Assembly: GCA_902773295.1 (NCBI GenBank)
Contig: CACYDT010000106.1
Location: 4,028 to 68,027, forward strand
Direction of reading: 5' to 3'
Source of the DNA: an uncultured Veillonellaceae bacterium
GTDB lineage: Bacteria > Bacillota > Negativicutes > Selenomonadales > Selenomonadaceae
Length of the DNA: 64,000 bases
Part shown: positions 1 to 64,000 of the stretch, in pieces
Position numbering within the stretch: position 1 is the first letter of the stretch
Layout of the letters: the number at the start of each line of letters is the position of its first letter
The notes under the pieces: generated by a model
What the model was told of the DNA's origin: nothing
Seen by the model: only the letters and a program-made list of their open reading frames with translations
Database searches by the model: none
Translations under genes and position numbers: made by a program

Positions 1-1
1 T

Positions 2-391
2 TACTGGAAGGCACAGTCCAGAGGTTACTATACGATTTCCGATGTAGCCATGTGGCTGGAACTTCTGGAGAAGGGGGACTGCGTTGTCTTCCGTGACCCT
101 CTGAGCTATTATCGCTGGCATGGGGCGCAGGAAGGACAGCAGAAAGATGTCATCTTGCTGAGCAGATTGGAATGGTTCCGGCTGGCAACGGAAGATTATT
201 CGGTGAGGCATGTGTTTCTTCGGGAGCGGGAGGACTTCGTATCCCTGTTGCGGGCTTTGTGCAGGGAGTACGATCGGGTTGAGCCGCACAGAGATCCGGA
301 GTTTCTGGAGTGCAGCCATTGGAAGGAATATGCGCGGACGATGTGGAAGATACGGCGCATTCTTGCGGAAGGCGAGGACGCTGCTACATAA
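2..391 (+). CDS. 3' part of a gene that starts upstream of the window; product not identified
   Basis: The frame of listed ORF 50..391 stays open back to the window edge, with no stop from nt 2. It ends at TAA 389-391, 20 nt before the next gene. No motif I can name. Confidence 0.4.
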   Translation, partial: YWKAQSRGYYTISDVAMWLELLEKGDCVVFRDPLSYYRWHGAQEGQQKDVILLSRLEWFRLATEDYSVRHVFLREREDFVSLLRALCREYDRVEPHRDPEFLECSHWKEYARTMWKIRRILAEGEDAAT

Positions 392-411
392 CAGGATCGA
401 GGGATACGTCA

Positions 412-1071
412 ATGATTGTATATGCGACACACCAAGGGGGAAAGTACCTCCCTGTGGAGGAAAGCCTCCGGATCCAGCCGGAGGGGAAGCGGAATCTCTA
501 TGTGAACATCACGAACCGTTGCAATTGCTCCTGCGTGTTCTGCTTGCGCACAATGAAGAAGATGGCGGAGGAATCGAGCCTTTGGCTGAAACAGGAGCCG
601 TCTGTTCCGGAGGTCAAGGAAGCATTGGACGGGGTTCCCTGGGAATATATCAGGGAGGTGGTGTTCTGCGGCTTCGGCGAGCCGACCCAGAGGCAGACGG
701 AATTGGTGGAACTCCTGCATTATGTGAAGTCCCGGCATCCCGGGATGCCCACGCGGCTCAACACCAACGGCCTTGGTGAGCTGGAGTACGGGCGGGAGAT
801 TGCGTCGGATTTTGCGGGAGTGCTGGACACTGTCTCCATCAGCCTCAATGCATCGAATGCGAAGCGGTATCTGGAGCTCACCCGGGCGAAATTCGGCATG
901 CCTTCCTATGAGGGAATGCTCGCCTTTGCGGAACATTGCAAACAATATGTGCCCAATGTCGTCCTGACCGTCGTTGACAAGGTGGAGGACGCAGAGGAGA
1001 TTGCCCGTTGCCGGGAGATTTGCGAGAAGAGAGGATTGCAGCTCAAGGTCAGGGAATACGAGGATTCCTAA
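412..1071 (+). CDS. Radical SAM protein (small, TatD-associated-like family)
   Basis: Internal ATG at 412 (MIVYATHQGG) follows GAGGGA and the stop of the previous ORF. CX3CX2C motif in NITNRCNCSCVFCLR. The size and EVVFCGFGEP / ISLNA motifs resemble the small radical SAM family linked to TatD nucleases. Confidence 0.7.
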   Translation: MIVYATHQGGKYLPVEESLRIQPEGKRNLYVNITNRCNCSCVFCLRTMKKMAEESSLWLKQEPSVPEVKEALDGVPWEYIREVVFCGFGEPTQRQTELVELLHYVKSRHPGMPTRLNTNGLGELEYGREIASDFAGVLDTVSISLNASNAKRYLELTRAKFGMPSYEGMLAFAEHCKQYVPNVVLTVVDKVEDAEEIARCREICEKRGLQLKVREYEDS

Positions 1072-1104
1072 AGAGCTGAACAGTTCCTTGGAATTTGCGG
1101 GAGG

Positions 1105-2331
1105 ATGGTCATGGGATCGGTTCGGTATTTCACATGCAAAAGACCGGAGGATATGCCATCGAGGAATGAATGGAGGGTACAGATCCGGGCATTTCAGAAA
1201 ATGGAGGGCTTTGCCGGGCCGGTGCGGGGGGAGACAGGGATCCCGGGACTCCGGATAGATTTCAACCTGGGGCTTCGGCTGGTGGTTCCGGAAGGCTCCT
1301 GGCATGTTGTGATTTCTGATTACGATACGGAAACCGTGTTTTTTGATGATGATGTATCGGATGTGCAGCTCGTTTCTGTGGAAAAGTATTATGTCCATTG
1401 GTCTGTGGAAGTTTCCAGGGATGGCGTTCCCGTCTTTTCCCATGTCTTTGACCCCGAGGGACAGGAAGTCATTTTTTTCTGTTGCCATAAGGCACTGGGG
1501 GATGCTTTGGCGTTCCTGCCCTATGCGAAGCTCTTTCGGGAGCGGCATTCCTGCCGTCTTTGCTGCAAGGTGCCGGATACGCTGCAGGAGTTCGTGGCGC
1601 ATCTCTATCCGGAGCTTCCGCAGGTGGAGAGAGCAACGGACGATACCTATGCAGTGTTTTATCTGGGAGCATGGTTTTCCTTCATGGGGATGCCCGTGGA
1701 TTTGAGAGCCTTTCCTCTGGCAGAGCTGGCCGGACCTATGGTGGGGCTTTCTAGGCCTGCGCCTATGCCGCCTTTTGCCCCGACACGGCCACGGCTCTTT
1801 CCGGAACGGTATGTCTGCATTGCTGTCCAAGCCTCGACACTTTCCAAGGGATGGCACTATCCCAAGGGATGGGAGAGGGTCGTGGAGCATCTGAAGAATC
1901 TTGGCTACCGGGTCTTTTGCATTGACCGCCATGCCTATCAACGGGAACTGGACTACGAGACACGGAGGCCGGAGAATGCGGAGGACATGACGGGGGACTA
2001 TAGCATCATGGATCGCGCCAACATGCTCTATTATGCGGATTTCTTCATCGGCCTCAGCAGCGGTCTGGCTTGGGTGGCCAAGGCCGCAGGATGCCCGGTG
2101 GTTCTCATCAGCGGAATGACACAGACATGGAATGAGTTCCATACCCCCTATCGCATCATCAACCGCCAGGTATGCAACGGATGCTTCAACGATGTGCGGG
2201 TGAGGTTTCGGGACTCTTTTTGTCCCTATCATGAGGGAACGGAGCGGGAACTGGAATGCTCCAAGAGAATTTCCCCGCGTCAGGTCATAGCGGCGATTGA
2301 GGAGTTGAGGAAAGCCGGAAGAAACGAGTGA
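1105..2331 (+). CDS. TibC/AAH-like protein O-heptosyltransferase (autotransporter-heptosyltransferase family)
   Basis: N-terminal GLRIDFNLGLRLVVPEGSWHVVISDYDTETVFF followed by FFCCHKALGDALAFLPYAKLFRERHSCRLCC matches my memory of TibC (YDFNDGARVLLPEGKWHVRLLD ... GTLGDLLGWFPYAERF...CRLEC). C-terminal Cys cluster CNGCFND...FCPYH...EC. The likely true start is the second ATG at 1111 (GGGAGG 6 nt upstream). Confidence 0.7.
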   Translation: MVMGSVRYFTCKRPEDMPSRNEWRVQIRAFQKMEGFAGPVRGETGIPGLRIDFNLGLRLVVPEGSWHVVISDYDTETVFFDDDVSDVQLVSVEKYYVHWSVEVSRDGVPVFSHVFDPEGQEVIFFCCHKALGDALAFLPYAKLFRERHSCRLCCKVPDTLQEFVAHLYPELPQVERATDDTYAVFYLGAWFSFMGMPVDLRAFPLAELAGPMVGLSRPAPMPPFAPTRPRLFPERYVCIAVQASTLSKGWHYPKGWERVVEHLKNLGYRVFCIDRHAYQRELDYETRRPENAEDMTGDYSIMDRANMLYYADFFIGLSSGLAWVAKAAGCPVVLISGMTQTWNEFHTPYRIINRQVCNGCFNDVRVRFRDSFCPYHEGTERELECSKRISPRQVIAAIEELRKAGRNE

Positions 2332-2358
2332 TTCCGCATAAAGGAGTCCGGACATACT

Positions 2359-2388
2359 AAAACCGGCCTGCAACAGAACACAGGCCGG
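2359..2388 (-). terminator. Intrinsic terminator, minus-strand orientation
   Basis: 8-bp GC stem ccggcctg (2363-2370) / caggccgg (2381-2388) with a 10-nt loop. On the minus strand it is followed by UUUU (plus-strand aaaa 2359-2362). On the plus strand no U-tract follows. Confidence 0.65.
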
Positions 2389-2703
2389 TCTAACCGTGAA
2401 TCGACATAAAGAATAACCTCAGGTTCGCTTGTTCGTTCTTCCTGATGACAGTGCATCAACGCTTCCATATAGCCTCAAGTCCGCAAGAGCCAAACTCCTG
2501 CCCCTCTTTGCCTCAATGGACATTTCCTCATTCCAAAGTGGGCACTCATCAGTCCGTCCGAAGGGAATTCTGTCCGTCAAGCATCAATAGACATCCACCC
2601 TTTCCGCTACCACCAGAGAAGAGCCTGTTTCGGCTACCGCTGCCGCACGCCTTGCCTCACCGGACTGCAGCCCTGCGGCTCACTGGTCGATCCCCTCTTT
2701 ATA
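2359..2703 (-). ncRNA. Candidate orphan non-coding RNA of about 345 nt, class unknown
   Basis: Bounded by a near-consensus sigma-70 promoter (2710-2738, minus) and an intrinsic terminator (2359-2388, minus). No convincing ORF on either strand. It is divergent from the flagellin 1 promoter. Confidence 0.5.
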
Positions 2704-2709
2704 TTTCAT

Positions 2710-2738
2710 ATTATATCATAACTTTGGAGGCTTTGCAA
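2710..2738 (-). promoter_or_regulatory. Sigma-70-type promoter TTGCAA-N17-TATAAT (minus strand)
   Basis: Plus-strand ttgcaa at 2733-2738 is its own reverse complement. A 17-nt spacer runs 2716-2732. attata at 2710-2715 is TATAAT on the minus strand. Confidence 0.6.
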
Positions 2739-2762
2739 GATTCTGAATACATATTTTTTACT

Positions 2763-2789
2763 TAAGTTTTTGGGGGAAAATGACGATAT
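2763..2789 (+). promoter_or_regulatory. Sigma-28 (FliA/SigD)-type promoter of flagellin 1: TAAG-N15-GACGATAT
   Basis: Compare the SigD/FliA consensus TAAA-N15-GCCGATAT. About 57 nt upstream of the flagellin start. The same cTTAAGttttt...CGATAT box occurs at 30980, 31117 and 13989. Confidence 0.75.
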
Positions 2790-2810
2790 AGAGGAAAGAT
2801 GTAGGAAGGC

Positions 2811-2836
2811 TTACGGATGGTTTAGTCAACGAGGAG
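2811..2836 (+). promoter_or_regulatory. Candidate CsrA-binding sites in the flagellin 1 leader
   Basis: uuACGGAUGG (2811-2820) resembles the CsrA consensus RUACARGGAUGU. The SD GAGGAG (2831-2836) would be a second GGA site. fliW and csrA are encoded in the window. Confidence 0.35.
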
Positions 2837-2846
2837 TTGAAGCGCG

Positions 2847-4286
2847 ATGGCGATGGTAGTGAAGAATAATATGTCGGCAGTCAATACGCTGAATACGCTC
2901 AATGCGAATAACAGTCAGATGTCGAAGTCGTTGAAGAAGGTGTCTTCGGGCATGCGGATCAATTCCGCAAGTGACGGGACTTCGGAATATGCCTTTTCCA
3001 TGCGCCTGCGTTCCTTGGAAGGGGCGTATGGGCAGGACATCGATAATGCGAAGAAGGGAAATGATCTGGTATCGGTTGCGGAAGGTGGGATACAGGTAAT
3101 TATTGATATCATGCGCGAAATGAAGGCAATGGCGCTCAATTCCGCAAATGATTCGAACACAGATTTGGATCGCCAGACATTGCAGAAGGATTTCGCGAAG
3201 CGCATGGAAGTGATTTCGGATATTGCTGCTACGACGAACTATAACGGAAAATTGTTATTGAATGGAGACTATGCTCGCCCGGGCAATGTTCAACCTGTGC
3301 CGGGAACACCCAATACTACCGTGAGGAAGATGACATCTGCTTTTTCGCCGTCCACTGGCACAACAGAAGTCAGACCTCCCGGAAAAAGTAACGGAGGGAG
3401 TGGATATGTTACGGATAAGGCTTTTGTTGCAAAGAATGGATCGCAGGCTGCAGCGTATGTGGATTTCTCTGGGGCGCAAATCGCAGGGGTATTGCCGGAT
3501 GCGTTGCATGATCAGGGGTTTGTGATATTGTGCGGGACATGCGATCAGTACATAGGTTTTAAGTTTGATGCGAAAACAACTGAATCGACGAATGTTTCAC
3601 AAAGCGGAAGCAGTGGTGAGTTCGTGATTGGGATAAAAAATGTAACTGACATAAATGACTTGGCTAAAGCAATCTACGAGGGGCTTAAGAGCATACAGCC
3701 TTCAGCAGCTGATGCAACATACCCTACAGCAGTACAAATAAATAGCAGTCATAATGTTCGTATTGCTCAGGATCCTAGTAATCCCAATAAGTATGTTATC
3801 GTAAAACAGACAAGTTCTAGCAGTTATTTGCAGTTTTATGACAGGGGGCGCATTGATGAACGACTTCCAGTTCCGGAGGATGAGAAAATAAGGCCGCCTT
3901 TGATTATCCACACAGGCCCAAAGCAGAACCAGTATGTCCCAATATATATTAACAGCATGTCCCCAATTGCCATGGGGTTGAACGTGGCATCGGTGAGCTC
4001 GCGTAACCGTGCGATTGCTGCTATTACCTATGTGGATTGGGCATTGGAATATGCTTTGGATGAGCAGACTTTCATGGGTTCCTATCGCCAGCGTCTCTTT
4101 GAAGCGGAGGAAAATCTGGTAACGGCGCAGGAGAATACGACAGCTACCAAGAGCACCGTTCAGGATGCGGACATGGCGAAGGAGATGGTGACCTACACGA
4201 AGAACAACGTCCTCAGCCAGACCGCCCAGTCCATGCTTTCCCAGGCCAACCAGAACAGCAGCGGGATTTTGGATCTCCTGCAGTGA
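2847..4286 (+). CDS. fliC: Flagellin, copy 1 (479 aa)
   Basis: Canonical D0/D1 ends: MAMVVKNNMSAVNTLNTLN...LKKVSSGMRINSASD and ...DADMAKEMVTYTKNNVLSQTAQSMLSQANQNSSGILDLLQ. Unique central domain. SD GAGGAG upstream. Confidence 0.95.
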   Translation: MAMVVKNNMSAVNTLNTLNANNSQMSKSLKKVSSGMRINSASDGTSEYAFSMRLRSLEGAYGQDIDNAKKGNDLVSVAEGGIQVIIDIMREMKAMALNSANDSNTDLDRQTLQKDFAKRMEVISDIAATTNYNGKLLLNGDYARPGNVQPVPGTPNTTVRKMTSAFSPSTGTTEVRPPGKSNGGSGYVTDKAFVAKNGSQAAAYVDFSGAQIAGVLPDALHDQGFVILCGTCDQYIGFKFDAKTTESTNVSQSGSSGEFVIGIKNVTDINDLAKAIYEGLKSIQPSAADATYPTAVQINSSHNVRIAQDPSNPNKYVIVKQTSSSSYLQFYDRGRIDERLPVPEDEKIRPPLIIHTGPKQNQYVPIYINSMSPIAMGLNVASVSSRNRAIAAITYVDWALEYALDEQTFMGSYRQRLFEAEENLVTAQENTTATKSTVQDADMAKEMVTYTKNNVLSQTAQSMLSQANQNSSGILDLLQ

Positions 4287-4380
4287 GCAAAGAAGCCTCT
4301 CTCGCTATGGGAGAGGCTTTTTTCTTGACGGGCGTTCCCGGGCAGTATACACTTAAGCTATCCATAGGGAAAGAAAGGCG
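4287..4380 (+). repeat. Terminator-plus-promoter cassette, copy A
   Basis: gcaaagAagcct...gaggcttttttct..TTGACG-N17-TACACTta.. aligns by eye with 4939-5045. TTGACG is at 4325-4330 and TACACT at 4348-4353. Confidence 0.6.
4293..4325 (+). terminator. Intrinsic terminator after flagellin 1
   Basis: gcctctc (4295-4301) / gagaggc (4311-4317) stem followed by a T-run. Confidence 0.8.
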
Positions 4381-4389
4381 GCGAAAGAA

Positions 4390-4938
4390 ATGCTGGACAT
4401 GTTGGAGGAAGAGCATGAATTGATCAACGGCGAGGAAGTCTTGCTGGCGGCAGCGAGCTTGCCTCATCTGGGGATACAAAGGAATATGTCAAGGGTGATC
4501 GGCAACTATCTTCGCGGCAAAAGGTGCAGCTTGTTCACAGAGGCAAGGGTGGTATTTGATGACAAGAACTGGTTCCAGCCGGATGTGCTGGTAATATGCG
4601 ATAGGAGCAAGATGAGGTTGAACCACATCGAGGGGGCTCCGGACTTCGTCGCGGAGGTTCTTTCCCCCACCACGAAGTTCCGGGATCTGGGGATCAAGAA
4701 GGATACCTATGAGAGGTTTGGCGTGGGGGAATACTGGGTGGTGGATCCCCTGGCAAGGGATGTGACGGTGTACCTGCTTCGGGACGGGAAATACGAGCTC
4801 GACTATGTTTACCACAGCTACTCGGAGGAGGAATGGGAGGGGCTTACGGAAAAGGAGAAGTCCCAGCAGAAACTCGCGTTGAAGCTCAGCCTCTACGATG
4901 ATTTGGTGATTCCGGTGGAGGAAATCTTCGAGGAATGA
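4390..4938 (+). CDS. Uma2-family (DUF820) putative endonuclease
   Basis: Typical Uma2 pattern: ...FQPDVLVICDRSK...GAPDFVAEVLSPTT...D...K...Y...GV.EYWVVDP. Confidence 0.75.
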   Translation: MLDMLEEEHELINGEEVLLAAASLPHLGIQRNMSRVIGNYLRGKRCSLFTEARVVFDDKNWFQPDVLVICDRSKMRLNHIEGAPDFVAEVLSPTTKFRDLGIKKDTYERFGVGEYWVVDPLARDVTVYLLRDGKYELDYVYHSYSEEEWEGLTEKEKSQQKLALKLSLYDDLVIPVEEIFEE

Positions 4939-5045
4939 GCAAAGCAGCCTTTCCCGTTACGGGGGAGGCTTTTTTCTCAAGGAGGAATTTCCTTGACGAG
5001 GCTTTCCGGATAGTATATACTTAGGATATACAAGAGGCGGGAGGG
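4939..5045 (+). repeat. Terminator-plus-promoter cassette, copy B
   Basis: gcaaagCagcct..ggaggcttttttct, about 17 extra nt, then TTGACG (4993-4998)-N17-TATACT (5016-5021). Related to copy A at 4287-4380. Confidence 0.6.
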
Positions 5046-5051
5046 ATTTTT

Positions 5052-5300
5052 ATGGTGGCCACTGCCATACAAAGATGGGGAAACAGTCAGGGAATCAGGG
5101 TTCCCAAGTATTTGCTGGATGCATTGAAATGGAGCCGGGATGAGAAAATAACGATTCATGCGAAGGACAACCGATTGATTATTGAGCAGGCGATACCCGG
5201 AAGGCATCCGAGCATCGAGGAATTGTTCGAGGGGTTTGATGGCGAGTACAAGCCGGTTGAGATTGGATGGGGTGATCCGGTGGGGAGGGAAGCATGGTAA
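5052..5300 (+). CDS. mazE: MazE/PemI-type antitoxin (AbrB/SpoVT fold)
   Basis: MVATAIQRWGNSQGIRVPKYLLDAL is the classic MazE N-terminus. 82 aa. Overlaps the toxin gene by 7 nt. Confidence 0.85.
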   Translation: MVATAIQRWGNSQGIRVPKYLLDALKWSRDEKITIHAKDNRLIIEQAIPGRHPSIEELFEGFDGEYKPVEIGWGDPVGREAW

Positions 5301-5629
5301 AGCAGGGGGATATCATTTGGGTGAATTTCAATCCGCAGAAGGGGCATGAGCAGGCAGGCTATCGTCCGGCACTGGTCGTCAGCAACAATTTTTTCCATGC
5401 AAAAACAAGGCTGGCCATTGTGTGCCCTATCACCAGTACGGACAATGCGTTTCCGTTGCATGTTCCTCTCGATGAAAGGACGGATACCGCCGGATATATC
5501 CTGTGCGAGCATGTCAGGACATTGGATTTGGAGGCAAGGCCGCATCGCTTTGTGGAACGTTTGCCGATGGATCTTCTGGACAGGGTTTGCAATATATTGT
5601 TTGCGGAGATGGAAATCAAGGGCGAATAG
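5294..5629 (+). CDS. mazF: MazF/PemK-type endoribonuclease toxin
   Basis: GDIIWVNFNPQKGHEQAGYRPALVVS...CPITS are PemK/MazF signatures. 111 aa. Confidence 0.85.
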   Translation: MVKQGDIIWVNFNPQKGHEQAGYRPALVVSNNFFHAKTRLAIVCPITSTDNAFPLHVPLDERTDTAGYILCEHVRTLDLEARPHRFVERLPMDLLDRVCNILFAEMEIKGE

Positions 5630-5642
5630 AGAGGAGCGAGCA

Positions 5643-6479
5643 ATGAAGCGTCTTGTGATCATTCGCGGCGGGGGGGAGCTTGCCACGGCTGCCGCAATTT
5701 ACCTGCATAATTCCGGGTTTCGGGTGCTGGTGCTGGAGAAGCCACAGCCTACGTCCATACGGCGGGAGGTTTCCTTTGCCGATGCCGCCTATGACGGAAA
5801 GAAGTCCATCGCCCGTGTGGAGTGCCGTCTGGCGGATTCTCCCAAGGAGGCGGAGAAGCGGCTGAAAAATGAGGAAGTGGTCATGCTCATTGACCCCAAG
5901 GGGAGGTGCATCCCCGATTTCAAGCCGAAGGTGCTCATGGATGGCATCATGGCCAACGAAAACCGGGGAACCTCCAAAGGCATGGCAGAGCACACCATTG
6001 CCCTGGGGCCTGGCTTCTGCGCTGGGCGGGATGTGGATGCGGTCATCGAGACCATGCGGGGGCACAATCTCGGGAAAATCATCTATGAAGGATATTCCTA
6101 TCGCGATCAGGGAAAAGCCAGCCTGGTGGATGTTGCCGGCGCCTTTGGGCGCCTGATCTTTGCGCCGGAGGAGGGAAAGTTTGAGGGCCTATATCATATT
6201 TCCCATAAGATGCAGAAGGATGAGCCTGTGGCCAGGCTTCATAAAGAGGATGGAAGCGTCATGGAGATCCGGACGCAGACCAGCGGCGTCCTTCGCGGCA
6301 TCGTGCATAGCGGCTGCACGGTGAAGGCAGGGCAGAAGCTCGTGGACATCAATCCCGTCATGAGCCGCGAGGATTGCTTCCGGCTTTCCGACAAGGCGCG
6401 GTGCGTTGCCGGTTCCGTGCTGCAGGCGGTCATGGCCTGGGAGAGCAAGAAGCGGAAGCGCATCAGCTTCGATTTTTAG
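5643..6479 (+). CDS. yqeB: YqeB-family protein (accessory protein of the selenium-dependent molybdenum hydroxylase system)
   Basis: The internal ATG at 5643 (MKRLVIIRGGGELATAAAIYLHNSGFRVLVLE) is in frame with listed ORF 5346..6479. The upstream part of that ORF overlaps mazF and is not coding. Rossmann-like start and length fit the YqeB family as I remember it. Confidence 0.55.
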   Translation: MKRLVIIRGGGELATAAAIYLHNSGFRVLVLEKPQPTSIRREVSFADAAYDGKKSIARVECRLADSPKEAEKRLKNEEVVMLIDPKGRCIPDFKPKVLMDGIMANENRGTSKGMAEHTIALGPGFCAGRDVDAVIETMRGHNLGKIIYEGYSYRDQGKASLVDVAGAFGRLIFAPEEGKFEGLYHISHKMQKDEPVARLHKEDGSVMEIRTQTSGVLRGIVHSGCTVKAGQKLVDINPVMSREDCFRLSDKARCVAGSVLQAVMAWESKKRKRISFDF

Positions 6480-6483
6480 AAGG

Positions 6484-7140
6484 ATGGGGATATTCGAAGG
6501 TATCCTGGATTTCCTCTATCCGCCACGATGCCCCAAGTGCCGTGCTTATGTGAAGGCTCGTGGGGATTGGTGCGTGGAATGCCTGCGGGAGACAATCCAG
6601 ATCCACAGGCTGCCGCTTTCCGTGGAGGCGGCGGGCAGCCTGATGGCGGTATGGGCTTTGGGGCGGTATCGCGGCGGCCTTCAGGATCTCATTCGCGGCT
6701 TGAAGTATCATGGGAAGAAAGGGAATCTTCCTTGTATCCGGACATTCCTGAACTCCTGTGACCGGGTTCTCGCCGATGTTCCTTCATCGGCGGTTGCTGT
6801 TCCGGTTCCACTTTCTCCTGCGAGAGAGAAGCAGCGCGGATTCAATCAGGCGGATCTGATGTTCCGCGGCTGGCTGGCAGAGCGGGGGATTCCCATGGAA
6901 CGGATGCTCCTGCGCAAACGGGAAACGACAGCACAGTACGGGCTGTCCGCAGAGGAGCGCAGGGAGAATGTGCAGGGGGTATTTTCCTTGGCAGAAGGGA
7001 TTTGCGCGAGAGGACGGGACGTTCTCCTCGTGGATGATATCATGACCACGGGCGCCACGCTCTCTGCCTGTGCAAAGGTATTGCGCCGGGGCGGCGCGGC
7101 CAGGGTCTATGGGCTTGTGCTAGCCAGCGACAGGGCATAG
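6484..7140 (+). CDS. comFC: ComF family protein / phosphoribosyltransferase-domain protein (ComFC)
   Basis: MGIFEGILDFLYPPRCPKCRAY...WCVEC zinc finger, then GFNQA and the PRT motif VLLVDDIMTTGATL. Confidence 0.85.
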   Translation: MGIFEGILDFLYPPRCPKCRAYVKARGDWCVECLRETIQIHRLPLSVEAAGSLMAVWALGRYRGGLQDLIRGLKYHGKKGNLPCIRTFLNSCDRVLADVPSSAVAVPVPLSPAREKQRGFNQADLMFRGWLAERGIPMERMLLRKRETTAQYGLSAEERRENVQGVFSLAEGICARGRDVLLVDDIMTTGATLSACAKVLRRGGAARVYGLVLASDRA

Positions 7141-7166
7141 GGAAAATTTGGGAGAAAGGATTTGGA

Positions 7167-8351
7167 ATGGAACGATATATCTGCCTGCAGCCGGAGTATG
7201 CCAGCCAATTCCAATGCGATGGAGCACGCTGCCAAAGCAGGTGCTGCAGGGATTGGGGCGTGAGCATTGATGATGCTTCCATAGAGAAATACAGGCATAT
7301 TGGAAACCGGGCGGAAAGAGAAGAGATCCTTTCCCATGTGCGGCGCACGGAAGCGGGGCTTGCCATCGAGCTTCGGGAAAACGGCTGGTGTGCCTTTTTA
7401 AGGGAGGATTATCTTTGCCGCTTGCAGAAGAAGTATGGGGAGGAATATCTTTCCTGTACCTGCCGGACTTTTCCGCGCATGATCTATCTGTTGGACGGAA
7501 TGCTGGAACGGTCCTTGAGCCTCGCCTGTCCTGTGGCCGCGGAACTCATCCTTTCGGGCGGGAGCCCCATGGCCTTTGAGCAGGTGGAGGTGGAAGTGGA
7601 TGAGCCAGTGGTGGTCAGGAGGCCGCAGCCATCGGAATACCAGGGAAGCATTCTGGAAATCCAGTATGCCTGCATTTCCCTGTTGCAGGATCGGCGTTTT
7701 TCCTTGGATGGACGCCTTGCCTTGCTGGGCTCTTTTTTGGAACAAGTGCAGGGGGGCGAATCTGTGGATGCCCTTGCGGGCTTCTATACGTCGGAGGAAC
7801 TTCCGCGCCATGCCCGTGGATTTTTCCAGGCAATGGAATTCCATCGGGAGCAGTGGGCAGAATCCATGGCGGAACTTATGGAGGCCGTGCATGCCGGAGA
7901 GCGGGAACAGTCTGTGGAGAATCTTCGGTTGGAGCAAGTCGGGAGAACGATGGGCTTGGAAGAGAGTCCGGAGATATTCCGCAGAGGATTGAGGGCTTTT
8001 TCTGAAGAGGTGTATTCCCAGCAGAGAGAGGTTTTGATGGAACACTCGGGTGCTGTCCTGGAGAACTTCCTGGTGAATGAGTTCTTCCTGAATGTCTACC
8101 CCTTTCGGGTGAAGGGAACCCTCCTGCAGAATTTCCATGTGTTCCTTTTGGGATGGAAATTGCTGGAGCTTCTCTTGGTGGCGGGAGAGGCCGGGGGGAG
8201 GGTGCAGGAGGTTCTTCGGGATCATGCTTATCGCATGGATCATGCCGCCACTTATATGACATGCATGAAGGGCATGGCAATGAAAAGGGAGATGGAACTG
8301 GCTTCCTTGTTGAACAGTTTGCTGGAAGCCGGAAGGATACAAGATGGATGA
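7167..8351 (+). CDS. fliB: FliB-like flagellin lysine-N-methylase, paralog 1
   Basis: N-terminal Cys cluster FQCDGARCQSRCCRDWGVSID and a second cluster WCAFL...LC...C..C, as in the FliB/YkgJ-type family. About 394 aa. Flagellar context. Confidence 0.6.
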   Translation: MERYICLQPEYASQFQCDGARCQSRCCRDWGVSIDDASIEKYRHIGNRAEREEILSHVRRTEAGLAIELRENGWCAFLREDYLCRLQKKYGEEYLSCTCRTFPRMIYLLDGMLERSLSLACPVAAELILSGGSPMAFEQVEVEVDEPVVVRRPQPSEYQGSILEIQYACISLLQDRRFSLDGRLALLGSFLEQVQGGESVDALAGFYTSEELPRHARGFFQAMEFHREQWAESMAELMEAVHAGEREQSVENLRLEQVGRTMGLEESPEIFRRGLRAFSEEVYSQQREVLMEHSGAVLENFLVNEFFLNVYPFRVKGTLLQNFHVFLLGWKLLELLLVAGEAGGRVQEVLRDHAYRMDHAATYMTCMKGMAMKREMELASLLNSLLEAGRIQDG

Positions 8352-9564
8352 CGGAGGGATGGTTGTGCCAAATACCTATGTTTGTCTTCAGACGGAACAT
8401 GTCAAGAAGTTCCACTGCGATGGGAAAAGCTGCCAGTCGTTGTGTTGCAGGGGCTGGGGCATTGCGATAGACAACGCGGCATGGAAGAAGTACAAGAAGA
8501 TCAAGGGAAAGGCGGGGAAGAGCATTCTTTCCCATATCAAGAAAAAAGATGGGAAACACATGATCAAGCTTCGTGAGGATCGCTCCTGTCCGTTCCTTCG
8601 CGAGGACTTTCTCTGCAGTCTGCAGCATGATTACGGCGAGGCATATTTGTCGGATATTTGCAGGACTTATCCGCGCCTGATGAGAGTTGTGGATCAGCTC
8701 CTGGAGTGTTCCTTGTGCCTGACCTGTCCGGTGGCGGCAAAGCTTGTTTTGCTGCAGGAGTCTCCCATGGAGTTTGAGCAGGTGGAATTTTTGGCCAAGG
8801 AGGCATTGGATGTAAGGTTTTTTCAGTGGTCGAAGGGTCTGGTAAAACTTCCGGAATTGCAGTATGCAGCCATTTCCCTCTTGCAAGACCGGAGATTCAG
8901 TATGGATCAACGGCTGATAATCCTTGGCTTTTTTCTGGAGCATATACAGGATACGGAGGATATGGAGAAATGGAGCGACATCGTTCGTTTTTATGCTTCG
9001 GATGACATTGCAGAGCAGGCTCCGGAAATGTTCCGGGCGATCCGCTTCTATCCGGAGCAATATCTGAAGGCAATGTTTAGCCTGGTCGAGGCTCTGTATG
9101 GAGAGAAGAGCAACTTGCATATATGGCTGGAAGGTCTGGAGGATGTGACGAGAGTGTTTGGCTTCGAGGGGGATCATATCGAAGTGCCCGTGAGCAGTCT
9201 TTTATCATCTTACGAGGAGCACTATCCTGCAGCGAAGAAAGAATTGATGGATCATTACGGGCATATCTTTGAAAATTATTTGGTCAATGAATTTTTTGCG
9301 AATATGTATCCGTTCCGGGTAGAAGGGAATCTCGTGCAGAATTATGGAGTGTTCCTTCTTGGCTATAAGCTGATGGAATTTATTCTGGTTGCCATGAAGG
9401 CGAACCGAGGAGCAGCTGTGGATGAGGAAACATTGGTGGAGAATATTTCGGGATTCGCGAATTTTATCGACCATACGCCTAAGTACCTTGAGGCTATAAG
9501 GCAAGAAGCATGGAAACAGGGGGCAGGAACAGCAGCTTTTCTGAAGAGCTTGCTGCAGGCATGA
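8344..9564 (+). CDS. fliB: FliB-like flagellin lysine-N-methylase, paralog 2
   Basis: FHCDGKSCQSLCCRGWGIAID. Collinear with paralog 1 throughout (YPFRV.G.L.QN..VFLLG.KL.E). Its start overlaps the stop of paralog 1 (ATGGATGA). Confidence 0.6.
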   Translation: MDDGGMVVPNTYVCLQTEHVKKFHCDGKSCQSLCCRGWGIAIDNAAWKKYKKIKGKAGKSILSHIKKKDGKHMIKLREDRSCPFLREDFLCSLQHDYGEAYLSDICRTYPRLMRVVDQLLECSLCLTCPVAAKLVLLQESPMEFEQVEFLAKEALDVRFFQWSKGLVKLPELQYAAISLLQDRRFSMDQRLIILGFFLEHIQDTEDMEKWSDIVRFYASDDIAEQAPEMFRAIRFYPEQYLKAMFSLVEALYGEKSNLHIWLEGLEDVTRVFGFEGDHIEVPVSSLLSSYEEHYPAAKKELMDHYGHIFENYLVNEFFANMYPFRVEGNLVQNYGVFLLGYKLMEFILVAMKANRGAAVDEETLVENISGFANFIDHTPKYLEAIRQEAWKQGAGTAAFLKSLLQA

Positions 9565-9602
9565 AGGTCTGGTGTTTCTTCGGATAGAGGTGGCAGGAAT
9601 CG

Positions 9603-11084
9603 ATGGATTTCAGGAGCGGATATGCAAGGATGCAGGGCAAAAGTTATGCAGAAAAGCTAACGATACTGGATGAGATGGAGCGGAAGGGAATCCCTTGGGA
9701 TATGAGAGGGAAATTTTACTCAGACAAAGGGCATAGCCTTGTGATGGTGAATGATATCAAGAAAGGAATCGAATATCTGTGGAAAGCGGTGTGTGTAGGG
9801 GAAACCATAGATATTTTTGACCAAAGATGTGCTTACAGCGGTTATTTGATGGCCATGCACTATTTGGAGGATGTAACCGATGAGGAGCTACGGGATGCTC
9901 ATTTCCTTTATGAGAAATTTTTTCCCAACGTGGTTCCCTTTTCCCATACATGGCGAGACCGGAAAAAGCTCAAGATAGGCTATTTGGGCAATAATCTTTC
10001 GGGATGCGTTGAAAGCAAGTTTATTGTTCCGCTTTTGGCACAGTATGACCGTGAGCGATATGAAGTGGTTCTGTACGATGTACACCGAGGGAAGAAAAAT
10101 TGGCTGATAGAGAATTTTCGTAAAAATTATGGTTCTATGGTCCTTTGGAGAGACATGGGGGATACTAACATCGAGGAGTTTGCGGCTAGGATATATGAAG
10201 ATGGAGTGGATATTCTGGTGGATCTGGAAGGTCATACCATGGATGGTATCACTTTGCAGGTGGCTGCCTACAAGCCGGCACCGGTACAAATCTGTGGAAT
10301 CGGTTATTTCAACACGACGGGGCTTCCGGCAATCGATTACTTTCTGGGAGATGTTTATTGCGATCCCCCCGGCATTGAAAAATTGTTTTCGGAGAAGGTG
10401 CTGCGCTTACCGCATAGCCATCTTTGTTATCATACCATTATAGAGCCGTCAAAAGATCCCGGAACGTATCAGGTACACAATCCCATAGTGTTTGCGTCCT
10501 TCAACAATTTTGCCAAGATAACGGATGGAATGCTGGATTTGTGGCATCGCATCATTGAATCGGTTCCGGGATCCCGCCTTTTGTTAAAAAATCCAAGCAA
10601 GGATCTGGAACTTGTACATTCTATGCATCAGCGTGCTTTACAGGCAGGATTCCGGGAGGATCAGATGGATGTGCGTCCTTCCTCGGGGGCAGAATATTAT
10701 ATGGATGAATACATGGAGGCAGATATTGCGTTGGATACCTATCCATATCCGGGAGGAGGAACGACTTGCGATGCACTGTATATGGGGGTTCCGGTGGTAT
10801 CTCTGTATGGGCGCAGACATGGATCGCGGTTTGGGTATAGTATCTTGTCCAATGCGGGGATAGGGGAACTGGCGGCAAGTTCCAAGGAAGAATATGTGGA
10901 GAAGGCTGTGGCCTTGGCATTGGATTCGGATTTGCTGACAGTTTTGCATCATAATTTGAGAAAGATGGTGCGAAATTCTCCGGTTATGGACGGAAAAAGA
11001 TATATTCGTGATTTGGAGATGCTATATGAGCATGTTTGGGATAATTATAGGAGGATGTGCTGTTCGCATTTGGGACTGGAGTAA
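9603..11084 (+). CDS. GT41-family (OGT/SPINDLY-like) glycosyltransferase, short N-terminus
   Basis: KIGYLGNN...ILVDLEGHT...APVQICGIGYFNTTGLPAIDYFLGD...LRLPHSHLCY...FASFNNFAKIT...YPYPGGGTTCDALYMGVPVVSL are hallmarks of the GT41 C-terminal catalytic region. Confidence 0.75.
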   Translation: MDFRSGYARMQGKSYAEKLTILDEMERKGIPWDMRGKFYSDKGHSLVMVNDIKKGIEYLWKAVCVGETIDIFDQRCAYSGYLMAMHYLEDVTDEELRDAHFLYEKFFPNVVPFSHTWRDRKKLKIGYLGNNLSGCVESKFIVPLLAQYDRERYEVVLYDVHRGKKNWLIENFRKNYGSMVLWRDMGDTNIEEFAARIYEDGVDILVDLEGHTMDGITLQVAAYKPAPVQICGIGYFNTTGLPAIDYFLGDVYCDPPGIEKLFSEKVLRLPHSHLCYHTIIEPSKDPGTYQVHNPIVFASFNNFAKITDGMLDLWHRIIESVPGSRLLLKNPSKDLELVHSMHQRALQAGFREDQMDVRPSSGAEYYMDEYMEADIALDTYPYPGGGTTCDALYMGVPVVSLYGRRHGSRFGYSILSNAGIGELAASSKEEYVEKAVALALDSDLLTVLHHNLRKMVRNSPVMDGKRYIRDLEMLYEHVWDNYRRMCCSHLGLE

Positions 11085-11110
11085 GGAAATGTTTCTTTTG
11101 AGGCAGTGAG

Positions 11111-12829
11111 ATGGATTTTGAGGAGGTTTTGGATTTGCGGATGAATGGTGCACAGGCTGTGCTGGAGAGCCTGAAGAAGGAAGGCGTCGATATTGTGTTC
11201 GGCTATCCGGGCGGTGTCGTGCTGAAGCTCTATGACGAGGTTTATAAGATGAAGTTCCCCCATATTCTCACGGGACATGAGCAGGGAGCTGTCCATGCGG
11301 CGGATGGTTATGCCCGTGCTTCGGGGAAAGTGGGGGTGGTCTTTGCTACATCCGGGCCGGGGGCGGCGAATCTCATTACGGGAATCGCTACAGCGAACAT
11401 GGATTCCGTGCCATTGGTCTGCATTACGGGACAGGTGGCGAATCCTGCCATTGGGAAGGATTCCTTCCAGGAGGTAGATGTCTGCGGTATTACGACACCC
11501 ATTACGAAGCATAATTATTTGGTGAAGGATGTACGGGATCTTCCGAGGGTCATCAAGGAAGCGTTTTTCATTGCTCGGACAGGGCGGCCGGGCCCCGTAT
11601 CCATCGACGTGGCGGCAGATGTGTTCAACACGGAGTTTGAGTACGAATATCCGGAAACGGTCAGGCTGCGGGGTTATACTGGGGATTATACGGGGGACGC
11701 CGCAGAGATCGATGCAGCTGTGAAGGCCATCGAACAGGCGAAGAAGCCGCTGGTATTCTTCGGCGGCGGAGTAACGTCATCGAATACTTCGGAGGATCTT
11801 CGTGCCATTGTGGAGCGTCTGGGTGCTCCATCAGCCAGCACGCTCATGGGTCTTGGCTGCATTGCCTCCGGAACGAAGGGGTTCCTGGGCTTTGCCGGGA
11901 TGCATGGATCCTATGGGGCGAACATGGCCATCCAGCAGTGCGATTTGCTTCTGTGCATCGGCATGAGGTTCAGCGATCGTGTGACGGGACGAGTGGCGGA
12001 ATTTGCGCCGAAGGCGAAGATCCTTCATTTTGAGCTGGATCCCGCCGAAGTCAACAAGAATGTGGAGGCGGATGTCCGCGTCCTTGGGGATCTCCGCTGG
12101 TCTTTGCCCATATTGCGGGAAAAACTCATGGCTTCCAAGACGGACTTCGGGGCAAAGCATGCGGAATGGCTTCAGCATGTTGCGGAACTGGCAGCGTCAC
12201 ATCCCTTCTCTTACCGGGAGGAGGGGGATGCCATCAAGCCCGGTGCATTGATTCGGAAAATCGGCAGCCTTATGGATGAGGATGCCATTGTGGTTACGGA
12301 CGTGGGGCAGCACCAGATGTGGGCGGCACAGTTCTATGAGGCAAGGAAGCCACGTCAGTTCCTGACTTCCGGAGGCCTTGGAACTATGGGCTACGGCCTT
12401 CCCGCTGCTATGGGGGCCAAGCTTGCCTGTCCCGGGAAGAAAGTGGTGCTCTTCACGGGAGACGGCAGCATCATGATGAATTGCCAGGAATTTGCGACGA
12501 TTGCAGACCATGAGATTGATGTGAAGGTCGTGATTCTGGAGAATCATATTCTCGGCATGGTGGGCCAATGGCAGAGACTCTTCTATAACCGCCACTATTC
12601 TGCCTCGGAGCTCAAGGGAAAGCGGGATTTCGTGAAGATTGCCGAGGCCATGGGGCTTCGGGGATACCGGCTTACGAAGGCAGAAGAGCTGGAATCGCGC
12701 CTGCCGGAACTCCTGGCAGAGCCTGGGCCTGCTGTCATCGATTGTGTCATTCCCCAGGAAGAGAACGTCCTGCCCATGGTACCGGGGGGCAAGCGTTTGG
12801 ATGAGATGGTGTTGGGAGGAGAAGACTGA
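11111..12829 (+). CDS. ilvB: Acetolactate synthase large (catalytic) subunit
   Basis: GAQAVLESLKKEGVDIVFGYPGG...TSGPGAANLITGIATA...GGLGTMGYGLPAAMGAK...GDGS(I)MMN are ThDP/FAD AHAS motifs. An alternative start at 11141 (MNGAQ) is possible. Confidence 0.9.
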   Translation: MDFEEVLDLRMNGAQAVLESLKKEGVDIVFGYPGGVVLKLYDEVYKMKFPHILTGHEQGAVHAADGYARASGKVGVVFATSGPGAANLITGIATANMDSVPLVCITGQVANPAIGKDSFQEVDVCGITTPITKHNYLVKDVRDLPRVIKEAFFIARTGRPGPVSIDVAADVFNTEFEYEYPETVRLRGYTGDYTGDAAEIDAAVKAIEQAKKPLVFFGGGVTSSNTSEDLRAIVERLGAPSASTLMGLGCIASGTKGFLGFAGMHGSYGANMAIQQCDLLLCIGMRFSDRVTGRVAEFAPKAKILHFELDPAEVNKNVEADVRVLGDLRWSLPILREKLMASKTDFGAKHAEWLQHVAELAASHPFSYREEGDAIKPGALIRKIGSLMDEDAIVVTDVGQHQMWAAQFYEARKPRQFLTSGGLGTMGYGLPAAMGAKLACPGKKVVLFTGDGSIMMNCQEFATIADHEIDVKVVILENHILGMVGQWQRLFYNRHYSASELKGKRDFVKIAEAMGLRGYRLTKAEELESRLPELLAEPGPAVIDCVIPQEENVLPMVPGGKRLDEMVLGGED

Positions 12830-13332
12830 TGATGAAGAAATATCTGCTCGCTGTCCTGGTGGACAATAAGCCCGGTGTGCTCACGCATGTGTCCGGGCTG
12901 ATCAGCCGCAGGGCATTCAATATCGAGAGCATTTCGGCGGGCTATACGGAGGAGCCTTCCGTCACCCGCATCAACATCGTGGTCTCCGTGGAGTCGGAGA
13001 ATGAGCTGGACCAAGTGGTGAACCAGCTTTCGAAGCTCATCGATGTCATCAAGATCGTGAACCTCAGCAAGTCACCTTCCATTGACCGGGAACTTGTGAT
13101 GATCAAGGTGCGGGCCACGAAGAAGGATCGGGCGGATCTCGTGAATATCGTGGACATCTTCCGCGCAAACATCGTGGACATCACCCCGGAGAACGTGGTC
13201 ATTGAGCTTACGGGCCAGCAGTCCAAGATCGATGCTATCTGCGAAGTGCTCTCGGAATACGAGATCGTGGAGATCGCAAGGACGGGAGCCATCGCCCTTT
13301 CCCGCGGTCCGGTTCCCGTGAAGCGCATGTAG
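12829..13332 (+). CDS. ilvN: Acetolactate synthase small (regulatory, ACT-domain) subunit
   Basis: LAVLVDNKPGVLTHVSGLISRRAFNIESIS... is typical IlvH/IlvN. ATGA overlap with ilvB. Confidence 0.9.
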   Translation: MMKKYLLAVLVDNKPGVLTHVSGLISRRAFNIESISAGYTEEPSVTRINIVVSVESENELDQVVNQLSKLIDVIKIVNLSKSPSIDRELVMIKVRATKKDRADLVNIVDIFRANIVDITPENVVIELTGQQSKIDAICEVLSEYEIVEIARTGAIALSRGPVPVKRM

Positions 13333-13486
13333 AGCGCTGCGCGCCATTTTCCGAAAATTATTTTGCAGGGAAAAAAGGAGTTTCTTTGTTTGTGGCGAAA
13401 TATTGGAATACATAGGCAGGAATTATGACAGGGCCGCGCAAGACCCGCGGCTCCTGCATCTCATTATGGAAAGGAATGTGGCGAAA

Positions 13487-13882
13487 ATGGCTGGCAAGAT
13501 CAAGAATTGCCCGGTTTGCGGAAAGCTCTATGCGGAAACCGGACGGAAGATGTGCCCGGATTGCTTTGCGAAGGAGCAGGATAAGGAGAAGATTGTCATA
13601 GACTATGTCCGGGATCACAGGGGAGCGAAAATTCCGGAGATCGTGGAGGAGACCGGAGCCAGTGAGACTCTCATCAAGCGGCTGATCCGGGAGGGACGCT
13701 TCGAGCAGATCGGAATCAAGGTCACCTATCCATGCGAGAAGTGCGGCGCTCCCATCATCATGGGGAAAATGTGCCAGACCTGCCAGGACAAGGCGAGAAG
13801 CGAGCTTCAGGCCGCCCGGGCGAAAATCGTCGCAGCGAAGCAGAGCGGAAACTCGGGCAAAGGCATGTATTCCAAGCGGTGA
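13487..13882 (+). CDS. YvyF-like flagellar-operon zinc-ribbon protein (TIGR03826-type)
   Basis: KNCPVCGKLY...CPDCFAKEQDKEKIVIDYVRDHRGAKIPEIVEETGASETLIKRLIREGRF matches the Bacillus yvyF family, which sits just upstream of flgM. Internal start at 13487. Confidence 0.75.
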   Translation: MAGKIKNCPVCGKLYAETGRKMCPDCFAKEQDKEKIVIDYVRDHRGAKIPEIVEETGASETLIKRLIREGRFEQIGIKVTYPCEKCGAPIIMGKMCQTCQDKARSELQAARAKIVAAKQSGNSGKGMYSKR

Positions 13883-13977
13883 GCATGGGAAATCTCTATT
13901 TTCCCTGCAACAGGCAAGAAATGGCGAAAATGGAAGATAACAGGAGATAATAGAAGATTATCAGAGGAAATGGGAAA

Positions 13978-14008
13978 AGGGCAGGAGTTAAGTCTCCTGC
14001 CCTTTTCT
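13978..14008 (+). terminator. Intrinsic terminator after the yvyF-like gene
   Basis: gggcaggag / ctcctgccc stem with loop ttaagt, followed by tttt. Confidence 0.75.
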
Positions 14009-14015
14009 ACGATAA
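13989..14015 (+). promoter_or_regulatory. Sigma-28-type promoter of flgM: TAAG-N15-TACGATAA
   Basis: The TAAG lies in the loop of the preceding terminator hairpin and CGATAA directly follows the T-run. Same spacing as the flagellin 1 promoter. Confidence 0.6.
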
Positions 14016-14100
14016 CATGACTGAAGGAAAAGGAAGTCCTGCTGGTTCGGACGATGCAGCAAATACAAGGGAATAGGAATCATGACAGGGTGGTGTAATT

Positions 14101-14379
14101 ATGTATATCAATAACAATGTGCAATCCATTGCGGGAGCGTATGCCCTGAATTCGGCAACTCCGGCAAAGCGCACGACTGCGGCGGCCCCTGCCTCTTTCA
14201 AGGATGAGGTTCACCTTTCCAGCGAGGCGCAGAGTTTCCATGAGATGCTCAAGGAGCTCAAAGGCATGGATGATGTCCGCCAGGACAAGGTGGATTTTTA
14301 TACGGCGGCGATAGAGAATGGCAGTTATGATGTGCCGGCAGCCAATATTGCCAGCCGCATGATGTCGCTCCGTTTCTGA
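14101..14379 (+). CDS. flgM: Anti-sigma-28 factor FlgM
   Basis: 92 aa. C-terminal ...RQDKVDFYTAAIENGSYDVPAANIASRMM is the FlgM signature. Confidence 0.9.
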   Translation: MYINNNVQSIAGAYALNSATPAKRTTAAAPASFKDEVHLSSEAQSFHEMLKELKGMDDVRQDKVDFYTAAIENGSYDVPAANIASRMMSLRF

Positions 14380-14399
14380 GAGTGGGGGCGGGATGATTC

Positions 14400-14885
14400 A
14401 TGTGGCAGGAACTCATTGAGGTTTTGCGGCAGCTTCAGAGGGAATACGAGAGCCTTCGTTCTCTGGGGAAGGAAAAGCACGGTATGCTCATATCCGTGAA
14501 CCTGGAGAGAGTGGAGGCAATCCTCAAAAAAGAGGAAGTGCATTCTGCCAGGATTGCGGAGCTGGAAGGGCAGCGCAAGGCGATTCTCATGAAGCTGGCA
14601 GGGCTGGAGAAGAATCTTCGCCCGGATATGAAGATGGCGGAGCTCTATCATGTTGTGCCGAATCCGCGCACCAGGCAGACCTTGAAGGAACTTCATGGAA
14701 AACTGGACGAGGCGGTGGAGGCTGTGGTGCAGCAGAACGAAATCAACTCCGTTCTTGTCCATGGGGCGCTCAATGCGGTGAACGCGAAGCTCAACCGCCT
14801 GGGCGGGGTTTCCGTGGAACCGGCTTACGGGAAGGGCGGGAAGGACGTTGTCAGCCATCGCAGGAATTTTGATTTCCGTGCTTGA
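14400..14885 (+). CDS. flgN: FlgN-family flagellar export chaperone
   Basis: 161 aa helical protein directly after flgM and before flgK (the yvyG position). FlgN-like heptad pattern. Confidence 0.7.
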   Translation: MWQELIEVLRQLQREYESLRSLGKEKHGMLISVNLERVEAILKKEEVHSARIAELEGQRKAILMKLAGLEKNLRPDMKMAELYHVVPNPRTRQTLKELHGKLDEAVEAVVQQNEINSVLVHGALNAVNAKLNRLGGVSVEPAYGKGGKDVVSHRRNFDFRA

Positions 14886-14906
14886 TTTGCGGAGAAAGGA
14901 TGTTTC

Positions 14907-15374
14907 ATGGAGGAAGCAATCAAGCTGATTCATCGCCAATGGATTGCCTGCAGGCAGCTGAAGGGCTTCCTGGATGAGTTGAAGGCAGCTCTTCAACAGA
15001 AGATGGATGCCAAGCGGCTTCGTGAGGCAGTGAAGCATGTCGAGTCGATGTTTGGCGAGATTTCCCGGTTGGGAGAGGAGCAGGATCAGTTCTTGGAGGC
15101 ACGTCAGCAGCAGAATATGGTCAGCTTCGTGCAGGCGCAGCCAGACTCAGAGGAAAGAGATGTGGCCATGCGCCTGCTTTTTCAGTTGGGGGAACTGCAG
15201 GAACAGATTTCCGGACAGATGATGGCGGCGGGGAAGCTCTTGAAACGCAGCCAGGAATTCGTTTCGTTCCAGGTCAATATGCAGGCACAAGCGAAAGCCG
15301 GGGATCTCTACGGACCGCCGGGGGCTGCCGGGGGAGCGCATGGCGGTTCCAAGATGTTTGAGGCAAATGTGTGA
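14907..15374 (+). CDS. Helical protein of unknown function (possible second FlgN-like chaperone)
   Basis: 155 aa, coiled-coil-like, with SD GAGAAAGGA. Tightly packed between flgN and flgK. Confidence 0.55.
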   Translation: MEEAIKLIHRQWIACRQLKGFLDELKAALQQKMDAKRLREAVKHVESMFGEISRLGEEQDQFLEARQQQNMVSFVQAQPDSEERDVAMRLLFQLGELQEQISGQMMAAGKLLKRSQEFVSFQVNMQAQAKAGDLYGPPGAAGGAHGGSKMFEANV

Positions 15375-15394
15375 TTTCTATAGAAAGATGAGGG

Positions 15395-17140
15395 ATGAAG
15401 ATGCGGTCCACCTTTTCAGGGCTCAATACCATGGTCAAGGGAATCTATTCGAATCAGATTTCCCAGGAGACCGTAGGGCATAATATATCCAATGCGGGCA
15501 CAGAGGGATATTCCCGTCAGAGGGTAAACCTGGCGGCGACCCACGCCCAGGAGCAGTCATCGATTTACGGTACGGTGCAGATAGGCACCGGCGTGGACGC
15601 GAAAGCCTTGACGCGGGCAAGGGATATCTATGCGGACAGGCAATACTGGTCAGAGAATCCCACGATGACGTATTACGAGGCACGGGCGAAGGAGTATGAC
15701 AAATTGGAGACCATCTTCGATGACTCCATGGATCAAGGCATTGCGGAAGCACTGGCGAAGTTTTACAAGTCCTGGCAGACTCTATCGACTTCTGCCAGCG
15801 ATTCCAGTGCCCGGATTTCTGCACTGGAGCAGGGCAAGAACTTTGCCGACAAGATGCATACCGTAACGAGCCAGCTCCAGGATCAGATCGAGGCGAATTA
15901 TGCCGATATCCGCTTGAACGTGGGGAAGGTCAACGAGATGCTGGAGCAGGTTGTCCAGCTCAACAAGAGCATCTGCGGTGTAGAGGTGACGGGAGCCATG
16001 GCCAACGACCTGAGAGACCAAAGAGATCTCTTGGTGGACAAGATTTCCGATTTTGTCAACGTGGATGTCCATGAAAAGGACGACGGGATGTATACCCTCG
16101 TGTCCAACGGGGTTTCTCTGGTCAACGGCATCAGCAGGCTCACGCTGGAAATGTCAGAGCCTTCGGAGAACGATGAATACGGCGTTATTGATTACAGCAT
16201 TCTCATCAAGGAATCCAACATTGAATACCAGCCCCTGAACGGAATCTTGAGAGCGGAGCTTGATGCCGTTGCAGAGGACAAGTCCTATATCGACAAGATG
16301 GCGGATATCGCAGCGTTCATGCTGTCGGATTTCAACTATCAGCATCAGCAGGGGCATGGCGTGGATGCAAAGATTACAGCCGGCGTCAATTTCTTTGGCC
16401 AGAGAGACACCCAGTATGTATGGAATGCAACGACCCGGAGCCTGGAGGCAACGCAATATACGCAGACACTGGATACGATTGGCTATACTTATACTGTTGC
16501 CCAGAACCCGAATTATGACGTGACTGACCCGAACTACAATTATGTGCAAGCAACACTGAACACGGCGGCAGGTACGGTGGTTACTCCTACCTACACTATG
16601 ACGAAGGTGGGAATTCTCGCTACGCTTTCCCTCAATACCCAGCTTACGGCACCCGACGGGCATCTTCTCATCGCGGCCAGCGGGTACGGTTTCGAGTCGG
16701 ATGCTAGCGGGAAGCCAGTGGTCGTGGCACCGAATCCTATCATTCCAATCGCAAATGGTTCGGGGGATGGTGCCAATGCAGTGGCAATCAGTACCCTGTT
16801 CAATCTGGATATGTCAAAGGATCCCAGGTATGTGGCAGGCAGTGCGGGCAATGACAATCTCAGGGCGATTGGGACGATTTCCTTGGACTCCTATTACATC
16901 AAGACGATGACAGCACTCGGAACCAATGCGGAAACCATGGACACGCGGATCAAAACGCAGAAGGATATCATGACGCAGGTCACGGAGTGGAGGCAGTCCA
17001 CGGCAGGAGTCAACTGGAACGAGGAACTGTCTAACATGATCATGTTCCAGCAGGGATTCAGCTCCTGCTCCCGCTGCCTCACCACCATGGACGAGATGCT
17101 GGATCGCCTCATCAACAGCACCGGCGTGGTAGGCAGGTAA
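15395..17140 (+). CDS. flgK: Flagellar hook-associated protein 1, FlgK
   Basis: MRSTFSGLNTMVKGIYSNQISQETVGHNISNAGTEGYSRQRVNL at the N-terminus and ...NWNEELSNMIMFQQGFSSCSRCLTTMDEMLDRLIN at the C-terminus. Confidence 0.9.
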   Translation: MKMRSTFSGLNTMVKGIYSNQISQETVGHNISNAGTEGYSRQRVNLAATHAQEQSSIYGTVQIGTGVDAKALTRARDIYADRQYWSENPTMTYYEARAKEYDKLETIFDDSMDQGIAEALAKFYKSWQTLSTSASDSSARISALEQGKNFADKMHTVTSQLQDQIEANYADIRLNVGKVNEMLEQVVQLNKSICGVEVTGAMANDLRDQRDLLVDKISDFVNVDVHEKDDGMYTLVSNGVSLVNGISRLTLEMSEPSENDEYGVIDYSILIKESNIEYQPLNGILRAELDAVAEDKSYIDKMADIAAFMLSDFNYQHQQGHGVDAKITAGVNFFGQRDTQYVWNATTRSLEATQYTQTLDTIGYTYTVAQNPNYDVTDPNYNYVQATLNTAAGTVVTPTYTMTKVGILATLSLNTQLTAPDGHLLIAASGYGFESDASGKPVVVAPNPIIPIANGSGDGANAVAISTLFNLDMSKDPRYVAGSAGNDNLRAIGTISLDSYYIKTMTALGTNAETMDTRIKTQKDIMTQVTEWRQSTAGVNWNEELSNMIMFQQGFSSCSRCLTTMDEMLDRLINSTGVVGR

Positions 17141-17176
17141 TTCGTAGGATTGACAGGAAAGGGCAGGTGTGCCGAA

Positions 17177-18790
17177 ATGAGAGTATCCAGCAACAACATG
17201 GTGAGCCGCTACGTCGTGCAGCTCAACGACAGCTATGCAAACCAGTCGAAGCTCATGGAGCAGAGCGATGGCAATAGTCTCCATCGCCCCTCGGATGATT
17301 CCGTGAACTATTCCAAATACCTCCGCTATAGCAACAGCAATTCGGAGAACTTGCAGTATCAGAACAATGTGGACACCGGCAGATCCTGGATGAGGACTGC
17401 CGATGCCGCCATGGTCAATATGACGGATATCTACACGACTTTGAAGGAAAAGACCCTGGATGCAGCCACTGACACCAACGGGGCGCCGGACATGGTGGCC
17501 ATTTCCAAGGAGTTCAAGGCGAAACTCTATGAGATTGTTTCCCTGCAGAACAGCCAGCAAGGGGATCGCTACTTGTTCGCGGGGCAGTCGGATCTCACGC
17601 AGCCCTTCATTATTTCTGTGGAACAGAAGGACAGGGGGCTTCCAAAGACCTTGGATGATCCGCAGACAGCGTATTTTACGTCGAATATGTCGAATACTGG
17701 CCTGAATGTGGATACTACGGGTACGCTGACGCAGATGCTGACTTTGGAGGGAAGCGATGGGGAAACTTATTATCTGAACACAATGAACGGCTATATTTAT
17801 ACAAAAGATTTCGTCATGAATGGCTATAAAAACAAGGTTGCAGGAGGCCAGTCCTGTGTGACTGCCGGGGATGAGGTGGGGACGTTGTCATGTTTTACTG
17901 CGACAGCACCTCCGGCTACGAAGGTTTCTAGTTTTTTTAGTGAAAGCGGGGAATTCAAGGACAGTCCGACATTTGCGGTAAAGGTTACGAATGCGGCGGG
18001 CAGCACGACTTCAAGAAGTGTCACAGGGTATGGCACATCTCTTGGCTTGCAGCCAGGCGATGAGGCAACGTCAAATATGGATGTGGATATTCTGGATGCT
18101 GCGGGGGCCGTTCAGGCTACGGTAAAAGCCGGGCAGTCAATAGATTTAGCGAAGTATCCCGGTGCAACAGATGCGGTGATTGCACAGAGAGACACGTTGA
18201 CTTCGACGGTAACGGACAGTAAAGGCAAGGATGTCACGTTCAAGCTTGCTACCATCAAGCAACCCTTGGTGACTTATCAGGGGGATGCGAAGTACATCTC
18301 TATGGTGAAGCTCAACGGTACGGTGGAGCAGACCTCGGATACGGTAAATGCCACGGGACAGGATCTCAATGGCTGCGATATCTTCGACGATGCGAATTCC
18401 GGCAACCAGAAAACCATCATGTCCAACGGGAAGCTCTGCTATGTCTCTTCCGGCACGGCGATGCTCAATGACATGTTCACGGTCTGCGTGAAGATGGAGG
18501 GGGCGGATCCCCGCTGGATGAGCTCGGATGGAGTCACTATTGCGGATATGGCTCACAATACCATCACAACGGCTCAATCCTCCACGGCGGCACGGCAGAA
18601 TGTCTATGACAGCGTTGCGACCATGCTGGACAAGCAGAACGAGGTCATCACGGCAGACATCAACGATGTAAGCGGCACGGATGTGGCAGAATTGGCCGTG
18701 CGCCTCATGGAAGCACAGACCATCTACAATATGTCACTCTCCGTGGGAAGCCGGATTCTGCCGCCCTCCCTCGCGGATTACTTGAAGTAA
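17177..18790 (+). CDS. flgL: Flagellar hook-associated protein 3, FlgL
   Basis: MRVSSNNMVSRYVVQLN... is a flagellin-like N-terminus and ...DVAELAVRLMEAQTIYNMSLSVGSRILPPSLADYL a flagellin-like C-terminus. Position after flgK. Confidence 0.85.
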   Translation: MRVSSNNMVSRYVVQLNDSYANQSKLMEQSDGNSLHRPSDDSVNYSKYLRYSNSNSENLQYQNNVDTGRSWMRTADAAMVNMTDIYTTLKEKTLDAATDTNGAPDMVAISKEFKAKLYEIVSLQNSQQGDRYLFAGQSDLTQPFIISVEQKDRGLPKTLDDPQTAYFTSNMSNTGLNVDTTGTLTQMLTLEGSDGETYYLNTMNGYIYTKDFVMNGYKNKVAGGQSCVTAGDEVGTLSCFTATAPPATKVSSFFSESGEFKDSPTFAVKVTNAAGSTTSRSVTGYGTSLGLQPGDEATSNMDVDILDAAGAVQATVKAGQSIDLAKYPGATDAVIAQRDTLTSTVTDSKGKDVTFKLATIKQPLVTYQGDAKYISMVKLNGTVEQTSDTVNATGQDLNGCDIFDDANSGNQKTIMSNGKLCYVSSGTAMLNDMFTVCVKMEGADPRWMSSDGVTIADMAHNTITTAQSSTAARQNVYDSVATMLDKQNEVITADINDVSGTDVAELAVRLMEAQTIYNMSLSVGSRILPPSLADYLK

Positions 18791-18884
18791 TACAAAATTT
18801 TCTTGCTGTCCAAAGACTTCAATGGTAAAATAAAATAGAAGGAGTGGGCGTGTTGCTGTTTCCCGGGGGAAGGGGAGAAGATAT

Positions 18885-19469
18885 ATGGATATGATACGGC
18901 TGAATATACGCCAGACGATGCCAAGGATCGGCATCCGCACGCAGCTGTCGAAGCTGGAGACCCGTTACGTCAAGCCGGAAGCCCATGGGGATTACAAGGC
19001 TCCACGTTCCAATATGGGGGTGGAGCAACCGCATCTTGAGGTGAATTCGTATCCGAGCCGCCATGTGTACGGTTACACGAACCATACGGATTTTGCGCGG
19101 GAATATGGACAGAAGGGCTTGCAGGAAATGCGGAAAGGCATGTCCCATCGCAATGCCATGGGGCAGCAAATGGTCAACAACGGCGCAAGACCGGGGAGGA
19201 ATGTCATTGCGGAGCAGGCGAAGAGCGAGCTCGCTTCCCGCATATCCCGGCAGCGCTATATAGAAGCTCAGGCAATACCGGATCCCGAAATGCATATCAC
19301 ACCGGGCAAGGTAGTGGGGACGCCGGATCCAGGGCATTATACCACGGAAATCGATACCGAGTCCATGGCAAAGAGCGACTTCCAGCGGGGGAAAGTAGAG
19401 ATTTACATGAAGCAGAAGGGCGATATCCGCCAATGGGTGACTTGGGGCAAGTATGATACTTATGCGTAA
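18885..19469 (+). CDS. YviE-like (DUF6470-type) flagellar-locus protein
   Basis: 194 aa between flgL and fliW, which is the yviE position in Bacillus. Starts MDMIRLNIRQTMPRIGIRT. Confidence 0.5.
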   Translation: MDMIRLNIRQTMPRIGIRTQLSKLETRYVKPEAHGDYKAPRSNMGVEQPHLEVNSYPSRHVYGYTNHTDFAREYGQKGLQEMRKGMSHRNAMGQQMVNNGARPGRNVIAEQAKSELASRISRQRYIEAQAIPDPEMHITPGKVVGTPDPGHYTTEIDTESMAKSDFQRGKVEIYMKQKGDIRQWVTWGKYDTYA

Positions 19470-19507
19470 GGAACTGTGTTCCGAATCTTTGATATGGAGG
19501 CATGGCA

Positions 19508-19954
19508 ATGAGAAAGGTCAATACGGTACGTTTTGGCGCAATCGAGATCGATGAGAGCAAGGTCGTTCGTTTCGAGCAGGGGATTCCTGCGTTTGAGGAT
19601 GAGCATGAGTTTCTCATCATTCCCTACGATGAAGCAAGTCCTTATGTATTCCTGCAATCCCTTTCGACTCCCGATCTGGCATTTCTCATGACCATGCCGT
19701 TCATATTCTTTCCGGAATATGAGTTTGAGGTAGACGATGACTCCTTAGCGCGATTGGGCATCAAGGGACAGGATGAGCTCCTGATTTATGTTCTCCTTAC
19801 TTTGCCGGGGGGCAGGGTCCAGGAGATGACGGCGAACCTCATGGCTCCCGTCATCATCAATACGACGAACATGCAGGCACGCCAGATTGTGCTGGACAAG
19901 AGCCGGTACAACACCAAGCACCGCCTGTTCCCGGAAAAGAAGGAGGCGGAGTAA
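19508..19954 (+). CDS. fliW: Flagellar assembly factor FliW
   Basis: FEQGIPAFEDEHEFLIIPYDEASPYVFLQSL..PDLAFLMTMPF.FFPEYEF is typical FliW. GGAGG is 7 nt upstream of 19508. The listed ORF starts at 19502. Confidence 0.9.
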   Translation: MRKVNTVRFGAIEIDESKVVRFEQGIPAFEDEHEFLIIPYDEASPYVFLQSLSTPDLAFLMTMPFIFFPEYEFEVDDDSLARLGIKGQDELLIYVLLTLPGGRVQEMTANLMAPVIINTTNMQARQIVLDKSRYNTKHRLFPEKKEAE

Positions 19955-20187
19955 TGCTTGTACTCACGAGGAAGCCGCGCCAGCAGATCATGATTGGCGA
20001 TGACATTGTCATCAATGTTGTGGAAGTGCAGGGGGACAATGTTCGCATTGCCATAGATGCGCCGAGAACGGTGAAGATTTATCGGGGCGAGATTTACCGG
20101 GCAATCCAGGAAGAAAACAAGAAGGCCGCCGTCGTTCCGGCAGGCAGCATTGATTTGAGTTCCGTATTGCCGAAGCAGAATCCGTAA
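19954..20187 (+). CDS. csrA: Carbon storage regulator CsrA (flagellar FliW-partner type)
   Basis: MLVLTRKPRQQIMIGDDIVINVVEVQGDNVRIAIDAPRTVKIYRGEIY. ATGA-type junction with fliW. Confidence 0.95.
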   Translation: MLVLTRKPRQQIMIGDDIVINVVEVQGDNVRIAIDAPRTVKIYRGEIYRAIQEENKKAAVVPAGSIDLSSVLPKQNP

Positions 20188-20236
20188 TTGCGCTGCAAGA
20201 ACAAAGGGAAGGCGATTCCAGGGTCAAGGATATACC

Positions 20237-20366
20237 GGAGCACGTTAGGATTTTCCGCAGGAAAAGCCCTGAAGGACTAGCTTTGCGTCGCTTTTGCGTG
20301 CTCTGCATATACCGCGGACGGTACTGACAAATAGGAACGATTCTTTCTCCGCGAGTATCGAGTATA
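20237..20366 (+). promoter_or_regulatory. Structured leader/intergenic element, copy R1 (partner at 34008-34110)
   Basis: Shares ggag.acgttag.attttccgcaggaaaagc...cgt.ctctgcatataccgcg.acgg...aggaac...ttcttt.cgcgagtat with R2. The hairpin arms show compensatory changes. Confidence 0.5.
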
Positions 20367-20401
20367 AAGAGACCAATGCATTTTCTATGGAGGGATTCAA
20401 G

Positions 20402-20845
20402 ATGATGGGAAGGGTACAGGATGTCATGACCGGAGCCATTGTCATAGGAGCGGCCGATAAGGCTGCCGCATCCGGCCGCCATACGAACCGACCGACGGTC
20501 CGGGAACAGGTGAAGGCTCAGCAGCAGGAAGCGATGACAAAGGCGGAGAAACTTCAGGAAGAGTGGAATGCCAGAGGGGAAGAGGCTCTTCGGGAGAAAA
20601 GGGAAGAACGTGAGAAACTGGACGAGAAGTCCGTGAGCCTTATCACCAAGGAACTCAATGAACTCATGGACAGGATCAACTGCGATCTTGCCTTCAAATA
20701 CCACAAAGAAGTGGATGTCATGTCCGTGAGCATGATCAGCAAGACCACGGACAAGGTCATCAAGGAACTCCCGCCGGAAGAGATGATTGAGAATATGAAG
20801 AAAGCCAGGGAATGGATTGGCGCATTCTTGGACAAGAATGCGTAA
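20402..20845 (+). CDS. flaG: FlaG-family flagellar protein
   Basis: C-terminal ...FKYHKEVDVMSVSMISKTTDKVIKELPPEEMIENM is the FlaG motif. GGAGGGA is upstream of the ATG at 20402, inside listed ORF 20294..20845. Confidence 0.75.
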   Translation: MMGRVQDVMTGAIVIGAADKAAASGRHTNRPTVREQVKAQQQEAMTKAEKLQEEWNARGEEALREKREEREKLDEKSVSLITKELNELMDRINCDLAFKYHKEVDVMSVSMISKTTDKVIKELPPEEMIENMKKAREWIGAFLDKNA

Positions 20846-20866
20846 GAAAGTAAAGGAGTGAGGGAA

Positions 20867-22525
20867 ATGGGTGTCAACGGTATTTACGGTCTTTCGGGAT
20901 CGGGCATTGATGTGGAGTCCATGGTCAAGGTCGGCATGCTGTCGAAGCAGAACCAGTATGATAAGATGTACAAGCAGGAAACGAAGCTGTCCTGGCAGAA
21001 GGAAGCTTATTCTGGCGTTTATACGGACTTGATGAATTTCAACGTGAGCAAGCTGTCGGACTACAAGATGCAGTCCAAAATGAATGCCATGACGGCGACC
21101 ACAAACAATACCAGCGCTTTCTCGGTTTCCGCCAACGGCTCTGCGGTTGCCATGAGCCATCGGGTGGAGGTCAATGAACTGTCTTCCAATGCCTATCTCA
21201 TGTCCACGGGATCCATCGAGCGTGCAAATGCAGGTGCGGCTGAAGACAGCGTCGATCTGAAGGATTCTGTTTTCCAAAGCCTTACGGACAATGGGGATGG
21301 CACGTTCCATGTCACCTTCAAGGACGGTACGACCGATACGGTCAGTGGGGACGCTGAGGCATTGAGTTTCACGGTGGATGATGGCGTTTCCAGACTGGAT
21401 GCCGAGAAGCGTACCATCAAATTCACTTACCAGCAGTTGGCGGACGGCGCGTCCTTCAACGACCTGGCCTCCAAGATCAAGGGACTGAATCTCAATGTGA
21501 CGGCATCCTATGACTCCGTGAACGATTCCTTCAGCCTCTACAACTCGAAGGGCGGCACGGACAACAAAATATCCCTGACCATGGGAAATAAGGCGACGGC
21601 AGATCTCTTCAACAATATGAAGCTTGGCCAGTCCAAGGACGGAGCCCTGGATCCAGCTCAGACGTTTTCTTATGACAGCAGCAGCGCGGCGGGCAGTACC
21701 ACGGAGATTGCCGGCTCGAACGGAAAGATTACCATCGATGGCCGCGAGTACACGAACATTACCGACAACAAGCTCACAGTGGGGGGCGTCACCTATACCC
21801 TCATGGACAAGACCACATCTGCGGCCATTGTGACGGTATCCCAGGACAAAGACTCCATCGTTGATCGGGTGAAGCAGTTCGTCGAGGATTATAATGCCAT
21901 GCTGGACGGGCTCCAGGACAAGTACAACGAGCAAAAGTACTCGGATTATGATGTTCTCACGAAAACCCAGGAAGAGGGCATGACGAAGGAGCAGATTGAG
22001 AAATGGAACGAGAAGGCGAAGTCCGGTCTCCTGAACCATGACAAGTACATCGGCGACATCATCAGCAATATGAGGGAGGCTTTGGCGACCCCGGTGGACG
22101 GTGTGGACGGCAAGTACAATTCCGCCTTCAACTTGGGCATCACCACGACGAACGACCGCGGCCACATCAAGCTGGACGAGGACAAGCTCAAGAAGGCATT
22201 GGACGAGGAACCGAACAGCGTCTACCAGGTCTTCGGCAAGCTGGATGCCAATGATGATTTCAGCGGCAATGGCGTGGCGCAACGTTTGGGCGATGTCATT
22301 ACCAAAGGCATGAGCAAGATCAAGGAATATGCGGGAACCACGACGGAGCCGAGCGATGGCAGCAAGCTGGGCGCGAAGATTCTGGAGTGGCAGAACAAGA
22401 TGAGCGATTTCAAGACGAAGATGAGCACCTATGAGACATTGCTCTACAAGAAGTACGATGCCATGGAGGTGGCGCTCCAGAAGCTCTCCATGACACTCAA
22501 TTACGTCACGTTCAATCAACAGTAA
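20867..22525 (+). CDS. fliD: Flagellar filament cap protein FliD
   Basis: MGVNGIYGLSGSGIDVESMVKVGM at the N-terminus and ...LYKKYDAMEVALQKLSMTLNYV at the C-terminus. AAGGAG is 8 nt upstream of the ATG at 20867. Confidence 0.9.
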   Translation: MGVNGIYGLSGSGIDVESMVKVGMLSKQNQYDKMYKQETKLSWQKEAYSGVYTDLMNFNVSKLSDYKMQSKMNAMTATTNNTSAFSVSANGSAVAMSHRVEVNELSSNAYLMSTGSIERANAGAAEDSVDLKDSVFQSLTDNGDGTFHVTFKDGTTDTVSGDAEALSFTVDDGVSRLDAEKRTIKFTYQQLADGASFNDLASKIKGLNLNVTASYDSVNDSFSLYNSKGGTDNKISLTMGNKATADLFNNMKLGQSKDGALDPAQTFSYDSSSAAGSTTEIAGSNGKITIDGREYTNITDNKLTVGGVTYTLMDKTTSAAIVTVSQDKDSIVDRVKQFVEDYNAMLDGLQDKYNEQKYSDYDVLTKTQEEGMTKEQIEKWNEKAKSGLLNHDKYIGDIISNMREALATPVDGVDGKYNSAFNLGITTTNDRGHIKLDEDKLKKALDEEPNSVYQVFGKLDANDDFSGNGVAQRLGDVITKGMSKIKEYAGTTTEPSDGSKLGAKILEWQNKMSDFKTKMSTYETLLYKKYDAMEVALQKLSMTLNYVTFNQQ

Positions 22526-22572
22526 GGGGTAATATTACCTGATATTTACCCGGGTACATAGGAGGCAAGGAA

Positions 22573-22977
22573 ATGGTAAATGCAGCGGAGGCCTACAAGA
22601 GACAGCAGATCATGACGGCGACGCCGGAAGCATTGACTCTCATGCTCTACAACGGCTGCCTGAAATTCATGACAGAAGGCATGGAAGCACTGGAAAAAAA
22701 GGATTATGAGCAGGCCAACATATCCATTCAGAAGGCGGAGAATATCATCTCGGAGTTCCGGTTGACGCTGAACATGGAGTACGAGATTTCCCATCAGCTG
22801 TTTCCCTTGTACAATTACGTGTATGATCGTCTGGTAGAAGGCAATATGAAGAGCGATGCAAGCAAGATTGAGGAAGCGAAGGGGATTATTACGGAGCTCA
22901 GGGATGCCTGGGCGCAGGCTATGAAGAAGGCCAGGGTCATGAAGGCCGGTACGAAGGGACCTGGATCCTATGCATGA
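22573..22977 (+). CDS. fliS: Flagellar export chaperone FliS
   Basis: AYKRQQIMTATPEALTLMLYNGCLKFM...A...I..L...L. 134 aa. Confidence 0.9.
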   Translation: MVNAAEAYKRQQIMTATPEALTLMLYNGCLKFMTEGMEALEKKDYEQANISIQKAENIISEFRLTLNMEYEISHQLFPLYNYVYDRLVEGNMKSDASKIEEAKGIITELRDAWAQAMKKARVMKAGTKGPGSYA

Positions 22978-23314
22978 GGATACGAACAAGCAAGCAGAAG
23001 CTCTTTGGCGCAAGTATCTCGTCCTCTCGAAGGAACTGCTGAAGTTCATCGAGAGGGAAGATATCGATACTTTTCTGGAGATTGTGGATCAGCGTGCTGT
23101 CCTCGTGGACAAGATGAAGGCATTGCCTCCCCATACGTTCCGTGAGACGGAGGAATTCTCGGAGCTGGTGTCAAAGATCAAGCCGTTGGATATGCAGGTC
23201 ATCTACAAGGCAAGGACATGGCTCAACAAGTCCCGCCGCAATACCAGCGCCGTGAAGGCCTATGATCTCAAGACATTCGACCCGGCAGGGAATCTCTTCA
23301 ACCGCAAATATTAG
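22970..23314 (+). CDS. FliT-like small helical protein
   Basis: 114 aa helical protein overlapping the fliS stop, in the fliT position of the Bacillus fliD-fliS-fliT operon. Confidence 0.5.
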   Translation: MHEDTNKQAEALWRKYLVLSKELLKFIEREDIDTFLEIVDQRAVLVDKMKALPPHTFRETEEFSELVSKIKPLDMQVIYKARTWLNKSRRNTSAVKAYDLKTFDPAGNLFNRKY

Positions 23315-23320
23315 CATCAA

Positions 23321-23345
23321 AAGCCTCCCAAGGGAGGCTTTTTTG
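23321..23345 (+). terminator. Intrinsic terminator after the fliT-like gene
   Basis: aagcctcc caag ggaggctt followed by tttt. Confidence 0.85.
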
Positions 23346-23416
23346 TGTGGATGGCGAATAAAAGAATAAGATTCCAAAGGATACGACGAGAGAGCAGACC
23401 ATGAGAGAGGTGCATC

Positions 23417-26278
23417 ATGAAGATTACAGCTTGTTATATCGTGAAGAATGAGGGACGTAATCTCGGGAGAAGCATTTCCTCTTTGAAGGAACAGGTGGAC
23501 GAGATTATTGTAGTGGACACGGGTTCTGCAGATGATACAACGTTGATTGCCGAAAGGCATGGGGCTTGCGTCTATGAGTTTCCATGGAGGGATGATTTCT
23601 CCATGGCTCGCAATTTCGCTTTGGGCAAAGTGCAGGCAGCCTGGGTTGTGTTTCCCGATGGGGATGAATATTTTTCTCCCGCAACCGCAGGGAATCTGCG
23701 GCGTGTCATTCAGGAAGCCGATGATCGAGGAAAAGATCTTCTGCTGGTTCCGTGGCATAACATCGATGAGATTTCCGAAAAGGTTCTTTTGGATTCTTAT
23801 GCCCCGAGAATTTTTCGCTGCCGTCCGGAATTCCGGTATGAAGGCCGTATTCATGAGGAACTTCGGAACTGCGGGCATGCGATGGAAAACATCGGGATTG
23901 TTTCGCCCGAGGAGCTTGTCCTGGTGCATACGGGTTACTCGGCAGAGGTTTCCAAGGAGAAGGCTGAACGTAATGCAAGGCTTCTGTTGCAGGAACTGGA
24001 GGAAACGAAGGAGCCAGGAAATCTTTATATGTATCTGGCAGAGTCTTATGATGGTTTGGGGGATGCTTCGCAGGCCGTGAAATATGCAAGGATGGATATA
24101 GCCATGGGGCGCAGGAACGTCGTGTATGCCAGCCGATCCTGGAGGATCCTGCTTCGCTATCTGGCATCGGATCCCTCTGCCCGGGAGGAGCGGCTTGCCT
24201 TTGCGGGGAGGGCTGTGAGGGATTTCCCGGAATTGCCGGAATTCCATGCGGAGTATGCGGAATGCCTGGCAGAAAACTTGGATTTTTCCGGGGCTGTACG
24301 GGAGGCGGGGCTTGCAGGAAGGGCGTTCCTGCAAAGCCGGGGAAAAAACGGCATCGAGCCTGTGATGTTTGACGGGCGTATGCTTGAGGATCTGGAACGG
24401 AGATGCGAGGGGTGGAAAAGAATTTCAGTGCGTTCCCAAGAACTTCGGGTGACTTCCTGCCTCATCGTCCGGAATGCGGAAAGGGATATGGGTTCCTGGC
24501 TGGAGAATACCATGCGATTTTCTGAGGAACGCATTGTAGTGGATACGGGGTCGGAGGACAGGACGCGGGACATGGCAGTTTCTGCGGGATGCACGGTGCA
24601 GGAATTTTCATGGACCCAAGATTTTTCGGCGGCGAGGAATGCGGCTCTTTCCCATGCGACGGGGGACTGGATTTCCGTGATGGATGCCGATGAGGCTTAT
24701 GAGAAGCCGGAGCAGGTGAAGCCTTTCCTTGCATGGATCGAAGAACGGCATCCGGAGGCAGAGGCGGTGATTGTCCCGTTGGTGAACGTGGATGAGGATG
24801 CAGCGGACAGGGAGATGGGCCGGGACATGGTCCTGCGTTTTGTCAGGAATGGGAGAGGGCTTCGCTATGAGGGCAATGTCCATGAGCAGCTTTGCCGTTT
24901 TGATGGCAGCGAGCCATGTATCTTCCAGGAGCGTCAGAGAGCGCTTCTGCGCCATTGGGGTTATTCATCGAGGCGGGTGTTTGCCAAAGCGCAGAGGAAT
25001 TTGGAACTGTTGGAGGAGGACATTGCCCTGCATGGGGAGGGGCCGCGCCATTACCGTTATCTCGCGGACTGTTTCAGTACCTTGGGGAATTGGGAAAAGA
25101 CGGCTTTCTATGCGCGGAAGGCCATAGCGGCTCCGCTTCAATCCGTGGTTCCGGATAGCAGGATGCAGCATCTTTTGCTGGCAGCACTGCGGAAACTGGA
25201 TGCTCCGTTTTCCGAACAGGAAGAGGCGGCGAGGGAAATGTGCAACGCATTTCCGGAGAAGCCGGAATTCCCGGGGTTGTTGGGGATCCTTCTGGCGGAA
25301 CAGGGAAAGGAGAAGGAGGCTGTTCCTCTTCTCGAGACAGCTCTGGAATTGGCGGAACAGGCTGATGCCAAAGGGCTTCCAACTGATTTTTCCGATGATG
25401 TGGGAACGGTTTGCGCATGGCTGGCATTGGCCTATGAGAACTGCGGCAGAAAGGAAGAGGGAGGTGTCCTGTTGGAGAAGGCTCTGCGTTTCTCCCCACA
25501 GGAAGATGATGTTTTGAATGCGGCACGGGAGATCAAGAAAGGACTCTTTCCGGAGGAGTTCTTTCGCTGGCTGGCAGAGTGGATTCCGGATTCCGTGGAG
25601 TCGGCACTCTTTCTTGCCAGATGGGCGGAGCGCAACGGTCATGCGGATCTTCTGTCGCATGTGCGGGGACAGATGGACGGGGTCTATCATCGGAGCTTGC
25701 CCAGGGAAGATTTCTATGAGGAAGCATTTGCAGGGCGGGCAGAGCCGCTGGGTGAGAAGGCAACGGCGGGATTGGTGCAGGATATTCCTTTCCTTCTCAA
25801 GGCCATGCTTCTGGTGGAACAGGAAAAGGAGCCCGGATGGCAGGATCTCCTGCGGCAGTGCCGGGAAGTCCTGCCGGATGCCTTGCGGAATGCCTGGCTT
25901 GCCTTTGAGGGGCAGCAGGAATCTTTTTCGGAAGAAGGCTTCCGGATTTTCTGGCCTATCGTGAGGAATACCGGAGACCATGTCCAGAAGGAACGTTTCG
26001 CCATGCTTTCTTTTGGATTGGGGGAGCATGTCTGGCGGCCGCTTGCGGCAGAGCTTATGGCAGACGGATCATGGGAGGCGGCATTCGCCCTGTTTGGCAG
26101 GATTCCTGCGGATTCTCCGCAGGCAGATGGGACATTCTGGCATGATTTGGGAGTGTGTCTCTGGCATATGGGCGAAGGGGCTTTTGCAGAATGTTTTGAG
26201 CGGGCGCGCTCTCTTGGATGTGATAGGAAGGACATGGAAGCTTTTGAGCAATGGCGAAGGGAGGATGGCCTGCAATGA
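23417..26278 (+). CDS. Double GT2-domain glycosyltransferase with TPR-like helical regions (953 aa)
   Basis: Two copies of the GT2 pattern: C(Y/L)IV(K/R)NE...VVDTGS.D.T...A...G..V.EF.W..DF..ARN.A......W....DADE (residues 1-230 and about 352-560). Each is followed by helical repeat segments. Confidence 0.8.
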   Translation: MKITACYIVKNEGRNLGRSISSLKEQVDEIIVVDTGSADDTTLIAERHGACVYEFPWRDDFSMARNFALGKVQAAWVVFPDGDEYFSPATAGNLRRVIQEADDRGKDLLLVPWHNIDEISEKVLLDSYAPRIFRCRPEFRYEGRIHEELRNCGHAMENIGIVSPEELVLVHTGYSAEVSKEKAERNARLLLQELEETKEPGNLYMYLAESYDGLGDASQAVKYARMDIAMGRRNVVYASRSWRILLRYLASDPSAREERLAFAGRAVRDFPELPEFHAEYAECLAENLDFSGAVREAGLAGRAFLQSRGKNGIEPVMFDGRMLEDLERRCEGWKRISVRSQELRVTSCLIVRNAERDMGSWLENTMRFSEERIVVDTGSEDRTRDMAVSAGCTVQEFSWTQDFSAARNAALSHATGDWISVMDADEAYEKPEQVKPFLAWIEERHPEAEAVIVPLVNVDEDAADREMGRDMVLRFVRNGRGLRYEGNVHEQLCRFDGSEPCIFQERQRALLRHWGYSSRRVFAKAQRNLELLEEDIALHGEGPRHYRYLADCFSTLGNWEKTAFYARKAIAAPLQSVVPDSRMQHLLLAALRKLDAPFSEQEEAAREMCNAFPEKPEFPGLLGILLAEQGKEKEAVPLLETALELAEQADAKGLPTDFSDDVGTVCAWLALAYENCGRKEEGGVLLEKALRFSPQEDDVLNAAREIKKGLFPEEFFRWLAEWIPDSVESALFLARWAERNGHADLLSHVRGQMDGVYHRSLPREDFYEEAFAGRAEPLGEKATAGLVQDIPFLLKAMLLVEQEKEPGWQDLLRQCREVLPDALRNAWLAFEGQQESFSEEGFRIFWPIVRNTGDHVQKERFAMLSFGLGEHVWRPLAAELMADGSWEAAFALFGRIPADSPQADGTFWHDLGVCLWHMGEGAFAECFERARSLGCDRKDMEAFEQWRREDGLQ

Positions 26279-27786
26279 CGGGAATCTCTGCCTGTGTGAT
26301 CGTACGGGATGAGGAAAGGAACCTGCCACAGTGGCTCCGGTGTGTGAAGGGGCTGGCAGATGAGATGGTCGTGGTGGATACGGGCTCCAAAGACAATACG
26401 GTGGAGATCGCGCGGCAAGGCGGCGCCCGGGTGGAGCATTTTGCATGGTGCGATGACTTCGGGGCAGCGAAGAACTATGCGCTGGATTGCTGCAAGGGAG
26501 CATGGGTCGTTATGCTGGATGCGGATGAGTATTTCCCGGAGAAGGATCTTCCGAAAGTCCGAGGTCTCATAGAAGCCCATGGGAAGGATCCGGAGGTTCT
26601 GGGATTTCTGTTCCAACGCATCAATATCGACCGGGACAACCAGGGGGCATATCTGGACAGCGGGCCGCAGATCCGCGTGTTTCGGAATCTGCCGGAACTC
26701 CGCTATCACGGGCGCATCCATGAGAATCTGCGCTATGAAGGGCAGGGGAAGGGCACAATGGCCTTTTTCCCCGATGCGGTCATCTACCATACGGGGTATT
26801 CCTCCAGTCTTCGGAGAGAGAAGAACCTCCGAAATCTTGCCATACTGGAAAAAGAAGAAGCAGAGGGGCGAGGGGAAGGGATGGAGTTCTACCTGGCCGA
26901 TTGCCACTACGGCCTTGGGAATTATGCAGAGGCCGCCAGATATGCGGAGCGGGGCATTCGGAAAGGCTTGGCCGTGGCCGTCGGGGATGATTGCCGTCCC
27001 TACCAGATCTGGATTGAGAGCCTGATGCTGACGGGAAAATCCCGGGAAGAAATCCTTGCCGCCGTGGAAAAGGCGAAGTCGGTGCATCCGGAGTCAGCAC
27101 GGTTTGATTTCCTTGCGGGCTTCGACGCATGGGAACGGAGGGACTATCTGGCGGCAGAGGAATCTTTCCGCAGGGGCATTGCCCTTGTCGAAGAACAGAA
27201 GGAAAGCAACCCTCTCGCCGGAACGGGACAGGAAAAGTATCTGGCGGATGCCTGCTGCAAGCTGGCCCGGATGGCCAAATGGCGCGGGAAAGAGAAGATG
27301 GCTATGGACTGGGCCTATCGTGCGATCAAGGAAGAACGCTATAATCCCCGTGTCCTGCGCATGTTTCTGGAATGCATGGGAGAACAACCGCCGGCAGATG
27401 CCATTGCTGTCCTGAACAGCATCTATGACAGCAAAGGGGATGCACCCTTCCTCGCGCGGAACCTGGGCCGGGTTTCCGAGAGGCAGATGTGCTTGTATTA
27501 CAGGAAGCAAGCGCGGATGGAGCCGGGGGAGGCAGAGGCATACTGGCTGGCGGGAAAGTCCATGGCAGCGGCGGCTTTCCTGGCAGAGGAAATGGATGCC
27601 CTGTACCGGCTGGGGATCTGGTCGGCGGGGCAGTCCGGGAAACTGCCGAAAGAATGGGAACTTTTGTTGCCCGAGAATTATCGAAAGGCGGCAGAGGGAG
27701 TGGCACAGACACCGAAACAGGCGAACTTTTTGCGGCGAATAAAAGGATTGGAACAAACGATTCGGAAAGTGGAGAAAAACTCATGA
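26275..27786 (+). CDS. GT2 glycosyltransferase with C-terminal TPR-like region
   Basis: ISACVIVRDEERNLPQWL...VVVDTGSKDNTVEIA...FAWCDDFGAAKNYAL...MLDADEYF. ATGA overlap with the previous gene. The start at 26275 lies inside listed ORF 26251. Confidence 0.8.
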   Translation: MTGISACVIVRDEERNLPQWLRCVKGLADEMVVVDTGSKDNTVEIARQGGARVEHFAWCDDFGAAKNYALDCCKGAWVVMLDADEYFPEKDLPKVRGLIEAHGKDPEVLGFLFQRINIDRDNQGAYLDSGPQIRVFRNLPELRYHGRIHENLRYEGQGKGTMAFFPDAVIYHTGYSSSLRREKNLRNLAILEKEEAEGRGEGMEFYLADCHYGLGNYAEAARYAERGIRKGLAVAVGDDCRPYQIWIESLMLTGKSREEILAAVEKAKSVHPESARFDFLAGFDAWERRDYLAAEESFRRGIALVEEQKESNPLAGTGQEKYLADACCKLARMAKWRGKEKMAMDWAYRAIKEERYNPRVLRMFLECMGEQPPADAIAVLNSIYDSKGDAPFLARNLGRVSERQMCLYYRKQARMEPGEAEAYWLAGKSMAAAAFLAEEMDALYRLGIWSAGQSGKLPKEWELLLPENYRKAAEGVAQTPKQANFLRRIKGLEQTIRKVEKNS

Positions 27787-30107
27787 GCGTGCAGGAAAAA
27801 GAAAGAGAACAGATGCGTAGTGTGCCTACAACATTTTTTCATCGATGGCGCAGGCGGGAACAGAAAAAAATACGCATAGGATATTTGTCGCCGTATTTTT
27901 GCAATCATGAGATGCTTCGCTTCCTTTATGTGTTTCTGGCGATATATAACAAAGCGCGTTTTGAGGTTTTTGCATACATGAGCGGCCGTGGAGATGGGGT
28001 GAGCTGCCATCTCATGGATCTTGTGGATGGATGGCGGGATGTCAGCCGTTGCAGCCCTTCCGAGGCCGCCAGGGTGATCTATGAGGACAGGATTGACATT
28101 CTGGTAGAGCTTTCCGGCCATACAGAGGGGAGCTGTCTGCCGATTCTCGCATACAGACCGGCTCCTGTCCAGATTTCCAGCATCGGCTATTTTGCTTCGA
28201 CAGGGCTTTCCACAGTGGATTATTTCCTCGGCGATTCCTTCCTCGATGACGCGGAGCTGATATCCATTCTGCGCCGGAACCTTCGATCCATCATGGAAAA
28301 ATCCCACCTGATGGATTGCAAAGGTTATATGAAAGCTTTGGAACAAGGCTATGAAAGGATTTGGGAGAAATTCCTGGCAGAGCAGAAGCCGCCTTCGATG
28401 CGGGATGCGGTTCGTCTGGTTCCGGTGATGGACAAGCTCCTGAAAGCAAGGGAAAAGGAGCAGGCACTTGCGGTGGCCGACGAGATTTTGGCGGCGCGTC
28501 CTCTCTCTCGGGATATTGGGGAGAAACTGGCAGCCCTCTATTTGGACGAGAAGGAAACAGAGCATGCTGCGGGAGCGGTGGGGCTGTTGCCGCAGGATTA
28601 TCCTCTGGGGCAATTCCTGCGGGCTAAACTGCTTTTTTTGCAGGAGAATCTGGCCGGTTCGGAGAAGCTTTGCCTGACCATCGCGGAAAACGGTGGTTTG
28701 CCCAGTCCTTGGGGTGGCGTGGAACAGCAGCTTTTGGCAGAGATTTACAAGAGAGAAGGGGAGATGGAGAAGGCTGCCCGGGCATATCTTGCTGCCAGTC
28801 GGGATAAGAACAGCGTGTCCTTGGGAAACCGTATGGCTCAGTACGGCAATTATCTTCTGATGCTCCATTTCCTTCCGCATTCGGGGGAGTTCATCTATCG
28901 GGAAAGCTGCCGTGCCGAGGAATATGTGCGGGATGTTCCCGTTTTCTCCCATGTACATCGGAAGACTCATCAAAAATTGCGGATTGGCTATCTTTCCCCG
29001 GATTTTCGCCGGCATGTGGTGGCATGTTTCAGCCAGGCGTTTTTTCAGGCGGCAGATCATGGCAGTTTTCAAGTCTATGGTTATGCCACTTGTCCGGAGG
29101 ACGATGTGAGCAGGAGGCTGTCGGATGCGGCGGATGGATGGAGAAATCTGCGCAGTTTGGCGCCGGAGAAGGCCGCACGGATCATCTATGAGGATGAAAT
29201 CGATATCCTTGTCCATCTTGCGGGACATACAGGGGACAGTTCGTTGCAGATTATGGCGCATCGCCCGGCACCCATCCAGGTCTGCGGCATCGGGTATTTT
29301 TCAACGACAGGGCTTTCCTGCATGGATTATTTCCTGGTGGATCGATATACGGCGCCTGCAGGGGAGGAGGTATTTTTCACGGAGCAACTGCTGCGCCTTC
29401 CCCATAGCCATTTTTGCTATAAGCAGGTGGTGGAAGTTCCGGAGGTGCAGGAGCATCTCCCCTTTGAGGAGAACGGCTATATTACCTTTGGCAGCATGAA
29501 CAACGTGAACAAGGTCAGTAACGAAACCCTGGAGGCATGGGGACGCATCATGTCTGCCCTGTCCGATGCCAAGCTGTATTTGAAGCACGGGATGCTGGAT
29601 CGTCCCACAAGGAGGGAGAAGGAATTAGAACGGCTGGCGAGCGTTGGCATCGAGGCATCCCGTGTCATCATGGAGGGGTTCAGCGTCAACTATCTTGGGG
29701 AATACCGTCGCATGGACATTGCCTTGGATACCTTCCCCTATCCGGGCGGCGGGACTACCTGCGATGCCCTTTATATGGGAGTTCCCGTCATCACGCTTGC
29801 AGGCAATAGCAATCACGAGAGGTTTGGATTGAGCATTCTCTCGAATCTCGGCATGGAAGAGCTTTGCGGCAGAACGACGGAGGAGTATGTAGCTCGTGCC
29901 GTGGCACTGGCGCAGGATCGGGAATTGCTGTGCCTGTTGCACCGGGAACTCCGGGGGATTATGGAGAAAAGTCCCGTTATGCATTCCAGAGGATACATGA
30001 AAGATTTGGAGCGCTCCTATGAGGAAATTTGGGCGCGATATGAAAAAGATGGGAATGACGGCAGGAAAAGGGAAAATCATGTCGTATCTAGAGTAAAAGA
30101 ACGATAA
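27783..30107 (+). CDS. Fusion of a truncated GT41 N-lobe, a TPR region and a complete GT41 glycosyltransferase
   Basis: The start at 27783 has an ATGA overlap. The first KIRIGYLSPYF...APVQISSIGYF...VDYFLGD segment jumps straight to a tail (LRRNLRSIMEKSHLMDCKGYMKALEQGYERIW). A complete second copy carries LRLPHSHFCY and FPYPGGGTTCDALYMGVPV. Confidence 0.75.
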   Translation: MSVQEKEREQMRSVPTTFFHRWRRREQKKIRIGYLSPYFCNHEMLRFLYVFLAIYNKARFEVFAYMSGRGDGVSCHLMDLVDGWRDVSRCSPSEAARVIYEDRIDILVELSGHTEGSCLPILAYRPAPVQISSIGYFASTGLSTVDYFLGDSFLDDAELISILRRNLRSIMEKSHLMDCKGYMKALEQGYERIWEKFLAEQKPPSMRDAVRLVPVMDKLLKAREKEQALAVADEILAARPLSRDIGEKLAALYLDEKETEHAAGAVGLLPQDYPLGQFLRAKLLFLQENLAGSEKLCLTIAENGGLPSPWGGVEQQLLAEIYKREGEMEKAARAYLAASRDKNSVSLGNRMAQYGNYLLMLHFLPHSGEFIYRESCRAEEYVRDVPVFSHVHRKTHQKLRIGYLSPDFRRHVVACFSQAFFQAADHGSFQVYGYATCPEDDVSRRLSDAADGWRNLRSLAPEKAARIIYEDEIDILVHLAGHTGDSSLQIMAHRPAPIQVCGIGYFSTTGLSCMDYFLVDRYTAPAGEEVFFTEQLLRLPHSHFCYKQVVEVPEVQEHLPFEENGYITFGSMNNVNKVSNETLEAWGRIMSALSDAKLYLKHGMLDRPTRREKELERLASVGIEASRVIMEGFSVNYLGEYRRMDIALDTFPYPGGGTTCDALYMGVPVITLAGNSNHERFGLSILSNLGMEELCGRTTEEYVARAVALAQDRELLCLLHRELRGIMEKSPVMHSRGYMKDLERSYEEIWARYEKDGNDGRKRENHVVSRVKER

Positions 30108-30134
30108 TTGAAACATCAGGGGGCGCGAGTGGAT

Positions 30135-30947
30135 ATGATGGAACAGAGAGGGATAGCATTGGAACGGAAGGTCAGGGAGCAACTGGCTGCGAGGGATTAC
30201 GCAGGGATATTGGACACCTTAGCCGCAATGGCGGAGGCTAAGATTTACAGTCCGGAAGCGTTTTATGCGGGCGCGTATGCCTATTTCATGCAGGGGGATT
30301 ATCAAAGAGCCGCAACCTGGGTCAATAATACACTGACCTATGCGCCGGGGCATGTACCGGCGCGTATCCTGCTGGCAAGACTTTGCATCTTGGAGGATCG
30401 CACGGCAGAGGCGCTGTCCGTCCTGGATGTTCTCTTGGAGATGGGAAACATTGAGGAAAGGGAAAGAGCCGAGATTCGTGAGATTGCAGGATACTATGGA
30501 CGTACGAAGAGAGACATGGTTTGCCGGGATTATCCCCATATTGCTGCTTTTTTGCAATTGGAGGCAAGTGCAGGACATGGCTCTGTTGAAAGACGGAGTC
30601 CCGAAAGAAAGACAGAGGCGCCTTCTGCAGCAATCCCCGGAGACGGGGCAATGGAGGTGGCTCGCCGGAAGGTGGAAGAAGTCCTGGGGATGGTATGTTC
30701 CGCGAAGGAAAAGGTGCAAGTTCTTTGCTCCTTTGCAGGAGCGTGGTACTTTGAGGGAGATTTCGGGGCTGCAGAGATAGCATTGAAGGCGGCAGGACGC
30801 ATTGACAGCGATGCTCCAGAGGTGTTCCGGGGGCTGGCGCTTGTGGCTGCGGAATCCGGTGATATGGACAAGGCCGTGCAATATGCCTCCCATATCCGCC
30901 CGACGGACTTCCTGCTCTTGCGTACCATCAAGGAAGCAAAAAAATGA
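30135..30947 (+). CDS. TPR-repeat protein
   Basis: Repeated A..Y...GDY..A motifs (FYAGAYAYFMQGDYQRAATWVNNTLTYAP; AGAWYFEGDFGAAEIALK). Start uncertain (TTG 30108 or ATG 30135). Confidence 0.6.
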   Translation: MMEQRGIALERKVREQLAARDYAGILDTLAAMAEAKIYSPEAFYAGAYAYFMQGDYQRAATWVNNTLTYAPGHVPARILLARLCILEDRTAEALSVLDVLLEMGNIEERERAEIREIAGYYGRTKRDMVCRDYPHIAAFLQLEASAGHGSVERRSPERKTEAPSAAIPGDGAMEVARRKVEEVLGMVCSAKEKVQVLCSFAGAWYFEGDFGAAEIALKAAGRIDSDAPEVFRGLALVAAESGDMDKAVQYASHIRPTDFLLLRTIKEAKK

Positions 30948-30979
30948 GGCGGATTTTGAATTTTTTTTGAAAAAGCGCT

Positions 30980-31005
30980 TAAGTTTTTTGGAAAACCGAC
31001 GATAT
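30980..31005 (+). promoter_or_regulatory. Sigma-28-type promoter, distal copy, upstream of flagellin 2: TAAG-N14-GACGATAT
   Basis: cgcTTAAGttttttggaaaaccGACGATATaaata. Part of a unit of about 70 nt duplicated at 31085-31150. Confidence 0.6.
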
Positions 31006-31116
31006 AAATAGCAGAGAAGTGGTCAAGCGGGAAGCAAATCGGGAGAAAAGAGGTTTCCTGCATGTCGTCAGAGGTTCCGGAAAACGAAAAAAATGAAAGT
31101 TTTTTTGAAAAAACGC

Positions 31117-31142
31117 TTAAGTTTTTCGGAAAACCAACGATA
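31117..31142 (+). promoter_or_regulatory. Sigma-28-type promoter, proximal copy, upstream of flagellin 2: TAAG-N14-AACGATAT
   Basis: cgcTTAAGtttttcggaaaaccAACGATATatata, about 160 nt upstream of the flagellin 2 start. Confidence 0.65.
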
Positions 31143-31191
31143 TATATAACAAGAAAGAGGTAATATGCAAGTAGGCGGAGGCACCGTGAGG

Positions 31192-31229
31192 TCAGCTAGC
31201 AGCCTGAAGGATGAGGAAGCGTGCTTGCT
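31192..31229 (+). promoter_or_regulatory. Candidate CsrA-binding hairpin in the flagellin 2 leader
   Basis: Stem cagctagc / gcttgctg (one mismatch). The loop contains AAGGAUGAGGAAG, with two GGA motifs. Confidence 0.4.
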
Positions 31230-31285
31230 GTTATATCATCAAAAACGGTCATGGATGGCCGTTAGGAATAAACAACTGAAGAGAT

Positions 31286-31295
31286 CAGGGAGGAA
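31286..31295 (+). promoter_or_regulatory. Shine-Dalgarno of flagellin 2, also a candidate second CsrA site
   Basis: CAGGGAGGAA 7 nt upstream of the ATG at 31302. Confidence 0.5.
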
Positions 31296-31301
31296 TTTAT
31301 C

Positions 31302-32618
31302 ATGGCAATGGTAGTAAAGAACAACATGTCGGCAGTCAGCACTCTGAACACGTTGAATAGGAACTCGGCAGCTCTCACGAAGAGCCTTGCGAAAGTGTCC
31401 TCCGGCATGCGCGTCAACGGCGCTGCGGATGATGCTTCCGGATATGCAATTTCCGAGCGTATGCGCGTTCAGATCCGGTCCCTCGACCAGGACAACCGGA
31501 ATACCCAGAACGGCAGCAGCATGATGAAGGTTGCCGAAGGCGCTGTCAGCTCCACCGTTGAAATCCTGAAGACCTTGAAGGAAAAAGTCATCAACGCAGC
31601 GAACGATTCCAATACGGATGAGGATCGCCAGACGATCCAGAAAGAGCTCAACCAGTCTCTGGATCAGATTGACGACAATGCGAACATGACCTACAACGGC
31701 AAGTATCTGGTGGATGGCACGAAGAACAACAAGACGGCAGTTACCTGTACTCATTTGACGAACTTGAGCATGTCCACGGACTCGAACGAGAGTACGGCAC
31801 TGACGTTGCTGAAGAATCGCACGGGTGACCAGCTCCATATCAAGGATACGGACAATGTGACGATTTCCTACGTGAATCAGGGCAAGACGTATACGACGAC
31901 GTTCTCGGTTGGCTCACAGAGTTTGAAAGATATCTTAGGTGTGACTGCTTCGTATGGAACGGAGACTTTCAAAGCTTCGTTCTCCTATTCGAACAACAAT
32001 ATCATCGGTACGGATGGTACGAATAATACCGTTTATACTGCGAACCGCGAGAACGGCATTACGCTTCAGAATGCGAGAACCGGCGTGGACAATCAGATTG
32101 CCGGTCTCACCATCAGTATTGCTGACAACACCGGTGCTATCAAGAAAGCTGCCAATGCTGCGTTGGATGCTTTCAGCGAGACCATTCGTGCGCAGAATGC
32201 ATCCGAGGACAATGCCCTTGTTTTCCAGACGGGCACGAAGGCAAATCAGGCTATCAAGGTCGGTCTCACGGATATGCGTACCGAGGCTCTCGGCCTGAAG
32301 GGTTCCGACGGCGTGAAGCTCAACATCAGCACTCAGAAGTTCGCGAATGCGGCCATCAACGTTCTGGACAATGCTCTCCAGAAAGCTCTCGACCAGCAGA
32401 CCACCATCGGTGCTGTCCAGAGCCGTATGGAGTACACCTCCAGCAACTTGGTAGCAGCATCGGAGAACGTGACGGCATCCGAGTCCACAATCCGCGATGC
32501 GGACATGGCAAAGGAAATGACGGAATACACGAAGAACAATGTTCTCCTGCAGGCCGCTCAGTCCATGCTGTCCCAGGCAAACCAGAACAGCTCTGCTGTC
32601 CTCAGCTTGCTCCAGTAA
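31302..32618 (+). CDS. fliC: Flagellin, copy 2 (438 aa)
   Basis: MAMVVKNNMSAVSTLNTLN... and ...DADMAKEMTEYTKNNVLLQAAQSMLSQANQNSSAVLSLLQ. The central domain is unrelated to copy 1. Confidence 0.95.
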   Translation: MAMVVKNNMSAVSTLNTLNRNSAALTKSLAKVSSGMRVNGAADDASGYAISERMRVQIRSLDQDNRNTQNGSSMMKVAEGAVSSTVEILKTLKEKVINAANDSNTDEDRQTIQKELNQSLDQIDDNANMTYNGKYLVDGTKNNKTAVTCTHLTNLSMSTDSNESTALTLLKNRTGDQLHIKDTDNVTISYVNQGKTYTTTFSVGSQSLKDILGVTASYGTETFKASFSYSNNNIIGTDGTNNTVYTANRENGITLQNARTGVDNQIAGLTISIADNTGAIKKAANAALDAFSETIRAQNASEDNALVFQTGTKANQAIKVGLTDMRTEALGLKGSDGVKLNISTQKFANAAINVLDNALQKALDQQTTIGAVQSRMEYTSSNLVAASENVTASESTIRDADMAKEMTEYTKNNVLLQAAQSMLSQANQNSSAVLSLLQ

Positions 32619-32641
32619 GATTTTCTCAGGCAGTTACCATG

Positions 32642-32667
32642 GCCCTCTCCTTCGGGAGAGGGCTTTT
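32642..32667 (+). terminator. Intrinsic terminator after flagellin 2
   Basis: gccctctcc ttcg ggagagggc tttt. Confidence 0.85.
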
Positions 32668-32700
32668 CCATTTGGCATTGATCAAGAAGGGGCGGTGGCG

Positions 32701-33954
32701 ATGGATAGATTGGAAAAGACGCTGGAACGTTTCTTGCATGCGCCGGATGATGCAGGGCGGTTTTCCCTGCCGGCGTTTCATGGGGAGATGGAGAATGCCT
32801 TCCGGGAGGCAGGATTTCGCAGCGGAACCGAAAGGGCAATGCCTTCCATTCTCGTACTTCGTTTGGATGCCATGGGGGACAATATCCTGACGACGCCGGT
32901 GCTCAGGGAACTTCGGCGCAATCATTTTTCGGCGCATATCACTCTTGTGACGAGTCCTGCTGCATATCCTTTGATGGAATTGTGTCCTTACGTCAATAAG
33001 GTGCTGTGCTTCCAATTGCCAAAGATCCGGGAGGAAGGCATGGCTGCCATCGGGAAAATTGCCGGTTTCTGCAGAGAGCATCTGTGGCAGAGGCATTACG
33101 ATCTCTGCATCTGTCCCTGTTGGGGATCGCAACCTACGGAGGAGAGGTTCCTTGCTTATCTCAGCGGCGCCCGGGAGCGCTGGGGCTACAGTGACCTGGT
33201 CAATAATTTTTACATGCCGGAGCCGGTGGCGGCGACGGAGGAGCGGTATCTCCTGAACCATGCCACCTGCAATCCGCCGGAGATGATCCACGAGGCGGAG
33301 AGATATCTGTATCTCTTGGAAGTCATGGGCATGACGATTCGGGACAGGCATCCGGAATTGTGGCTGGGAGCCGGAGAAATCCAATGGGCTGAGGATTATG
33401 TGAGATCCATGCGGGAGGGAGGCTCTTTGATTGCTCTCTGCGTGGGGGCGAAGGACTTGAACAGGAAGTATCCGTTGGAACAGTGGATAGCCGCTATGGA
33501 GGAGATCATTCGTCTGGGCGGGAACTTCGTTGTTTTGGGCGGGCCTCAGGAGCGCGCGGATGGGGAATTTCTGCGTCAGCGGCTTCCGGAGGGAAAGGTG
33601 CGGAATATGGCAGGACGCTCCTCCATGCGGGAGTCGGTGGCATTGATTTCGCTCTCGGATCTCTATATGGGAAATGTCACGGGCATGATGCATGCGGCAG
33701 CTGCCTGCGGCCGTCCCGTCATCACTATTTTCCGTGAGGCTGTGGACCGGGAGGGAATCTGCACGGGAGTGTGCAGCGAGTACCGTCGGTTCTCCCCCTA
33801 TATGACGGACTGCGTCATCCTGCGCCCGAAGCATGCCATAGGAAAATGCCGTGACCTTATTTGTTATGGGGGATGCAATGCATCAAAAGCCCACTGCATT
33901 GCCCAAGTGAGACCGGAGGAGATCGTGGAGGCCTATCGTATTTTGATGGGATGA
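32701..33954 (+). CDS. GT9-family (heptosyltransferase-like) glycosyltransferase 1
   Basis: ILVLRLDAMGDNILTTPVLRELRRN...ITLV, ...GA....K.YP...W, ...LVLGGP.E, ...LSDLYMGNVTGMMH.AAA.G.PV are the GT9 layout. The start at 32701 lies inside listed ORF 32539. Confidence 0.7.
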   Translation: MDRLEKTLERFLHAPDDAGRFSLPAFHGEMENAFREAGFRSGTERAMPSILVLRLDAMGDNILTTPVLRELRRNHFSAHITLVTSPAAYPLMELCPYVNKVLCFQLPKIREEGMAAIGKIAGFCREHLWQRHYDLCICPCWGSQPTEERFLAYLSGARERWGYSDLVNNFYMPEPVAATEERYLLNHATCNPPEMIHEAERYLYLLEVMGMTIRDRHPELWLGAGEIQWAEDYVRSMREGGSLIALCVGAKDLNRKYPLEQWIAAMEEIIRLGGNFVVLGGPQERADGEFLRQRLPEGKVRNMAGRSSMRESVALISLSDLYMGNVTGMMHAAAACGRPVITIFREAVDREGICTGVCSEYRRFSPYMTDCVILRPKHAIGKCRDLICYGGCNASKAHCIAQVRPEEIVEAYRILMG

Positions 33955-33972
33955 GAAAGGAACGTTTTGCCC

Positions 33973-34002
33973 TTGGCAAAGTGTTTCCATTGGCGTTATA
34001 AT
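33973..34002 (+). promoter_or_regulatory. Sigma-70-type promoter TTGGCA-N18-TATAAT
   Basis: ttggca at 33973-33978 and tataat at 33997-34002. The predicted transcription start coincides with the first nucleotides of element R2. Confidence 0.6.
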
Positions 34003-34007
34003 ATACT

Positions 34008-34110
34008 GGAGAACGTTAGAATTTTCCGCAGGAAAAGCTCTTACGTTCTCTGCATATACCGCGAACGGCATGAATCAACAGGAACTGTTTTTCTTTCGCG
34101 AGTATAGAAA
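34008..34110 (+). promoter_or_regulatory. Structured 5' leader element, copy R2 (partner at 20237-20366)
   Basis: Long hairpin gagaacgt-t-aga-a-ttttcc-gca-ggaaaa-gc-tct-t-acgttctc, then tataccgcg ... cgcgagtata pairing. About 20 nt upstream of the GT9-2 start. Confidence 0.5.
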
Positions 34111-34131
34111 GAAACAATAGGTGGGATGCAG

Positions 34132-35403
34132 ATGGATGAGAGCAATCAGCTGAGGAGTTTTTGCGAGGCGTATATCAAGCGCACGATGTCGACACATAAA
34201 TTCGATCTTCCGGATTTCGTGAATTATATGGAGCCTGTTTTCCAGAAAATGGGATATCGCACTATGGATCGCAGGAAACAGGAGAGCATCCTGGTCATTC
34301 GGCTGGATGACATCCGGGGGTGCGTGATGACCAGCGGATTCCTTCGGGAACTGAGGCGGGAAAAGCCTCAGGCTCATATCACGCTCGTGGTGAACCCCTT
34401 CGTGTATCCCTTGATGGAGCTTTGTCCTTATGCGGACGATGTCTACGAGTTTGCCTCGGGTGCGGGCATGGCATTGCAGGATGTCCTGCGCACGGCCATT
34501 TCTTTCTGTTTCCGGCATCTCTGGCGGCATCAATACGACCTCTGTTTTTGCCCCCAGTGGGGAATCGACCGGTCATGGACATTGCTCTTGGGCTTCCTCA
34601 GCGGAGCCAGGGAGCGCATCGGGTACAGCGAGAAAGTCCATGAGGAGAAGGCCAGGGCGAATCGCGGCTATGACCGTTTCCTGACCCGGGTGCTGGCATG
34701 CTCGCCAGGAGTGGTCCATGAGGTTTCCCGTACCTTCTATCTTTTGCAGGATTTTGGAATGGCGGTGGAGAATGATAGCATGGAGGTCTGGTTTGATGAC
34801 CAGGACAAGCTGGTAGCCCATCGGCTTCTGGTGAACTTCATGGAGAATCATCCCATTGCCGTGGTGGCTCTGGGAGCCAGCCAGGCGTGCAGGAAGTATC
34901 CTGTGGAGCGTTATGTGGCGGCTCTCCGACGTATCGCGGAATCGGGGATGCGGTTTGTTCTCCTTGGAGGGAATGATGTGGATCTGGAAGGGAGCTTCTT
35001 TGCGCGGAACATGCCCAAGGGAACGGTGATGAACCTCATTGGTCAGACCTATCTTCGGGTGACGGCGGCTCTCATCTCCATGGTGGATCTCTATATCGGC
35101 AATGATACGGGGCTGGCCCATATCGCGGCGGCGCTTCATGTGCCCGTCATTGAGCTTCTGGCGGAAGCGGAGGACAAGAAGGAGGACAAGTCGGTCTACA
35201 GCGTCTACGAGCGCTTCCATCCATGGAAGGTGCCATCCATTGTCTTGCGGCCTGCCCGGGCGCTTCCTCCCTGTGATGAGACAGCGGTTCTCGGGGGATG
35301 CTGCACCATGATGCCCCATTGCATCAGCCGCATTGCCCCGGAGGAAGTGGTGGCGGCCTACAATGTCATGGTGGATTATCTCGAAGAGCATAGCGGGGAA
35401 TAG
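34132..35403 (+). CDS. GT9-family (heptosyltransferase-like) glycosyltransferase 2
   Basis: ILVIRLDDIRGCVMTSGFLRELRREKPQAHITLVVNP...YPLMELCPY..., ...LGASQACRKYPVERY, ...LLGGNDV, ...MVDLYIGNDTGLAHIAAALHVPVI. Paralog of 32701..33954. The listed ORF starts at 34126. Confidence 0.7.
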   Translation: MDESNQLRSFCEAYIKRTMSTHKFDLPDFVNYMEPVFQKMGYRTMDRRKQESILVIRLDDIRGCVMTSGFLRELRREKPQAHITLVVNPFVYPLMELCPYADDVYEFASGAGMALQDVLRTAISFCFRHLWRHQYDLCFCPQWGIDRSWTLLLGFLSGARERIGYSEKVHEEKARANRGYDRFLTRVLACSPGVVHEVSRTFYLLQDFGMAVENDSMEVWFDDQDKLVAHRLLVNFMENHPIAVVALGASQACRKYPVERYVAALRRIAESGMRFVLLGGNDVDLEGSFFARNMPKGTVMNLIGQTYLRVTAALISMVDLYIGNDTGLAHIAAALHVPVIELLAEAEDKKEDKSVYSVYERFHPWKVPSIVLRPARALPPCDETAVLGGCCTMMPHCISRIAPEEVVAAYNVMVDYLEEHSGE

Positions 35404-35420
35404 GCTGCTAGGAGGAAAAT

Positions 35421-36107
35421 ATGGGGAAAAATGCGGGGAAAATCTGCTTTGTCACTTGTGTGAACGATGAACGTTGGTATGAGGAATGCCTGCTCTATCT
35501 GAAGCATCTGCGCATGCCTCCGGGCATGGAGGCGGAGTTCCTGCCGGTGAGGGGAGCAGAGTCTATGTGCAGCGGCTACAACACGGGAATGCATGCTTCC
35601 GATGCGAAATACAAGGTGTACCTCCATCAGGATACCCTTGTGGTGAACAAGGATCTCGTCCGGGATCTCCTGGAACTCTTCTCGGAGGAAACCATTGGCC
35701 TTGTAGGCGTGATTGGCTGCCGATCCTTGCCGAGGAGCGGTGTCTGGTGGGACGGGCTTCGTACCTATGGGAGGGTGCTCCATGCCTGCGAGCCGGAGAG
35801 CGTGGTGGATTCCATGTGCCGCCAGCCGGAAGGGGCATACATCGAGGTGGAGGCCGTGGACGGGCTTTTCCTCGCGACCCAGTACGATATCCGCTGGAGA
35901 GAGGATCTCTTCACGGGCTGGCATCTCTACGATACCTCGGCCTGCATGGAGATGCGGCGCAGGGGCTATCGGGTGGTCATACCGAATCAGGAGGAAGACT
36001 TCTGGTGCATCCATTGCCCGAAGGAGAAGCCTCTGGCACAGGAGTACAAAGGATACCAAAAGGTGTTCCTCAGGGAGTATGGGACGGAACTCCATCCGGA
36101 GGTGTGA
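35421..36107 (+). CDS. Glycosyltransferase-like protein (GT2-related, Glyco_tranf_2_5-like)
   Basis: ICFVTCVNDERWYEECLLYL...YNTGM..S.AKYKVYLHQDT...D. The pattern is as I recall it for this small GT family often found in flagellar or capsule loci. Confidence 0.55.
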   Translation: MGKNAGKICFVTCVNDERWYEECLLYLKHLRMPPGMEAEFLPVRGAESMCSGYNTGMHASDAKYKVYLHQDTLVVNKDLVRDLLELFSEETIGLVGVIGCRSLPRSGVWWDGLRTYGRVLHACEPESVVDSMCRQPEGAYIEVEAVDGLFLATQYDIRWREDLFTGWHLYDTSACMEMRRRGYRVVIPNQEEDFWCIHCPKEKPLAQEYKGYQKVFLREYGTELHPEV

Positions 36108-36110
36108 GGC

Positions 36111-37040
36111 ATGGCAGAAAAAATCAAGCCGGAACTCTTGAATTTTCTTGCACCGGGAGATCTGCCCCTCAGGATTCTCGTGGTGGAGGGTTGGAGATAT
36201 TTGCCGGAACTCCGGGAGATGTTCCCGGAGGCAAGCCTCTATGCCGTGGAACCGGAGCCGGAGGTTCAGGAACAGGAAGAACTCCGGGGACTGGGCGTGG
36301 AATGGGTCGTTCTGGATTATCGGGAAACGCCGCTGCCGTTTCCAAGGGAATTTTTTGACTATATCCTGGGAGACCTGACGTTGGAGTATGTGGCCAATCC
36401 CCAGGATATCGCGGCGGGGTTCAGTACCTTCCTGAAACAGACAGGAGCATGGCTCACAAGCTTCCGCAACATTCGCCATTGGTCGGTGCTCCAAAGCCTC
36501 ATGGAAGGGCATTATTATCAGGTGGTTTCCCGGCTTTACGCAAGGCAGGAGTTCGAGAGGCTCATGTATGCCTGCTTTTACAAGGAAGTGCGCATGGCTG
36601 CCCAACGCCGCGCAGGGGAGAAAGCGCTCATAGAGCGGTTGGAATCCGCAGGCTTCGATAATTCCCAGGGGGATATGGATGTGGAGTTCTGGCTGGTGCG
36701 GGCGGCACGTTCCATGCCGGAAATGGCCTTGCTGAAATCCATGTACACGAAAGAGGATCGCAGAGAACTCTCCTTTCTCCTGCATCGCATCGAGTATGGC
36801 ATTGATACGGAAAATCAATGCAGAAGGCTCTGGGAGCTATACGACAAGTCGTCAATGTTTCCGGATTATGTGGCAGCTTTTGCCGAACAAACGGTATTCC
36901 ACCATAGGAATTTCTATGAGAATCTCATAGCTTTCTCTATGGAGCGGGAGGGTCTGGCGCGAGAAATCCTTAAGGTCGCTTTGGCAGAAACCGGAAGGGA
37001 AGAAGAGCGGTTAATGTTGCGGGAACTGATGGCAGAATGA
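36111..37040 (+). CDS. Possible SAM-dependent methyltransferase-fold protein (degenerate motif I)
   Basis: LRILVVEGWRY...LYAVEPEPE...FDYILGDLTLEYVANP...FLKQTGAWL resembles the class I MTase strand order, but the glycine-rich motif is not canonical. Confidence 0.35.
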   Translation: MAEKIKPELLNFLAPGDLPLRILVVEGWRYLPELREMFPEASLYAVEPEPEVQEQEELRGLGVEWVVLDYRETPLPFPREFFDYILGDLTLEYVANPQDIAAGFSTFLKQTGAWLTSFRNIRHWSVLQSLMEGHYYQVVSRLYARQEFERLMYACFYKEVRMAAQRRAGEKALIERLESAGFDNSQGDMDVEFWLVRAARSMPEMALLKSMYTKEDRRELSFLLHRIEYGIDTENQCRRLWELYDKSSMFPDYVAAFAEQTVFHHRNFYENLIAFSMEREGLAREILKVALAETGREEERLMLRELMAE

Positions 37041-37061
37041 TGAGGAATTAGGGGTGATGAT

Positions 37062-38831
37062 GTGCGGAAGATTGTAATGATTTCCATGATGAAAAATGAA
37101 GCGGATATCGTTGAAAGCTTTATCCGTCATTCCATGACATTTGTGGATATGATATTGGTTGCTGACCATATGAGTTCCGATAAAACGAAATATATTTTGG
37201 AATCGTTGCAGCAGGAAGGTCTTCCGCTGACGATATTTTCCCTTTCTGATGTGGAATTAGCACATTCTGAGGTTATGACCCAGCTTATGTGGAAAGCTGT
37301 TTTGGAATATGGAGCGGATCTTGTATTGCCTTTTGATGCGGATGAATTTTTGGTCAATACGGAAAATCATATTTTATGCCGGGAAATTCTTGAACAACTT
37401 TCTTCTGATAAGGTATATCATTTGAATTGGCGCCGTTATGAACCTCAATTCCCCACTAAGGATGCGGACAAATTCCTATTGGGGCGTCCTTGCGTCCGTC
37501 AGGTTGCATGGGATCGAGGTCAAAAAACAATCATAGGGGCTGATGCTGCAAAGAAGCGTCCTTTTCATTTTATTCAGGGCTGCCATTATGCTCTTTATGA
37601 CGATGATGGCAAGCGCGTTCCCATGGAAGTGGCGCCTTTTCTTCATACTGCACACTTTCACTGGAGAAGTGAAGAGCAGTACGAATCCAAGGTTCTCGTC
37701 AGTTATATCAACAATGTGTCGAAATTTACAGAATATACACCGGCTGCAGGTGGTTTACGTACTCTGTACAAAGCCGTTCTGGCAGGGGAAACGCTGGCAT
37801 CAGTTCGTCTTTCAGGCGAAACAGAGAAATTTGTGCTTTCGGAATTCGTTCCATCTCAAAGCATGCGGTATAGTGCAGCTGCCAGACCAAATGCGAAGAG
37901 AAATTTTTTGGAGGCAAGCGCTCGTATGGCAGAGGCGTATGTCGAGGCAAAATATCTGGCAAAGAAGAGGTTTGTGACAGTTGTCCTGCCTTTTTTGGGG
38001 GATGCAGAAGCATGGCGGGAATCCTTTGTATCACTTCAGGAGCAGACATATCCGTTTTTGGAATTGCTGGTTCCCCTTTTAGTGGAGGGGATGTCGGAGA
38101 ATCTTCGCCGTCAGGCCGTGGAAAATGCAACGGAGGATGCGGTTCGGTTTATTGATTCCGAGAGGGACGGGGAAGTATTTTCCGTGCTGGGGCGTATGGC
38201 GAAGGGAGCACATGTTCAATGGCTTTTGCCTGGAACGCAATTGTATCCTCGTAAGATTCAGCTTATGAGTACTTGCCTTGATGCGCAAGATCGTACACAT
38301 CAAGCACTGATATGCTTTGGCGATGAAGAGTTTCCGGAATGGAGCCCTTACATGGATCCTGCTTTCGATGCGGATTATGTGGATGCCGTGCCAGACAGTA
38401 TGTTACAATGGATGATCCGTACAGGGAAAATTTTTTCCGGGGGAATTTCATCGGTTTTGATGACGCGAAAGGCTATGGATGCATGCGAATGGTTTCGTGG
38501 ATGTTTTTCTGATCATATGCCTTTAGAATTTTTCATGTTTCATCGATTGTTTTCGAATGTTCAGGCTGTGAGCAATTCAGGTGTGCATATTGGTGCGATG
38601 AAGGAGCAACTTTGTAATATCCCGCAGGAGATTCCTCTGGAAAAATGTATTTTGCATCAGTTGGAATGGCATCAGTTGGTGTTGGATCAAAGAGAGAGAC
38701 TGTCGATAGAGCAGTATCAAATTGCACTTCAAAATATGAGGTATATCCGTGCACGCTTGAGAGTTTTTTCTGATCAGCTTGCAAAGAAGTCCTCTCTTTG
38801 GGAAACATATGAGTCTCTTTCTTTGCAGTAA
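37062..38831 (+). CDS. Two-domain GT2-like glycosyltransferase (589 aa)
   Basis: GTG start. IVMISMMKNEADIVESFIRH...ILVADHMSSDKT...FDADEF, then a second domain FVTVVLPFLGDAEAWRESFVSLQEQTYPFLELLV. Visibly more A/T-rich than its neighbours. Confidence 0.6.
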   Translation: MRKIVMISMMKNEADIVESFIRHSMTFVDMILVADHMSSDKTKYILESLQQEGLPLTIFSLSDVELAHSEVMTQLMWKAVLEYGADLVLPFDADEFLVNTENHILCREILEQLSSDKVYHLNWRRYEPQFPTKDADKFLLGRPCVRQVAWDRGQKTIIGADAAKKRPFHFIQGCHYALYDDDGKRVPMEVAPFLHTAHFHWRSEEQYESKVLVSYINNVSKFTEYTPAAGGLRTLYKAVLAGETLASVRLSGETEKFVLSEFVPSQSMRYSAAARPNAKRNFLEASARMAEAYVEAKYLAKKRFVTVVLPFLGDAEAWRESFVSLQEQTYPFLELLVPLLVEGMSENLRRQAVENATEDAVRFIDSERDGEVFSVLGRMAKGAHVQWLLPGTQLYPRKIQLMSTCLDAQDRTHQALICFGDEEFPEWSPYMDPAFDADYVDAVPDSMLQWMIRTGKIFSGGISSVLMTRKAMDACEWFRGCFSDHMPLEFFMFHRLFSNVQAVSNSGVHIGAMKEQLCNIPQEIPLEKCILHQLEWHQLVLDQRERLSIEQYQIALQNMRYIRARLRVFSDQLAKKSSLWETYESLSLQ

Positions 38832-38952
38832 AAGCATGCACAGTGGCAACCTGGTCTTTAAGGTGTCCTGGTACGATGATTTCGAGGTGGATGTGAGAGA
38901 TGTATTCGAGGGTTGAGCAGCGCAGGTTGTCCCTGCAAGAGGAACGGTTGTT

Positions 38953-40743
38953 ATGGATGAACGTTTGAACTGGCTCATGTTGGCGGACAAGTTTGCTTCC
39001 GAGGGGGATCCGAGAGGGATGCGGGCATGTGCCCGAGAGCTTTTTGACCTGGATGCCCGGCTGGCGGATGGGCCGGCAGTGATGGCAGAAGCGGCGCTTT
39101 ACAGCGGCAGTTATGAGGAAGCGGACATGCTGGCACATGATGCCCTGGGGCTGGACGGAAAAAATCTCAGGGCGCGCCTCGTGCTGGCCGGCGTGGCCGG
39201 GCAGGAGTTCCGCCTGGACGAGGAACTTCGCCTCTTGAAGGAAGTGGTTGAGGGAACCCGGCGGAGGCTGGAACAGATCGATCGCCTGCAGAGGGAATTG
39301 AATGTCCGCAATCATTTGGGACAGGGGATTCCGGAGGACGAGAAACTCCTTCGCGCAAACCAGGCGGCAGAGATGAAGATTTTTCGGCAGCTTCTCGTCA
39401 AGGCCCGGGGATGGATGGCAGATGCCTATTATCTGGCGGCAGATCCGGAGCAGGCCGCCAATGCACTCAAAGAAGCCAGTTCCCTGACGGAAGACCCGGA
39501 GAAAAGAGCGGATCTCTACAGCAAGTACCTTTTCATGCGGAACTATCGCTCTGCAGCACCGGAGTCGTCCCGCAGGGCAGCGGAGAAATATGCATCCCTG
39601 ATGGCAGGGATCACTCCCTATGCCCATCAGGAAGTGAAGCGTCTTCCGGAGAAACGGCTTCGCATCGGCTATATTTCACCGGATTTTCGCCTGCATGCGG
39701 TAGCTTATTTTGTGGCGCCTCTCTTGCGGGATTTCAACGAGAAAGAATTTGCCGTTTATTGCTATTCCCGGGGAACCGGAGACGCTGTGACGAGGCGGTT
39801 CCAGAAATATCCCGTGAAGTGGAGGGACATCCGGGGACGCTCTGCCAGAACCGCGGCCCGCATGATTGCCGAGGATCATATTGACATTCTCGTGGATCTT
39901 TCCGGCCATTCCCAGGGGAGCTGCCTGGACATCATGGCCTATCGTCCGGCTCCCGTGCAGATATCGGGCATCGGCTACATGAATACTACGGGACTTCCTA
40001 CGATTGACTATATCCTTTCGGATGAGGTCTGCATGCCTGCCGGGAAAAATGAAGGCTTTACAGAGAAGCCGCTCAGGCTCAAGGGCTGCCACCTTTGCTA
40101 CGATCCGGGAGCTGTGCGGGAGATGCCCCAGCCGGGGAAAGAGGCGCCGGTGCTGGTGAACGGTTGCGTGACCTTCGGCTGCTTCAACAATTTTGCCAAG
40201 GTGACGGACGAATTGATCTGTCTTTGGCGGGGTGCCATGGATCGGGTGCGGGATTCCCGCATTGTTATCAAGGGGAAGATCTGCAGCATTCCTTCGGGGC
40301 AGAAGCTTGTGAGGGAACGGCTCATGCGCCTGCACTTTCCCATGGGGAGGGTGGAGCTTCGCCCTTACAGCCCGGACTATCTGGAGCAGTACAGCGATAT
40401 CGACCTATCCTTGGACACCACGCCCTACACGGGAGGCCTCACCACCTGCGAATCCCTGTTCATGGGGGTTCCTGTGGTGAGCCTTCGCGGACGGAGCCAC
40501 GGCGCGAGATTCGGCGCAAGCATCCTCCAAAATGCAGGACTGGAGGAACTGGTGGCGGACAACCAGATGGAGTACGTGAAGAAGATTGTCCAGATCGCTT
40601 CCAACAAGAATCTCATTCAGCGTTACAGGAGCGCTCTCAGGGAGCATCTTCTGAAGTCAAGGCTGATGGATGGGAAGGCGTATATGAAAGAATTGGAGGA
40701 AAAGTACCGCGAGATCTGGAGGCGGTTTTGCGAGGAGACCTGA
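38953..40743 (+). CDS. TPR plus GT41-family (OGT-like) glycosyltransferase
   Basis: N-terminal helical repeats, then LRIGYISPDFRLHAVAYF...ILVDLSGHS...APVQISGIGYMNTTGLPTIDYILSD...FGCFNNFAKVT...TPYTGGLTTCESLFMGVPVVSL. Confidence 0.75.
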   Translation: MDERLNWLMLADKFASEGDPRGMRACARELFDLDARLADGPAVMAEAALYSGSYEEADMLAHDALGLDGKNLRARLVLAGVAGQEFRLDEELRLLKEVVEGTRRRLEQIDRLQRELNVRNHLGQGIPEDEKLLRANQAAEMKIFRQLLVKARGWMADAYYLAADPEQAANALKEASSLTEDPEKRADLYSKYLFMRNYRSAAPESSRRAAEKYASLMAGITPYAHQEVKRLPEKRLRIGYISPDFRLHAVAYFVAPLLRDFNEKEFAVYCYSRGTGDAVTRRFQKYPVKWRDIRGRSARTAARMIAEDHIDILVDLSGHSQGSCLDIMAYRPAPVQISGIGYMNTTGLPTIDYILSDEVCMPAGKNEGFTEKPLRLKGCHLCYDPGAVREMPQPGKEAPVLVNGCVTFGCFNNFAKVTDELICLWRGAMDRVRDSRIVIKGKICSIPSGQKLVRERLMRLHFPMGRVELRPYSPDYLEQYSDIDLSLDTTPYTGGLTTCESLFMGVPVVSLRGRSHGARFGASILQNAGLEELVADNQMEYVKKIVQIASNKNLIQRYRSALREHLLKSRLMDGKAYMKELEEKYREIWRRFCEET

Positions 40744-40755
40744 GGGGGAAGGGCT

Positions 40756-41790
40756 ATGCGGATTTCTGCTTGCGTGATCACGAAGAATGAGGAGACGAAT
40801 CTTCCCAAGTGGCTGGAGTGCATGAACCTTATTGCGGATGAGCTTGTTGTGGTGGACACCGGCTCTACGGATGGCACGGTGGAGATTGCCCGGGCCGCAG
40901 GGGCAAATTGCTTCTTTTTCAAGTGGGTGGATGATTATTCGGCGGCCAAGAATTTTACACTGGATCAGGCAACAGGGGACTGGATTTTCTTCCTGGATGC
41001 AGATCAGTTCTTTTTGCCTAAGGACTGTCCGAAAGTGAGGGAATTTGTCAGGATATGCAATGAAAATCCGGATATCTGGGGATGTGCGTTTTCTGTGGTG
41101 AATATCGACAGTACCACAGGACAGGAATTGGGTGTTTCGCAGCATGAGTTTCGTTGCTTTCGACGCACCAAATACTTGCGTTATGTGGGGAGAATCCATG
41201 AGGAATTGCGGAATCTCTCGGAAGGCCCTAAGAAGAAAATGCAATACATGCCGGGCGCAGTCATCTATCATACGGGATACTCTCCGGAACGGATGCCGGA
41301 GAAGTATCGCTATACGATCAGGATGCTGGAGAAATCGCAAGCCATGGACGGTGTGCGGAAGGTGGATGACCTTTACTTCATGGACTGCTATCATGGCTTG
41401 GGGGATTATGAAAAAGCAGTGATGTATGCCAGAAGGGCGATTGCCAATGGCGCTGCGTTGCTCGGTTCGGAAAACCGTCCCTATACGGTATTGGCTCATT
41501 CCCTGATCCTGCTGAAGCGGCCTGTGTGGGAAACGAAAGCTGTATTGCGGGAAGCAATGAGGCTTTTTCCGGGGCTGGCGGAATACTGGCTGTTTTTGGG
41601 ATGGCTTGACTGGGAGCAAAAAGAATATGCATCGGCCGCGGAGTATTTCCGGGAGGGAATCCGGCGGTATCAGGAACAGGAAAGTTCGCAGCCCAAGGTT
41701 CTTTTGGATGATCATGCCAAGGCATTGCTTCCTTTTGCCCATCGCTGCCTGGAGGAAATTGCCGGTCAAAAGGCAGGGATGGATGGATAA
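40756..41790 (+). CDS. GT2 glycosyltransferase with C-terminal TPR-like region
   Basis: ISACVITKNEETNLPKWL...VVVDTGSTDGTVEIA...F.WVDDYSAAKNF.L......W.FFLDADQFF. Confidence 0.8.
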   Translation: MRISACVITKNEETNLPKWLECMNLIADELVVVDTGSTDGTVEIARAAGANCFFFKWVDDYSAAKNFTLDQATGDWIFFLDADQFFLPKDCPKVREFVRICNENPDIWGCAFSVVNIDSTTGQELGVSQHEFRCFRRTKYLRYVGRIHEELRNLSEGPKKKMQYMPGAVIYHTGYSPERMPEKYRYTIRMLEKSQAMDGVRKVDDLYFMDCYHGLGDYEKAVMYARRAIANGAALLGSENRPYTVLAHSLILLKRPVWETKAVLREAMRLFPGLAEYWLFLGWLDWEQKEYASAAEYFREGIRRYQEQESSQPKVLLDDHAKALLPFAHRCLEEIAGQKAGMDG

Positions 41791-41823
41791 TTTTTTAAAA
41801 AATAAAAACAATATGGAAATTAC

Positions 41824-41852
41824 TTGATTTTTTCGCGAAATTCAAGTATACT
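41824..41852 (+). promoter_or_regulatory. Sigma-70-type promoter TTGATT-N17-TATACT
   Basis: ttgatt at 41824-41829 and tatact at 41847-41852, about 95 nt upstream of 41950. Confidence 0.6.
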
Positions 41853-41949
41853 ATAGACGGATACCCTGGTTGCCTCCTTTCTCATTAGTAAGTTCAAGCA
41901 GAACTGGCTGTCGGGGCATTTAGTATTTTAATCAAAGGGGATTTTTTTC

Positions 41950-42237
41950 ATGGCTTTCGAAGACAAGACATTGGTATGCAAGGATTGCGGCAAGGAGTTC
42001 ATATTCAGCGCAGGGGAGCAGGAATTCTATGCCGAGAAGGGATTCGAGAATGAGCCGGCCCGTTGCCGGGATTGCCGCGACAAGCGCCGCCGCACGCGTG
42101 ACGGCGGGGAGCCTCGCCAGATGTACACGGTGGTCTGCGCCGAGTGCGGCAAGGAGACGGAGGTTCCCTTCGAGCCAAAGAACGATCGTCCGGTCTATTG
42201 CCGCGATTGCTTCAACAAGAAGAAAGGCGGATTCTGA
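41950..42237 (+). CDS. Small zinc-ribbon protein with paired CxxC motifs
   Basis: Two halves, each with CxxC...CxxC (CKDCGKEF...CRDCR; CAECGKETEVPF....RPVYCRDCF). Matches the widespread CxxC-x17-CxxC small-protein family. Confidence 0.7.
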   Translation: MAFEDKTLVCKDCGKEFIFSAGEQEFYAEKGFENEPARCRDCRDKRRRTRDGGEPRQMYTVVCAECGKETEVPFEPKNDRPVYCRDCFNKKKGGF

Positions 42238-42282
42238 TAGAGCGTTTTTTCCTCTGGCAAAATCTGTGCAGCTGCGTTATAC

Positions 42283-42461
42283 TATAAGCATGACAGTGGG
42301 AAGCCCGGGAGCGATCCCGGGCTTGCTTTATCCGATGCTGACGGGATTGTACTCTCACCCTTCGGGCGGGAGACCAGCCCCTATAAAGCAGTGGGTAAAT
42401 TCAGTAGGGCTCTGGAACTCCCGCTGAATGAGTCTCATTTTATTTTTTTGCGAAAGAGGGA
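42283..42461 (+). promoter_or_regulatory. Structured leader or intergenic region upstream of the ABC importer (class unknown)
   Basis: 10-bp hairpin aagcccggga-GCGA-tcccgggctt (42300-42323). A long hairpin gcgggagaccagccc...gggctctggaactcccgc competes with an alternative tctcaccc-ttcg-gggcgggaga pairing. Confidence 0.3.
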
Positions 42462-43253
42462 ATGATGATGAAGAAGATTTTTGCACTGTGCGCTGCACTG
42501 GTCTTTGGGGCAATGGCTCTTGCAGGATGCGGCGGGAGCGGAGGGTCCTCTGCGTCCTCTGCGGGTTCCGGCGGCAAGGTTTTGAAGGTTGGATCCTCCA
42601 TCGACTTTGCGCCCTTTGAATTCCAGGACGAGACGCAGAAGGAGTACCAGGGCTTCGATATGGATCTCATCCGTGCCATCGGCAAGGAGATGGGCTATGA
42701 GGTGGAGATCCAGAACATCGGTTTTGACGGGCTGATTCCTGCCTTGGAGGCAAAGAATATCGATGTGATGATTTCCGGCGTGACCATCAACGACGAGCGC
42801 AAGCAGAAGGTGCTCTTCAGCGATCCTTACTATGAGTCGGGCCTTGCCATTGTGGTACGCGAGGACAACCAGGACATCCATACCTTCCAGGATCTCAAGG
42901 GCAAGAAGGTGGCCGTCCAGATCGGCACCACCAGTGCGACGGAGGTTCATAAAATTGAAGGTGTGGAAGCCAAGGAACTCAACACCCCGGCAGACTGCTT
43001 TATGGAGCTCAAGACCGGCGGAGTGGATGCCGTGGTGAACGACCGTCCCGTCAATGACTACTACATCACCAAGAGCAATACCAAGGGCGTCAAAGGATTG
43101 CAGGATTTCTTGACAGCGGAGGATTATGGCATTGCCATCAACAAGGAGAGGCAGGATCTCCAGAAGGAAATCAATGCCGCCTTCAAGAAGCTCAAGGACA
43201 ACGGCGAGTACCAGAAAATCTACGACAAGTGGTTCGGGGGAGCCAAGAACTGA
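42462..43253 (+). CDS. Polar amino-acid ABC transporter substrate-binding lipoprotein
   Basis: Lipobox LAGCGG, then SBP family 3 motifs (GSSIDFAPFEF...GFD.DL..AI......IGFDGLIPAL....D..ISG.T....R). Confidence 0.85.
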   Translation: MMMKKIFALCAALVFGAMALAGCGGSGGSSASSAGSGGKVLKVGSSIDFAPFEFQDETQKEYQGFDMDLIRAIGKEMGYEVEIQNIGFDGLIPALEAKNIDVMISGVTINDERKQKVLFSDPYYESGLAIVVREDNQDIHTFQDLKGKKVAVQIGTTSATEVHKIEGVEAKELNTPADCFMELKTGGVDAVVNDRPVNDYYITKSNTKGVKGLQDFLTAEDYGIAINKERQDLQKEINAAFKKLKDNGEYQKIYDKWFGGAKN

Positions 43254-43273
43254 GGCTCCGCAGAGCGTATCGG

Positions 43274-43304
43274 ATACCGCGTCCCGGTGGGGCGCGGTAT
43301 TTTC
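43274..43304 (+). terminator. Intra-operon intrinsic terminator or attenuator after the binding-protein gene
   Basis: ataccgcg / cgcggtat stem with an 11-nt loop, followed by tttt. Confidence 0.6.
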
Positions 43305-43366
43305 TTATGGAAAAATCGGAACAAGAGTGATAAAATAAAAAAGTATTTAAATTTTGGAAGAACAGG

Positions 43367-44041
43367 GTGAAGTTCGTGGAGTTCAATTTCGATTTAATCA
43401 TCAATTCTTTTCCCCTGCTCCTTTTGGGGGCAGGGGTCACGGTCAAGATTACGCTGATGTCGGTGGCGGTGGGCGTTGTCATCGGGCTTTTCGTGGGAAT
43501 CGCCCGCATATCCTCCTTCCGCCTCCTCCGTTTTTTGGCGGCAGTCTATGTGGATTTCTTTCGCGGGACACCGCTTTTGGTGCAGATTTTCCTCATTTAT
43601 TTTGCAATTCCCGTGATTACGGGACAGCGCATGGATCCCTTTGTGGCGGCGATTTCTGCCTGCGGCATCAACAGCGGTGCCTATGTGGCGGAGATTTTCC
43701 GGGCGGGCATCCAGTCCATTGATGCGGGGCAGATGGAGGCGGGGCGTTCCCTGGGCATGACATGGATGCAGACCATGCGCTATATCATTGTGCCCCAGGC
43801 CTTCAAGCGGGTCATTCCGCCACTGGGCAATGAATTCATTGCTCTTTTGAAGGATTCTTCTCTGGTGTCGGTCATCGGCTTCGAGGAGCTGACTCGCCGG
43901 GGGCAGCTCATCATTGCCCGCACTTACGGTTCCCTGGAAATCTGGTTCAGCGTGGCGATCATCTATCTGGTGATGACGCTTTCGATTTCCCGGTTCGTTG
44001 CATATTTGGAAAAGAGGTTCAAAACGGATGATAAACATTGA
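43367..44041 (+). CDS. Amino-acid ABC transporter permease (HisM/GlnP type)
   Basis: GTG start. ...[16 protein letters not shown]...EAGRSLGM...IPQA....P.L.N.FI.LLKDSSL.S.IG is the EAA loop family. Confidence 0.85.
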
Positions 44042-44747
44042 GAATTTGCACAAGTCCTTCGGGGAGGCGCATATCCTCAAGGGCATCGACCTCCATATCG
44101 CGGCGCAGGAGGTCGTGGTCATCATCGGCCCCTCCGGTTCCGGCAAGAGCACCCTTCTTCGGTGCATGAACTACCTGGAAGAGCCTACCAAGGGAAAGAT
44201 TACGGTGGACGGCATTGAGCTTTCCGGCGAGGCGAACATCAACAAGGTCCGCACAGAGGTCGGCATGGTGTTCCAGCGGTTCAACCTTTTTCCTCATATG
44301 ACGGTGCTGGACAATATCACCTTGGCTCCCCAAAAGGTTCGCAGGATGCCAAAGGGGGAGGCGGAGACCCTTGCCCGTGAGCTTCTGGGGAAGGTGGGAC
44401 TGGCAGACAAGGCGGATGCTTTTCCGGAACAGCTTTCCGGCGGGCAGCAGCAGCGGGTTGCCATTGCCCGGGCGCTTGCCATGCGCCCAAAGGTCATGCT
44501 CTTCGACGAGCCGACATCGGCACTGGATCCGGAGATGGTAGGGGAGGTGCTGGATGTCATGCGGAGCCTTGCGAAATCCGGCATGACCATGGTGGTGGTG
44601 ACCCATGAGATGGGTTTTGCCAGGGAAGTGGGCGACCGCCTGCTCTTTGTGGACGAGGGACGCATCGTGGAGCAGGGGGATCCCCGGGAGGTTTTCGAGC
44701 ATCCAAAAGAGGAGCGGACGAAATTGTTCCTGTCGAAGGTGCTGTAG
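44028..44747 (+). CDS. Amino-acid ABC transporter ATP-binding protein (GlnQ type)
   Basis: Walker [10 protein letters not shown], signature [15 protein letters not shown], Walker [12 protein letters not shown]. The start at 44028 lies inside listed ORF 43998. Confidence 0.9.
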
Positions 44748-44803
44748 TGCAGGCAGAAGGAAATTTTGGGGAACCGATGAGACGGACTGAGGGAGGAGCA
44801 ACC

Positions 44804-46876
44804 ATGGAAATGAGGTATCCGGCAGGGAATCCAAGGGGAAAGGAACTGTTTTCCGCATTGGAGGAACGGATGCAAAAAGAGCAGTATGATGATGAGTTCC
44901 TTTTGCTCCTGATAGAATATCGGGAGATGTACCCGGAATCGGAGCATTTTGATATTTTTTACGGGAGATACGCATTTTTCTACGGGAATTACGAGGTGGC
45001 CCTGGAGCATGTATGGGCGGCATACCAAAAAAGAAAAACATGTTTTGAAACATGGAAGCTTCTTGTGGCGTGTTATCTGGCCTTAGGGGAAGTCGAAAAA
45101 TCTATTCCGTTTCAGGGTTATCTTAGCAAATTCACAGAGGAGACAATCCGTATATCGCTTCCACCAAATAAAATCCCGCAGGCATTGGGAGAACTGAGCG
45201 TTATGAAGGGATACGCGGTTTATGCGCCCTTGTGCAGGAAAAAATGCTTTTTGGAGGAAGGGCAGTTCAAAGTAGAGGAAGGCGTTTTTGCAGGTGAAAT
45301 GATACCGTTTTCAATGGATGATGACGGATACGGCTATTGGGTCGGGGCATTCAATGAAGCAGGTTCCATCGGAGGACATGGGAAGCTGTTGCAGGAAGTC
45401 GCCGGGAAGGATGCGTTCATGCAATCTGCCGGTGCGGATGTTGTATATGATATCATGCGTGCCAGGAAAGAAACAGAGTTCTTTGTGGATCCCCGGGACA
45501 GTGAGGTGATTCTTCCTGTTGCCGGAGCCATTGACAATCAGATGGTGAACTTTCAAGGGAACGGCATAGAAGGTAGTGCTGTGACGGGGCAGTGGGAATA
45601 CGATTTTTTCCGCGTAGACCGCCCTGTCCGCGTATCTTCAAAATATCCGTTGCTTTTGGGCAAGCCTGTTCGATTGAGACACAATGAGGCACGGAGAAAA
45701 ATTGTATTGAATATCCTGGTAGATGCTCTTAGCTGGCCGTTGGTTTGTCCGCAGTCGTTTCAGTACATGCCGCATATGATGGAATTCTTTTCCGAAGGGG
45801 TGGTGTTTGGACAACATTTTTCTGCAGTCGAATACACGTATCCAGCCTTGGCATCTATTGAGACGGGGATGTATCCGCATCACTCCCAGATTTATCACGA
45901 TGGTTTGGTGATACCACTCGATAAAGAATACGTGACGCTGTCGGAACAGATGAAAAATTTGGGATATTATAGTGTGAGCGTCATGAACGCAGGGGGAGGA
46001 TTATACAATGGCGTGACACGAGGATACGATAGGTTGCTGGTCGGAGCCTATGATTTGCCGGCTTATTCGGCTGTGGAAAGAACCATCCGTCATTTGGAGG
46101 CATTTTCGGAATGCGATCAGTTTCTTTTTCTGCATATTCTGGAATTGCATCCATGGTCATCCAAATCAAATCATTTGGATATGGGAGTGCAGACAAAGCT
46201 TTGCTTGCAGGATAGAATGAACGGGAAGGAAGAGCCCAAGCCGAGTATTTATCTTCCCGGTTCCAACCTTTACCAAAGCGCCTATCAGCAGGCCATGGCA
46301 CGCATCGATCGAAGTTTGGGAGTGCTGTTCGATTATATCACAAGCCATTATGATGAGGATGAATATATTGTGCAACTGTATTCCGATCATGGAGCCACCG
46401 TCTATGATGATGTGCCGCAGCTCGTGGGCGACAGCCAGACCCATACCGCCTATATGCTGCGAGGATATGGTGTTCCGAGGAAAGGCATCGTGGATGAACT
46501 GACGAGCGCTGTCGATATTTATCCGGTTCTGGGGAAACTGGCAGGGTTCCCGGTAGGTTCCTGGGTAGACGGAAACCTGCCGGCGGTGTTTGGCGGAGAA
46601 GAGCGGACATGCGTGTACAGCAACTCCCGGTATCCCGGACAGACCTATAAGCTGTGCATTCGGACGAAGACCCATGAATTTTATATGGAGTCCCTTGATC
46701 CTGTGCATGAAGATGGAACGGTGGATCTTTCGGGGGCGGCGGCATCTGTCTATTCCAGGGACGGATCCCATCGTTTGGTTGAGGATCCTGTCTTGGCCGA
46801 TGAATTTTTGGAGATGGCCAGGGAATATACCCGCTCTTTCAATGATGAGGGACGACATTGGCATTCCTATCGATGA
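44804..46876 (+). CDS. Cytoplasmic sulfatase-fold (alkaline phosphatase superfamily) protein with Thr at the nucleophile position, paralog 1 of 5
   Basis: LNILVDALSW, EYTYPALASIETGMYPHHS, FLFLHILELHPW, YSDHG, VDIYPVLGKLAGFP. No signal peptide or TM segment visible. N-terminal TPR-like region. GAGGGAGGAG is upstream of the ATG at 44804. Confidence 0.7.
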   Translation: MEMRYPAGNPRGKELFSALEERMQKEQYDDEFLLLLIEYREMYPESEHFDIFYGRYAFFYGNYEVALEHVWAAYQKRKTCFETWKLLVACYLALGEVEKSIPFQGYLSKFTEETIRISLPPNKIPQALGELSVMKGYAVYAPLCRKKCFLEEGQFKVEEGVFAGEMIPFSMDDDGYGYWVGAFNEAGSIGGHGKLLQEVAGKDAFMQSAGADVVYDIMRARKETEFFVDPRDSEVILPVAGAIDNQMVNFQGNGIEGSAVTGQWEYDFFRVDRPVRVSSKYPLLLGKPVRLRHNEARRKIVLNILVDALSWPLVCPQSFQYMPHMMEFFSEGVVFGQHFSAVEYTYPALASIETGMYPHHSQIYHDGLVIPLDKEYVTLSEQMKNLGYYSVSVMNAGGGLYNGVTRGYDRLLVGAYDLPAYSAVERTIRHLEAFSECDQFLFLHILELHPWSSKSNHLDMGVQTKLCLQDRMNGKEEPKPSIYLPGSNLYQSAYQQAMARIDRSLGVLFDYITSHYDEDEYIVQLYSDHGATVYDDVPQLVGDSQTHTAYMLRGYGVPRKGIVDELTSAVDIYPVLGKLAGFPVGSWVDGNLPAVFGGEERTCVYSNSRYPGQTYKLCIRTKTHEFYMESLDPVHEDGTVDLSGAAASVYSRDGSHRLVEDPVLADEFLEMAREYTRSFNDEGRHWHSYR

Positions 46877-46909
46877 AATGGCAATATCATAGAAAGGAAA
46901 GTGCGTGCA

Positions 46910-47641
46910 ATGAAAGCGTTGATTCTTAATTCAGGCGCGGGAGTCAGGCTGCGTCCTTTGACAGAAACACAGCCCAAATGCATGACGAAGATCTCGCCGG
47001 AGGAAACGATACTGGGACGTCATTTGCGTCAATTGGCAGATGTGGGAGTGGAGGAGATTGTCATTACAACAGGACCCTTTGAGAGGGAACTTGTTCAATA
47101 TGCAGAAGCGCATGGAGAGAAACAAAAGGTTACGTTTGTGAAGAATCCGGAATATGACCGAACGAATTATATTTATTCGATTTTCTGCGCTCGGGAATAT
47201 TTGGGGGGAGATATCCTTCTTCTGCATGGGGATTTGGTATTTGCTGATGAGGTTTTGCGCCGTGTGATGGATTTCGATGGGAGCTGCATGGTGACGAGCT
47301 CTGCTGTGCCATTGCCGGAAAAGGATTTCAAGGCCGTTCTTTCGGGAGAATACATCAAGGCCGTAGGCATTGAGTTCTTTGAACATGCCGTTGCTGCCCA
47401 GCCTTTGTATAAATTGCTCCGGAAGGATTGGCAGGCATGGCTGTCCAGGATCGAGATGTTTTGCAGGAACGGCAGGAGAAATTGCTATGCGGAGAATGCA
47501 TTCAACGAAATTTCCAATCAATGCAGGATACATCCGCTAGAGGTCGGGAATCTTTTCTGTCAGGAAGTGGATAGCTTGGAGGATTTGGATCTTGTGGTTT
47601 CCGGATTGAGAACTTTGGATTCGGAGGATTCTGCTATATGA
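46910..47641 (+). CDS. LicC/sugar-phosphate-type nucleotidyltransferase (candidate phosphonate cytidylyltransferase)
   Basis: MKALILNSGAGVRLRPLTETQPKCM is the G-x-G-x-R-L N-terminal NTP-transferase motif. About 243 aa. ATGA coupling to the downstream dehydrogenase. Confidence 0.7.
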   Translation: MKALILNSGAGVRLRPLTETQPKCMTKISPEETILGRHLRQLADVGVEEIVITTGPFERELVQYAEAHGEKQKVTFVKNPEYDRTNYIYSIFCAREYLGGDILLLHGDLVFADEVLRRVMDFDGSCMVTSSAVPLPEKDFKAVLSGEYIKAVGIEFFEHAVAAQPLYKLLRKDWQAWLSRIEMFCRNGRRNCYAENAFNEISNQCRIHPLEVGNLFCQEVDSLEDLDLVVSGLRTLDSEDSAI

Positions 47642-48780
47642 ACGGGAGATGGCCCAAGGTTCTCTCGCCGGGAGATGATTATGCGGATATCGATGCTTAT
47701 CTCCTTGGCAAGGGAGTCCGGAAAATTTTTCTTGTGCATGGGAAATCTGCAAAGAATCTTAGGGTGGGACGTTATTTTTTCGGTCTTCCGGAGCGCATGG
47801 GGATTTCTTTGCGTTCCTTTACGGATTTCTGCCCGAATCCGTCCTTTGAGTCTGTTGTGAACGGGGTGAAGGATTTTCGGGAGCACGGCTGTGACATGGT
47901 CGCAGCTCTTGGCGGTGGGAGCGCCATAGATGTTGCAAAATGCGTTAAGCTGTATGCGGACATGCCTGATGATGCATGTGCTCTTCCACAGAAAATCCGG
48001 CCGAACGACATACCTCTCTTGGCTGTTCCGACTACGGCGGGAACAGGGAGCGAGACCACCCGGTATGCCGTGATTTATTTTGATGGCGAGAAGCAGTCCA
48101 TTTCTCATGAGACATGCATTCCGGAGGCTGTATGCATAGATCCGTCCGTACTGATGACGTTGCCGTTGTATCATCGCGCTTCTTCCATGCTGGATGCTCT
48201 TTGCCATGCCATGGAATCCTGGTGGTCGGTGAACTCCACGGAGGAAAGCCGTCGGTATTCCCGGGATGCCATGAGGCTTATTCTGGCGTGTAGAAAGGAA
48301 TATATGCAGGAGGATTCCCGTGTGTTCGGGCATATGATGCAGGCAGCGCATTTGGCAGGGAAGGCTATCGATATCACACAGACGACGGCGGGGCATGCGA
48401 TGTGCTATAAGCTGACCGGTCGTTACGGGATTGCCCATGGCCATGCGGCTGCTCTCTGCGATGCGGCACTCTGGCCATATATGATGGAACATCTGGAGGA
48501 TTGCTGCGATGTGCGCGGAAAGAACTGGCTGGCAGGAATTTTTGGGGAAATGGCCGAAACGATGGGGTGCGGTGATGTGCGGGAAGCGGCAGCGGTTTTG
48601 CCGAAATTTCTGAAGGAACTTGGCATGGAGAAACCTTCCGGCACGGAGGAGGATCTGGACTTTCTGGCAGCTTCCGTGAATCCCGTGCGTCTGAAGAACC
48701 ATCCCGTCCGAATGAGCAGGGAGGCGTTTCGGTACCTATATGACGAGATCGTATGGATACATAGGCCGATGGAGGAATGA
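47638..48780 (+). CDS. Iron-containing (group III) alcohol dehydrogenase, candidate phosphonoacetaldehyde reductase
   Basis: GGGSAIDVAKCVK, TTAGTGSE and His-rich metal motifs (H..CH..E, GIAHGHA). Functional assignment is from context with pepM and ppd. Confidence 0.7.
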   Translation: MNGRWPKVLSPGDDYADIDAYLLGKGVRKIFLVHGKSAKNLRVGRYFFGLPERMGISLRSFTDFCPNPSFESVVNGVKDFREHGCDMVAALGGGSAIDVAKCVKLYADMPDDACALPQKIRPNDIPLLAVPTTAGTGSETTRYAVIYFDGEKQSISHETCIPEAVCIDPSVLMTLPLYHRASSMLDALCHAMESWWSVNSTEESRRYSRDAMRLILACRKEYMQEDSRVFGHMMQAAHLAGKAIDITQTTAGHAMCYKLTGRYGIAHGHAAALCDAALWPYMMEHLEDCCDVRGKNWLAGIFGEMAETMGCGDVREAAAVLPKFLKELGMEKPSGTEEDLDFLAASVNPVRLKNHPVRMSREAFRYLYDEIVWIHRPMEE

Positions 48781-48804
48781 TAGGAGAAGGGGGGAGGCTT
48801 GGGG

Positions 48805-50925
48805 ATGAGATATCCGGAGGGAGATCCGAGGGGAAAGGAATTATTTTCGGCACTGGAGGAAAGGGCAGAACAGGGGATGTATGATGATGCGTACTTGTGG
48901 ATGCTCATCGAATACCAGAGCCTGTATCCGGAATCCGAGCATTTTGATATATTTTATGCGAAATATGCCATGTTTCATAAAAATTACGGAGTGGCATTGG
49001 AGCATGCGGGAAAGGCATTCGGGAAACGAAGGATCAGCTTGGAGGTATGGAGGCTTTTCGCTGATTCTTGTATCGCATTGGGCAGGCCGGAAGAAGCGCT
49101 TCCTTTTCAGGGCTACTGCTGCAATTTTTACAGGCAGCCATTGGAGATATCTATGCCGGAGGCGTTGCTCAAAAAGAACTTGGGGAGACTGAGTCTGGCC
49201 ATGGGGCGTGGGAATTGCGCACCTCTTTGTGAATGCAAGATGTCTTATGATGGTGGGGAAATGAGTTCGTCCAAGACTGTGTTCGGCGCGGAATTCCTTC
49301 CCGTGGGCGCAGATGAGGAAGGGTATTCGTATTGGGTTGGCGTATACAATGAATCTGCAGGAATTGGAACCAGGGGAAAGCATTTGGAACGGGAAATGAA
49401 GTCGGGAACGGCAGGTTTCTTCGAGGGCGATGATGTTGTGTACGATATTATGCGTTCCAAGATTGCGAGGGAGGTGCTCGTTGAGCCGAAGGGAAGCCCT
49501 GTTGCGCTTCCAATCGCGGCAGCGACGGCCGCTGCAGAGAAGCAGCGTGTGGATTTTTCGTCGGGAGGAGAGACAGAATGCGGATGCCTGGGGCAATGGG
49601 AGTACAGCTTTTTCCGTGTGGAAAAGCCGACCAGGATTTCCTCGGAATATCCCTTGGTCTTTGGAAGACCGATTCCCTTGCAGCATAATTCCAAACGGAA
49701 GCGGTTGGTTCTCAATATCCTGGTGGATGCTTTGAGCTGGCATATGTTTCGCAGGGAGAGGTTCCGCTATATGCCCAATATGATGGACTTTTTCTCCAAG
49801 GGAATCATTTTCGACCAACAGTTTTCTGTTTCGGAGTATACGTATCCATCGTTGCCGTCTATTGAGACGGGACTGTATCCTCATCATTCCCAAATTTTCA
49901 GTGAGCGGGCGGCCATAGAGATCGACAGGAAGCATCTCACGATTTCGGAGCAGATGAAGGGGCTCGGCTATTACTGCACCAACCTCATGGGAGGAGGGCA
50001 TGCGATATACAACGGCGCAACGAGGGGCTATGACAGGCTGGTTACGAATTTCTGCGATTTGTCGGCGTATGCCGGCACTGAAAGGGCGATTCGTCAGATG
50101 GAAGCCTTTTCAGAATGTGACCAGTTTATTTTTTTGCATTTCATGGAAGTCCACCCCTGGCCTGCGGGGAGCATTCCCTACCCGTTGGAGACACAGGTGC
50201 ATCTTCCTTTGCGGGAGCGGTTGGCCAGAGCCGGCGTTGGGAATGCGAGCGTCCGCCTTCCCGATGCGGCAGTTTACCAGGAGGCAAATCGCCGGGGATT
50301 GGCGCATGTGGACAGCGGCCTGAAAAAATTGTTCGATTACATTACCGCTCATTATGATGAGGACGAATACATCGTTCAGCTGTATTCTGACCATGGAGTT
50401 TCCATTTATGACAAGGTGCCGGATCTTTTGGGAGATAACCAGACGGGGACGGCGTATATGATGAGAGGTACCGGGGTTCCCAAAAAGGGCATGGTGGAGG
50501 AACTGACGAGCACGGTGGATATTTATCCTGTTCTCGGAAAGCTGGCAGGGTTCCGAGGGGACGCTCGTGTGGATGGCAATCTTCCTGCCGTTTTCGGTGG
50601 AACGGAACGAGATCATGTCATAAGCTATTCCCTGTTCCCGGGACAAACTTACAAGCTCCGCATCCGAACGAAAGTGCATGAGTTCTATCTGGAATCTACG
50701 GAGCTTGTCAACGAGGACGGCACGGTGGATTTGTCCGGAGCAGAATTGTCGATTCGTACAAGAGATGGATCTCGCCGGCCGGTGACGGAGCCGGCTGTCA
50801 TGAACCGCTTCCTTGAGCTGGTGAAGGAATACACGAAATCCTTCAACAACGAAGGCCGCCAATGGAGGTCCATGATGGAGTCCAGGCCGGAGTGGTATGG
50901 CAAGGAAAAGAAAGTTTCACATTGA
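48805..50925 (+). CDS. Cytoplasmic Thr-type sulfatase-fold protein, paralog 2 of 5
   Basis: LNILVDALSW, EYTYPSLPSIETGLYPHHS, YSDHG, VDIYPVLGKLAGF. The ATG at 48805 follows AGGAGAAGGGGGGAGG. The listed ORF begins at TTG 48799. Confidence 0.7.
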   Translation: MRYPEGDPRGKELFSALEERAEQGMYDDAYLWMLIEYQSLYPESEHFDIFYAKYAMFHKNYGVALEHAGKAFGKRRISLEVWRLFADSCIALGRPEEALPFQGYCCNFYRQPLEISMPEALLKKNLGRLSLAMGRGNCAPLCECKMSYDGGEMSSSKTVFGAEFLPVGADEEGYSYWVGVYNESAGIGTRGKHLEREMKSGTAGFFEGDDVVYDIMRSKIAREVLVEPKGSPVALPIAAATAAAEKQRVDFSSGGETECGCLGQWEYSFFRVEKPTRISSEYPLVFGRPIPLQHNSKRKRLVLNILVDALSWHMFRRERFRYMPNMMDFFSKGIIFDQQFSVSEYTYPSLPSIETGLYPHHSQIFSERAAIEIDRKHLTISEQMKGLGYYCTNLMGGGHAIYNGATRGYDRLVTNFCDLSAYAGTERAIRQMEAFSECDQFIFLHFMEVHPWPAGSIPYPLETQVHLPLRERLARAGVGNASVRLPDAAVYQEANRRGLAHVDSGLKKLFDYITAHYDEDEYIVQLYSDHGVSIYDKVPDLLGDNQTGTAYMMRGTGVPKKGMVEELTSTVDIYPVLGKLAGFRGDARVDGNLPAVFGGTERDHVISYSLFPGQTYKLRIRTKVHEFYLESTELVNEDGTVDLSGAELSIRTRDGSRRPVTEPAVMNRFLELVKEYTKSFNNEGRQWRSMMESRPEWYGKEKKVSH

Positions 50926-50955
50926 CAAATATGCATTTGTTGAGGAGGGAATGAT

Positions 50956-52998
50956 GTGAAATATCCAGGAGGAAGTGCAGAAGGAAAGAAGCAGTTTCGA
51001 ACATTGGAGGAACGGGCGAAAAAGAATCTTTACGATGATGAGTTTTTGTTGCTTCTCATAGAATATCAACGCATGCATCCTCAATCAGAACATTTTGATA
51101 TTTTTTATGCCCGGTATGCCGCATTTCATGGGAATTACCGGGTGGCATTGGAACATGCAAAAAAAGCCTATGCATGCCGCAAGCAGGACGCAGAAACGTG
51201 GAAACTGCTGGCAGGGATCTACGAAAGGATCGGGGACAAGTATCATGCGGCTTTGTATCTTGGTCTGGTGTCTCTGGACAATGAAAAGACGTTGATGGAT
51301 ATCACCGGTAAGGAAAGTGTGGCAGGGCTGGAGATGGCTCATACGAGTCCTGCCTTGGCGCCCTTTAAGCAGTCTGCGGTCTTTGTCGGGAATGCAATCA
51401 AGTTCCAGGACGGATTGTTTCTGGGGGAGCAGCTTCCTATGGAAGAAAACGGGAAAGAAGGTTACTGGGTCGGGATCTATAATATGGATGGCAGGAGGGA
51501 AGCCAGGACATTTTTATTGGACAGGATCAAGGAGTTCCACCTTCCTATGTCAAACTATTGTGACATGACCTTTGATTGCTTGCGGGCGACACTCAAGAAG
51601 ACGATGGAGGTCTCATTGAAGCAGGAGGAAAAATGTATTCTCCCGCTTTCCGGCACGGAGCATTTTCAGAAGATCAGGATTCAGGAAGAGGGTGGGGCAT
51701 GTCATCATGCAGTTTTGGCAAAATGTGAGACCATGTTTCTCCGGCTGGAAAGCCCTGCGCATATTACATCTGACATTCCTTTTGCAGTAGGAAATCCGGT
51801 GCTTCTGGCGCACAGTCCCGAAAGGAAGAAGGTGGTGCTGAATATTTTAGCGGATGGGCTGAGTTGGGCGGAGCAAAAAAAGGAAGGTTTTGCCAATATC
51901 CCAAACATCCTTCGTTTTTTTGGAAAGGGGATCATTTTCAATCAAAATTTTTCAGAAACAGAGTATACATACCCTTCCTTGGCAGCCATTGAGACAGGGA
52001 TGCGCACGGCGCATTCTCAAATTTTTCATGACGGCCGCTATGTTTCTCTGGAACCTTCCATTCTTACCATCTCTGAGCAAATGGGAAAACTGGGATATTA
52101 TTGCGTCAATGTTCAAGGGAATGGGGAAGGCATTTACAATGGTGTTACCAGAGGGCATGAGCGTGTGCTTGTTAACCATTATCACCATCCGGCCTATGTG
52201 GGGGTTGAGCGGACGATACGTCAGCTCGAAGCATTCTCGGAAACGGATCAGTTCATTTTTCTCCATATGACAGATTCCCATCCATATAATAGCGACATGA
52301 ATATCTTGGAAGATGCACAGACGCATCTGTCCTTGAAAGAGCATTTGCAGAACATAGATCGAAGCACTTCTGTATGTGTTGCTGCGAATCAGCGGAATCA
52401 GTGGGTGAATCGCAAGAGAATACGAAATATGGATCGCCAGCTTGGCAGCTTGTTCCGATACATAGAGGATCATTACAAAGAAAACGAGTATATCGTTCAT
52501 CTGTATTCAGATCATGGGTGCTCCGTTTACAGTGAGCAACCGTGGCTGATGGATGAATACCAAACGTCTTCGGCACTGATGATGCGCGGTGATGGAATAC
52601 CGCATCTTGGTTTTGTCGAGGAACTGACGAGCGTATGGGACATTTATAAAATCGTCGGACATAATTGCCACTATCCGGTGGATGGCACGCATTTGGACGG
52701 GAATCTGCCGGAGGTGCTGGGAGGGAAGAGAAGAGAGTATGTCTGGAGCAATTCCATATATCCGGGACAGACGTATAAGCTCTGCTTGCGGACAGAAACT
52801 CATGAGTTTCGCCTGGAGACAGAGCATCTTACACGGGAAAACGGAACCGTCAAGCTGCATCCGTATCGTACGCGTCTTTTCCTTCGCAATGGGGAGCATA
52901 CGGAGATCCGGGAGGAAGGGACGGAAAAGATGTTTATGAAGTGGATTCTCGAGGATAGGTACCATATCTTTTGCGACGAGTTGCCAAAAGGATCGTGA
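50956..52998 (+). CDS. Cytoplasmic Thr-type sulfatase-fold protein, paralog 3 of 5 (most divergent)
   Basis: GTG start after GAGGAGGGA. LNILADGLSW, EYTYPSLAAIETGMRTAHS, YSDHG, WDIYKIVGHNCHYP. More A/T-rich than the other paralogs by eye. Confidence 0.65.
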   Translation: MKYPGGSAEGKKQFRTLEERAKKNLYDDEFLLLLIEYQRMHPQSEHFDIFYARYAAFHGNYRVALEHAKKAYACRKQDAETWKLLAGIYERIGDKYHAALYLGLVSLDNEKTLMDITGKESVAGLEMAHTSPALAPFKQSAVFVGNAIKFQDGLFLGEQLPMEENGKEGYWVGIYNMDGRREARTFLLDRIKEFHLPMSNYCDMTFDCLRATLKKTMEVSLKQEEKCILPLSGTEHFQKIRIQEEGGACHHAVLAKCETMFLRLESPAHITSDIPFAVGNPVLLAHSPERKKVVLNILADGLSWAEQKKEGFANIPNILRFFGKGIIFNQNFSETEYTYPSLAAIETGMRTAHSQIFHDGRYVSLEPSILTISEQMGKLGYYCVNVQGNGEGIYNGVTRGHERVLVNHYHHPAYVGVERTIRQLEAFSETDQFIFLHMTDSHPYNSDMNILEDAQTHLSLKEHLQNIDRSTSVCVAANQRNQWVNRKRIRNMDRQLGSLFRYIEDHYKENEYIVHLYSDHGCSVYSEQPWLMDEYQTSSALMMRGDGIPHLGFVEELTSVWDIYKIVGHNCHYPVDGTHLDGNLPEVLGGKRREYVWSNSIYPGQTYKLCLRTETHEFRLETEHLTRENGTVKLHPYRTRLFLRNGEHTEIREEGTEKMFMKWILEDRYHIFCDELPKGS

Positions 52999-53041
52999 GA
53001 GAGGAAAGTATGGATTGAGATTTCGTTAGGGAGGAATTTAT

Positions 53042-55141
53042 GTGAGATACCCAGAAGGAAATCCAATGGGACGGGATTTATTCAGGGCATTGGAACAGCG
53101 GGCGGAGAAAAAAGCTTATGATGATGAATTCTTGTTGCTCCTTGTAGAATATCAGCGTATGTATCCGAAATCCGAGCACTTCGATATCTTTTACGGGTGC
53201 TATGCTGCTTTTCACGGGAATTATGGCGTGGCCTTGGAGCATGCACGAAAGGCATATAGGAGACGAAAGGCATGTCGCGAGGTGTGGAAGCTTCTTGCAG
53301 GATGCTATCATGCCTTGGGGGAGCATGAGAAAGCTGTCCCGTTTGAAGGATATCTCAGCAAGTTTTCAGGCGTGCCGGCGTATGTGACGGTTCCCGTGGA
53401 TTATATGCCACAGGCATTAAAGGAACTGAGCCTTACGAAAGGAGAGGCCATGTATGCCCCCTTATGTGTGAGCAAATGTTCTTTGAAGGACGGAAATGTA
53501 GTTGTGCAGGGAGGCATGTTTTGCGGTGAGATGATTCCCTTCTCGTCGGACAGGGAAGGGTATGGCTATTGGGTTGGCGCATACAATGAAGCCGGTTCCA
53601 TTGGTGGTCCGGGAAAGCTGATGCAGAATGTGGGAATGTCGGACGAGGCATTGGAGTCAGGCGCTGCGGATATTGTGTATGATGTTGTTCGTGCGAAAGA
53701 AGCGAAAGAAGCATTTGTGGATCTGCAGGGAGATACGCTTATTGTTCCTGTCGCTGCAACATCCGGGAACCAGGTTGCAGCGTTTCAGGGGCGGGATCTG
53801 GACGATTCTGCTCTCCTTGGGCAATGGGAGTACGATTTTTTTCGTATGGACCGGCCTGCCCGCATATCTTCTGAGTCTCCGCTTGCCTTTGGCAGGCCAA
53901 TCCGATTGGGGCATAGCAATAAACGGAGAAAACTTGTGCTGAATATTTTGGTGGATGCACTTAGTTGGAACGAGTTCCGCAAGCAAGGATTCCGGCATAT
54001 GCCGCGCATGATGAAGTTCTTTTCTGAAGGGGTGGTGTTTGACCAGCATTTTTCGGCGGCAGAATATACGTATCCATCCTTGGCTTCCATCGAAACGGGG
54101 ATGTATCCGTATCATTCCCAGCTTTACCAGGAAGGCGTGGTCGTGCAGCTCGACGAGGAGTATACGACACTGTCGGAGCGCATGAAAGAATTGGGATATT
54201 ATTGCGTCAATATTATGGGGCAAGGGGGAGGGCTGTACAATGGCGTGATGCGTGGGTATGACAGGCTTTTGATCAGTGCCTATGACTTGCCGGCATATGC
54301 AGGCGTGGAACGAGCCATTCGTCATTTAGAGGCATTTTCGGAATGTGACCAGTTCTTGTTCTGCCATTTTCTGGAAGTTCATCCATGGTCATCAAAAGTA
54401 GCTCATGTAGGTATGGGAGTGCAAACGAAGCTTTCCTTGAAGGATAGGATGAACGGAAAGGAAAAGCGTGTGCCGAGTGTGTTCCTTCCCAAATCTCCCT
54501 TGTATCAGATGGCCAACCGACAGGCGATGGAGAATACAGACCGAAGTTTGGGGGTGCTGTTTGACTACATTGCAGAGCATTATGATGAGGATGAGTATAT
54601 CGTACAGCTGTATTCCGATCATGGTGTTTCCGTCTATGATGAAGTCCCGTACATTTTGAGCGACAATGCGACGAGCGCTGCATGGATGCTGCGTGGGCAT
54701 GGTGTTCCGAAAAAAGGGATGGTAGAAGAGCTGACAAGTGCGGTGGACATCTATCCGACTCTTGGAAAATTGGCAGGGTTCCCGACAGGGGACTGGGTGG
54801 ATGGCAATCTTCCAGCGGCATTTGGAGGCAGGGAACGAGAATGTGTATATAGTAATTCCTTATATCCTGGGCAGACATACAAGCTCTGCATTAGGACGAG
54901 GGAACATGAGTTTCGTTTGGAATCCTTGGGCGCTGTGCATGAGGATGGAACGGTGGATCTTTCCGGGGCGGAGCTGACAGTTTGTACACGAGATGCGTCC
55001 CATCGTCCCGTGGAAGATCCGGCAGTCATGAACCGTTTCCTCGAGCTGGCGAAGGAATATACGGAATCCTTCAACAACGAGGGCCGCCAATGGCGTCTCT
55101 TGCCGGAACCGGAGCAGTACGGCAAGGAAAAGAAATTTTGA
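53042..55141 (+). CDS. Cytoplasmic Thr-type sulfatase-fold protein, paralog 4 of 5
   Basis: GTG start after GGGAGGA. LNILVDALSW, EYTYPSLASIETGMYPYHS, YSDHG, VDIYPTLGKLAGFP. Closest to paralog 1 along its whole length. Confidence 0.7.
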   Translation: MRYPEGNPMGRDLFRALEQRAEKKAYDDEFLLLLVEYQRMYPKSEHFDIFYGCYAAFHGNYGVALEHARKAYRRRKACREVWKLLAGCYHALGEHEKAVPFEGYLSKFSGVPAYVTVPVDYMPQALKELSLTKGEAMYAPLCVSKCSLKDGNVVVQGGMFCGEMIPFSSDREGYGYWVGAYNEAGSIGGPGKLMQNVGMSDEALESGAADIVYDVVRAKEAKEAFVDLQGDTLIVPVAATSGNQVAAFQGRDLDDSALLGQWEYDFFRMDRPARISSESPLAFGRPIRLGHSNKRRKLVLNILVDALSWNEFRKQGFRHMPRMMKFFSEGVVFDQHFSAAEYTYPSLASIETGMYPYHSQLYQEGVVVQLDEEYTTLSERMKELGYYCVNIMGQGGGLYNGVMRGYDRLLISAYDLPAYAGVERAIRHLEAFSECDQFLFCHFLEVHPWSSKVAHVGMGVQTKLSLKDRMNGKEKRVPSVFLPKSPLYQMANRQAMENTDRSLGVLFDYIAEHYDEDEYIVQLYSDHGVSVYDEVPYILSDNATSAAWMLRGHGVPKKGMVEELTSAVDIYPTLGKLAGFPTGDWVDGNLPAAFGGRERECVYSNSLYPGQTYKLCIRTREHEFRLESLGAVHEDGTVDLSGAELTVCTRDASHRPVEDPAVMNRFLELAKEYTESFNNEGRQWRLLPEPEQYGKEKKF

Positions 55142-55143
55142 CG

Positions 55144-55172
55144 TTGACAAAATATGCATTTATCGGTATGCT
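55144..55172 (+). promoter_or_regulatory. Partial copy of the csp promoter: TTGACA-N17-TATGCT
   Basis: Identical to 57370-57396 through the -35 box and spacer (ttgacaaaatatgcatttatcggtat), then diverges. Lies upstream of paralog 5. Confidence 0.45.
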
Positions 55173-55255
55173 GCAGAATTCTTAGACAATGAGAGGCAGT
55201 GTTGGAAGTTACGTGAATTGAAGATATGTTTTGCAAGGGCTGAGGGGGGAATGAT

Positions 55256-57367
55256 GTGGAATATCCAGGAGGAAATGCAGAAGGAAAGAAGCAGTTTCAA
55301 ACATTGGAGGATCGGGCGAAAAAGAATCTTTACGATGATGAGTTTTTGCTGCTTCTCATAGAATATCAGCGCATGTATCCTCAATCAGAACATTTCGATA
55401 TTTTTTATGCCCGGTATGCCGCATTCCATGGGAATTACCGGGTGGCATTGGAACATGCAGAAAAGGCTCGCCGGAAGCGCATGGTCAATTTTGAAGTGTG
55501 GAAGCTCTTGATAGAATGCTATACTGCGTTGGGGCAGATAGAAAAAGCAATGATCTTCCAGGGATATTGCTGCAAATTTTATGGAAGAGCAGTGAAAGCG
55601 GTGATGCCCAAGGGGAAATTGCAGGAATGCCTGGACAATCTGACGCTGTCCATGAACTGTGGAAATTACGCGCCTTTCTGCGAGAAGAGAATGTATTTTT
55701 GGAAAATGTCTTTGCGTGAACGAAATGGCATCTGGGGAGGGGAGTATCTTCCGTTACCGCAGGATCAAAATGGTTACTCTTACTGGATCGGCGCGTACAA
55801 TGAATTGAGTATTCGGGGAGGGCGCGGTATGCTCCTGGAAGATGCGAAGAAGCTGGAGCATTTCTTTCAGGCAGCAGGCGGCGATTTTGTCTTTGACATT
55901 ATGCGATCGAAGAGCAGGAAGGAGTGGGTCGTGAAGCCGGGCAAGGCACCTATGATTTTGCCGATTGCAGCGACGGAACAGGCGCAAAACGTGCGATTTC
56001 GCGCAGAAGGGCTGGAAGATGAGGTGCGCTTGGGGCAGTGGGAATACAATTTCTTTCGCATGGACAGGGAGACCAGGGTATCCTCTGCATCGGAAGCGCC
56101 TCTGGTATTTGGGCGTCCGATTCCTTTGGGGCATAGCAAGAGGCGCAGGCGCATTGTCTTGCACATCCTGCTGGATGCCTTGAACTGGAACATGCTGAAG
56201 GAGCAAGCATCCCTGTACATGCCTCATACCATGGAGTTTTTTTCCAAAGGGGTGATTTTCCGTCAGCATTTTTCGGTAGGGGAGTATACCTACCCGTCCT
56301 TGCCGACCATCGAGACAGGCATGTATCCCCATCATTCCCAGATTTTCAACGAACGGGCGGCTGTCCAGCTTGCTCCCGAATATATTACGTTGTCGGAACG
56401 CATGAAGGATTTAGGGTATTATTGTGCCTATGTCATGGGGGGAGGGCATGGCATTTACAATGAGACCACGCGGGGATACGATCGCTTGCTGGTCAATTCC
56501 TATGATTTGCCGGCGTATGTTGGCGTGGATCGCGTGATCCGGCAGTTGGAAGGACTTTCCGAGTGCGATCAGTTCCTGCTTTTGCATGTCATGGAAGCGC
56601 ATCCTTGGAGCATCAGGAAATTTCCGGTTTGCTTTGAGACTCAAGTGAAGACTTCCTTGCAAGAAGCACTGTCAAAGGAGCGGGAAGGACTTGCGAGCGT
56701 ATATCTGCCCAATTCGTCGGTTTACCAGGAAGCCAACCGTCAGGGCATGAGGCGCATAGATCGGAATTTGAAGCACCTGTTCGATTTTATTCGGGAGCGG
56801 TATGATGAAGATGAGTACGTTGTACAGCTTTACTCCGATCATGGCAGCCCCATTTATGATGATGCCCCCGGTATTCTAAGCGACGGTCAGACGTGGTCGG
56901 CATATATGGTGAGAGGAGCCGGTGTTCCGAAACGGGGCATGGTGGAAGAACTCACGAGCGCAGTAGACATCTACCCTGTGCTTGGGAAGTTGGCGGGCTT
57001 TCCCGTGGGAGAATGGGTGGATGGCAATCTTCCGGCCGTTTTCGGTGGAACGGAACGCGATCATGTCATAAGTTATTCCATGTTCCCGGGACAGACCTAT
57101 AAGCTCTGCATCCGGACCAAAGTGCATGAGTTCTATCTGGAATCTACGGAGCCTGTCAACGAGGATGGTACGGTAGACCTGTCCGGGGCTGAGCTGTCCG
57201 TTCATACAAGAGATGGGTCTCGCCGGCCGGTGACGGAGCCGGCAGTCATGGACCGCTTCCTCGAGCTGGTGAAGGGATACACGAAATCCTTCAACCACGA
57301 AGGCCGCCAATGGCGATCCATGATAGAGTCCAGGCCGGAGTGGTACGGCAAGGAAAAGAAATTTTGA
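55256..57367 (+). CDS. Cytoplasmic Thr-type sulfatase-fold protein, paralog 5 of 5 (mosaic)
   Basis: GTG start. LHILLDALNW, EYTYPSLPTIETGMYPHHS, YSDHG, VDIYPVLGKLAGFP. The head is near-identical to paralog 3 and the body and tail are like paralog 2. Confidence 0.7.
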   Translation: MEYPGGNAEGKKQFQTLEDRAKKNLYDDEFLLLLIEYQRMYPQSEHFDIFYARYAAFHGNYRVALEHAEKARRKRMVNFEVWKLLIECYTALGQIEKAMIFQGYCCKFYGRAVKAVMPKGKLQECLDNLTLSMNCGNYAPFCEKRMYFWKMSLRERNGIWGGEYLPLPQDQNGYSYWIGAYNELSIRGGRGMLLEDAKKLEHFFQAAGGDFVFDIMRSKSRKEWVVKPGKAPMILPIAATEQAQNVRFRAEGLEDEVRLGQWEYNFFRMDRETRVSSASEAPLVFGRPIPLGHSKRRRRIVLHILLDALNWNMLKEQASLYMPHTMEFFSKGVIFRQHFSVGEYTYPSLPTIETGMYPHHSQIFNERAAVQLAPEYITLSERMKDLGYYCAYVMGGGHGIYNETTRGYDRLLVNSYDLPAYVGVDRVIRQLEGLSECDQFLLLHVMEAHPWSIRKFPVCFETQVKTSLQEALSKEREGLASVYLPNSSVYQEANRQGMRRIDRNLKHLFDFIRERYDEDEYVVQLYSDHGSPIYDDAPGILSDGQTWSAYMVRGAGVPKRGMVEELTSAVDIYPVLGKLAGFPVGEWVDGNLPAVFGGTERDHVISYSMFPGQTYKLCIRTKVHEFYLESTEPVNEDGTVDLSGAELSVHTRDGSRRPVTEPAVMDRFLELVKGYTKSFNHEGRQWRSMIESRPEWYGKEKKF

Positions 57368-57369
57368 CG

Positions 57370-57398
57370 TTGACAAAATATGCATTTATCGGTATAAT
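57370..57398 (+). promoter_or_regulatory. Consensus sigma-70 promoter TTGACA-N17-TATAAT of the cold-shock gene
   Basis: ttgaca at 57370-57375 and tataat at 57393-57398. Confidence 0.8.
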
Positions 57399-57452
57399 AT
57401 CACTCATGGCTATCCATCGGCCAGGGTTTATTAGATTTAGGGGGAATTTTAC

Positions 57453-57653
57453 ATGGTAGGCAAGGTTAAATGGTTCAGCGCTGAAAAGGGCTATGGATTC
57501 ATTGAAAGGGAAGACGGCGACGATGTGTTCGTTCATTTTTCCGCAATCCAGGATGAGGGCTTCAAGACTCTGACGGAAGGCCAGGGCGTTGAATTTGACA
57601 TCGTGGAAGGTGCCCGTGGTCCGCAGGCGGCGAATGTCGTTAAGACGGCCTGA
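57453..57653 (+). CDS. Cold-shock protein (CspA family)
   Basis: [33 protein letters not shown] contains the RNP1 and RNP2 motifs. 66 aa. Confidence 0.95.
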
Positions 57654-57671
57654 TCTTTATATCGCAATTAT

Positions 57672-57705
57672 CCCGGTCTGCTTGGGCAGGCCGGGTTTTG
57701 TTTTT
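57672..57705 (+). terminator. Intrinsic terminator after csp
   Basis: cccggtctgc ttgg gcaggccggg, followed by ttttgttttt. Confidence 0.85.
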
Positions 57706-57805
57706 CAAGGAGAAAATTTTCCTGTTCCGCTGCAAAGGAAAAGAAGGGATTTTCTCTTGGATGAAGAATATTAAGTATAAGCACAGAAGAAAGGGGATGT
57801 GTCAC

Positions 57806-58348
57806 GTGGCAACATTCACTGTAAGAGGCAAGAACATCGAGATTACTCCTTCGCTTCGGGAGTATGTGGAGAAGCGCGTAGGCAAGATCGAGAAATATTT
57901 CGAGAAGGTTGATGAGATCACCGTGCTCCTGACGGTGTCCAAGGGCCGCCATATCGTGGAGGTTACGGTGCCGGTATCAGGCGGCGTACTGCTTCGTGGC
58001 GAGGAGGCCACGATGGATATGTATACATCGATTGATCTGGTGGTGGAGAAACTGGAACGCCAGATCCGGAAGCAGAAGACGAAACTGGAGCGCCGCTTCC
58101 GCCAGGGCGGCTTCAAGTCCGAGGCGGTGCAGGAAGGCCCCATTCCGACAAAAGACGAGGGAGAAGAGTACACGGTGGTGAAGACGAAGAAGTTCGTGGT
58201 GAAGCCCATGGATACCCAGGAGGCTATCATGCAGATGAACCTCCTGAACCACAATTTCTTCGTGTTCCGGGATTCCTCCACGGAAGCGGTCAATGTGGTC
58301 TACCGTCGCACGGATGGGAACTACGGGTTGATTGAATCAGAGAATTGA
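57806..58348 (+). CDS. hpf: Ribosome hibernation-promoting factor, long form (HPF/YvyD)
   Basis: ATFTVRGKNIEITPSLREYVEKRVGKIEKYF...VEVTV plus the C-terminal dimerisation domain (VVKTKKF.VKPM...EAI.QMNLL.H.FFVF...T..VNV.YRR.DG.YGLIE). A GTG start at 57806 is preferred. An ATG at 57797 is also possible. Confidence 0.9.
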   Translation: MATFTVRGKNIEITPSLREYVEKRVGKIEKYFEKVDEITVLLTVSKGRHIVEVTVPVSGGVLLRGEEATMDMYTSIDLVVEKLERQIRKQKTKLERRFRQGGFKSEAVQEGPIPTKDEGEEYTVVKTKKFVVKPMDTQEAIMQMNLLNHNFFVFRDSSTEAVNVVYRRTDGNYGLIESEN

Positions 58349-58465
58349 CAGAGTGCGGCCATCTTGTGTGTGGAAGGTGGATGCGTGATTGGATGGACGA
58401 TCCTAAGGCTTGCTTCCGGCAAGCCTTATTCTATTCCATCCCATGCAGTACGGGGAGGGGCAGGG

Positions 58466-59623
58466 ATGTTTCAGGTAGCGTTATACGGTACGGGCGAGGG
58501 CGGCATTCTCATGCGGAGAATCATTGAGGAGGCATATAATGAGGTTGCCGGGCGGCATCAGGGGGACAGGATGTCGGTGGCGGCATGGGTGACGGACCGG
58601 GAGGGTTCAAGCTCCGTGATGGACGGATTGGCGGTACTTGATATTGAGAGATTCCGGGCACTCTATTCCAAAGGGCTTTTCCATGGGATCATCCTTCCGC
58701 GAGAGGAGTTCTTTGGCATGGCTCAGCCGATCATCCGGCTTCTTCATAGCGGCGTGGACGTACGGGACATCTATGTGTCAAAGCGGGTGACCACAACAGA
58801 GTTCAAGGAAGGGGAACTGCTTTCCTTTTTTGAGCCATATCTTAGTGCGAAGTACCTGCCCTATCTTGAGTTTCATGTGGCAGACCACTGCAATTTGAGG
58901 TGCAAGGCATGCGAGCATTACTCAGGACTTGTCACCGAGCCGCATGTTCCGGAGTTTTCCTGTTTTGCCAAGGATATGCAGAGGCTTCAATCCTTCATCG
59001 ACGATATTGGCATGATACGGATTTTGGGCGGAGAACCCTTGCTGAATCCGGATATCAATGATTATATGACATTGACAAGAGAACTCTACCCTTATGCTGT
59101 CATTTGCGTGGTGACCAATGGGCTGCGCCTCTTGGAAATGCCGGAGGACTTTTTCCGGACGATGCGGGAGCAAAGGGTGCATGTCCATCTTTCGGCTTAT
59201 CCGCCCATGAGGGAAAGGATTCCTGCCATGGAAGCCAAATTGAGGGAGGAGGGAATTTTGTGCATCACGTCGCCTGTTTCGGAGACTTTTCAGATGAATC
59301 AGAGTCTTGATGCGGCGAAAAACTCTGATTATTTCTACAAATGTTTCCAATCAAGATGCCATAATTTCTATGAGGGAAAGTTGGCGATATGTCCTCTTCC
59401 TTTTATGACGAAGTACTTCAATGCATATTTCAAGCAATGCCTGCCGGAGGATGGGCAGATTGACCTGTATGACGGCTCGTTGACCACGGAAGAACTGAAG
59501 ATTCGCTTGCTTACTCCACTGGAACGCTGTCGGTATTGCCGAAATCCCGTTCCGGTGGAGTGGAAGCAGATTAGGAAACAGAGCGTCCTGTCGGACTGGA
59601 TTGAAGAAGGGAAAAAACAATGA
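58466..59623 (+). CDS. Radical SAM protein with extra C-terminal Cys motifs; function unknown
   Basis: CX3CX2C in HVADHCNLRCKACEHYS. C-terminal Cys residues (CFQSRC...CPLP...CRYC) suggest an auxiliary cluster. An N-terminal domain of about 120 aa (FQVALYGTGEGG). The stop overlaps the pepM start (ATGA). Confidence 0.7.
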   Translation: MFQVALYGTGEGGILMRRIIEEAYNEVAGRHQGDRMSVAAWVTDREGSSSVMDGLAVLDIERFRALYSKGLFHGIILPREEFFGMAQPIIRLLHSGVDVRDIYVSKRVTTTEFKEGELLSFFEPYLSAKYLPYLEFHVADHCNLRCKACEHYSGLVTEPHVPEFSCFAKDMQRLQSFIDDIGMIRILGGEPLLNPDINDYMTLTRELYPYAVICVVTNGLRLLEMPEDFFRTMREQRVHVHLSAYPPMRERIPAMEAKLREEGILCITSPVSETFQMNQSLDAAKNSDYFYKCFQSRCHNFYEGKLAICPLPFMTKYFNAYFKQCLPEDGQIDLYDGSLTTEELKIRLLTPLERCRYCRNPVPVEWKQIRKQSVLSDWIEEGKKQ

Positions 59624-60915
59624 AGAAAGTCTATACTTGTTTTTGCACAGATGTAATACATGAGGGGCATTTGAACATTCTTCGGAAGGCAGAGGAGTAT
59701 GGCGAGGTGGTCGTCGGAGTCCTTTGCGATCCGGAAATGGTGCGTTACAACCGATTTCCAAGCAAGTCCCAGGAGGAGCGCATTGCCATGGTGGAGGCGC
59801 TGCCCGGGGTATCGAAGGTCGTTGTCCAGCAGGAAATCATGTATGACAGGATTCTGGAGGAACTGCGTCCGGACTATGTCATTCATGGGGACAACTGGAA
59901 GGAAGGACCGGCATCCTGCATCCGTGAGAATGTGCTATCGGCATTGGGAAAATACGGCGGCGAGCTCATTGAGGTTCCCTATACCCGCAGCCTGGCCGTG
60001 GCGAAGGTGGACGATCGCATGCGGGAGCTTCTGGCCATGCCGGAGCAAAGGCGGGGCAGGCTTCGGAAGCTTATCGATATGGTTCCCGTCGTCAAGACCA
60101 TCGAAGTGCACAGCGGCCTCACAGGGCTCATTGCGGAGAAGACGATCGTCCAGAACAATGAGGGAGTGGATCAGTTCGATGCCATGTGGATTTCCAGTCT
60201 TTGCGATTCCACGGAAAAGGGGAAGCCGGATATCGAACTGGTGGATATGTCCTCCCGCATCCGCACCATCGAGGATGTCATGGACGTGACGACGAAGCCC
60301 ATCATACTGGATGCTGATACAGGCGGACTCATCGAACATTTCGTCTATCACGTGAGGACATTGGAGCGCATGGGGGTCTCCGCCATCATCCTGGAAGACA
60401 AGGTGGGGCTGAAGAAGAACTCCTTGTTCGGTACGGAGGTGGAGCAGACCCAGGATAGCGTCGAGCATTTCAGCGAGAAGATTGCGGCGGGAAAGGCAGC
60501 CCAGCGCACGGAGGAATTCATGATCATTGCCCGCATTGAGAGCCTGATTCTGGAAAAGGGCGTGGAAGATGCTTTGGAGCGGGCAAGGGCGTATGTGAAG
60601 GCAGGTGCGGACGGCATCATGATTCACTCCAGGAAGAAGGAGCCGGATGAGGTTTTTGCTTTCTGCAAGTCCTTCCGGGCAGAGTTCCCAAAGGTTCCCT
60701 TGGTCGCTGTGCCCACATCCTATCGGCAGGTGACGGAGAAAGAACTGGCAAAGTGGGGCATCAATATCGTCATTTATGCCAACCAGCTTCTTCGGAGCGC
60801 ATTCCCTGCCATGGAGCGCACGGCCAAGAGCATCCTCGTGAACCATAGGGCGCTGGAGGCAGACAAGGATATGATGCCGATCAAAGACATCATTTCCTTG
60901 GTGGATACTTTGTAG
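59620..60915 (+). CDS. pepM: Bifunctional cytidylyltransferase-like domain plus phosphoenolpyruvate mutase
   Basis: N-terminal domain with HxGH (CFCTDVIHEGHLNIL), as in TagD-type cytidylyltransferases. The C-terminal domain has the PEP mutase-diagnostic EDKxxxxxNS (ILEDKVGLKKNS) plus DADTGG. Confidence 0.85.
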   Translation: MKKVYTCFCTDVIHEGHLNILRKAEEYGEVVVGVLCDPEMVRYNRFPSKSQEERIAMVEALPGVSKVVVQQEIMYDRILEELRPDYVIHGDNWKEGPASCIRENVLSALGKYGGELIEVPYTRSLAVAKVDDRMRELLAMPEQRRGRLRKLIDMVPVVKTIEVHSGLTGLIAEKTIVQNNEGVDQFDAMWISSLCDSTEKGKPDIELVDMSSRIRTIEDVMDVTTKPIILDADTGGLIEHFVYHVRTLERMGVSAIILEDKVGLKKNSLFGTEVEQTQDSVEHFSEKIAAGKAAQRTEEFMIIARIESLILEKGVEDALERARAYVKAGADGIMIHSRKKEPDEVFAFCKSFRAEFPKVPLVAVPTSYRQVTEKELAKWGINIVIYANQLLRSAFPAMERTAKSILVNHRALEADKDMMPIKDIISLVDTL

Positions 60916-60932
60916 AGCGGAGGGTATGGAAT

Positions 60933-62054
60933 ATGCAGGTGATGGACTTTGTTGAAGTATTGGGGAGTGACTTTTATGCAGGGGTACCCGACTCTTTGCT
61001 GAAGCCCCTGTACAATTATTTGATTCAAACCTATGGCACGGATCCTCTGCATCACATTATCGCCGCCAACGAGGGAAACTGCGTGGCTTTGGCGGCAGGC
61101 TATCATCTGGCGACGGGGAAGGTTCCCGTGGTGTACCTCCAGAACAGCGGGGAGGGGAATATCATCAATCCCTTGGCATCCCTTCTCTCGGAGAAGGTCT
61201 ACGGGATTCCCGTCATCTTCGTCATTGGCTGGCGCGGGGAGCCGGGAGTCCATGATGAGCCACAGCATGTGTTCCAGGGAGAGGTCACGGAAAGACTGCT
61301 GGAGGTTATGGATGTTCCCGGTGTTGTCGTTGGTAAGGAAACGACGGAGGATGAGATACGGGGAGCCATGGAAAGATTCCGCGAGTTCCTTTCCCAAGGG
61401 AAGTCCGTGGCCTTTGTCGTTCGCAAGGGGGCGCTTGTTTCCGAACAAGTAGTTTCGTACCGCAATGGCAACACACTGAAGCGGGAGGAAATCATTGCTT
61501 GCATTGTGGAAGCATCCGGAGAGGATTTTATCGTTTGCACCACGGGCAAGGCCAGCCGGGAGCTTTTCGAGATCCGGGAGGCACATGGGGAAGGCCATGG
61601 GAAGGATTTCCTGACCGTTGGTTCCATGGGACACAGCTCGTCTATCGCACTGGGCATTGCCCTGCAGAAGCCGGAGCGGCGTATATGGTGCATGGACGGG
61701 GACGGCGCCGCCCTCATGCACATGGGGGCTATGGCAGTCATCGGGAACGCGAAGCCCGGGAATCTCATCCATGTGGTCATCAACAACGAGGCCCATGAGA
61801 GCGTCGGCGGAGCGCCCACCGTTGCGGGAACCGTTGATTTCCCGGAAGTGGCTCTGGCCTGTGGCTATGGATATGCGGCCAGTGTATCGTCTTTGGAAGA
61901 TTTGAAAAAAGTCCTGTCGGAGGCCAAGAAATCGGATGTATTGAGTTTCATCGAGGTGAAATGCGCCATCGGAGCAAGGGCAGATCTGGGACGGCCGACG
62001 ACTACGCCTCAAGAGAATAAAGCGGCGTTCATGAAAAGGTTGGCGGAATTTTGA
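60933..62054 (+). CDS. ppd: Phosphonopyruvate decarboxylase (ThDP-dependent)
   Basis: FYAGVPDSLLKPL...AANEGNCVALAAGYHLATGK...VYLQNSGEGN..NPL.SL, then MGHSSSIALG...DGDGA..MH.G. About 373 aa, immediately after pepM. Confidence 0.8.
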   Translation: MQVMDFVEVLGSDFYAGVPDSLLKPLYNYLIQTYGTDPLHHIIAANEGNCVALAAGYHLATGKVPVVYLQNSGEGNIINPLASLLSEKVYGIPVIFVIGWRGEPGVHDEPQHVFQGEVTERLLEVMDVPGVVVGKETTEDEIRGAMERFREFLSQGKSVAFVVRKGALVSEQVVSYRNGNTLKREEIIACIVEASGEDFIVCTTGKASRELFEIREAHGEGHGKDFLTVGSMGHSSSIALGIALQKPERRIWCMDGDGAALMHMGAMAVIGNAKPGNLIHVVINNEAHESVGGAPTVAGTVDFPEVALACGYGYAASVSSLEDLKKVLSEAKKSDVLSFIEVKCAIGARADLGRPTTTPQENKAAFMKRLAEF

Positions 62055-62141
62055 CGGATTGCGTTTCTTTTGATAAAATTTAAGAAAATCCAGTGTAATG
62101 TCGATAATATGATAGTAGAGCATTTTGGGGAGTGGTCATGC

Positions 62142-64000
62142 TTGTTCGGTTTTATCAAAAGATTCTTGGGGGACAATAACGACAAGGAGATTGCGCGGTT
62201 GCGCCCGATTGTCGAGAAGATCAACGGCCTGGAACAGGGATTGCAGTCCCTGACGGATGCGAAACTGGCGGGTTCTACGGACAGTTTCAAGGAGCGGCTG
62301 GCAAACGGCGAGACCTTGGATGATATTCTGCCCGAAGCCTTTGCCGTTGCGCGGGAGGCATCCCGCAGGGTGCTTGGCATGCGCCATTTTGATGTGCAGC
62401 TCATGGGCGGCATCTGCCTCCACGAGGGAAAGATTGCCGAGATGCGCACGGGCGAGGGCAAAACCTTGGTGGCGACGCTTCCCGTCTACCTCAATGCCCT
62501 GACAGGCAAGGGCGTCCACATGGTCACGGTAAACGATTATCTGGCGCGGCGCGACAGCGAGTGGATGGGGCGGCTTTATCGCTTTTTGGGGCTTTCCGTC
62601 GGACTCATTGCCCACGACATGGATTTCCCGGAGCGCAAGTTCGCCTATGGCTGTGATGTCACCTTCGGCACGAACAACGAGTTCGGCTTTGACTATCTCA
62701 GGGACAACATGGTCATCTATGCAGACCAGATGGTGCAGAGAGAACTCAATTTCGCCATCGTCGATGAGGTGGATTCCATCCTCATCGACGAGGCTCGGAC
62801 GCCACTCATCATTTCCGGCCCCGGTGCGAAGTCCACGGAGATGTACGCCGTCATGGCAAGGGCAGTGGCGGGTCTCCAGGAAGGCAAGGACTACACGGTG
62901 GACGAGAAGCAGAAGACCGTGGCTCCGAGTGACAATGTGATACCGAAGATTGAGCGGATGCTCAATATCACGAATCTCTATGCGCCGGAGAATATCGAGC
63001 TGTCCCATTGCTTCACGGCGGCGCTTCGCGCCAAGGCGCTCATGAAGCGGGATCGGGACTATGTGGTGCGCGGGGATGAGATCATCATCGTGGACGAATT
63101 CACGGGCCGTCTCATGGAAGGGCGCCGCTACTCCGACGGTCTCCACCAGGCCATTGAGGCGAAGGAAGGCGTGAAGATCCAGCGGGAATCCCAGACCCTT
63201 GCCACCATCACCTTCCAGAACTATTTCCGCATGTACAAGAAACTCGCGGGCATGACGGGTACGGCGAAGACCGAGGAGGACGAATTCCTCAAAATCTACA
63301 AGCTGCCCGTGGTGGTGGTTCCCACCAACAAGCCCGTGCAGCGCATCGATCATCCCGATGTCATCTTCAAGACGAAGCGGGCGAAGTACCGTGCCGTGGG
63401 CCGCACCGTGGCGGAAATTCATGCGAAGGGACAGCCCGTCCTCATCGGCACCACTTCCATCACCCAGTCGGAAGAACTCAGCGACATCCTGAAAAAGCAC
63501 GGCATTCCCCATAATGTCCTCAATGCAAAGTTCCATGAAAAGGAAGCGGAGATTGTGGCAGATGCCGGGCAAAGAGGAGCTGTGACCATTGCCACCAACA
63601 TGGCAGGCCGCGGCACGGACATCAAGCTCGGGGAGGGTGTCGAGGCACTTGGGGGGCTCTTCATCGTCGGCACGGAACGCCATGAGTCCCGCCGTATCGA
63701 TAACCAGCTCCGGGGACGCTCCGGCCGTCAGGGGGATCCCGGAGAATCCCGGTTCTATCTGTCCTTGGAGGACGATCTTCTCCGCCTCTTCGCCTCGGAC
63801 AATATCGCTACCATGATGGACAAGCTGGGCATGGAGGAGGATGAGCCCATCGAGCATAAGCTCATCACCCGATCCATCGAACATGCCCAGAAGAAGGTGG
63901 AGTCGAGGAACTTCGATATCCGCAAGCACGTCCTGGAATACGACGATGTCATGAACCAGCAGCGCGAAGTCATGTACGGCGAGCGCCGCAAGATCCTTCT
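62142..64000 (+). CDS. secA: Preprotein translocase ATPase SecA (5' part; continues beyond the window)
   Basis: Not in the ORF track because no stop is reached. TTG start at 62142, 9 nt after GGGGAG. Translation reads [27 protein letters not shown]...[53 protein letters not shown]. Confidence 0.9.

Follow-up and report, generated by a model that had tools for sequence, protein, structure and literature searches.

A candidate gene for a structured non-coding RNA of about 345 nt that separates a flagellin-glycosylation operon from a flagellin gene in rumen Selenomonadaceae

The DNA between a TibC-like flagellin-glycosylation operon (a TibC-like heptosyltransferase, a radical-SAM enzyme and a sugar kinase) and a flagellin gene raises the question of whether its minus strand carries a gene and, if so, whether the product is a protein or an RNA. 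The locus lies in the window, by which we mean the whole stretch of 64,000 nucleotides that was analysed. A stand-alone ncRNA gene should have its own promoter, conserved across relatives, an intrinsic terminator in the same orientation and a covariation-supported structure with no conserved frame; a protein-coding gene or pseudogene should show a frame that is kept among relatives, or resemble a protein family. The first-pass annotation had proposed a stand-alone minus-strand ncRNA, and this proposal is supported by conservation, minus-strand covariation, the lack of any coding match and the broken reading frames described below. We consider it probable that the locus is a genuine gene for a structured ncRNA of about 345 nt, and that this RNA represents a new, uncatalogued family. 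The elements that delimit it are as follows.

2359 to 2703, minus strand: predicted transcript, a candidate structured ncRNA of about 345 nt (homologues in L049, L009, L002/L047 and L048; identity figures; consensus fold)
2710 to 2738, minus strand: sigma-70-type promoter with −35 TTGCAA at 2738-2733, a 17-nt spacer and −10 TATAAT at 2715-2710 (site scan and conservation)
2359 to 2391, minus strand: intrinsic terminator with a 13-pair stem at 2391-2360, the 3′ arm of which runs into UUUU at 2362-2359 (fold energy, compensatory changes and U-tails)

The minus-strand TTGCAA-N17-TATAAT reported earlier is present at 2738-2710, and its −10 element is extended by TG (TGATATAAT, 2718-2710 of the minus strand), which places the predicted transcription start near 2703 on that strand. 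With 10 of 12 matches plus the TG, it scores highest among the sigma-70-like sites of the first 6 kb; the scan of these 6 kb returned 6 sites against 5.1 expected, and is by itself not above chance. The promoter is significant because its elements are conserved, not because of the scan count: the −35 sequence (TTGCAA or TTGCCA), the 17-nt spacing and TGnTATAAT are kept in the window, L049, L009 and L002, and the letters of the spacer vary. The locus thus has a promoter of its own that is conserved across relatives. An invertible promoter element was also considered and was discarded, as there are no flanking inverted repeats.

At the other end of the predicted transcript, the first-pass annotation had described an 8-bp GC hairpin followed by UUUU. 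Both the hairpin and the UUUU are present, with a core of CCGGCCTG/CAGGCCGG at 2363-2388, but the stem has 13 pairs rather than 8. On the minus strand the hairpin has a folding energy of −21.8 kcal/mol (z = −4.5), as compared with only −16.9 kcal/mol on the plus strand, and the hairpins of the homologues range from −24.9 to −29.3 kcal/mol. Compensatory changes are found in the stem, from C-G to U-A in L002 and from A-U to G-C in L009. U-rich tails are confined to the minus strand; L002 and L048 have the strongest, that of the window is short and that of L009 is poor. No U-tract lies on the plus side of the hairpin in any of the five homologues, so that the lack of a plus-orientation U-tract claimed earlier holds in all of them. 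A simple terminator scan missed the hairpin because its U-tail has just four residues and its loop 6-10 nt. The locus thus carries an intrinsic terminator in the same orientation as its promoter, and this terminator probably also ends the convergent TibC-like operon.

A homologous region was found in four other rumen Selenomonadaceae lineages, namely L049, L009, L002/L047 and, in part, L048. In every one of them the ncRNA is convergent with the TibC-like gene, ends in a terminator 0-30 nt away from the stop codon of TibC and, wherever the contig extends to one, adjoins a flagellin gene; the distance between the ncRNA and the flagellin promoter varies by 67-100 nt. This fixed location suggests a function connected with flagellin or with its glycosylation. 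No copy of the ncRNA follows the TibC-like gene in L003-L008, L010 or L011, a set that includes the close relatives L007 (92% TibC identity, on a short contig) and L008 (71%); therefore, the ncRNA is dispensable or mobile. An nhmmer profile run against all 49 loci and the whole window gave no more copies. Elsewhere, an 18-mer of an invariant block had three chance matches and no homologue in JGI metagenomes, two blocks scanned against viral contigs gave 19 chance matches and none, respectively, blastn against plasmids and phages found no homologue, and flagellin-based look-ups (P0125 and P0128) returned flagellin arrays that lack the ncRNA. As far as these comparisons reach, the family is restricted to a small clade of about five lineages of rumen Selenomonadaceae. 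Our literature search found no relevant description of an ncRNA from Selenomonas or from a flagellin locus.

How strongly the region is conserved can be judged against the neighbouring gene. The ncRNA of the window is 81, 75 and 68% identical to those of L009, L002 and L048, whereas the four-fold degenerate sites of the adjacent TibC-like gene are 47, 54 and 39% identical (overall identity of the gene, 0.71, 0.70 and 0.66). Upstream of the −35 element the sequences are not alignable and carry insertions of 67 nt in L049 and about 100 nt in L002. The window and L049 are 96% identical, and their few differences are scattered over the 5′ leader, a junction, a loop, the 3′ linker and the terminator loop, with no pair of the main fold broken. 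Conservation in relatives had been named earlier as a check on the ncRNA, and the segment proves to be conserved clearly beyond the level seen at neutral sites of the adjacent gene; judged from these alignments, purifying selection acts on the region.

The pattern of conservation also indicates that the region is non-coding. Variable segments lie between blocks of 25-26 nt that never change, and their indels of 1, 2, 7 and 13 nt break every frame; no frame longer than 5 codons is conserved. Four ORFs of the region have no Pfam match, and a search of 5.8 billion proteins, the translated search suggested earlier, returned no coding homologue or pseudogene, the sole match being a spurious ORF from a near-identical (95-96%) copy of the locus. 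Thus neither a conserved frame nor similarity to a protein family was found. The first-pass annotation had described the short ORFs as lacking convincing ribosome-binding sites. This is not so for the 5-codon ORF at 2407-2390, which is preceded by a Shine-Dalgarno-like GAGGU. The 62-codon ORF (2468-2280) has no start codon in L009.

If the region encodes an RNA, then its structure should have left a trace in the alignment. The minus-strand consensus fold (−101.95 kcal/mol) has 108 pairs, 16 of which are changed on both sides, as compared with −65.05 kcal/mol and 8 such pairs for the plus strand. The fold comprises the following elements.

2615 to 2698, minus strand: 5′ domain (consensus fold)
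2698-2691 with 2622-2615, minus strand: P1, which encloses the P2-P3 arm and P4; in L002, G-C becomes A-U and G-U becomes G-C
2687-2669 with 2651-2636, minus strand: P2-P3 long arm, with a 7-nt indel in its variable tip, the sequence of which is replaced in L002
2634-2623, minus strand: P4, an invariant hairpin, GCC-GAAACA-GGC (consensus fold)
2561 to 2602, minus strand: P5-P6 domain, containing a 26-nt block identical in the window, L049, L009 and L002
2602-2598 with 2565-2561, minus strand: P5, the pairs of which never vary (placed by energy alone)
2593-2589 with 2575-2571, minus strand: P6, with an invariant 13-nt loop, AUUGAUGCUUGAC; its pairs never vary (placed by energy alone)
2434 to 2560, minus strand: central domain (consensus fold and compensatory changes)
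2560-2542 with 2454-2434, minus strand: P7, a long-range helix; CUGAUGA/UCAUCAG becomes UCGGUGA/UCACCCA in L009
2524-2506 with 2479-2458, minus strand: P8-P9, enclosed by P7; a compensatory A-U to G-C change in P8
2501-2483, minus strand: P10, a hairpin enclosed by P7, which differs in sequence and length among the window, L009, L002 (GAAA loop) and L048 and is always a hairpin

Among three sequences, 97.4% of the cells are paired, as compared with 37-47% when the partners are slid, and the 16 double-sided changes compare with 6.7 ± 2.0 in shuffled alignments (0 of 500 reached 16) and 1-5 in slid ones; these statistics come from 4-5 independent lineages, one of them partial, and hence are of low power, and the fold was tested on the very sequences from which it had been derived. 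A six-row alignment gave the same covariation picture. The fold of the single sequence is no better than that of shuffles (z = −1.2), and P3, P4, P5 and P6, which never vary, are neither supported nor refuted by covariation. Covariation and G-U pairs both favour the minus strand. Base-pair covariation, another of the checks proposed at the outset, thus supports the predicted minus-strand fold, in few lineages and with the limited power just described, and the region combines this with the lack of a conserved frame.

Does the RNA belong to a known family? None of the 4227 models of Rfam 15, a set that includes RNase P, tmRNA, 6S, SRP, T-box, cobalamin, c-di-GMP, raiA, ROOL, OLE, GOLLD and HEARO, matched the 64-kb window at the gathering threshold. 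Relaxing the threshold to E ≤ 10 for positions 2250-2900 gave noise from eukaryotic miRNA and lncRNA models alone (best E-value, 1.2), and the homologues L009, L047 and L048 shared no recurring family. ARAGORN, run on the window, predicted neither a tRNA nor a tmRNA gene. The negative outcome of the earlier comparison with RNase P, tmRNA, 6S, SRP, cobalamin and T-box signatures was borne out. Two resemblances were pursued and dropped. For a T-box leader there was no RF00230 match even at E ≤ 10, and the T-box-like string GGUGGUAGCGG of the window is not conserved, reading GAUGUUUGCGG in L009. In a hammerhead-like CUGAUGA...GAAA arrangement, the GAAA is not conserved and the CUGAUGA is one strand of P7.

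Taken as an RNA gene, the locus would work as follows. The near-consensus sigma-70 promoter with its extended −10 would start minus-strand transcription near 2703, and the GC-rich hairpin and U-tail would stop it at about 2359, abutting the convergent TibC-like operon at its 3′ end. The RNA would fold into the P1-P4 5′ three-helix domain, then into the P5-P6 hairpin presenting the invariant 13-nt loop, then into the P7-P10 central domain closed by the long-range helix, followed by a mostly unpaired 3′ linker with a Shine-Dalgarno-like motif and a 5-codon ORF that reaches the terminator. We infer that the functional product is the terminated RNA. A search for pairing of the invariant loop with targets in the window returned the locus itself only, and no conserved pairing of the ncRNA with the flagellin leader was found. 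By analogy with the orphan RNAs raiA and OLE, the invariant loops (P6, the GAAACA of P4 and the GAGGCUAUAUGGAA segment) might bind a protein or a ligand, a possibility that we hold tentatively and at slightly less than an even chance.

The orphan large structured bacterial ncRNAs, which include raiA motif RNA, OLE, ROOL and GOLLD (PMC5737381, PMC10861870, PMC12286853), offer the closest comparison that we considered. Like them, the candidate is a stand-alone gene with its own predicted promoter and terminator, is several hundred nt long with a multi-helix fold, has invariant loops and junctions between variable hairpins, and has no coding capacity and no function evident from its sequence; like ROOL, it comes from rumen bacteria. 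Unlike them, it has a fixed genomic site, with a glycosylation operon on one side and a flagellin gene on the other, and it matches none of their Rfam models. It is smaller than OLE, ROOL and GOLLD, and it occurs in about five lineages of one family, whereas raiA occurs in thousands of species. Few bacterial RNAs of more than 300 nt have an intricate fold under selection, and these have historically proved to be ribozymes, cores of ribonucleoproteins or sophisticated sensors. A folded RNA of this size that has no match in Rfam 15 is a concrete candidate for new RNA biochemistry, and its site by flagellin and an unusual glycosylation operon provides a testable connection with motility and the glycosylation of the cell surface in bacteria that abound in the rumen. 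Its wider importance is uncertain, given the few uncultured lineages that carry it and its absence from close relatives.

Other explanations of the locus have to be weighed against a stand-alone ncRNA gene. One is that the region is a decayed gene, a small-protein gene or neutral DNA, in which the promoter is a chance match and the hairpin is merely the terminator of the TibC-like operon. Sigma-70-like matches do occur at chance frequency in this sequence, a 106-codon ORF is present on the plus strand, gene callers annotated ORFs here in L009 and L049, and the hairpin could stop the plus-strand operon. However, conservation far exceeds that of the four-fold sites next door, the indels break the frames, no protein family or homologue was found beyond the near-identical copy, the promoter elements including the TG are conserved, the minus strand alone has the U-tail, and it is also the strand favoured by covariation and G-U pairs. 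We therefore reject the decayed gene remnant that the first-pass annotation had left open, and regard this whole group of explanations as very improbable. Another is that the RNA is a CsrA sponge that regulates flagellin translation. As with CsrB/RsmZ, it is non-coding and of similar length, its genome has csrA (fliW and csrA are encoded in the window at 19502-19954 and 19954-20187), and it adjoins a gene of a CsrA-regulated type, flagellin; the RNA is also G-rich, with 11-13 GGA triplets, including GGAUGU. Unlike CsrB/RsmZ, it shows no enrichment of GGA, the counts of 12 (window), 13 and 11 (homologues) comparing with 10.3-10.5 in dinucleotide shuffles (10.3 ± 2.2 for the window, with L009 and L002 similar), and no repeated GGA hairpin loops. 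Most of the GGA triplets lie in stems or are unconserved, and at the position of the second GGAUGU the window has GAAAUGU and L048 has GCAUGU. In Firmicutes-type systems, moreover, the antagonist of CsrA is the protein FliW and not an RNA. We find a sponge hardly credible.

A third explanation, which we judge unlikely although less so than these two, centres on the 3′ linker and is that the locus is a conditional attenuator: the structured domain would be a sensor, and bypass of the terminator would yield an antisense RNA through the TibC-like and radical-SAM operon that lowers its expression. The relevant elements are as follows.

2390 to 2433, minus strand: 3′ linker, with an invariant GAGGUU at 2420-2415, a variable spacer of constant length, AUG, four codons and a stop
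2407-2390, minus strand: 5-codon ORF, the stop of which runs into the terminator stem (GAGGUU-N7-AUG conserved in five lineages)
2426-2416 with 2407-2398, minus strand: P12, a weak hairpin (covariation GAA/UUC to AGA/UCU)

Antisense-acting riboswitches have precedents in the S-box of the Clostridium acetobutylicum ubiG operon and in the Listeria B12 riboswitch/AspocR (PMC2566862, PMC9943018). In these, as here, a convergent promoter, a structured RNA and an intrinsic terminator are found just past the last gene of the operon. Because the terminator lies just beyond a convergent operon, read-through would yield an antisense RNA. Consistent with attenuation, the 3′ end of the ncRNA stays within 0-30 nt of the TibC stop everywhere, in contrast to the varying distance to the flagellin promoter. 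The arrangement differs from the antisense riboswitches in that the RNA has no known aptamer and no findable antiterminator pairing, and read-through is hypothetical; its structured part, of about 280 nt, is also larger than usual aptamers and matches no known riboswitch. The best complements of the 5′ arm of the terminator lie 270 nt away, are GC-rich and fall in non-homologous columns, so that no antiterminator is conserved.

Bypass could come from a ribosome on the 5-codon ORF, the stop of which abuts the stem, such that the 5′ arm of the hairpin would be covered by the ribosome. Attenuators of the ribosome-mediated kind, which have short leader ORFs, include pyrBI/pyrE, cat/erm and the ABC-F resistance leaders, and the locus resembles them in a Shine-Dalgarno-like motif and a very short putative ORF, placed such that a ribosome at its stop would lie over the terminator 5′ arm. 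The Shine-Dalgarno-like GAGGU lies 8 nt upstream of the ORF in all lineages, and GAGGUU, the fixed-length spacer, the AUG, the four codons and the same-column stop (UAG, UAA, UAA, UAG and UGA) recur in all five. The peptides are MSIHG (window, L049 and L009), MPIYG (L002 and L047) and MVIHT (L048). In L049 the substitutions GGU to GGA and UAG to UAA keep the peptide and the stop, the other strand has no conserved ORF, and no stable conserved structure is predicted over the linker. On the other hand, the change of AUU-CAC to AUC-UAC is compensated by an upstream change of GAA to AGA in P12, which may pair the Shine-Dalgarno-like motif with the AUG, and this covariation explains part of the variation in the ORF. 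Because the stop-codon purines are themselves paired with the U-tail, RNA structure alone explains much of the pattern, and the mini-ORF is only weakly distinguishable from constraints of structure. Another 5-codon ORF, just as well conserved, falls within the invariant block of P6 but lacks a properly spaced Shine-Dalgarno motif; therefore, such ORFs can arise by chance. The locus also departs from ribosome-mediated attenuators in that the mini-ORF stands at the end of a 300-nt structured RNA, not within a short leader, and no protein-coding gene follows the terminator. Were both parts to hold, the locus would represent a new class of regulatory RNA, in which a sensor of about 280 nt and a ribosome-gated terminator switch between the terminated product and an antisense transcript, so that a new ligand- or protein-sensing RNA would control flagellin glycosylation through antisense transcription; we think this more doubtful still than conditional attenuation as such. 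Past the terminator, the minus strand holds just the antisense of the TibC-like gene and no gene to control, and the 654-codon minus-strand ORF found there is a shadow of the plus-strand genes.

The 515 nt between the end of the TibC-like heptosyltransferase gene (2331) and the start of the flagellin gene (2847), read directly from the sequence, lie in a flagellar and glycosylation region and are predicted to encode, on the minus strand, a structured ncRNA of about 345 nt (2359-2703; "the RNA"). Radical-SAM enzyme and TibC-like genes lie upstream of it; flagellin, Uma2 nuclease and MazEF genes lie downstream, followed farther on by genes for a GT41 glycosyltransferase, acetolactate synthase, FlgN, FlgK, FlgL, FliW, CsrA and FliD. 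The strand antisense to the radical-SAM enzyme and TibC-like genes contains a 654-codon ORF (409-2373, minus), rich in R, H, P and L, and a similar ORF of 456 codons is present in the homologous locus L002; the 654-codon ORF is most probably no gene but a shadow ORF cast by the GC-rich coding strand.

The TibC-like protein has its relatives among Selenomonadaceae from goat and cattle gut metagenome assemblies, and the following loci carry the RNA.

L001, metagenome contig: flagellin identical to that of the window, RNA copy identical
L049, 848-nt contig with only the 3' end of the TibC-like gene: RNA copy 96% identical
L009, Logan assembly: TibC identity to the window 72%, RNA copy complete
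L002 and L047, from a goat rumen genome and another assembly, with three differences between them: TibC identity 66%, RNA complete
L048, contig end: TibC identity to the window 60%, 3' two-thirds of the RNA only

L049 was located via a spuriously called ORF. RNA and TibC-like gene converge in every homologue, with the terminator 0-30 nt from the TibC stop codon, and a divergent flagellin gene adjoins it wherever the contig extends far enough. No RNA was found downstream of the TibC-like gene in L008 (71% TibC identity), L003-L006, L010 and L011, or in L007 (92%), where a different sequence fills the 286 nt to the contig end. Nor was a second copy found in the window, or any copy in JGI metagenomes, viral contigs, plasmids or phages. 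Given these absences, the predicted RNA is a rare element of patchy distribution. By TibC, L007 is the nearest relative; the unrelated sequence after its TibC-like gene (3981-4266) has a promoter-like site, GGAGG, a 31-codon hydrophobic ORF (MRDFVLAVMANIAACGVVKCLELLITLIMGN, ~4068-4163) and then a hairpin, and has the look of a type I toxin-like gene or of one for a small membrane peptide. The Uma2-family nuclease gene and MazE/MazF toxin-antitoxin pair (4390-5629) directly follow the flagellin gene; their absence from the homologous loci L002 and L008 points to a variable island.

The first-pass annotation had proposed a minus-strand promoter for the RNA, and direct reading confirmed it: TTGCAA (2738-2733), a 17-nt spacer and TATAAT (2715-2710), the latter preceded by TG and hence an extended −10 (TGATATAAT, 2718-2710, minus). 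A consensus scan ranked it as the top site of the first 6 kb (10/12 matches plus TG). Sites with at least 9/12 matches are not commoner there than in shuffles (6 versus 5.1), so the match alone is little proof. The −35 (TTGCAA or TTGCCA), the 17-nt spacing and TGnTATAAT are common to the window, L049, L009 and L002, while the n and the spacer sequence vary; the predicted promoter is conserved as a signal. It lies back to back, as had been described, with the flagellin promoter, a conserved sigma-28-type element (TAAG-N15-GACGATAT, 2763-2789, plus). Directly upstream of the −35 the sequence is unalignable, with insertions between the two promoters of 67 nt in L049 (~646-712) and ~100 nt in L002 (~5620-5710), so that close promoter spacing is not essential.

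At the 3' end, the hairpin reported earlier (CCGGCCTG/CAGGCCGG, 2363-2388) is lengthened by G-U and A-U pairs to a minus-strand stem of 13 pairs (2391-2360). Its folding energy is −21.8 kcal/mol (z = −4.5) on the minus strand and −16.9 kcal/mol on the plus strand, where UCUAACCG stands in place of a U-tract, again as reported. Only four U follow on the minus strand, which is why a simple terminator scan did not list the hairpin. Across the homologues the stems range from −21.8 to −29.3 kcal/mol (z = −4.5 to −8), with compensatory changes (C-G to U-A in L002, A-U to G-C in L009) and U-rich tails confined to the minus strand (UUUUAUUUUG in L002, UUUGCUUUUUGUUUAUUUU in L048; L009 is a weak exception). 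The putative terminator is conserved as a signal. A 16-nt direct repeat (13/16 identical) limited to the window/L049 lineage lies either side of the hairpin (GTGATTCCGCATAAAG, 2328-2343; GTGAATCGACATAAAG, 2396-2411), one copy overlapping the TibC stop codon and the other a 5-codon mini-ORF; it may be chance or a recombination trace.

The proposed segment proved to be conserved in relatives, with identities to the window of 0.81 (L009), 0.75 (L002) and 0.68 (L048). For the adjacent TibC-like gene the corresponding values are 0.71, 0.70 and 0.66 overall, and 0.47, 0.54 and 0.39 at four-fold degenerate sites. Conservation comes in blocks: GCGGCAGCGGTAGCCGAAACAGGCT and GGATGTCTATTGATGCTTGACGGACA do not vary at all, and the stretches between such blocks, which do vary, contain indels of 1, 2, 7 and 13 nt, so no reading frame survives. 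None of four ORFs put to a translated search, the 106-codon one of the plus strand among them, had a Pfam match, and a search of 5.8 billion proteins with ORFs of the region returned solely the near-identical L049 copy; a 62-codon ORF considered earlier has no start codon in L009. Judged by these comparisons, the region is under selection and not coding.

RNAalifold gave −101.95 kcal/mol for the minus strand (108 pairs, 16 with both sides changed) versus −65.05 kcal/mol for the plus strand (83 pairs, 8 with both sides changed). The minus-strand model contains the following helices.

P1, 2698-2691 with 2622-2615, minus: closes the 5' domain
P2-P3 arm, within P1, minus: long, variable tip
P4 hairpin, within P1, minus: invariant, loop GAAACA
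P5-P6, 2602-2561, minus: presents an invariant 13-nt loop
P7, 2560-2542 with 2454-2434, minus: long-range helix enclosing P8-P9 and the variable hairpin P10

Standard pairs form in 97.4% of cells in the three full-length sequences and 95.8% in six rows, and in 37-47% and 36-47%, respectively, when partners are slid by 1-3 columns. Both sides changed in 16 pairs of the full-length set (shuffles 6.7 ± 2.0, 0/500 reaching 16; slid partners 1-5) and in 15 pairs, 25 cells, of the six rows (shuffles 10.5 ± 1.9, 5/500 reaching 15; slid partners 0-7), the covariation being tested on the same sequences that gave the structure, from only four or five lineages. The single-sequence fold was not better than shuffles (z = −1.2). 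The clearest evidence for the predicted fold is P10, which reads GCAGGAG-UUUGG-CUCUUGC in the window, ACGGGG-UUCU-CCCCGU in L009 and GGCGCG-GAAA-CGUGCC in L002, with a longer stem in L048. In P7, CUGAUGA/UCAUCAG of the window becomes UCGGUGA/UCACCCA in L009. The window and L049 differ at few positions, which lie in the 5' leader, one junction, one loop, the terminator loop and the 3' linker. Three copies of the motif AUGUCNAUUGA/AUGUCNAUUCA are present in the RNA on the minus strand, in P6 (2577-2594), P8 (2506-2524) and the 3' linker (2398-2407), the P6 copy forming an invariant 5-codon ORF (MSIDA); they may reflect internal duplication or competing pairings with several GGAC(A) segments.

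As had been surmised, the RNA matches no known family: no Rfam 15 family reached threshold across the whole window (best E = 1.2 within 2250-2900), and ARAGORN found neither tRNA nor tmRNA there. The RNA did not pass the tests for a tmRNA, a T-box or a CsrB-like RNA. Transcript detection aside, the predicted RNA shows the generic features of an ncRNA gene. It resembles in kind the orphan structured RNAs raiA, OLE and ROOL (PMC5737381, PMC10861870, PMC12286853), matches none of their models, and is rated a candidate new family within that kind, its interest to RNA biologists tempered by narrow distribution and few known sequences.

The favoured reading, to which we give not quite an even chance, takes it for a stand-alone structured RNA that would bind a protein or a small molecule by way of its invariant loops. 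Elsewhere in the window the invariant loop has no complement, and a search for pairing with the flagellin leader yielded nothing conserved. The main alternative, which we consider unlikely, is a conditional terminator, read-through of which would send an antisense transcript into the glycosylation operon. Clostridium acetobutylicum has a convergent layout of this type in the S-box that lies downstream of its ubiG operon (PMC2566862; such layouts are surveyed in PMC9943018); no conserved antiterminator was found in the RNA. The 3' linker (2390-2420, minus) bears on this alternative. Alifold on four lineages found no stable structure between P7 and the terminator, and the strand opposite has no conserved ORF. 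Within the linker, GAGGUU (2420-2415), which is invariant, is separated by a spacer, constant in length and variable in sequence, from an AUG that is likewise invariant and is followed by four codons and a stop (MSIHG-UAG in the window, MSIHG-UAA in L049 and L009, MPIYG-UAG in L002 and L047, MVIHT-UGA in L048). In five lineages the stop falls in one and the same alignment column. It extends into the terminator stem, whose 5' arm would be covered by a ribosome positioned at the stop. Several observations caution against a firm reading of this ORF. Short ORFs of this sort can arise by chance, judging by one of 5 codons, MSIDA (2594-2577), in the invariant P6 block that is just as conserved and lacks usable Shine-Dalgarno spacing; the L002 change AUU-CAC to AUC-UAC is compensated upstream by GAA to AGA (helix P12); and the stop-codon purines pair with the U-tail. 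The pattern may represent a ribosome-gated terminator or a by-product of RNA structure.

The RNA's tight, conserved abutment on the TibC stop codon, as against its variable distance from the flagellin promoter, mildly favours a tie to the glycosylation operon. A CsrA sponge is not supported (GGA counts of 12, 13 and 11 versus ~10.4 expected), and the flanking inverted repeats of an invertible switch were not found. Farther along the window, fliW (150 aa) and csrA (77 aa) share a single base (19502-20187) downstream of flgN, flgK and flgL, an order that corresponds to a Bacillus-like partner-switch arrangement.

Follow-up and report, generated by a model that had tools for sequence, protein, structure and literature searches.

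Five soluble sulfatase-fold paralogs with threonine in the nucleophile position as candidate phosphonate transferases beside flagellin genes in a Selenomonadaceae bacterium

Five paralogous genes beside a flagellin glycosylation block

The 64,000-nucleotide stretch of DNA analysed here (the window), from a Selenomonas-like bacterium of the rumen, contains a run of five plus-strand open reading frames, S1 to S5, which encode proteins of 680-706 amino acids with 41-67% mutual identity. The frames span 44804..46876 (S1), 48805..50925 (S2), 50956..52998 (S3), 53042..55141 (S4) and 55256..57367 (S5), and ahead of each start lies a strong Shine-Dalgarno sequence resembling GAGG or GGAGG. Only a nucleotidyltransferase gene (46901..47641) and an iron-dependent alcohol dehydrogenase gene (Fe-ADH, 47638..48780), both on the plus strand, break the run. 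The starts and the shared strand given by a first-pass annotation are correct. In all five proteins, a three-repeat TPR and a beta domain are combined with a core of the PF00884 sulfatase fold. The motifs quoted in that annotation are recovered in the paralog alignment, with S3 deviating at several of them: AKCETMFLR replaces GQWEY.FFR, and GMRTAHS, HPYNS and WDIYKIVGHNCHYP are further departures. This most divergent paralog forms a separate clade at 41-45% identity to the other four and keeps the catalytic residues, while S5 carries the variant LHILLDALNW. In public records, proteins of the S type are annotated as 'sulfatase-like hydrolase/transferase' or 'arylsulfatase A'.

Besides genes for the flagellar filament and about twelve glycosyltransferases, the window contains two plus-strand flagellin genes (2847..4286 and 31302..32618); the product of the latter, with its Ser/Thr-rich central region, is the proposed acceptor or carrier of an acceptor glycan. 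A glycosylation block on the same strand (23417..41790) encodes GT2-TPR, GT2, two GT41, a TPR protein, two GT9, GT2_5, a methyltransferase, GT2 and GT2-TPR proteins. The S genes had been placed inside a flagellin-modification island; the context holds, but their position is at the edge of the glycosylation block, from which an amino-acid ABC transporter operon (42462-44747) parts them. On the other side, the interval between the S genes and pepM/ppd is occupied by csp, hpf and a radical SAM gene.

Soluble proteins with a TPR module

The suggestion that S1-S5 lack a signal peptide or transmembrane segment is borne out by a Kyte-Doolittle hydropathy heuristic, in which their maximum over 19 residues is 0.86-1.31, compared to 2.2-2.5 for a neighbouring lipoprotein and permease. 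Of 250 S relatives, 241 never rise above 1.6 in any 19-residue stretch, and the remaining 9 pass this value only marginally and at internal positions. The TPR-like character of the N-terminus is likewise supported by weak Pfam TPR matches and by profile matches to consensus TPR proteins. In Foldseek comparisons the modelled N-domain matches CTPR3 and the TPRs of CHIP and SGT (TMt about 0.7), and judging from this model it resembles peptide-binding three-repeat TPRs. Some relatives are fusion proteins, with the architectures TPR-GT2-methyltransferase-TPR-S and GT2-TPR-S. A precedent for such a module is FlmG, whose N-terminal TPR domain binds flagellin in a cytoplasmic modifying enzyme (PMC7591256), as we propose for the S proteins.

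A sulfatase fold with threonine in the nucleophile position

S1-S5 carry the sulfatase/alkaline-phosphatase fold together with its conserved residue constellation. All five match PF00884 at 57.8-82 bits (cutoff 25 bits; E-values 1e-15 to 6e-23), as the first reading by eye had anticipated. In HMMER alignments to sulfatases and phosphonate monoester hydrolases (PMH) of solved structure, where the reference motifs are S-T-P-S-R in 7lha and C-G-P-S-R in 4upk, T345 of S1 (45836-45838) occupies the nucleophile position, P347 the proline and L349 the arginine position, so that the reported threonine in the nucleophile position and the missing arginine both stand. D307 and D528-H529 align with the metal ligands of these enzymes, and E447 and H449 complete the predicted catalytic set of S1. 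The corresponding nucleophiles are T346 in S2 (49840-49842), T338 in S3 (51967-51969), T343 in S4 (54068-54070) and T345 in S5 (56288-56290). Across 251 relatives, D307, T345, D/E447, H449, D528 and H529 show no or almost no variation; position 345 is Thr in 247 and Ser in 4, and the arginine position is hydrophobic (Leu, Val, Ile or Phe). The Asp and Asp-His ligands singled out earlier are conserved.

An AF2 model of S4 (pLDDT 93.5) retrieves sulfatases, PMH and PbgA/YejM with Foldseek at E-values of about 1e-15 to 1e-17. The proposed likeness to LtaS, EptA and NPP is only partly upheld: it holds for the threonine and the missing arginine, but by both sequence and fold the nearest solved relatives are S1-class sulfatases (not to be confused with paralog S1) and PMH, which are hydrolases rather than transferases. 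Cytoplasmic members with a Ser or Thr nucleophile do exist in the alkaline phosphatase superfamily, namely iPGM, phosphopentomutase and PhnA, so a cytoplasmic location is unusual for the PF00884 branch and not for the superfamily.

A predicted route to CMP-activated 2-hydroxyethylphosphonate

The gene content of the window predicts a complete route to CMP-activated 2-hydroxyethylphosphonate (HEP). Its enzymes, all encoded on the plus strand, are a fusion of a Fom1-like cytidylyltransferase domain with PEP mutase (59620..60915; Pfam CTP_transf_like and PEP_mutase; 406 bits against TIGR02320, cutoff 319.55), a phosphonopyruvate decarboxylase (Ppd, 60933..62054; TIGR03297, 465.7 bits, cutoff 312.5) and the Fe-ADH within the S run (Pfam Fe-ADH), a predicted phosphonoacetaldehyde reductase yielding HEP. 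The best NCBIfam match of the latter is TIGR03405 Phn_Fe-ADH at 148.7 bits, under the 423.7 cutoff, and its gene lies between PepM and Ppd in two related loci (L001 and L018). The interrupting nucleotidyltransferase (Pfam NTP_transferase and NTP_transf_3) is LicC/PntC-like and a predicted phospho(no)-headgroup cytidylyltransferase; among solved structures it comes closest to LicC (1jyk, E 6e-10) and a T. denticola nucleotidyltransferase/aminotransferase (6pd1). No AEP transaminase lies within the window, hence the headgroup predicted here is HEP and not 2-AEP. CMP-HEP is made by the Fom1 cytidylyltransferase and CMP-AEP by PntC (PMC6697681). The plus-strand radical SAM gene upstream of pepM (58364..59623) is an uncertain member of the system and lacks conservation across related loci; its product matches neither anSME nor Fom3-like B12 radical SAM enzymes.

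Genome neighbourhoods of related genes

A survey of 74 related loci of at least 8 kb, mostly from Selenomonadaceae and including non-independent metagenome copies, supports the expected co-occurrence with pepM and flagellin genes: phosphonate genes are present in 47 loci, and 8 have an S gene immediately upstream of flagellin. GT41, GT2-TPR and flagellin genes are recurring neighbours. In all genome loci with enough flank, pepM and ppd bracket one to six S genes. The order S-AEPT-PepM-NTP-Ppd-flagellin-GT2-GT2-GT41 is found in L028 and L032; L012 is the L032 locus without the AEP cassette, and both adjoin LicA/LicC. A LicD/TagF-type transferase is absent from 44 of the 47 phosphonate loci with S genes, and the window has no LicD/TagF homolog. 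Where such transferases do co-occur with S relatives (L016 and L034), they could themselves perform the transfer.

Other relatives depart from this picture. In oral Selenomonas and Centipeda, the operon order is NTP-PepM-MT-AEPT-S(3-7 copies)-Ppd with no flagellin gene within 10 kb, and the acceptor of the oral Selenomonas S proteins could be another glycan. Relatives of 44-47% identity without pepM occur alongside CDP-choline (LicA/LicC/LicD) and CDP-ribitol (TarI/TarJ) genes, more distant ones in nucleotide-sugar clusters, and about 10 of the 74 loci show none of the surveyed contexts. The S family is not phosphonate-specific.

Relation to known systems

Thr-nucleophile PF00884 enzymes include the bona fide transferases LtaS, EptA (MCR-1) and Neisseria PptA. 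Together with EptC, these transfer a phospho-headgroup (glycerol phosphate, phosphoethanolamine or phosphocholine) via a covalent enzyme intermediate; EptC modifies a flagellar rod protein and PptA modifies pilin. They share with the S proteins the Pfam family and a threonine nucleophile on a metal held by an acidic residue and an Asp-His pair. Unlike the soluble S proteins with their TPR and beta N-terminal module, they possess membrane domains at the N-terminus and function extracytoplasmically with phospholipids as donors, and the S proteins are closer in sequence to sulfatases and PMH. The latter (7lha, 4upk, 2vqr) give the best sequence and fold matches, with a common core and C-terminal subdomain and aligned Asp, nucleophile and Asp-His positions. 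However, they are usually secreted hydrolases that form formylglycine from the Cys or Ser of C/S-x-P-x-R, whereas the S proteins have Thr, and Leu, Val, Ile or Phe in place of the Arg.

The predicted role of the S proteins is that of LicD/TagF in Pnt pathways, which move a headgroup from CDP-choline, CMP-AEP or CDP-ribitol to a glycan and have the same neighbours (LicA/LicC/PntC and PepM-Ppd-AEPT; PMC6697681), although LicD/TagF have an unrelated fold and direct-displacement chemistry. The early fosfomycin steps (Fom1, Fom2, FomC) follow the same gene logic as the window, in that a cytidylyltransferase-PepM fusion, Ppd and an Fe-ADH lead to CMP-HEP (PMC6697681), but the window lacks a Fom3-like B12 radical SAM enzyme and an epoxidase, and its product is predicted to be conjugated rather than released. 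Cytoplasmic phospho-linked decoration of flagellin O-glycans, as proposed for the S proteins, occurs in C. difficile type A (CD0240-CD0244) and P. aeruginosa type b, whose clusters rely on other enzyme families and encode nothing with a sulfatase fold; pepM is missing from C. difficile. The earlier statement that no system of this kind has been characterised needs qualifying, as 2-AEP has been observed on the C. difficile flagellin glycan (PMC8861647). Nor are S genes in phosphonate clusters wholly new, given that the presence of "multiple sulfatases" in phosphonate clusters of Selenomonas had been remarked on in a survey from 2022, which assigned them no function.

Proposed function and alternatives

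We tentatively propose, with a little less than even confidence, that S1-S5 are soluble cytoplasmic metal-dependent transferases that use a threonine nucleophile to transfer the phospho(no)-headgroup of a CMP or CDP donor onto flagellin or its O-glycan. The same chemistry could act at the cytoplasmic face on a surface polymer that is not flagellar; examples would be a precursor of LPS or capsule, a different glycoprotein, or the headgroup of a lipid. The flagellin-free oral operon and the distant relatives in general nucleotide-sugar clusters point that way, as does an older 'Group 4 phosphonolipid' label, which implies a lipid headgroup (assignment reported in PMC8942020). A lipid acceptor fits poorly with loci devoid of lipid-synthesis genes and with proteins devoid of membrane segments, and any non-flagellar acceptor must be set against the S genes that abut flagellin in 8 loci, the recurring GT41, GT2-TPR and flagellin neighbours, the modelled peptide-binding type of TPR and a window full of flagellar filament genes. 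We regard such an acceptor as unlikely.

An alternative, in line with the hydrolase nature of every nearest solved homolog (PMH included), is that the S proteins hydrolyse, either as FomD-like cytoplasmic phosphodiesterases or pyrophosphatases on CMP-phosphonate or CDP-alcohol, in trimming or editing of the decoration, or in phosphonate ester salvage. Their top NCBIfam match is PehA, a phosphoric/sulfuric ester hydrolase, albeit far under its cutoff, and some loci already have LicD or TagF transferases. Yet this reading would leave 44 of the 47 phosphonate loci without any transferase, and it sits uneasily with one to seven diverged S copies within biosynthetic operons, with a protein-binding TPR and occasional GT2 and methyltransferase fusions, and with the precedent of LtaS, EptA and PptA; we consider it unlikely. 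True formylglycine-dependent sulfatases, as Pfam membership and the public labels might suggest, or inactive pseudo-enzymes or scaffolds, are highly improbable: C/S-x-P-x-R is lacking from a family with Thr in 247 and Ser in 4 of 251 members and a hydrophobic arginine position, the nearby radical SAM protein has no anSME match, and pseudo-enzymes are hard to reconcile with the strict conservation of metal and nucleophile residues.

For the proposed flagellin-directed transferases, we infer the transfer chemistry, the covalent intermediate, the acceptor and, from the adjoining cytidylyltransferases, a CMP-linked donor. PepM, Ppd and the Fe-ADH would produce HEP, to be converted to a CMP-phosphonate by the cytidylyltransferase domain fused to PepM, by the LicC/PntC-like enzyme or by both. 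The invariant threonine, positioned on a metal that Asp307 and Asp528-His529 coordinate, would attack the phosphonyl phosphorus, expelling CMP and forming a covalent Thr-phosphonyl enzyme. The phosphonyl group would then pass to a hydroxyl of flagellin or its O-glycan before flagellar type III export, with the N-terminal TPR, plus the beta domain, recruiting the protein substrate. The five paralogs, which represent at least three old clades, may differ in acceptor position or donor. Taken together, the tie of the S genes to a phosphonate pathway beside flagellin genes suggests that they probably encode enzymes attaching phosphonate to flagellin or its sugars.

A cluster of five sulfatase-fold paralogs in a flagellar locus

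The window is a flagellar filament locus. A TibC-like GT9 gene and flagellin 1 occupy 1105-4286, the filament genes (FlgK, FlgL, FliW, FliD, FliS and two copies of FlgN) occupy 14400-22977, and a run of GT2-TPR, GT2, GT41, TPR, flagellin 2 (31302-32618), two GT9, GT2_5, methyltransferase, GT2, GT41 and GT2-TPR genes ends at 41790. The first-pass annotation had recognized a flagellin glycosylation island here, and the two flagellins, the filament genes and the GT2, GT9 and GT41 genes bear this out. An amino-acid ABC transporter (42462-44747) lies between the glycosyltransferase run and the five paralogs S1 to S5; 3' of the transporter the order is S cluster, cold-shock gene, hpf, a radical SAM gene, a cytidylyltransferase-PEP mutase fusion, phosphonopyruvate decarboxylase (Ppd) and secA. 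The second flagellin gene (flagellin 1, 2847-4286) follows that of the TibC-like GT9 protein, a protein heptosyltransferase homolog, and two further GT9 genes lie 3' of flagellin 2; the presence of GT9 genes beside both flagellins hints at heptose on flagellin. Also within this locus are both acetolactate synthase subunits, large and small (11111-13332), adjoining a GT41 gene (9603-11084), and sizeable plus-strand ORFs without a Pfam match (5346-6479, 7167-9564 and 42029-42427). An Rfam scan of the whole window returned zero matches.

The five genes are real plus-strand ORFs with the starts assigned to them previously (S1, 44804-46876; S2, 48805-50925; S3, 50956-52998; S4, 53042-55141; S5, 55256-57367), each preceded by a strong Shine-Dalgarno sequence. 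They are interrupted only by a nucleotidyltransferase (NTP_transferase, 46901-47641) and an iron-dependent alcohol dehydrogenase (Fe-ADH, 47638-48780), and spacing within the cluster is tight, with gaps of 24-114 nt. A sigma-28-type promoter regex gave no convincing match. The paralogs share 41-67% pairwise identity, their N-terminal halves being less conserved than their catalytic halves; the motifs initially read by eye are all found in the alignment, with S3 deviating at several. A neighbour-joining tree built on 76 family members groups S1 with S4 as sisters, joins S2 and S5 each to an ortholog found in a different record, and puts S3 in a remote clade. Given these ortholog pairings and the distance of S3, the five genes are not a recent tandem burst; judged by this tree, the set is a sample of at least three old subfamilies.

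A sulfatase fold with threonine at the nucleophile position

All five proteins score above the gathering threshold of the PF00884 Sulfatase profile (57.8-82 bits versus a cutoff of 25 bits), with matches spanning profile positions ~2-300 of 301. Kinship with LtaS, EptA and NPP enzymes had also been proposed. None of these is among the best sequence matches to the S proteins, and NPP-type membership fails for every paralog: PF01663 (Phosphodiest) aligns over the first ~65-80 of its 342 positions only in S1, S2, S4 and S5 and scores below cutoff in S3. An AlphaFold2 model of S4, built from a 76-sequence alignment (mean pLDDT 93.5, pTM 0.93), comprises a helical repeat (residues 8-132), a beta domain (141-284) and an alpha/beta core with a C-terminal subdomain. 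Its Foldseek matches in the PDB bear the fold out: at E ~1e-15 to 1e-17, they are S1 sulfatases, phosphonate monoester hydrolases, PbgA/YejM and an unassigned alkaline-phosphatase-superfamily protein.

The active site was mapped through HMMER alignments, rather than coordinates, to solved sulfatases and phosphonate monoester hydrolases. In the numbering of the S1 paralog, T345 aligns with the Cys/Ser that becomes formylglycine, P347 with the motif Pro and L349 with the motif Arg, while D307 and D528-H529 align with metal ligands. Among 251 relatives of 500 aa or longer, aligned with MAFFT, 247 have Thr at position 345 and 4 have Ser; the motif Arg position is always hydrophobic or small (L/V/I/F), D307 never varies, and D/E447, H449, D528, H529, G530 and D571 show little or no variation. 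The motif in all five S proteins is T-Y-P-x-L and not the C/S-x-P-x-R of S1 formylglycine sulfatases, as had been read initially, and the predicted arrangement of a Thr nucleophile with acidic and Asp-His metal ligands is LtaS/EptA-like. On sequence grounds, the S proteins are Thr-nucleophile members of the sulfatase branch and not formylglycine sulfatases.

A TPR module and a presumably cytoplasmic location

When the N-terminal 292 residues were modeled separately (pLDDT 84.8), Foldseek matched them to three-repeat peptide-binding TPRs (CTPR3, CHIP and SGT; TMt ~0.7). The TPR was the sole part recognized in this search, the beta domain (141-284) having no confident match; matches to AspH were discarded as not meaningful (rmsd ~18 A). 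By a hydropathy heuristic, S1 to S5 have neither membrane segment nor signal peptide, in keeping with the earlier reading, and are therefore soluble and presumably cytoplasmic: their peak value is 1.31, compared with 2.2-2.5 for a neighbouring lipoprotein and permease. Values above 1.6 occur in only 9 of 250 relatives, where the excess is marginal and the positions are internal. LtaS and EptA carry an N-terminal multi-pass membrane domain followed by an extracytoplasmic catalytic domain; S1 to S5 instead begin with the TPR. The LtaS/EptA type also works from a phospholipid donor by way of a covalent phospho-Thr intermediate.

Phosphonate genes beside the S cluster

Lying between S5 and hpf is a self-contained unit, in which an ordinary cold-shock protein gene of 67 codons (57454-57654) is bracketed by a perfect 12/12 sigma-70 promoter (57370-57398) and a strong terminator (57672-57695). 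In many Firmicutes hpf lies next to secA. Here (57818-64000) the two are kept apart by the radical SAM gene, cytidylyltransferase-pepM and ppd, an arrangement suggesting that the flagellar locus acquired the phosphonate genes by insertion at its end.

The radical SAM protein (58364-59623), the only one near the S genes in the window, was considered as a maturase of the 'sulfatases' and rejected, having no anSME or SPASM match; it likewise matched no Fom3/B12 signature. Its gene is absent from 11 of 11 genome loci carrying S relatives, and a homolog occurs in 2 of 78 metagenome loci. About 165 N-terminal residues of the ORF lack a family match, and a terminator-like hairpin (58404-58428) falls inside the 5' end as annotated, which makes a later true start probable.

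The PepM-dependent phosphonate cluster previously noted beside the S genes is supported by curated NCBIfam equivalog models, with PEP mutase (TIGR02320) at 406 bits versus a cutoff of 319.55 and Ppd (TIGR03297) at 465.7 versus 312.5. The Fe-ADH is nearest to the phosphonate-cluster Fe-ADH model, scoring below its cutoff, and the stand-alone nucleotidyltransferase most resembles LicC and 6pd1, a nucleotidyltransferase/aminotransferase of Treponema denticola. No 2-aminoethylphosphonate (AEP) transaminase, LicD, TagF or LicA gene was found within the 64-kb window. Since the transaminase is missing there, the encoded route would end in 2-hydroxyethylphosphonate (HEP) and then CMP-HEP. The predicted chemistry runs from PEP through phosphonopyruvate, phosphonoacetaldehyde and HEP to CMP-HEP, and its HEP route is the same as the early steps of fosfomycin synthesis (Fom1/Fom2/FomC) (PMC6697681). 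No known transferase for using CMP-HEP is present in the 64-kb window.

Genomic contexts of the family

A word-index search gave 299 matches to the S family, of which all named ones are from Selenomonadaceae and annotated solely as 'sulfatase-like hydrolase/transferase'; an exhaustive search gave 254 cluster representatives at E < 1e-30. The 11 genome loci come from Anaerovibrio, Selenomonas and Centipeda; in those with sufficient flank, pepM and ppd have 1-6 S genes between them. The order in oral species is NTP-CytPepM-methyltransferase-AEP transaminase-Sx3-6-Ppd, the transaminase scoring above the TIGR03301 cutoff, and in Anaerovibrio slackiae flagellin-GT2-GT2-GT41-TPR-S-NTP-PepM-FeADH-Ppd.

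For counts, 78 metagenome loci were added, neighbours were scored by tblastn with a single query each, and those of 8 kb or more, 74 in all, were tallied, a survey biased to Selenomonadaceae and containing redundant metagenome copies. The co-occurrence with pepM and flagellin foreseen by the first-pass annotation is seen here: phosphonate genes are present in 47 of 74 loci (44 of these 47 having no LicD/TagF homolog) and flagellin in 12, and an S gene is directly upstream of flagellin in 8. Lic genes occur in 15 of the 74 and any of phosphonate, Lic or Tar genes in 60, leaving 10 with none of these or flagellin. Each locus carries 1 to 7 S copies.

Individual loci illustrate this range. Loci L028 and L032 read S-AEPT-PepM-NTP-Ppd-flagellin-GT2-GT2-GT41, AEPT being the AEP transaminase. 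Locus L012 is the species-level locus of L032 minus the AEP cassette, its S gene abutting flagellin and facing LicA-LicC-BCCT. L012 and L032 (10001-17932) are 93-96% identical in LicA, LicC and BCCT, and the AEPT-PepM-NTP-Ppd cassette that separates the S gene from flagellin in L032 is missing from L012, a natural presence/absence polymorphism of the phosphonate pathway. L016 lacks pepM; its S gene has TarI/TarJ/RPE on one side and LicD/LicC-LicA/EamA on the other, with GT2 and GT41 close by. In L018 NTP-CTP-PepM, Fe-ADH, Ppd and S are followed by glycosyltransferases. Fused relatives include TPR-GT2-methyltransferase-TPR-S and GT2-TPR-S. What is common to S loci is a cytidylyl- or nucleotidyl-activated phospho(no) headgroup together with cytoplasmic glycosylation machinery, often flagellar.

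Distant relatives occupy nucleotide-sugar or nonulosonate clusters or housekeeping contexts; a second homology search, with the protein P0174 as query, gave only 12 matches, in sugar-nucleotide or TPP-enzyme clusters or among housekeeping genes. The neighbours of distant S relatives at L058 (6529-9466) and L097 (3229-7917) are a three-domain TPP enzyme, split transketolase subunits and an FkbM methyltransferase, which makes for a different sugar-tailoring context. In addition, a SLATT_5 protein and reverse transcriptase (RVT_1) pair inside the flagellin-modification neighbourhood of L012 (4019-5907) looks like a retron-type defence module.

A candidate phosphonyl transferase and its alternatives

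The sequences point to the S proteins as Thr-nucleophile metalloenzymes linked to these pathways, and we infer each mechanistic step beyond that. LtaS, EptA/EptC and PptA are Thr-nucleophile PF00884 transferases, and the mechanism is proposed by analogy with them. The first step would be attack by a metal-activated Thr on the phosphorus of the phosphonyl group in CMP-HEP (or, for relatives, in CMP-AEP or CDP-choline). CMP would depart as a covalent enzyme intermediate forms, and a cytoplasmic acceptor hydroxyl, on flagellin or on its O-glycan, would then receive the group. The TPR of FlmG is experimentally a flagellin-recruiting module (PMC7591256); by analogy, the N-terminal TPR of the S proteins would recruit flagellin in the same way. 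The flagellin glycan of C. difficile provides a precedent for 2-AEP (PMC8861647).

That the S proteins are true sulfatases or pseudo-enzymes is rejected on the active-site motif and its pattern of conservation. Hydrolysis is harder to dismiss, as every one of the closest solved relatives is a hydrolase and some S loci include LicD/TagF. It is nevertheless weakened by the expansion in copy number within biosynthetic operons, by the TPR module, by the glycosyltransferase fusions and by the lack of any other transferase in 44 of 47 phosphonate loci. A further rival keeps the transfer chemistry and gives it an acceptor other than flagellin: oral Selenomonas have no flagellin within 10 kb of their S genes, and an older label for these clusters is 'phosphonolipid', whereas the S-flagellin adjacencies fit the flagellar acceptor.

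The co-occurrence of sulfatase genes with phosphonate clusters is already known. Targeted full-text literature searches found no functional assignment for S-type proteins and no note of their Thr-for-formylglycine switch, soluble TPR architecture, flagellin adjacency or wider CDP-choline/CDP-ribitol link. On this reading the S proteins would be phosphotransferases of the alkaline phosphatase superfamily whose location, targeting module and inferred donor class are all new. It is possible, if still somewhat short of probable, that S1 to S5 found a family of soluble, TPR-guided, Thr-nucleophile sulfatase-fold transferases that place CMP/CDP-derived phospho(no)-headgroups (HEP, AEP, phosphocholine and possibly ribitol-P or sugar-P) onto flagellin or its glycans in the cytoplasm. 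If so, they would be the missing 'phosphonyl tailoring' transferase, and Selenomonadaceae flagella would bear phosphonate decorations in a pattern set by 1-7 paralogs.

Phosphonate synthesis is encoded in ~5% of bacterial genomes, mostly for cell-surface tailoring, and the step of attachment to the carrier has been called 'enigmatic' (PMC6697681, PMC8942020). A soluble sulfatase-fold transferase would fill this gap for an entire gene-cluster family, and in Selenomonadaceae of the rumen, gut and mouth hundreds of genes labelled 'sulfatase-like hydrolase' would be re-annotated. It would also offer a testable case of a sulfatase-branch enzyme exchanging formylglycine for threonine, and would show that phosphotransfer of this type is possible in the cytoplasm with nucleotide donors. 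For these bacteria, flagellin would be predicted to carry a modification of a new class, a C-P-bonded and phosphatase-resistant charge, with bearing on motility, phage and immune recognition.

Follow-up and report, generated by a model that had tools for sequence, protein, structure and literature searches.

The first steps of fosfomycin biosynthesis in Streptomyces are carried out by Fom1, a cytidylyltransferase fused to PEP mutase (CyTase-PepM), by the phosphonopyruvate decarboxylase (Ppd) Fom2 and by the Fe-alcohol dehydrogenase (Fe-ADH) FomC, with CMP-2-hydroxyethylphosphonate (CMP-HEP) as an intermediate. FomD releases HEP from CMP-HEP. Another related group comprises the PntC tailoring pathways (PMC6697681) and the Selenomonas 'GCF 400 / Group 4' clusters (Li & Horsman 2022, PMC8942020), which combine CyTase-PepM with a separate LicC/PntC-type nucleotidyltransferase (NTase), Ppd, tandem sulfatase-like genes and a 2-aminoethylphosphonate (2-AEP) transaminase (AEPT). 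The steps that attach the phosphonate to macromolecules after nucleotide activation were termed "enigmatic" by Rice et al. 2019 (PMC6697681). On a flagellum, 2-AEP was found by mass spectrometry in the type A flagellin glycan of Clostridioides difficile (PMC8861647).

A 64-kb Selenomonadaceae window, meaning the whole stretch of DNA under study, was analyzed computationally. The enzyme set of the early fosfomycin pathway was present in the same fused architecture, with CMP-HEP as the predicted common intermediate. With the Selenomonas and PntC clusters, the window shares the lineage, the cluster type, CyTase-PepM, the separate NTase, Ppd and the tandem sulfatase-like genes, whereas it encodes an Fe-ADH instead of the AEP transaminase. 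With a probability of roughly 0.6, the region represents the phosphonate arm of a flagellin-modification island, in which a five-step HEP route includes transfer by the sulfatase-like paralogs. The host appears to be a rumen-type Selenomonadaceae bacterium whose pathway to predicted CMP-HEP is complete within a flagellin-decoration gene island.

PEP Mutase Fusion and Decarboxylase

All genes listed in an earlier note on this DNA were found intact; the pathway, paralog, flagellin, csp and hpf genes lie on the + strand. The Fom1-like fusion (59620..60915) consists of a CyTase domain (residues 1 to ~140) and a PEP mutase domain (residues ~148–431), matched in Pfam by CTP_transf_like (PF01467, 4.6e-13) and PEP_mutase (PF13714, 1.3e-56), respectively. 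Against NCBIfam TIGR02320 it scored 406.4 bits, above the equivalog cut-off of 319.55, while the phosphonopyruvate hydrolase and methylisocitrate lyase models lay far below that score, and the motif ILEDKVGLKKNSL (EDKVGLKKNS; pattern EDKxxxxxNS) was read in the translation. The protein was thus assigned to PEP mutase, as had been claimed, rather than to another branch of the isocitrate-lyase superfamily. The fused HxGH cytidylyltransferase-like domain was recovered as well: besides PF01467, it shows the motif as HEGH and aligns over its full length (133 residues, E 8e-32) with the HEP-cytidylyltransferase domain of Fom1 (PDB 5x3d).

The ppd gene (60933..62054) starts 18 nt 3' of pepM. Its product contains TPP_enzyme_N and TPP_enzyme_C and scored 465.7 bits against TIGR03297 (cut-off 312.5), in agreement with its earlier naming as phosphonopyruvate decarboxylase.

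Alcohol Dehydrogenase and Nucleotidyltransferase

The LicC/PntC-type NTase (46901..47641, probable ATG at 46910) was identified by Pfam PF00483/PF12804 (NTP_transferase / NTP_transf_3), by the signature GxGxR(x)nPK, present as GAGVRLRPLTETQPK, and by PDB matches to LicC (1jyk, 6e-10) and Tde-PntC (6pd1, 1e-5). Its stop codon overlaps the start of the Fe-ADH gene (ATGA), so the two genes are translationally coupled, as had been noticed earlier.

The group III Fe-ADH (47638..48780) carries Fe-ADH (PF00465, 8e-35) and ADH_Fe_C (PF25137), and metal-ligand Asp/His residues are readable in 'DALCH', 'GHA' and 'HGH'. Its best NCBIfam model, TIGR03405 (Phn_Fe-ADH), was not passed, the score of 148.7 bits being far under the cut-off of 423.7. 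NCBI annotates homologues at 52–57% identity as phosphonoacetaldehyde reductase. In each of the four other arrangements studied (L079, L088/L089, L168 and L169), the ADH homologue (52–63% identity) lies directly 3' of PepM, and it also precedes Ppd wherever the contig extends far enough. Because of this neighborhood, the ADH is predicted to be a phosphonoacetaldehyde reductase, which supports the proposal that an Fe-ADH of PhpC/FomC type reduces phosphonoacetaldehyde to 2-HEP. At the same place, S. ruminantium HD4 (L010) has NTase-AEPT.

No aminotransferase was detected when about 50 + strand ORFs of at least 150 aa, taken as genes, were scanned across the whole window with Pfam or NCBIfam, nor did the AEP transaminase of a relative, used as a tblastn query, match within the window; the reported lack of a PLP aminotransferase in the window was accordingly reproduced. 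AEPT, LicD and choline kinase were likewise not found in the window. PepM and Ppd together with a PhpC-type Fe-ADH and without a transaminase point to 2-HEP as the predicted product, presumably in the form of CMP-HEP. Since an ADH occurs in none of the 78 loci of the paralog family described below, the window is a rare HEP variant among them.

Full-length identity of 54–64% was obtained for the NTase solely with NTase domains fused to PepM in ADH-containing clusters, compared to 30–39% over ~100 aa for the NTases of AEPT clusters. NTase and ADH identities also run parallel across loci (64/62, 54/56 and 54/52%). By these identities, the NTase is placed in a subclade found only in ADH-containing clusters, and the context argues for HEP rather than AEP as its likely substrate. 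The presence of two different nucleotidyltransferases, regarded in the earlier note as unusual, turned out to be the norm: a CyTase-PepM fusion with a separate LicC/PntC-type NTase was counted in 57 of 80 related loci, HEP clusters contain NTase-CyTase-PepM triple fusions, and both patterns had already been described by Rice et al. 2019 (PMC6697681).

Gene Order and Surroundings

The pathway genes are separated by csp and hpf, a split that had been considered unusual. The cold-shock gene csp (57453..57653) is a separate monocistron with a perfect consensus promoter (57370–57398) and its own strong terminator (57672–57695), and hpf, encoding a ribosome hibernation factor (57698..58348, probable start near 57797), is followed by a hairpin at 58404–58428; secA begins at about 62148. 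In Bacillota, the position of hpf between the flagellar late genes and secA is conserved, as known from B. subtilis. The split is real, and in most relatives the pathway genes form a single block, but it has no evident functional meaning and is trivial because csp and hpf, by their own promoter, terminator and hairpin, appear to be separate transcription units of this backbone. The island probably expanded on either side of csp-hpf, which is not part of the pathway mechanism.

A radical SAM gene (58466..59623, ORF from 58364; Pfam PF04055 only) has a stop codon overlapping the pepM start. Its product carries the cluster motif CNLRCKAC (CX3CX2C) and five further invariant Cys (alignment A3), and its best NCBIfam matches, MoaA, viperin and twitch, were all far under their cut-offs. 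Assignment as a Fom3-type class B radical SAM methyltransferase was rejected, as neither Pfam nor NCBIfam revealed a B12 (cobalamin-binding) domain and pepM was not found in the genomic contexts of its homologues. The enzyme belongs instead to a flagellin-island family of predicted tailoring enzymes with no tie to phosphonates, a point that the earlier note had missed.

The remaining island content comprises two flagellin genes (2847..4286 and 31302..32618), two FliB lysine methylases, four GT41 and four GT9-type glycosyltransferases (one of the latter with a TibC N-terminal domain) and GT2-TPR proteins, which supports the assignment of the surroundings to a flagellin-modification island. The flagellin at 31302..32618, a candidate acceptor, is 67% identical to an Anaerovibrio flagellin adjoining a paralog-family member. 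An ABC transporter in the neighborhood resembles amino-acid importers of the GlnHPQ type and shows no conservation with the phosphonate system. The suggestion that CMP-2-HEP serves as the donor for flagellin or glycan decoration is therefore partly supported, by the 2-HEP enzyme set, the Fom1-like CyTase and the island; the acceptor could instead be a glycan on something besides flagellin.

Sulfatase-like Paralogs

Five sulfatase-like paralogs of 680–709 aa, with mutual identities of 41–67%, are encoded at 44747..46876 (real start probably near 44810; Pfam Sulfatase and Phosphodiest), 48799..50925, 50956..52998 (the most divergent), 53042..55141 and 55256..57367. The last one was modeled with AF2 (pLDDT 80.6, pTM 0.84; active-site loop at low confidence) and consists of helical repeats (8–133), a beta domain (141–286) and an AP/sulfatase fold (300–700). 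A Foldseek search of this model against PDB returned S1 sulfatases (E 3e-16), and 3lxq and PbgA were also matched.

In alignments A1/A2, a D, a T (in 'EYTYP'), a D-H pair ('SDHG') and an H were invariant, including D307, T345, D528 and H529 in Sulf5 numbering. At the formylglycine position, all five paralogs and 15 relatives read T-Y-P-(S/A)-L, compared to C/S-x-P-x-R in sulfatases; as this motif is absent and Thr occupies the position, type I (formylglycine) sulfatases were rejected as an assignment. Transmembrane segments were not found in the paralogs, the highest 19-residue hydropathy value (KD19) being at most 1.31, and the proteins are predicted to be soluble. An architecture of LtaS/EptA/PptA type, with an N-terminal multi-pass membrane domain and an extracytoplasmic catalytic domain, was also rejected, since no 19-residue window exceeded that value and the modeled N-terminus consists of helical repeats and a beta domain.

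The family is restricted to Selenomonadaceae, and its typical operon has the order NTase-PepM-AEPT-(paralog x2–7)-Ppd. A head-group supply or transfer gene was located within 10 kb in 62 of 78 loci, namely 48 with phosphonate genes, 8 with choline kinase-LicC-BCCT and 6 with LicD. Family members of one locus with an AEP module (L099) and one with a choline module (L100) are 89.6% identical, and the flagellins there 93%. Because such nearly 90%-identical proteins are paired with either module, the five paralogs, a set left unrecognized by the earlier note, are probably head-group transferases.

Their target might alternatively be the cell envelope, with the phosphonate decorating a phosphonolipid, LPS or capsule, the flagellar position being incidental and the sulfatase-like proteins acting on envelope precursors. 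In PMC8942020 (citing Yu 2013), Selenomonas pepM clusters with 'multiple sulfatases' were indeed binned as 'Group 4 phosphonolipids', and the same core, CyTase-PepM, is accompanied in Lachnospiraceae and Treponema by LicD, TagF-like/YidC-fused and membrane sulfatase-like proteins of a kind typical for wall polymers. However, the profile scan of the window's ORFs revealed no genes for lipid synthesis, polyprenyl or other lipid carriers, flippases or polymerases, and the paralogs appear soluble. A flagellin gene adjoins family members in 14 of 78 loci, flagellin-type GT41/GT2-TPR genes also stand directly beside them, and the paralog N-terminal module was found in only 107 representative clusters, nearly all of the same architecture. 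Envelope decoration is therefore considered unlikely, and flagellin or its glycans are retained as the preferred target.

The five paralogs could also be hydrolases, i.e., phosphodiesterases or phosphonate-monoester hydrolases (PMH) engaged in trimming, editing, recycling or FomD-like HEP release, with another protein performing the transfer. Their nearest sequence and fold matches are hydrolytic S1 sulfatases and a phosphonate monoester hydrolase, the best NCBIfam match is PehA (phosphoric/sulfuric ester hydrolase), albeit far below its cut-off, the active-site loop was modeled at low confidence, and LicD could be the real transferase in the six family loci that carry it. On the other hand, neither the window nor the typical operons contain LicD, a TagF-like protein or another candidate phosphotransferase, and the paralogs lack the formylglycine motif on which sulfatases and PMH depend. 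A tandem array of as many as seven paralogs within a biosynthetic operon, and a relative (P0462) fused to GT2, methyltransferase and TPR, fit tailoring better than recycling, and a hydrolytic role was judged improbable in comparison to transfer by the paralogs.

Proposed Pathway

According to curated family assignments, the PepM domain would turn PEP into phosphonopyruvate (step 1), from which Ppd would form phosphonoacetaldehyde (step 2). The Fe-ADH, standing at the place of the relatives' AEP transaminase, would reduce it to 2-hydroxyethylphosphonate (step 3), as suggested by conserved gene neighborhood. Homology to characterized enzymes indicates that HEP would be converted to CMP-HEP by the Fom1-like CyTase domain, by the HEP-clade LicC/PntC-type NTase, or by both (step 4).

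For step 5, comparative genomics and the active-site residues suggest that the paralog Thr may accept the phosphonyl group of CMP-HEP, releasing CMP, and that the paralogs may then transfer it, still in the cytoplasm and prior to export, to hydroxyls of flagellin or its O-glycans, with the acceptor specificity set by the divergent middle beta domain. More generally, we tentatively propose, at somewhat short of even odds, that the paralogs constitute a new class of cytoplasmic head-group transferase, which moves HEP, AEP or phosphocholine from cytidine-activated donors via a Thr-linked covalent intermediate onto flagellin or O-glycans. It counts against this step that we know of no alkaline-phosphatase-superfamily enzyme using a nucleotide-activated donor for group transfer. 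The known members LtaS, EptA and PptA are anchored in the membrane; where their donor is defined, it is a lipid, that of PptA not being established.

That the end product is still 2-AEP, or AEP together with HEP, supplied by a transaminase elsewhere in the genome or by rumen-scavenged AEP feeding the PntC-type NTase, with the ADH as a minor branch, has a low probability: 58 of 80 loci with this PepM type also encode AEPT, as do 30 of the 78 with the paralog family, two nucleotidyltransferases are present and characterized PntC enzymes favor AEP (PMC6697681), but the window NTase falls into a subclade seen only with ADH, the ADH takes the AEPT position 3' of the NTase, and the neighboring GlnHPQ-like transporter is not conserved with the system.

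If the HEP route with transfer by the paralogs is correct, it would link phosphonate-decorated flagella to a genetic route for the first time, the donor modules being exchanged from strain to strain, and would provide a possible genetic basis for a modification hitherto known only from mass spectrometry of C. difficile. The locus and its relatives supply a candidate transferase family for phosphonate attachment, as well as a natural experiment in which near-identical transferases and flagellins are accompanied by a phosphocholine or an AEP module, and in the window by an HEP module. Flagellin is a concrete candidate acceptor that is easy to purify and to analyze by mass spectrometry. The Selenomonas "multiple sulfatase / phosphonolipid" clusters may be re-read as flagellin-decoration systems, and zwitterionic or anionic head groups on gut and rumen flagellin could influence TLR5 recognition, phage adsorption and motility.

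Comparison with Known Systems

The fosfomycin pathway includes the class B (B12) radical SAM methyltransferase Fom3, whereas the radical SAM enzyme of the window belongs to a flagellin-island family, and the annotated ORFs of the window yielded neither HppE nor FomD. CMP-HEP is a transient antibiotic intermediate there; in the window, it would be the donor for macromolecule decoration. For the 'Group 4' Selenomonas clusters, a phosphonolipid had been predicted, while the context described here points to flagellin; the 'sulfatases' had not been assigned a role. The C. difficile glycan is the sole precedent found for a phosphonate on a flagellin O-glycan (PMC8861647), but it carries AEP, not HEP, occurs in a species that lacks pepM, and is known by mass spectrometry only, without a known transferase or source.

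The paralogs share their superfamily fold with Neisseria PptA, acting on pilin with phosphocholine/phosphoethanolamine, and with Campylobacter EptC, acting on the flagellar rod protein FlgG; Thr at the nucleophile position and the metal-ligand Asp/His are conserved in the paralogs. Both enzymes decorate a surface filament protein with a zwitterionic or small phospho head group, and a similar role is predicted for the paralogs. In contrast to their N-terminal membrane domains and periplasmic catalytic domains, the paralogs are predicted to be soluble, with a helical-repeat and beta N-terminus. EptC-type enzymes use phospholipid donors and the donor of PptA is not established (PMC10434233), whereas the paralogs occur together with CMP/CDP-donor pathways; Lic-1 and PptA-type enzymes are not known to coexist, as stated in the same source (PMC10434233).

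LicD, a CDP-choline:glycan phosphocholine transferase, has the same predicted job, i.e., head-group transfer from a cytidine-activated donor, and it accompanies the same PepM core in Lachnospiraceae as well as in one of the ADH-containing arrangements (L088), although its fold is unrelated to that of the paralogs. If the proposed transfer is correct, the paralogs would perform a LicD-like job on a PptA-like fold.

Pathway genes and product

All findings and claims reported here have a computational basis. The genes of the pathway region were all intact and lay on the plus strand. The "sulfatase-like" paralog 1 (44747–46876) was followed by a separate LicC/PntC-type nucleotidyltransferase (NTase; 46901 or 46910–47641), a group III iron-dependent alcohol dehydrogenase (ADH; 47638–48780) whose start overlaps the NTase stop, and paralogs 2–5 (48799–57367). 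Beyond the 66-aa cold-shock gene csp (57453–57653) and hpf (ending at 58348), a radical SAM gene (58466–59623), a Fom1-like cytidylyltransferase fused to PEP mutase (CyTase-PepM; 59620–60915, its start overlapping the radical SAM stop), phosphonopyruvate decarboxylase (Ppd; 60933–62054) and secA (from about 62148) were found.

PepM scored 406 bits against an NCBIfam equivalog cut-off of 319.6 and Ppd 466 bits against 312.5, so that both pass, and the motifs EDKVGLKKNS and HEGH were readable in the PepM translation. The genes that an earlier, sequence-only note had listed for a hydroxyethylphosphonate-type pathway were thus borne out. Its statement that the window holds no PLP aminotransferase also stood: no aminotransferase was found among the approximately 50 plus-strand ORFs of at least 150 aa taken as genes in the 64 kb, and tblastn of the window with the 2-aminoethylphosphonate (AEP) transaminase (AEPT), LicD and choline kinase of a relative gave no match.

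The closest relatives of the source organism are uncultured rumen Selenomonadaceae. The nearest related locus (L007) shares 97% identity with the window in csp, 94% in hpf and 88% in PepM. Upstream of paralog 1, also on the plus strand, lies a GlnHPQ-like ABC transporter (42462–44747); the apparent overlap between the two vanishes if paralog 1 begins near 44810, its likely start. A role of this transporter as head-group importer was not supported, as it is GlnHPQ-like, scores below the cut-offs and does not occur in the related loci.

Family HMMs alone were not decisive for the function of the ADH, the best NCBIfam model (TIGR03405, phosphonate Fe-ADH) yielding 148.7 bits, well under its cut-off of 423.7. 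NCBI gives the name phosphonoacetaldehyde reductase to homologues of 52–57% identity, and an ADH homologue directly followed PepM in every other readable arrangement. These comprised an NTase-PepM fusion followed by ADH (L079), an NTase-CyTase-PepM triple fusion followed by ADH and Ppd, with two LicD genes and a flippase (L088/L089), a triple fusion followed by an ADH of 62% identity by tblastn (L168), and, in Treponema (L169), CyTase-PepM, ADH and Ppd with a TagF-like enzyme. By its context, the ADH is a predicted phosphonoacetaldehyde reductase.

In S. ruminantium HD4 (L010), the gene after the NTase is the AEP transaminase, whereas in the window it is the ADH. This replacement, together with the PepM-ADH neighbourhoods, leads to the conclusion that the branch point was switched from AEP to 2-hydroxyethylphosphonate (HEP). 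The probability that HEP is made was estimated at roughly 0.8. In the data read, a 100% identical ADH occurred only on a 2-kb metagenome contig, and an 81,654-bp NCBI contig also has the identical ADH.

Nucleotidyltransferases and the split around csp-hpf

The N-terminal domain of PepM aligned with the Fom1 cytidylyltransferase structure 5x3d over 133 residues (E 8e-32), and the separate NTase matched LicC (1jyk, 6e-10) and Tde-PntC (6pd1, 1e-5). Where PMC6697681 cites Cho et al. 2017, Fom1 is described as shown to make CMP-HEP. CMP-HEP is also the likely activated form in the present pathway.

Two features had been regarded as unusual in the earlier note, namely the presence of two different nucleotidyltransferases and the physical split of the pathway. 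The first proved to be common. The PepM fusion matched more than 575 candidate stretches, in Selenomonadaceae and Lachnospiraceae; among the 80 genome loci surveyed, an NTase of this cluster accompanied the fusion in 57, AEPT in 58 and Ppd in 69. Fused-plus-separate nucleotidyltransferases and triple fusions (2.8–2.9%) were already presented by Rice et al. (PMC6697681).

The split is real but seems to reflect rearrangement around the backbone genes. Both csp and hpf carry signals of their own. A perfect csp promoter (TTGACA-17-TATAAT, 12/12 consensus positions) lies at 57370–57398, a strong intrinsic terminator with a 10-bp stem (8 GC) and a T-run lies 3' of csp at 57672–57695, and a hairpin lies 3' of hpf at 58404–58428. 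The pathway thus comprises two or more transcription units, paralog 1-NTase-ADH-paralogs 2–5 and rSAM-pepM-ppd, parted by two housekeeping monocistrons. Most relatives have a single block, NTase-PepM-AEPT-paralogs-Ppd, and the nearest relative shows csp-hpf-pepM without the radical SAM gene.

What is new about the NTase is that its full-length closeness is restricted to ADH-containing clusters. Full-length identity of 54–64% was obtained only with NTase domains from such clusters, in contrast to about 30–39% over roughly 100 residues with LicC or the NTases of AEPT clusters, and it rose and fell with ADH identity from locus to locus. NTase and ADH therefore form a co-inherited HEP-type module. 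HEP clusters keep two cytidylyltransferase types; the Treponema locus has the CyTase alone.

Two side observations concern the PepM fusion. In three loci (L073, L024 and L079), CyTase-PepM (with Ppd in L073 and L024) adjoins an alternative module of metallophosphoesterase, NAD-epimerase/dehydratase, the NTase-like DUF6564 and a saccharopine-dehydrogenase-like protein, without AEPT or Fe-ADH; in L079, an NTase-PepM-ADH module of its own also lies upstream. The alternative module may represent a phosphonate branch that is still uncharacterised. CyTase-PepM (L016–L086, L064, L073) is 69–76% identical between Selenomonadaceae and many Lachnospiraceae and was also seen on contigs assigned to Cloacibacillus and Methanobrevibacter bins, which suggests horizontal transfer or mis-binning.

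Flagellar region and the radical SAM gene

The window is a late-flagellar region with ComFC-like, FlgN (two copies), FlgK, FlgL, FliW, FlaG and FliD genes and two flagellin genes, at 2847 and 31302. Late flagellar genes, hpf and secA follow one another in this order in Bacillus subtilis; because the window has the same arrangement, the modification island is considered an insertion to either side of hpf. Four GT41, four GT9-type and several GT2 and GT2-TPR glycosyltransferases and one methyltransferase were present; polyprenyl-carrier, flippase, polymerase and lipid head-group genes were not seen in the window. The GT9 gene at 1105–2331 carries a TibC N-terminal domain, which is of the protein-heptosyltransferase type, and further GT9 genes lie at 32539–33954 and 34126–35403. 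The TibC-like GT9 genes probably encode protein-directed glycosyltransferases for flagellin.

Three or four TibC-like GT9 genes were also noted in a Selenomonad island (L170). Tandem FliB paralogs, flagellin lysine-N-methylases (NF038110, 214 and 245 bits; cut-off 85), occupy 7167–8351 and 8344–9564. Flagellin of the source organism probably carries both methyl groups and glycans. A Uma2-family endonuclease (4390–4938) and a YqeB-type selenium-dependent molybdenum-cofactor maturation protein (5346–6479) lie amid the flagellar genes.

The radical SAM protein encoded at 58466–59623 (about 385 aa) has an N-terminal domain of about 130 residues, five extra invariant Cys and, as its only recognised domain, the PF04055 core; its best PDB match was 7wzv (E 9e-9). 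In Butyrivibrio and Lachnospiraceae (L003–L006), its homologues occur between flagellin and glycosyltransferase genes; others are part of Selenomonad GT41/TibC-like GT9 islands (L170–L172), and one has housekeeping neighbours (L001). No pepM was found near any of these homologues, and the gene was missing from all 80 PepM loci and all 76 paralog loci. Methylation of CMP-HEP in the manner of Fom3 was rejected, as the protein has no B12 domain, its homologues sit without pepM and it is absent from the PepM and paralog loci. It is a predicted flagellin-island tailoring enzyme, not a Fom3 analogue. Another small radical SAM protein, unrelated to this one (253 aa, 310–1071), is encoded where the window begins, upstream of the TibC-like GT9 and a flagellin gene.

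The paralog array

Each paralog (about 700 aa) consists of helical repeats (residues 8–133), a beta domain (141–286) and an alkaline-phosphatase/sulfatase fold (300–700), as seen in an AF2 model of paralog 5 with pLDDT 80.6 and pTM 0.84. Divergence between paralogs is greatest in the beta domain, where mean identity is 38% versus 54–59% elsewhere. Foldseek matched S1 sulfatases (E 3e-16, 13–17% identity), 3lxq and PbgA, which do not separate hydrolase from transferase.

Membrane enzymes of the LtaS/EptA type were rejected because no transmembrane segment was found in the paralogs, which are therefore placed in the cytoplasm. True sulfatases were rejected for lack of the formylglycine motif. 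All five paralogs and 15 relatives carry Thr (EYTYPSL) at the formylglycine position and Leu in place of the motif Arg of sulfatases, with no variation in the Asp, Asp-His and His ligands. At the level of sequence, Thr with invariant ligands marks phosphoryl-transfer members of the superfamily rather than sulfatases.

The full-length family gave about 310 matches, and all those with an organism name were Selenomonadaceae (Selenomonas, Schwartzia, Anaerovibrio). Searched against 1.84 billion representatives, the N-terminal 290 residues matched just 107, and almost all of these share the architecture. One protein from the representatives search (P0462, 1364 aa) joins TPR-GT2-methyltransferase-TPR to the family N-terminal module and sulfatase-like domain.

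Features within 10 kb were counted for 78 family loci, 76 from a metagenome scan plus L090 and L091. PepM, Ppd or AEPT occurred in 48, the paralogs typically lying inside the operon in 2–7 copies; a divergent choline kinase-LicC-BCCT operon was found in 8, LicD genes in 6, a flagellin gene next door in 14 and ADH in none. A donor gene was absent in 16, and in most of these the contig was short or truncated.

In Anaerovibrio-like genomes, the slot paralog-flagellin-GT2-GT2-GT41 is paired with one of two modules, choline kinase/LicC/BCCT (L090, L091, L100, L107–109, L113) or AEPT-PepM-NTase-Ppd (L099, L111). Between L099, with the AEP module, and L100, with the choline module, the paralogs are 89.6% and the flagellins 93% identical. 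On the simplest reading, the family would be a head-group transferase accepting CDP-choline or CMP-AEP. The window would represent a third, HEP-supplied variant of the paralog system. Transfer of the HEP group by the paralogs to flagellin or its glycan is proposed tentatively, at somewhat less than even odds.

Comparison with known systems

A search of the literature found no paper dealing with Selenomonadaceae flagellin modified by phosphonate or phosphocholine, and none on a phosphonate transferase of sulfatase-like type. The one documented case of AEP on a flagellin glycan is that of C. difficile, an organism without pepM (PMC8861647). PptA, an AP-superfamily enzyme, is known to phosphocholinate proteins, and coexistence of PptA-type enzymes with the Lic-1 pathway had not been reported according to PMC10434233.

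A Selenomonas family of AEPT type with "multiple sulfatases", GCF 400, was described by Li & Horsman 2022 (PMC8942020), a passage of which equates it with the "Group 4 phosphonolipids" of Yu 2013; HEP-type neighbourhoods made up 8.5% of ppm loci in the same work. The flagellin context and the donor-module swap turn these unexplained "sulfatases" into a testable hypothesis. The pathway enzymes themselves are unremarkable members of families already known, and the cluster type is known too; what is new in this cluster is the switch from AEPT to ADH.
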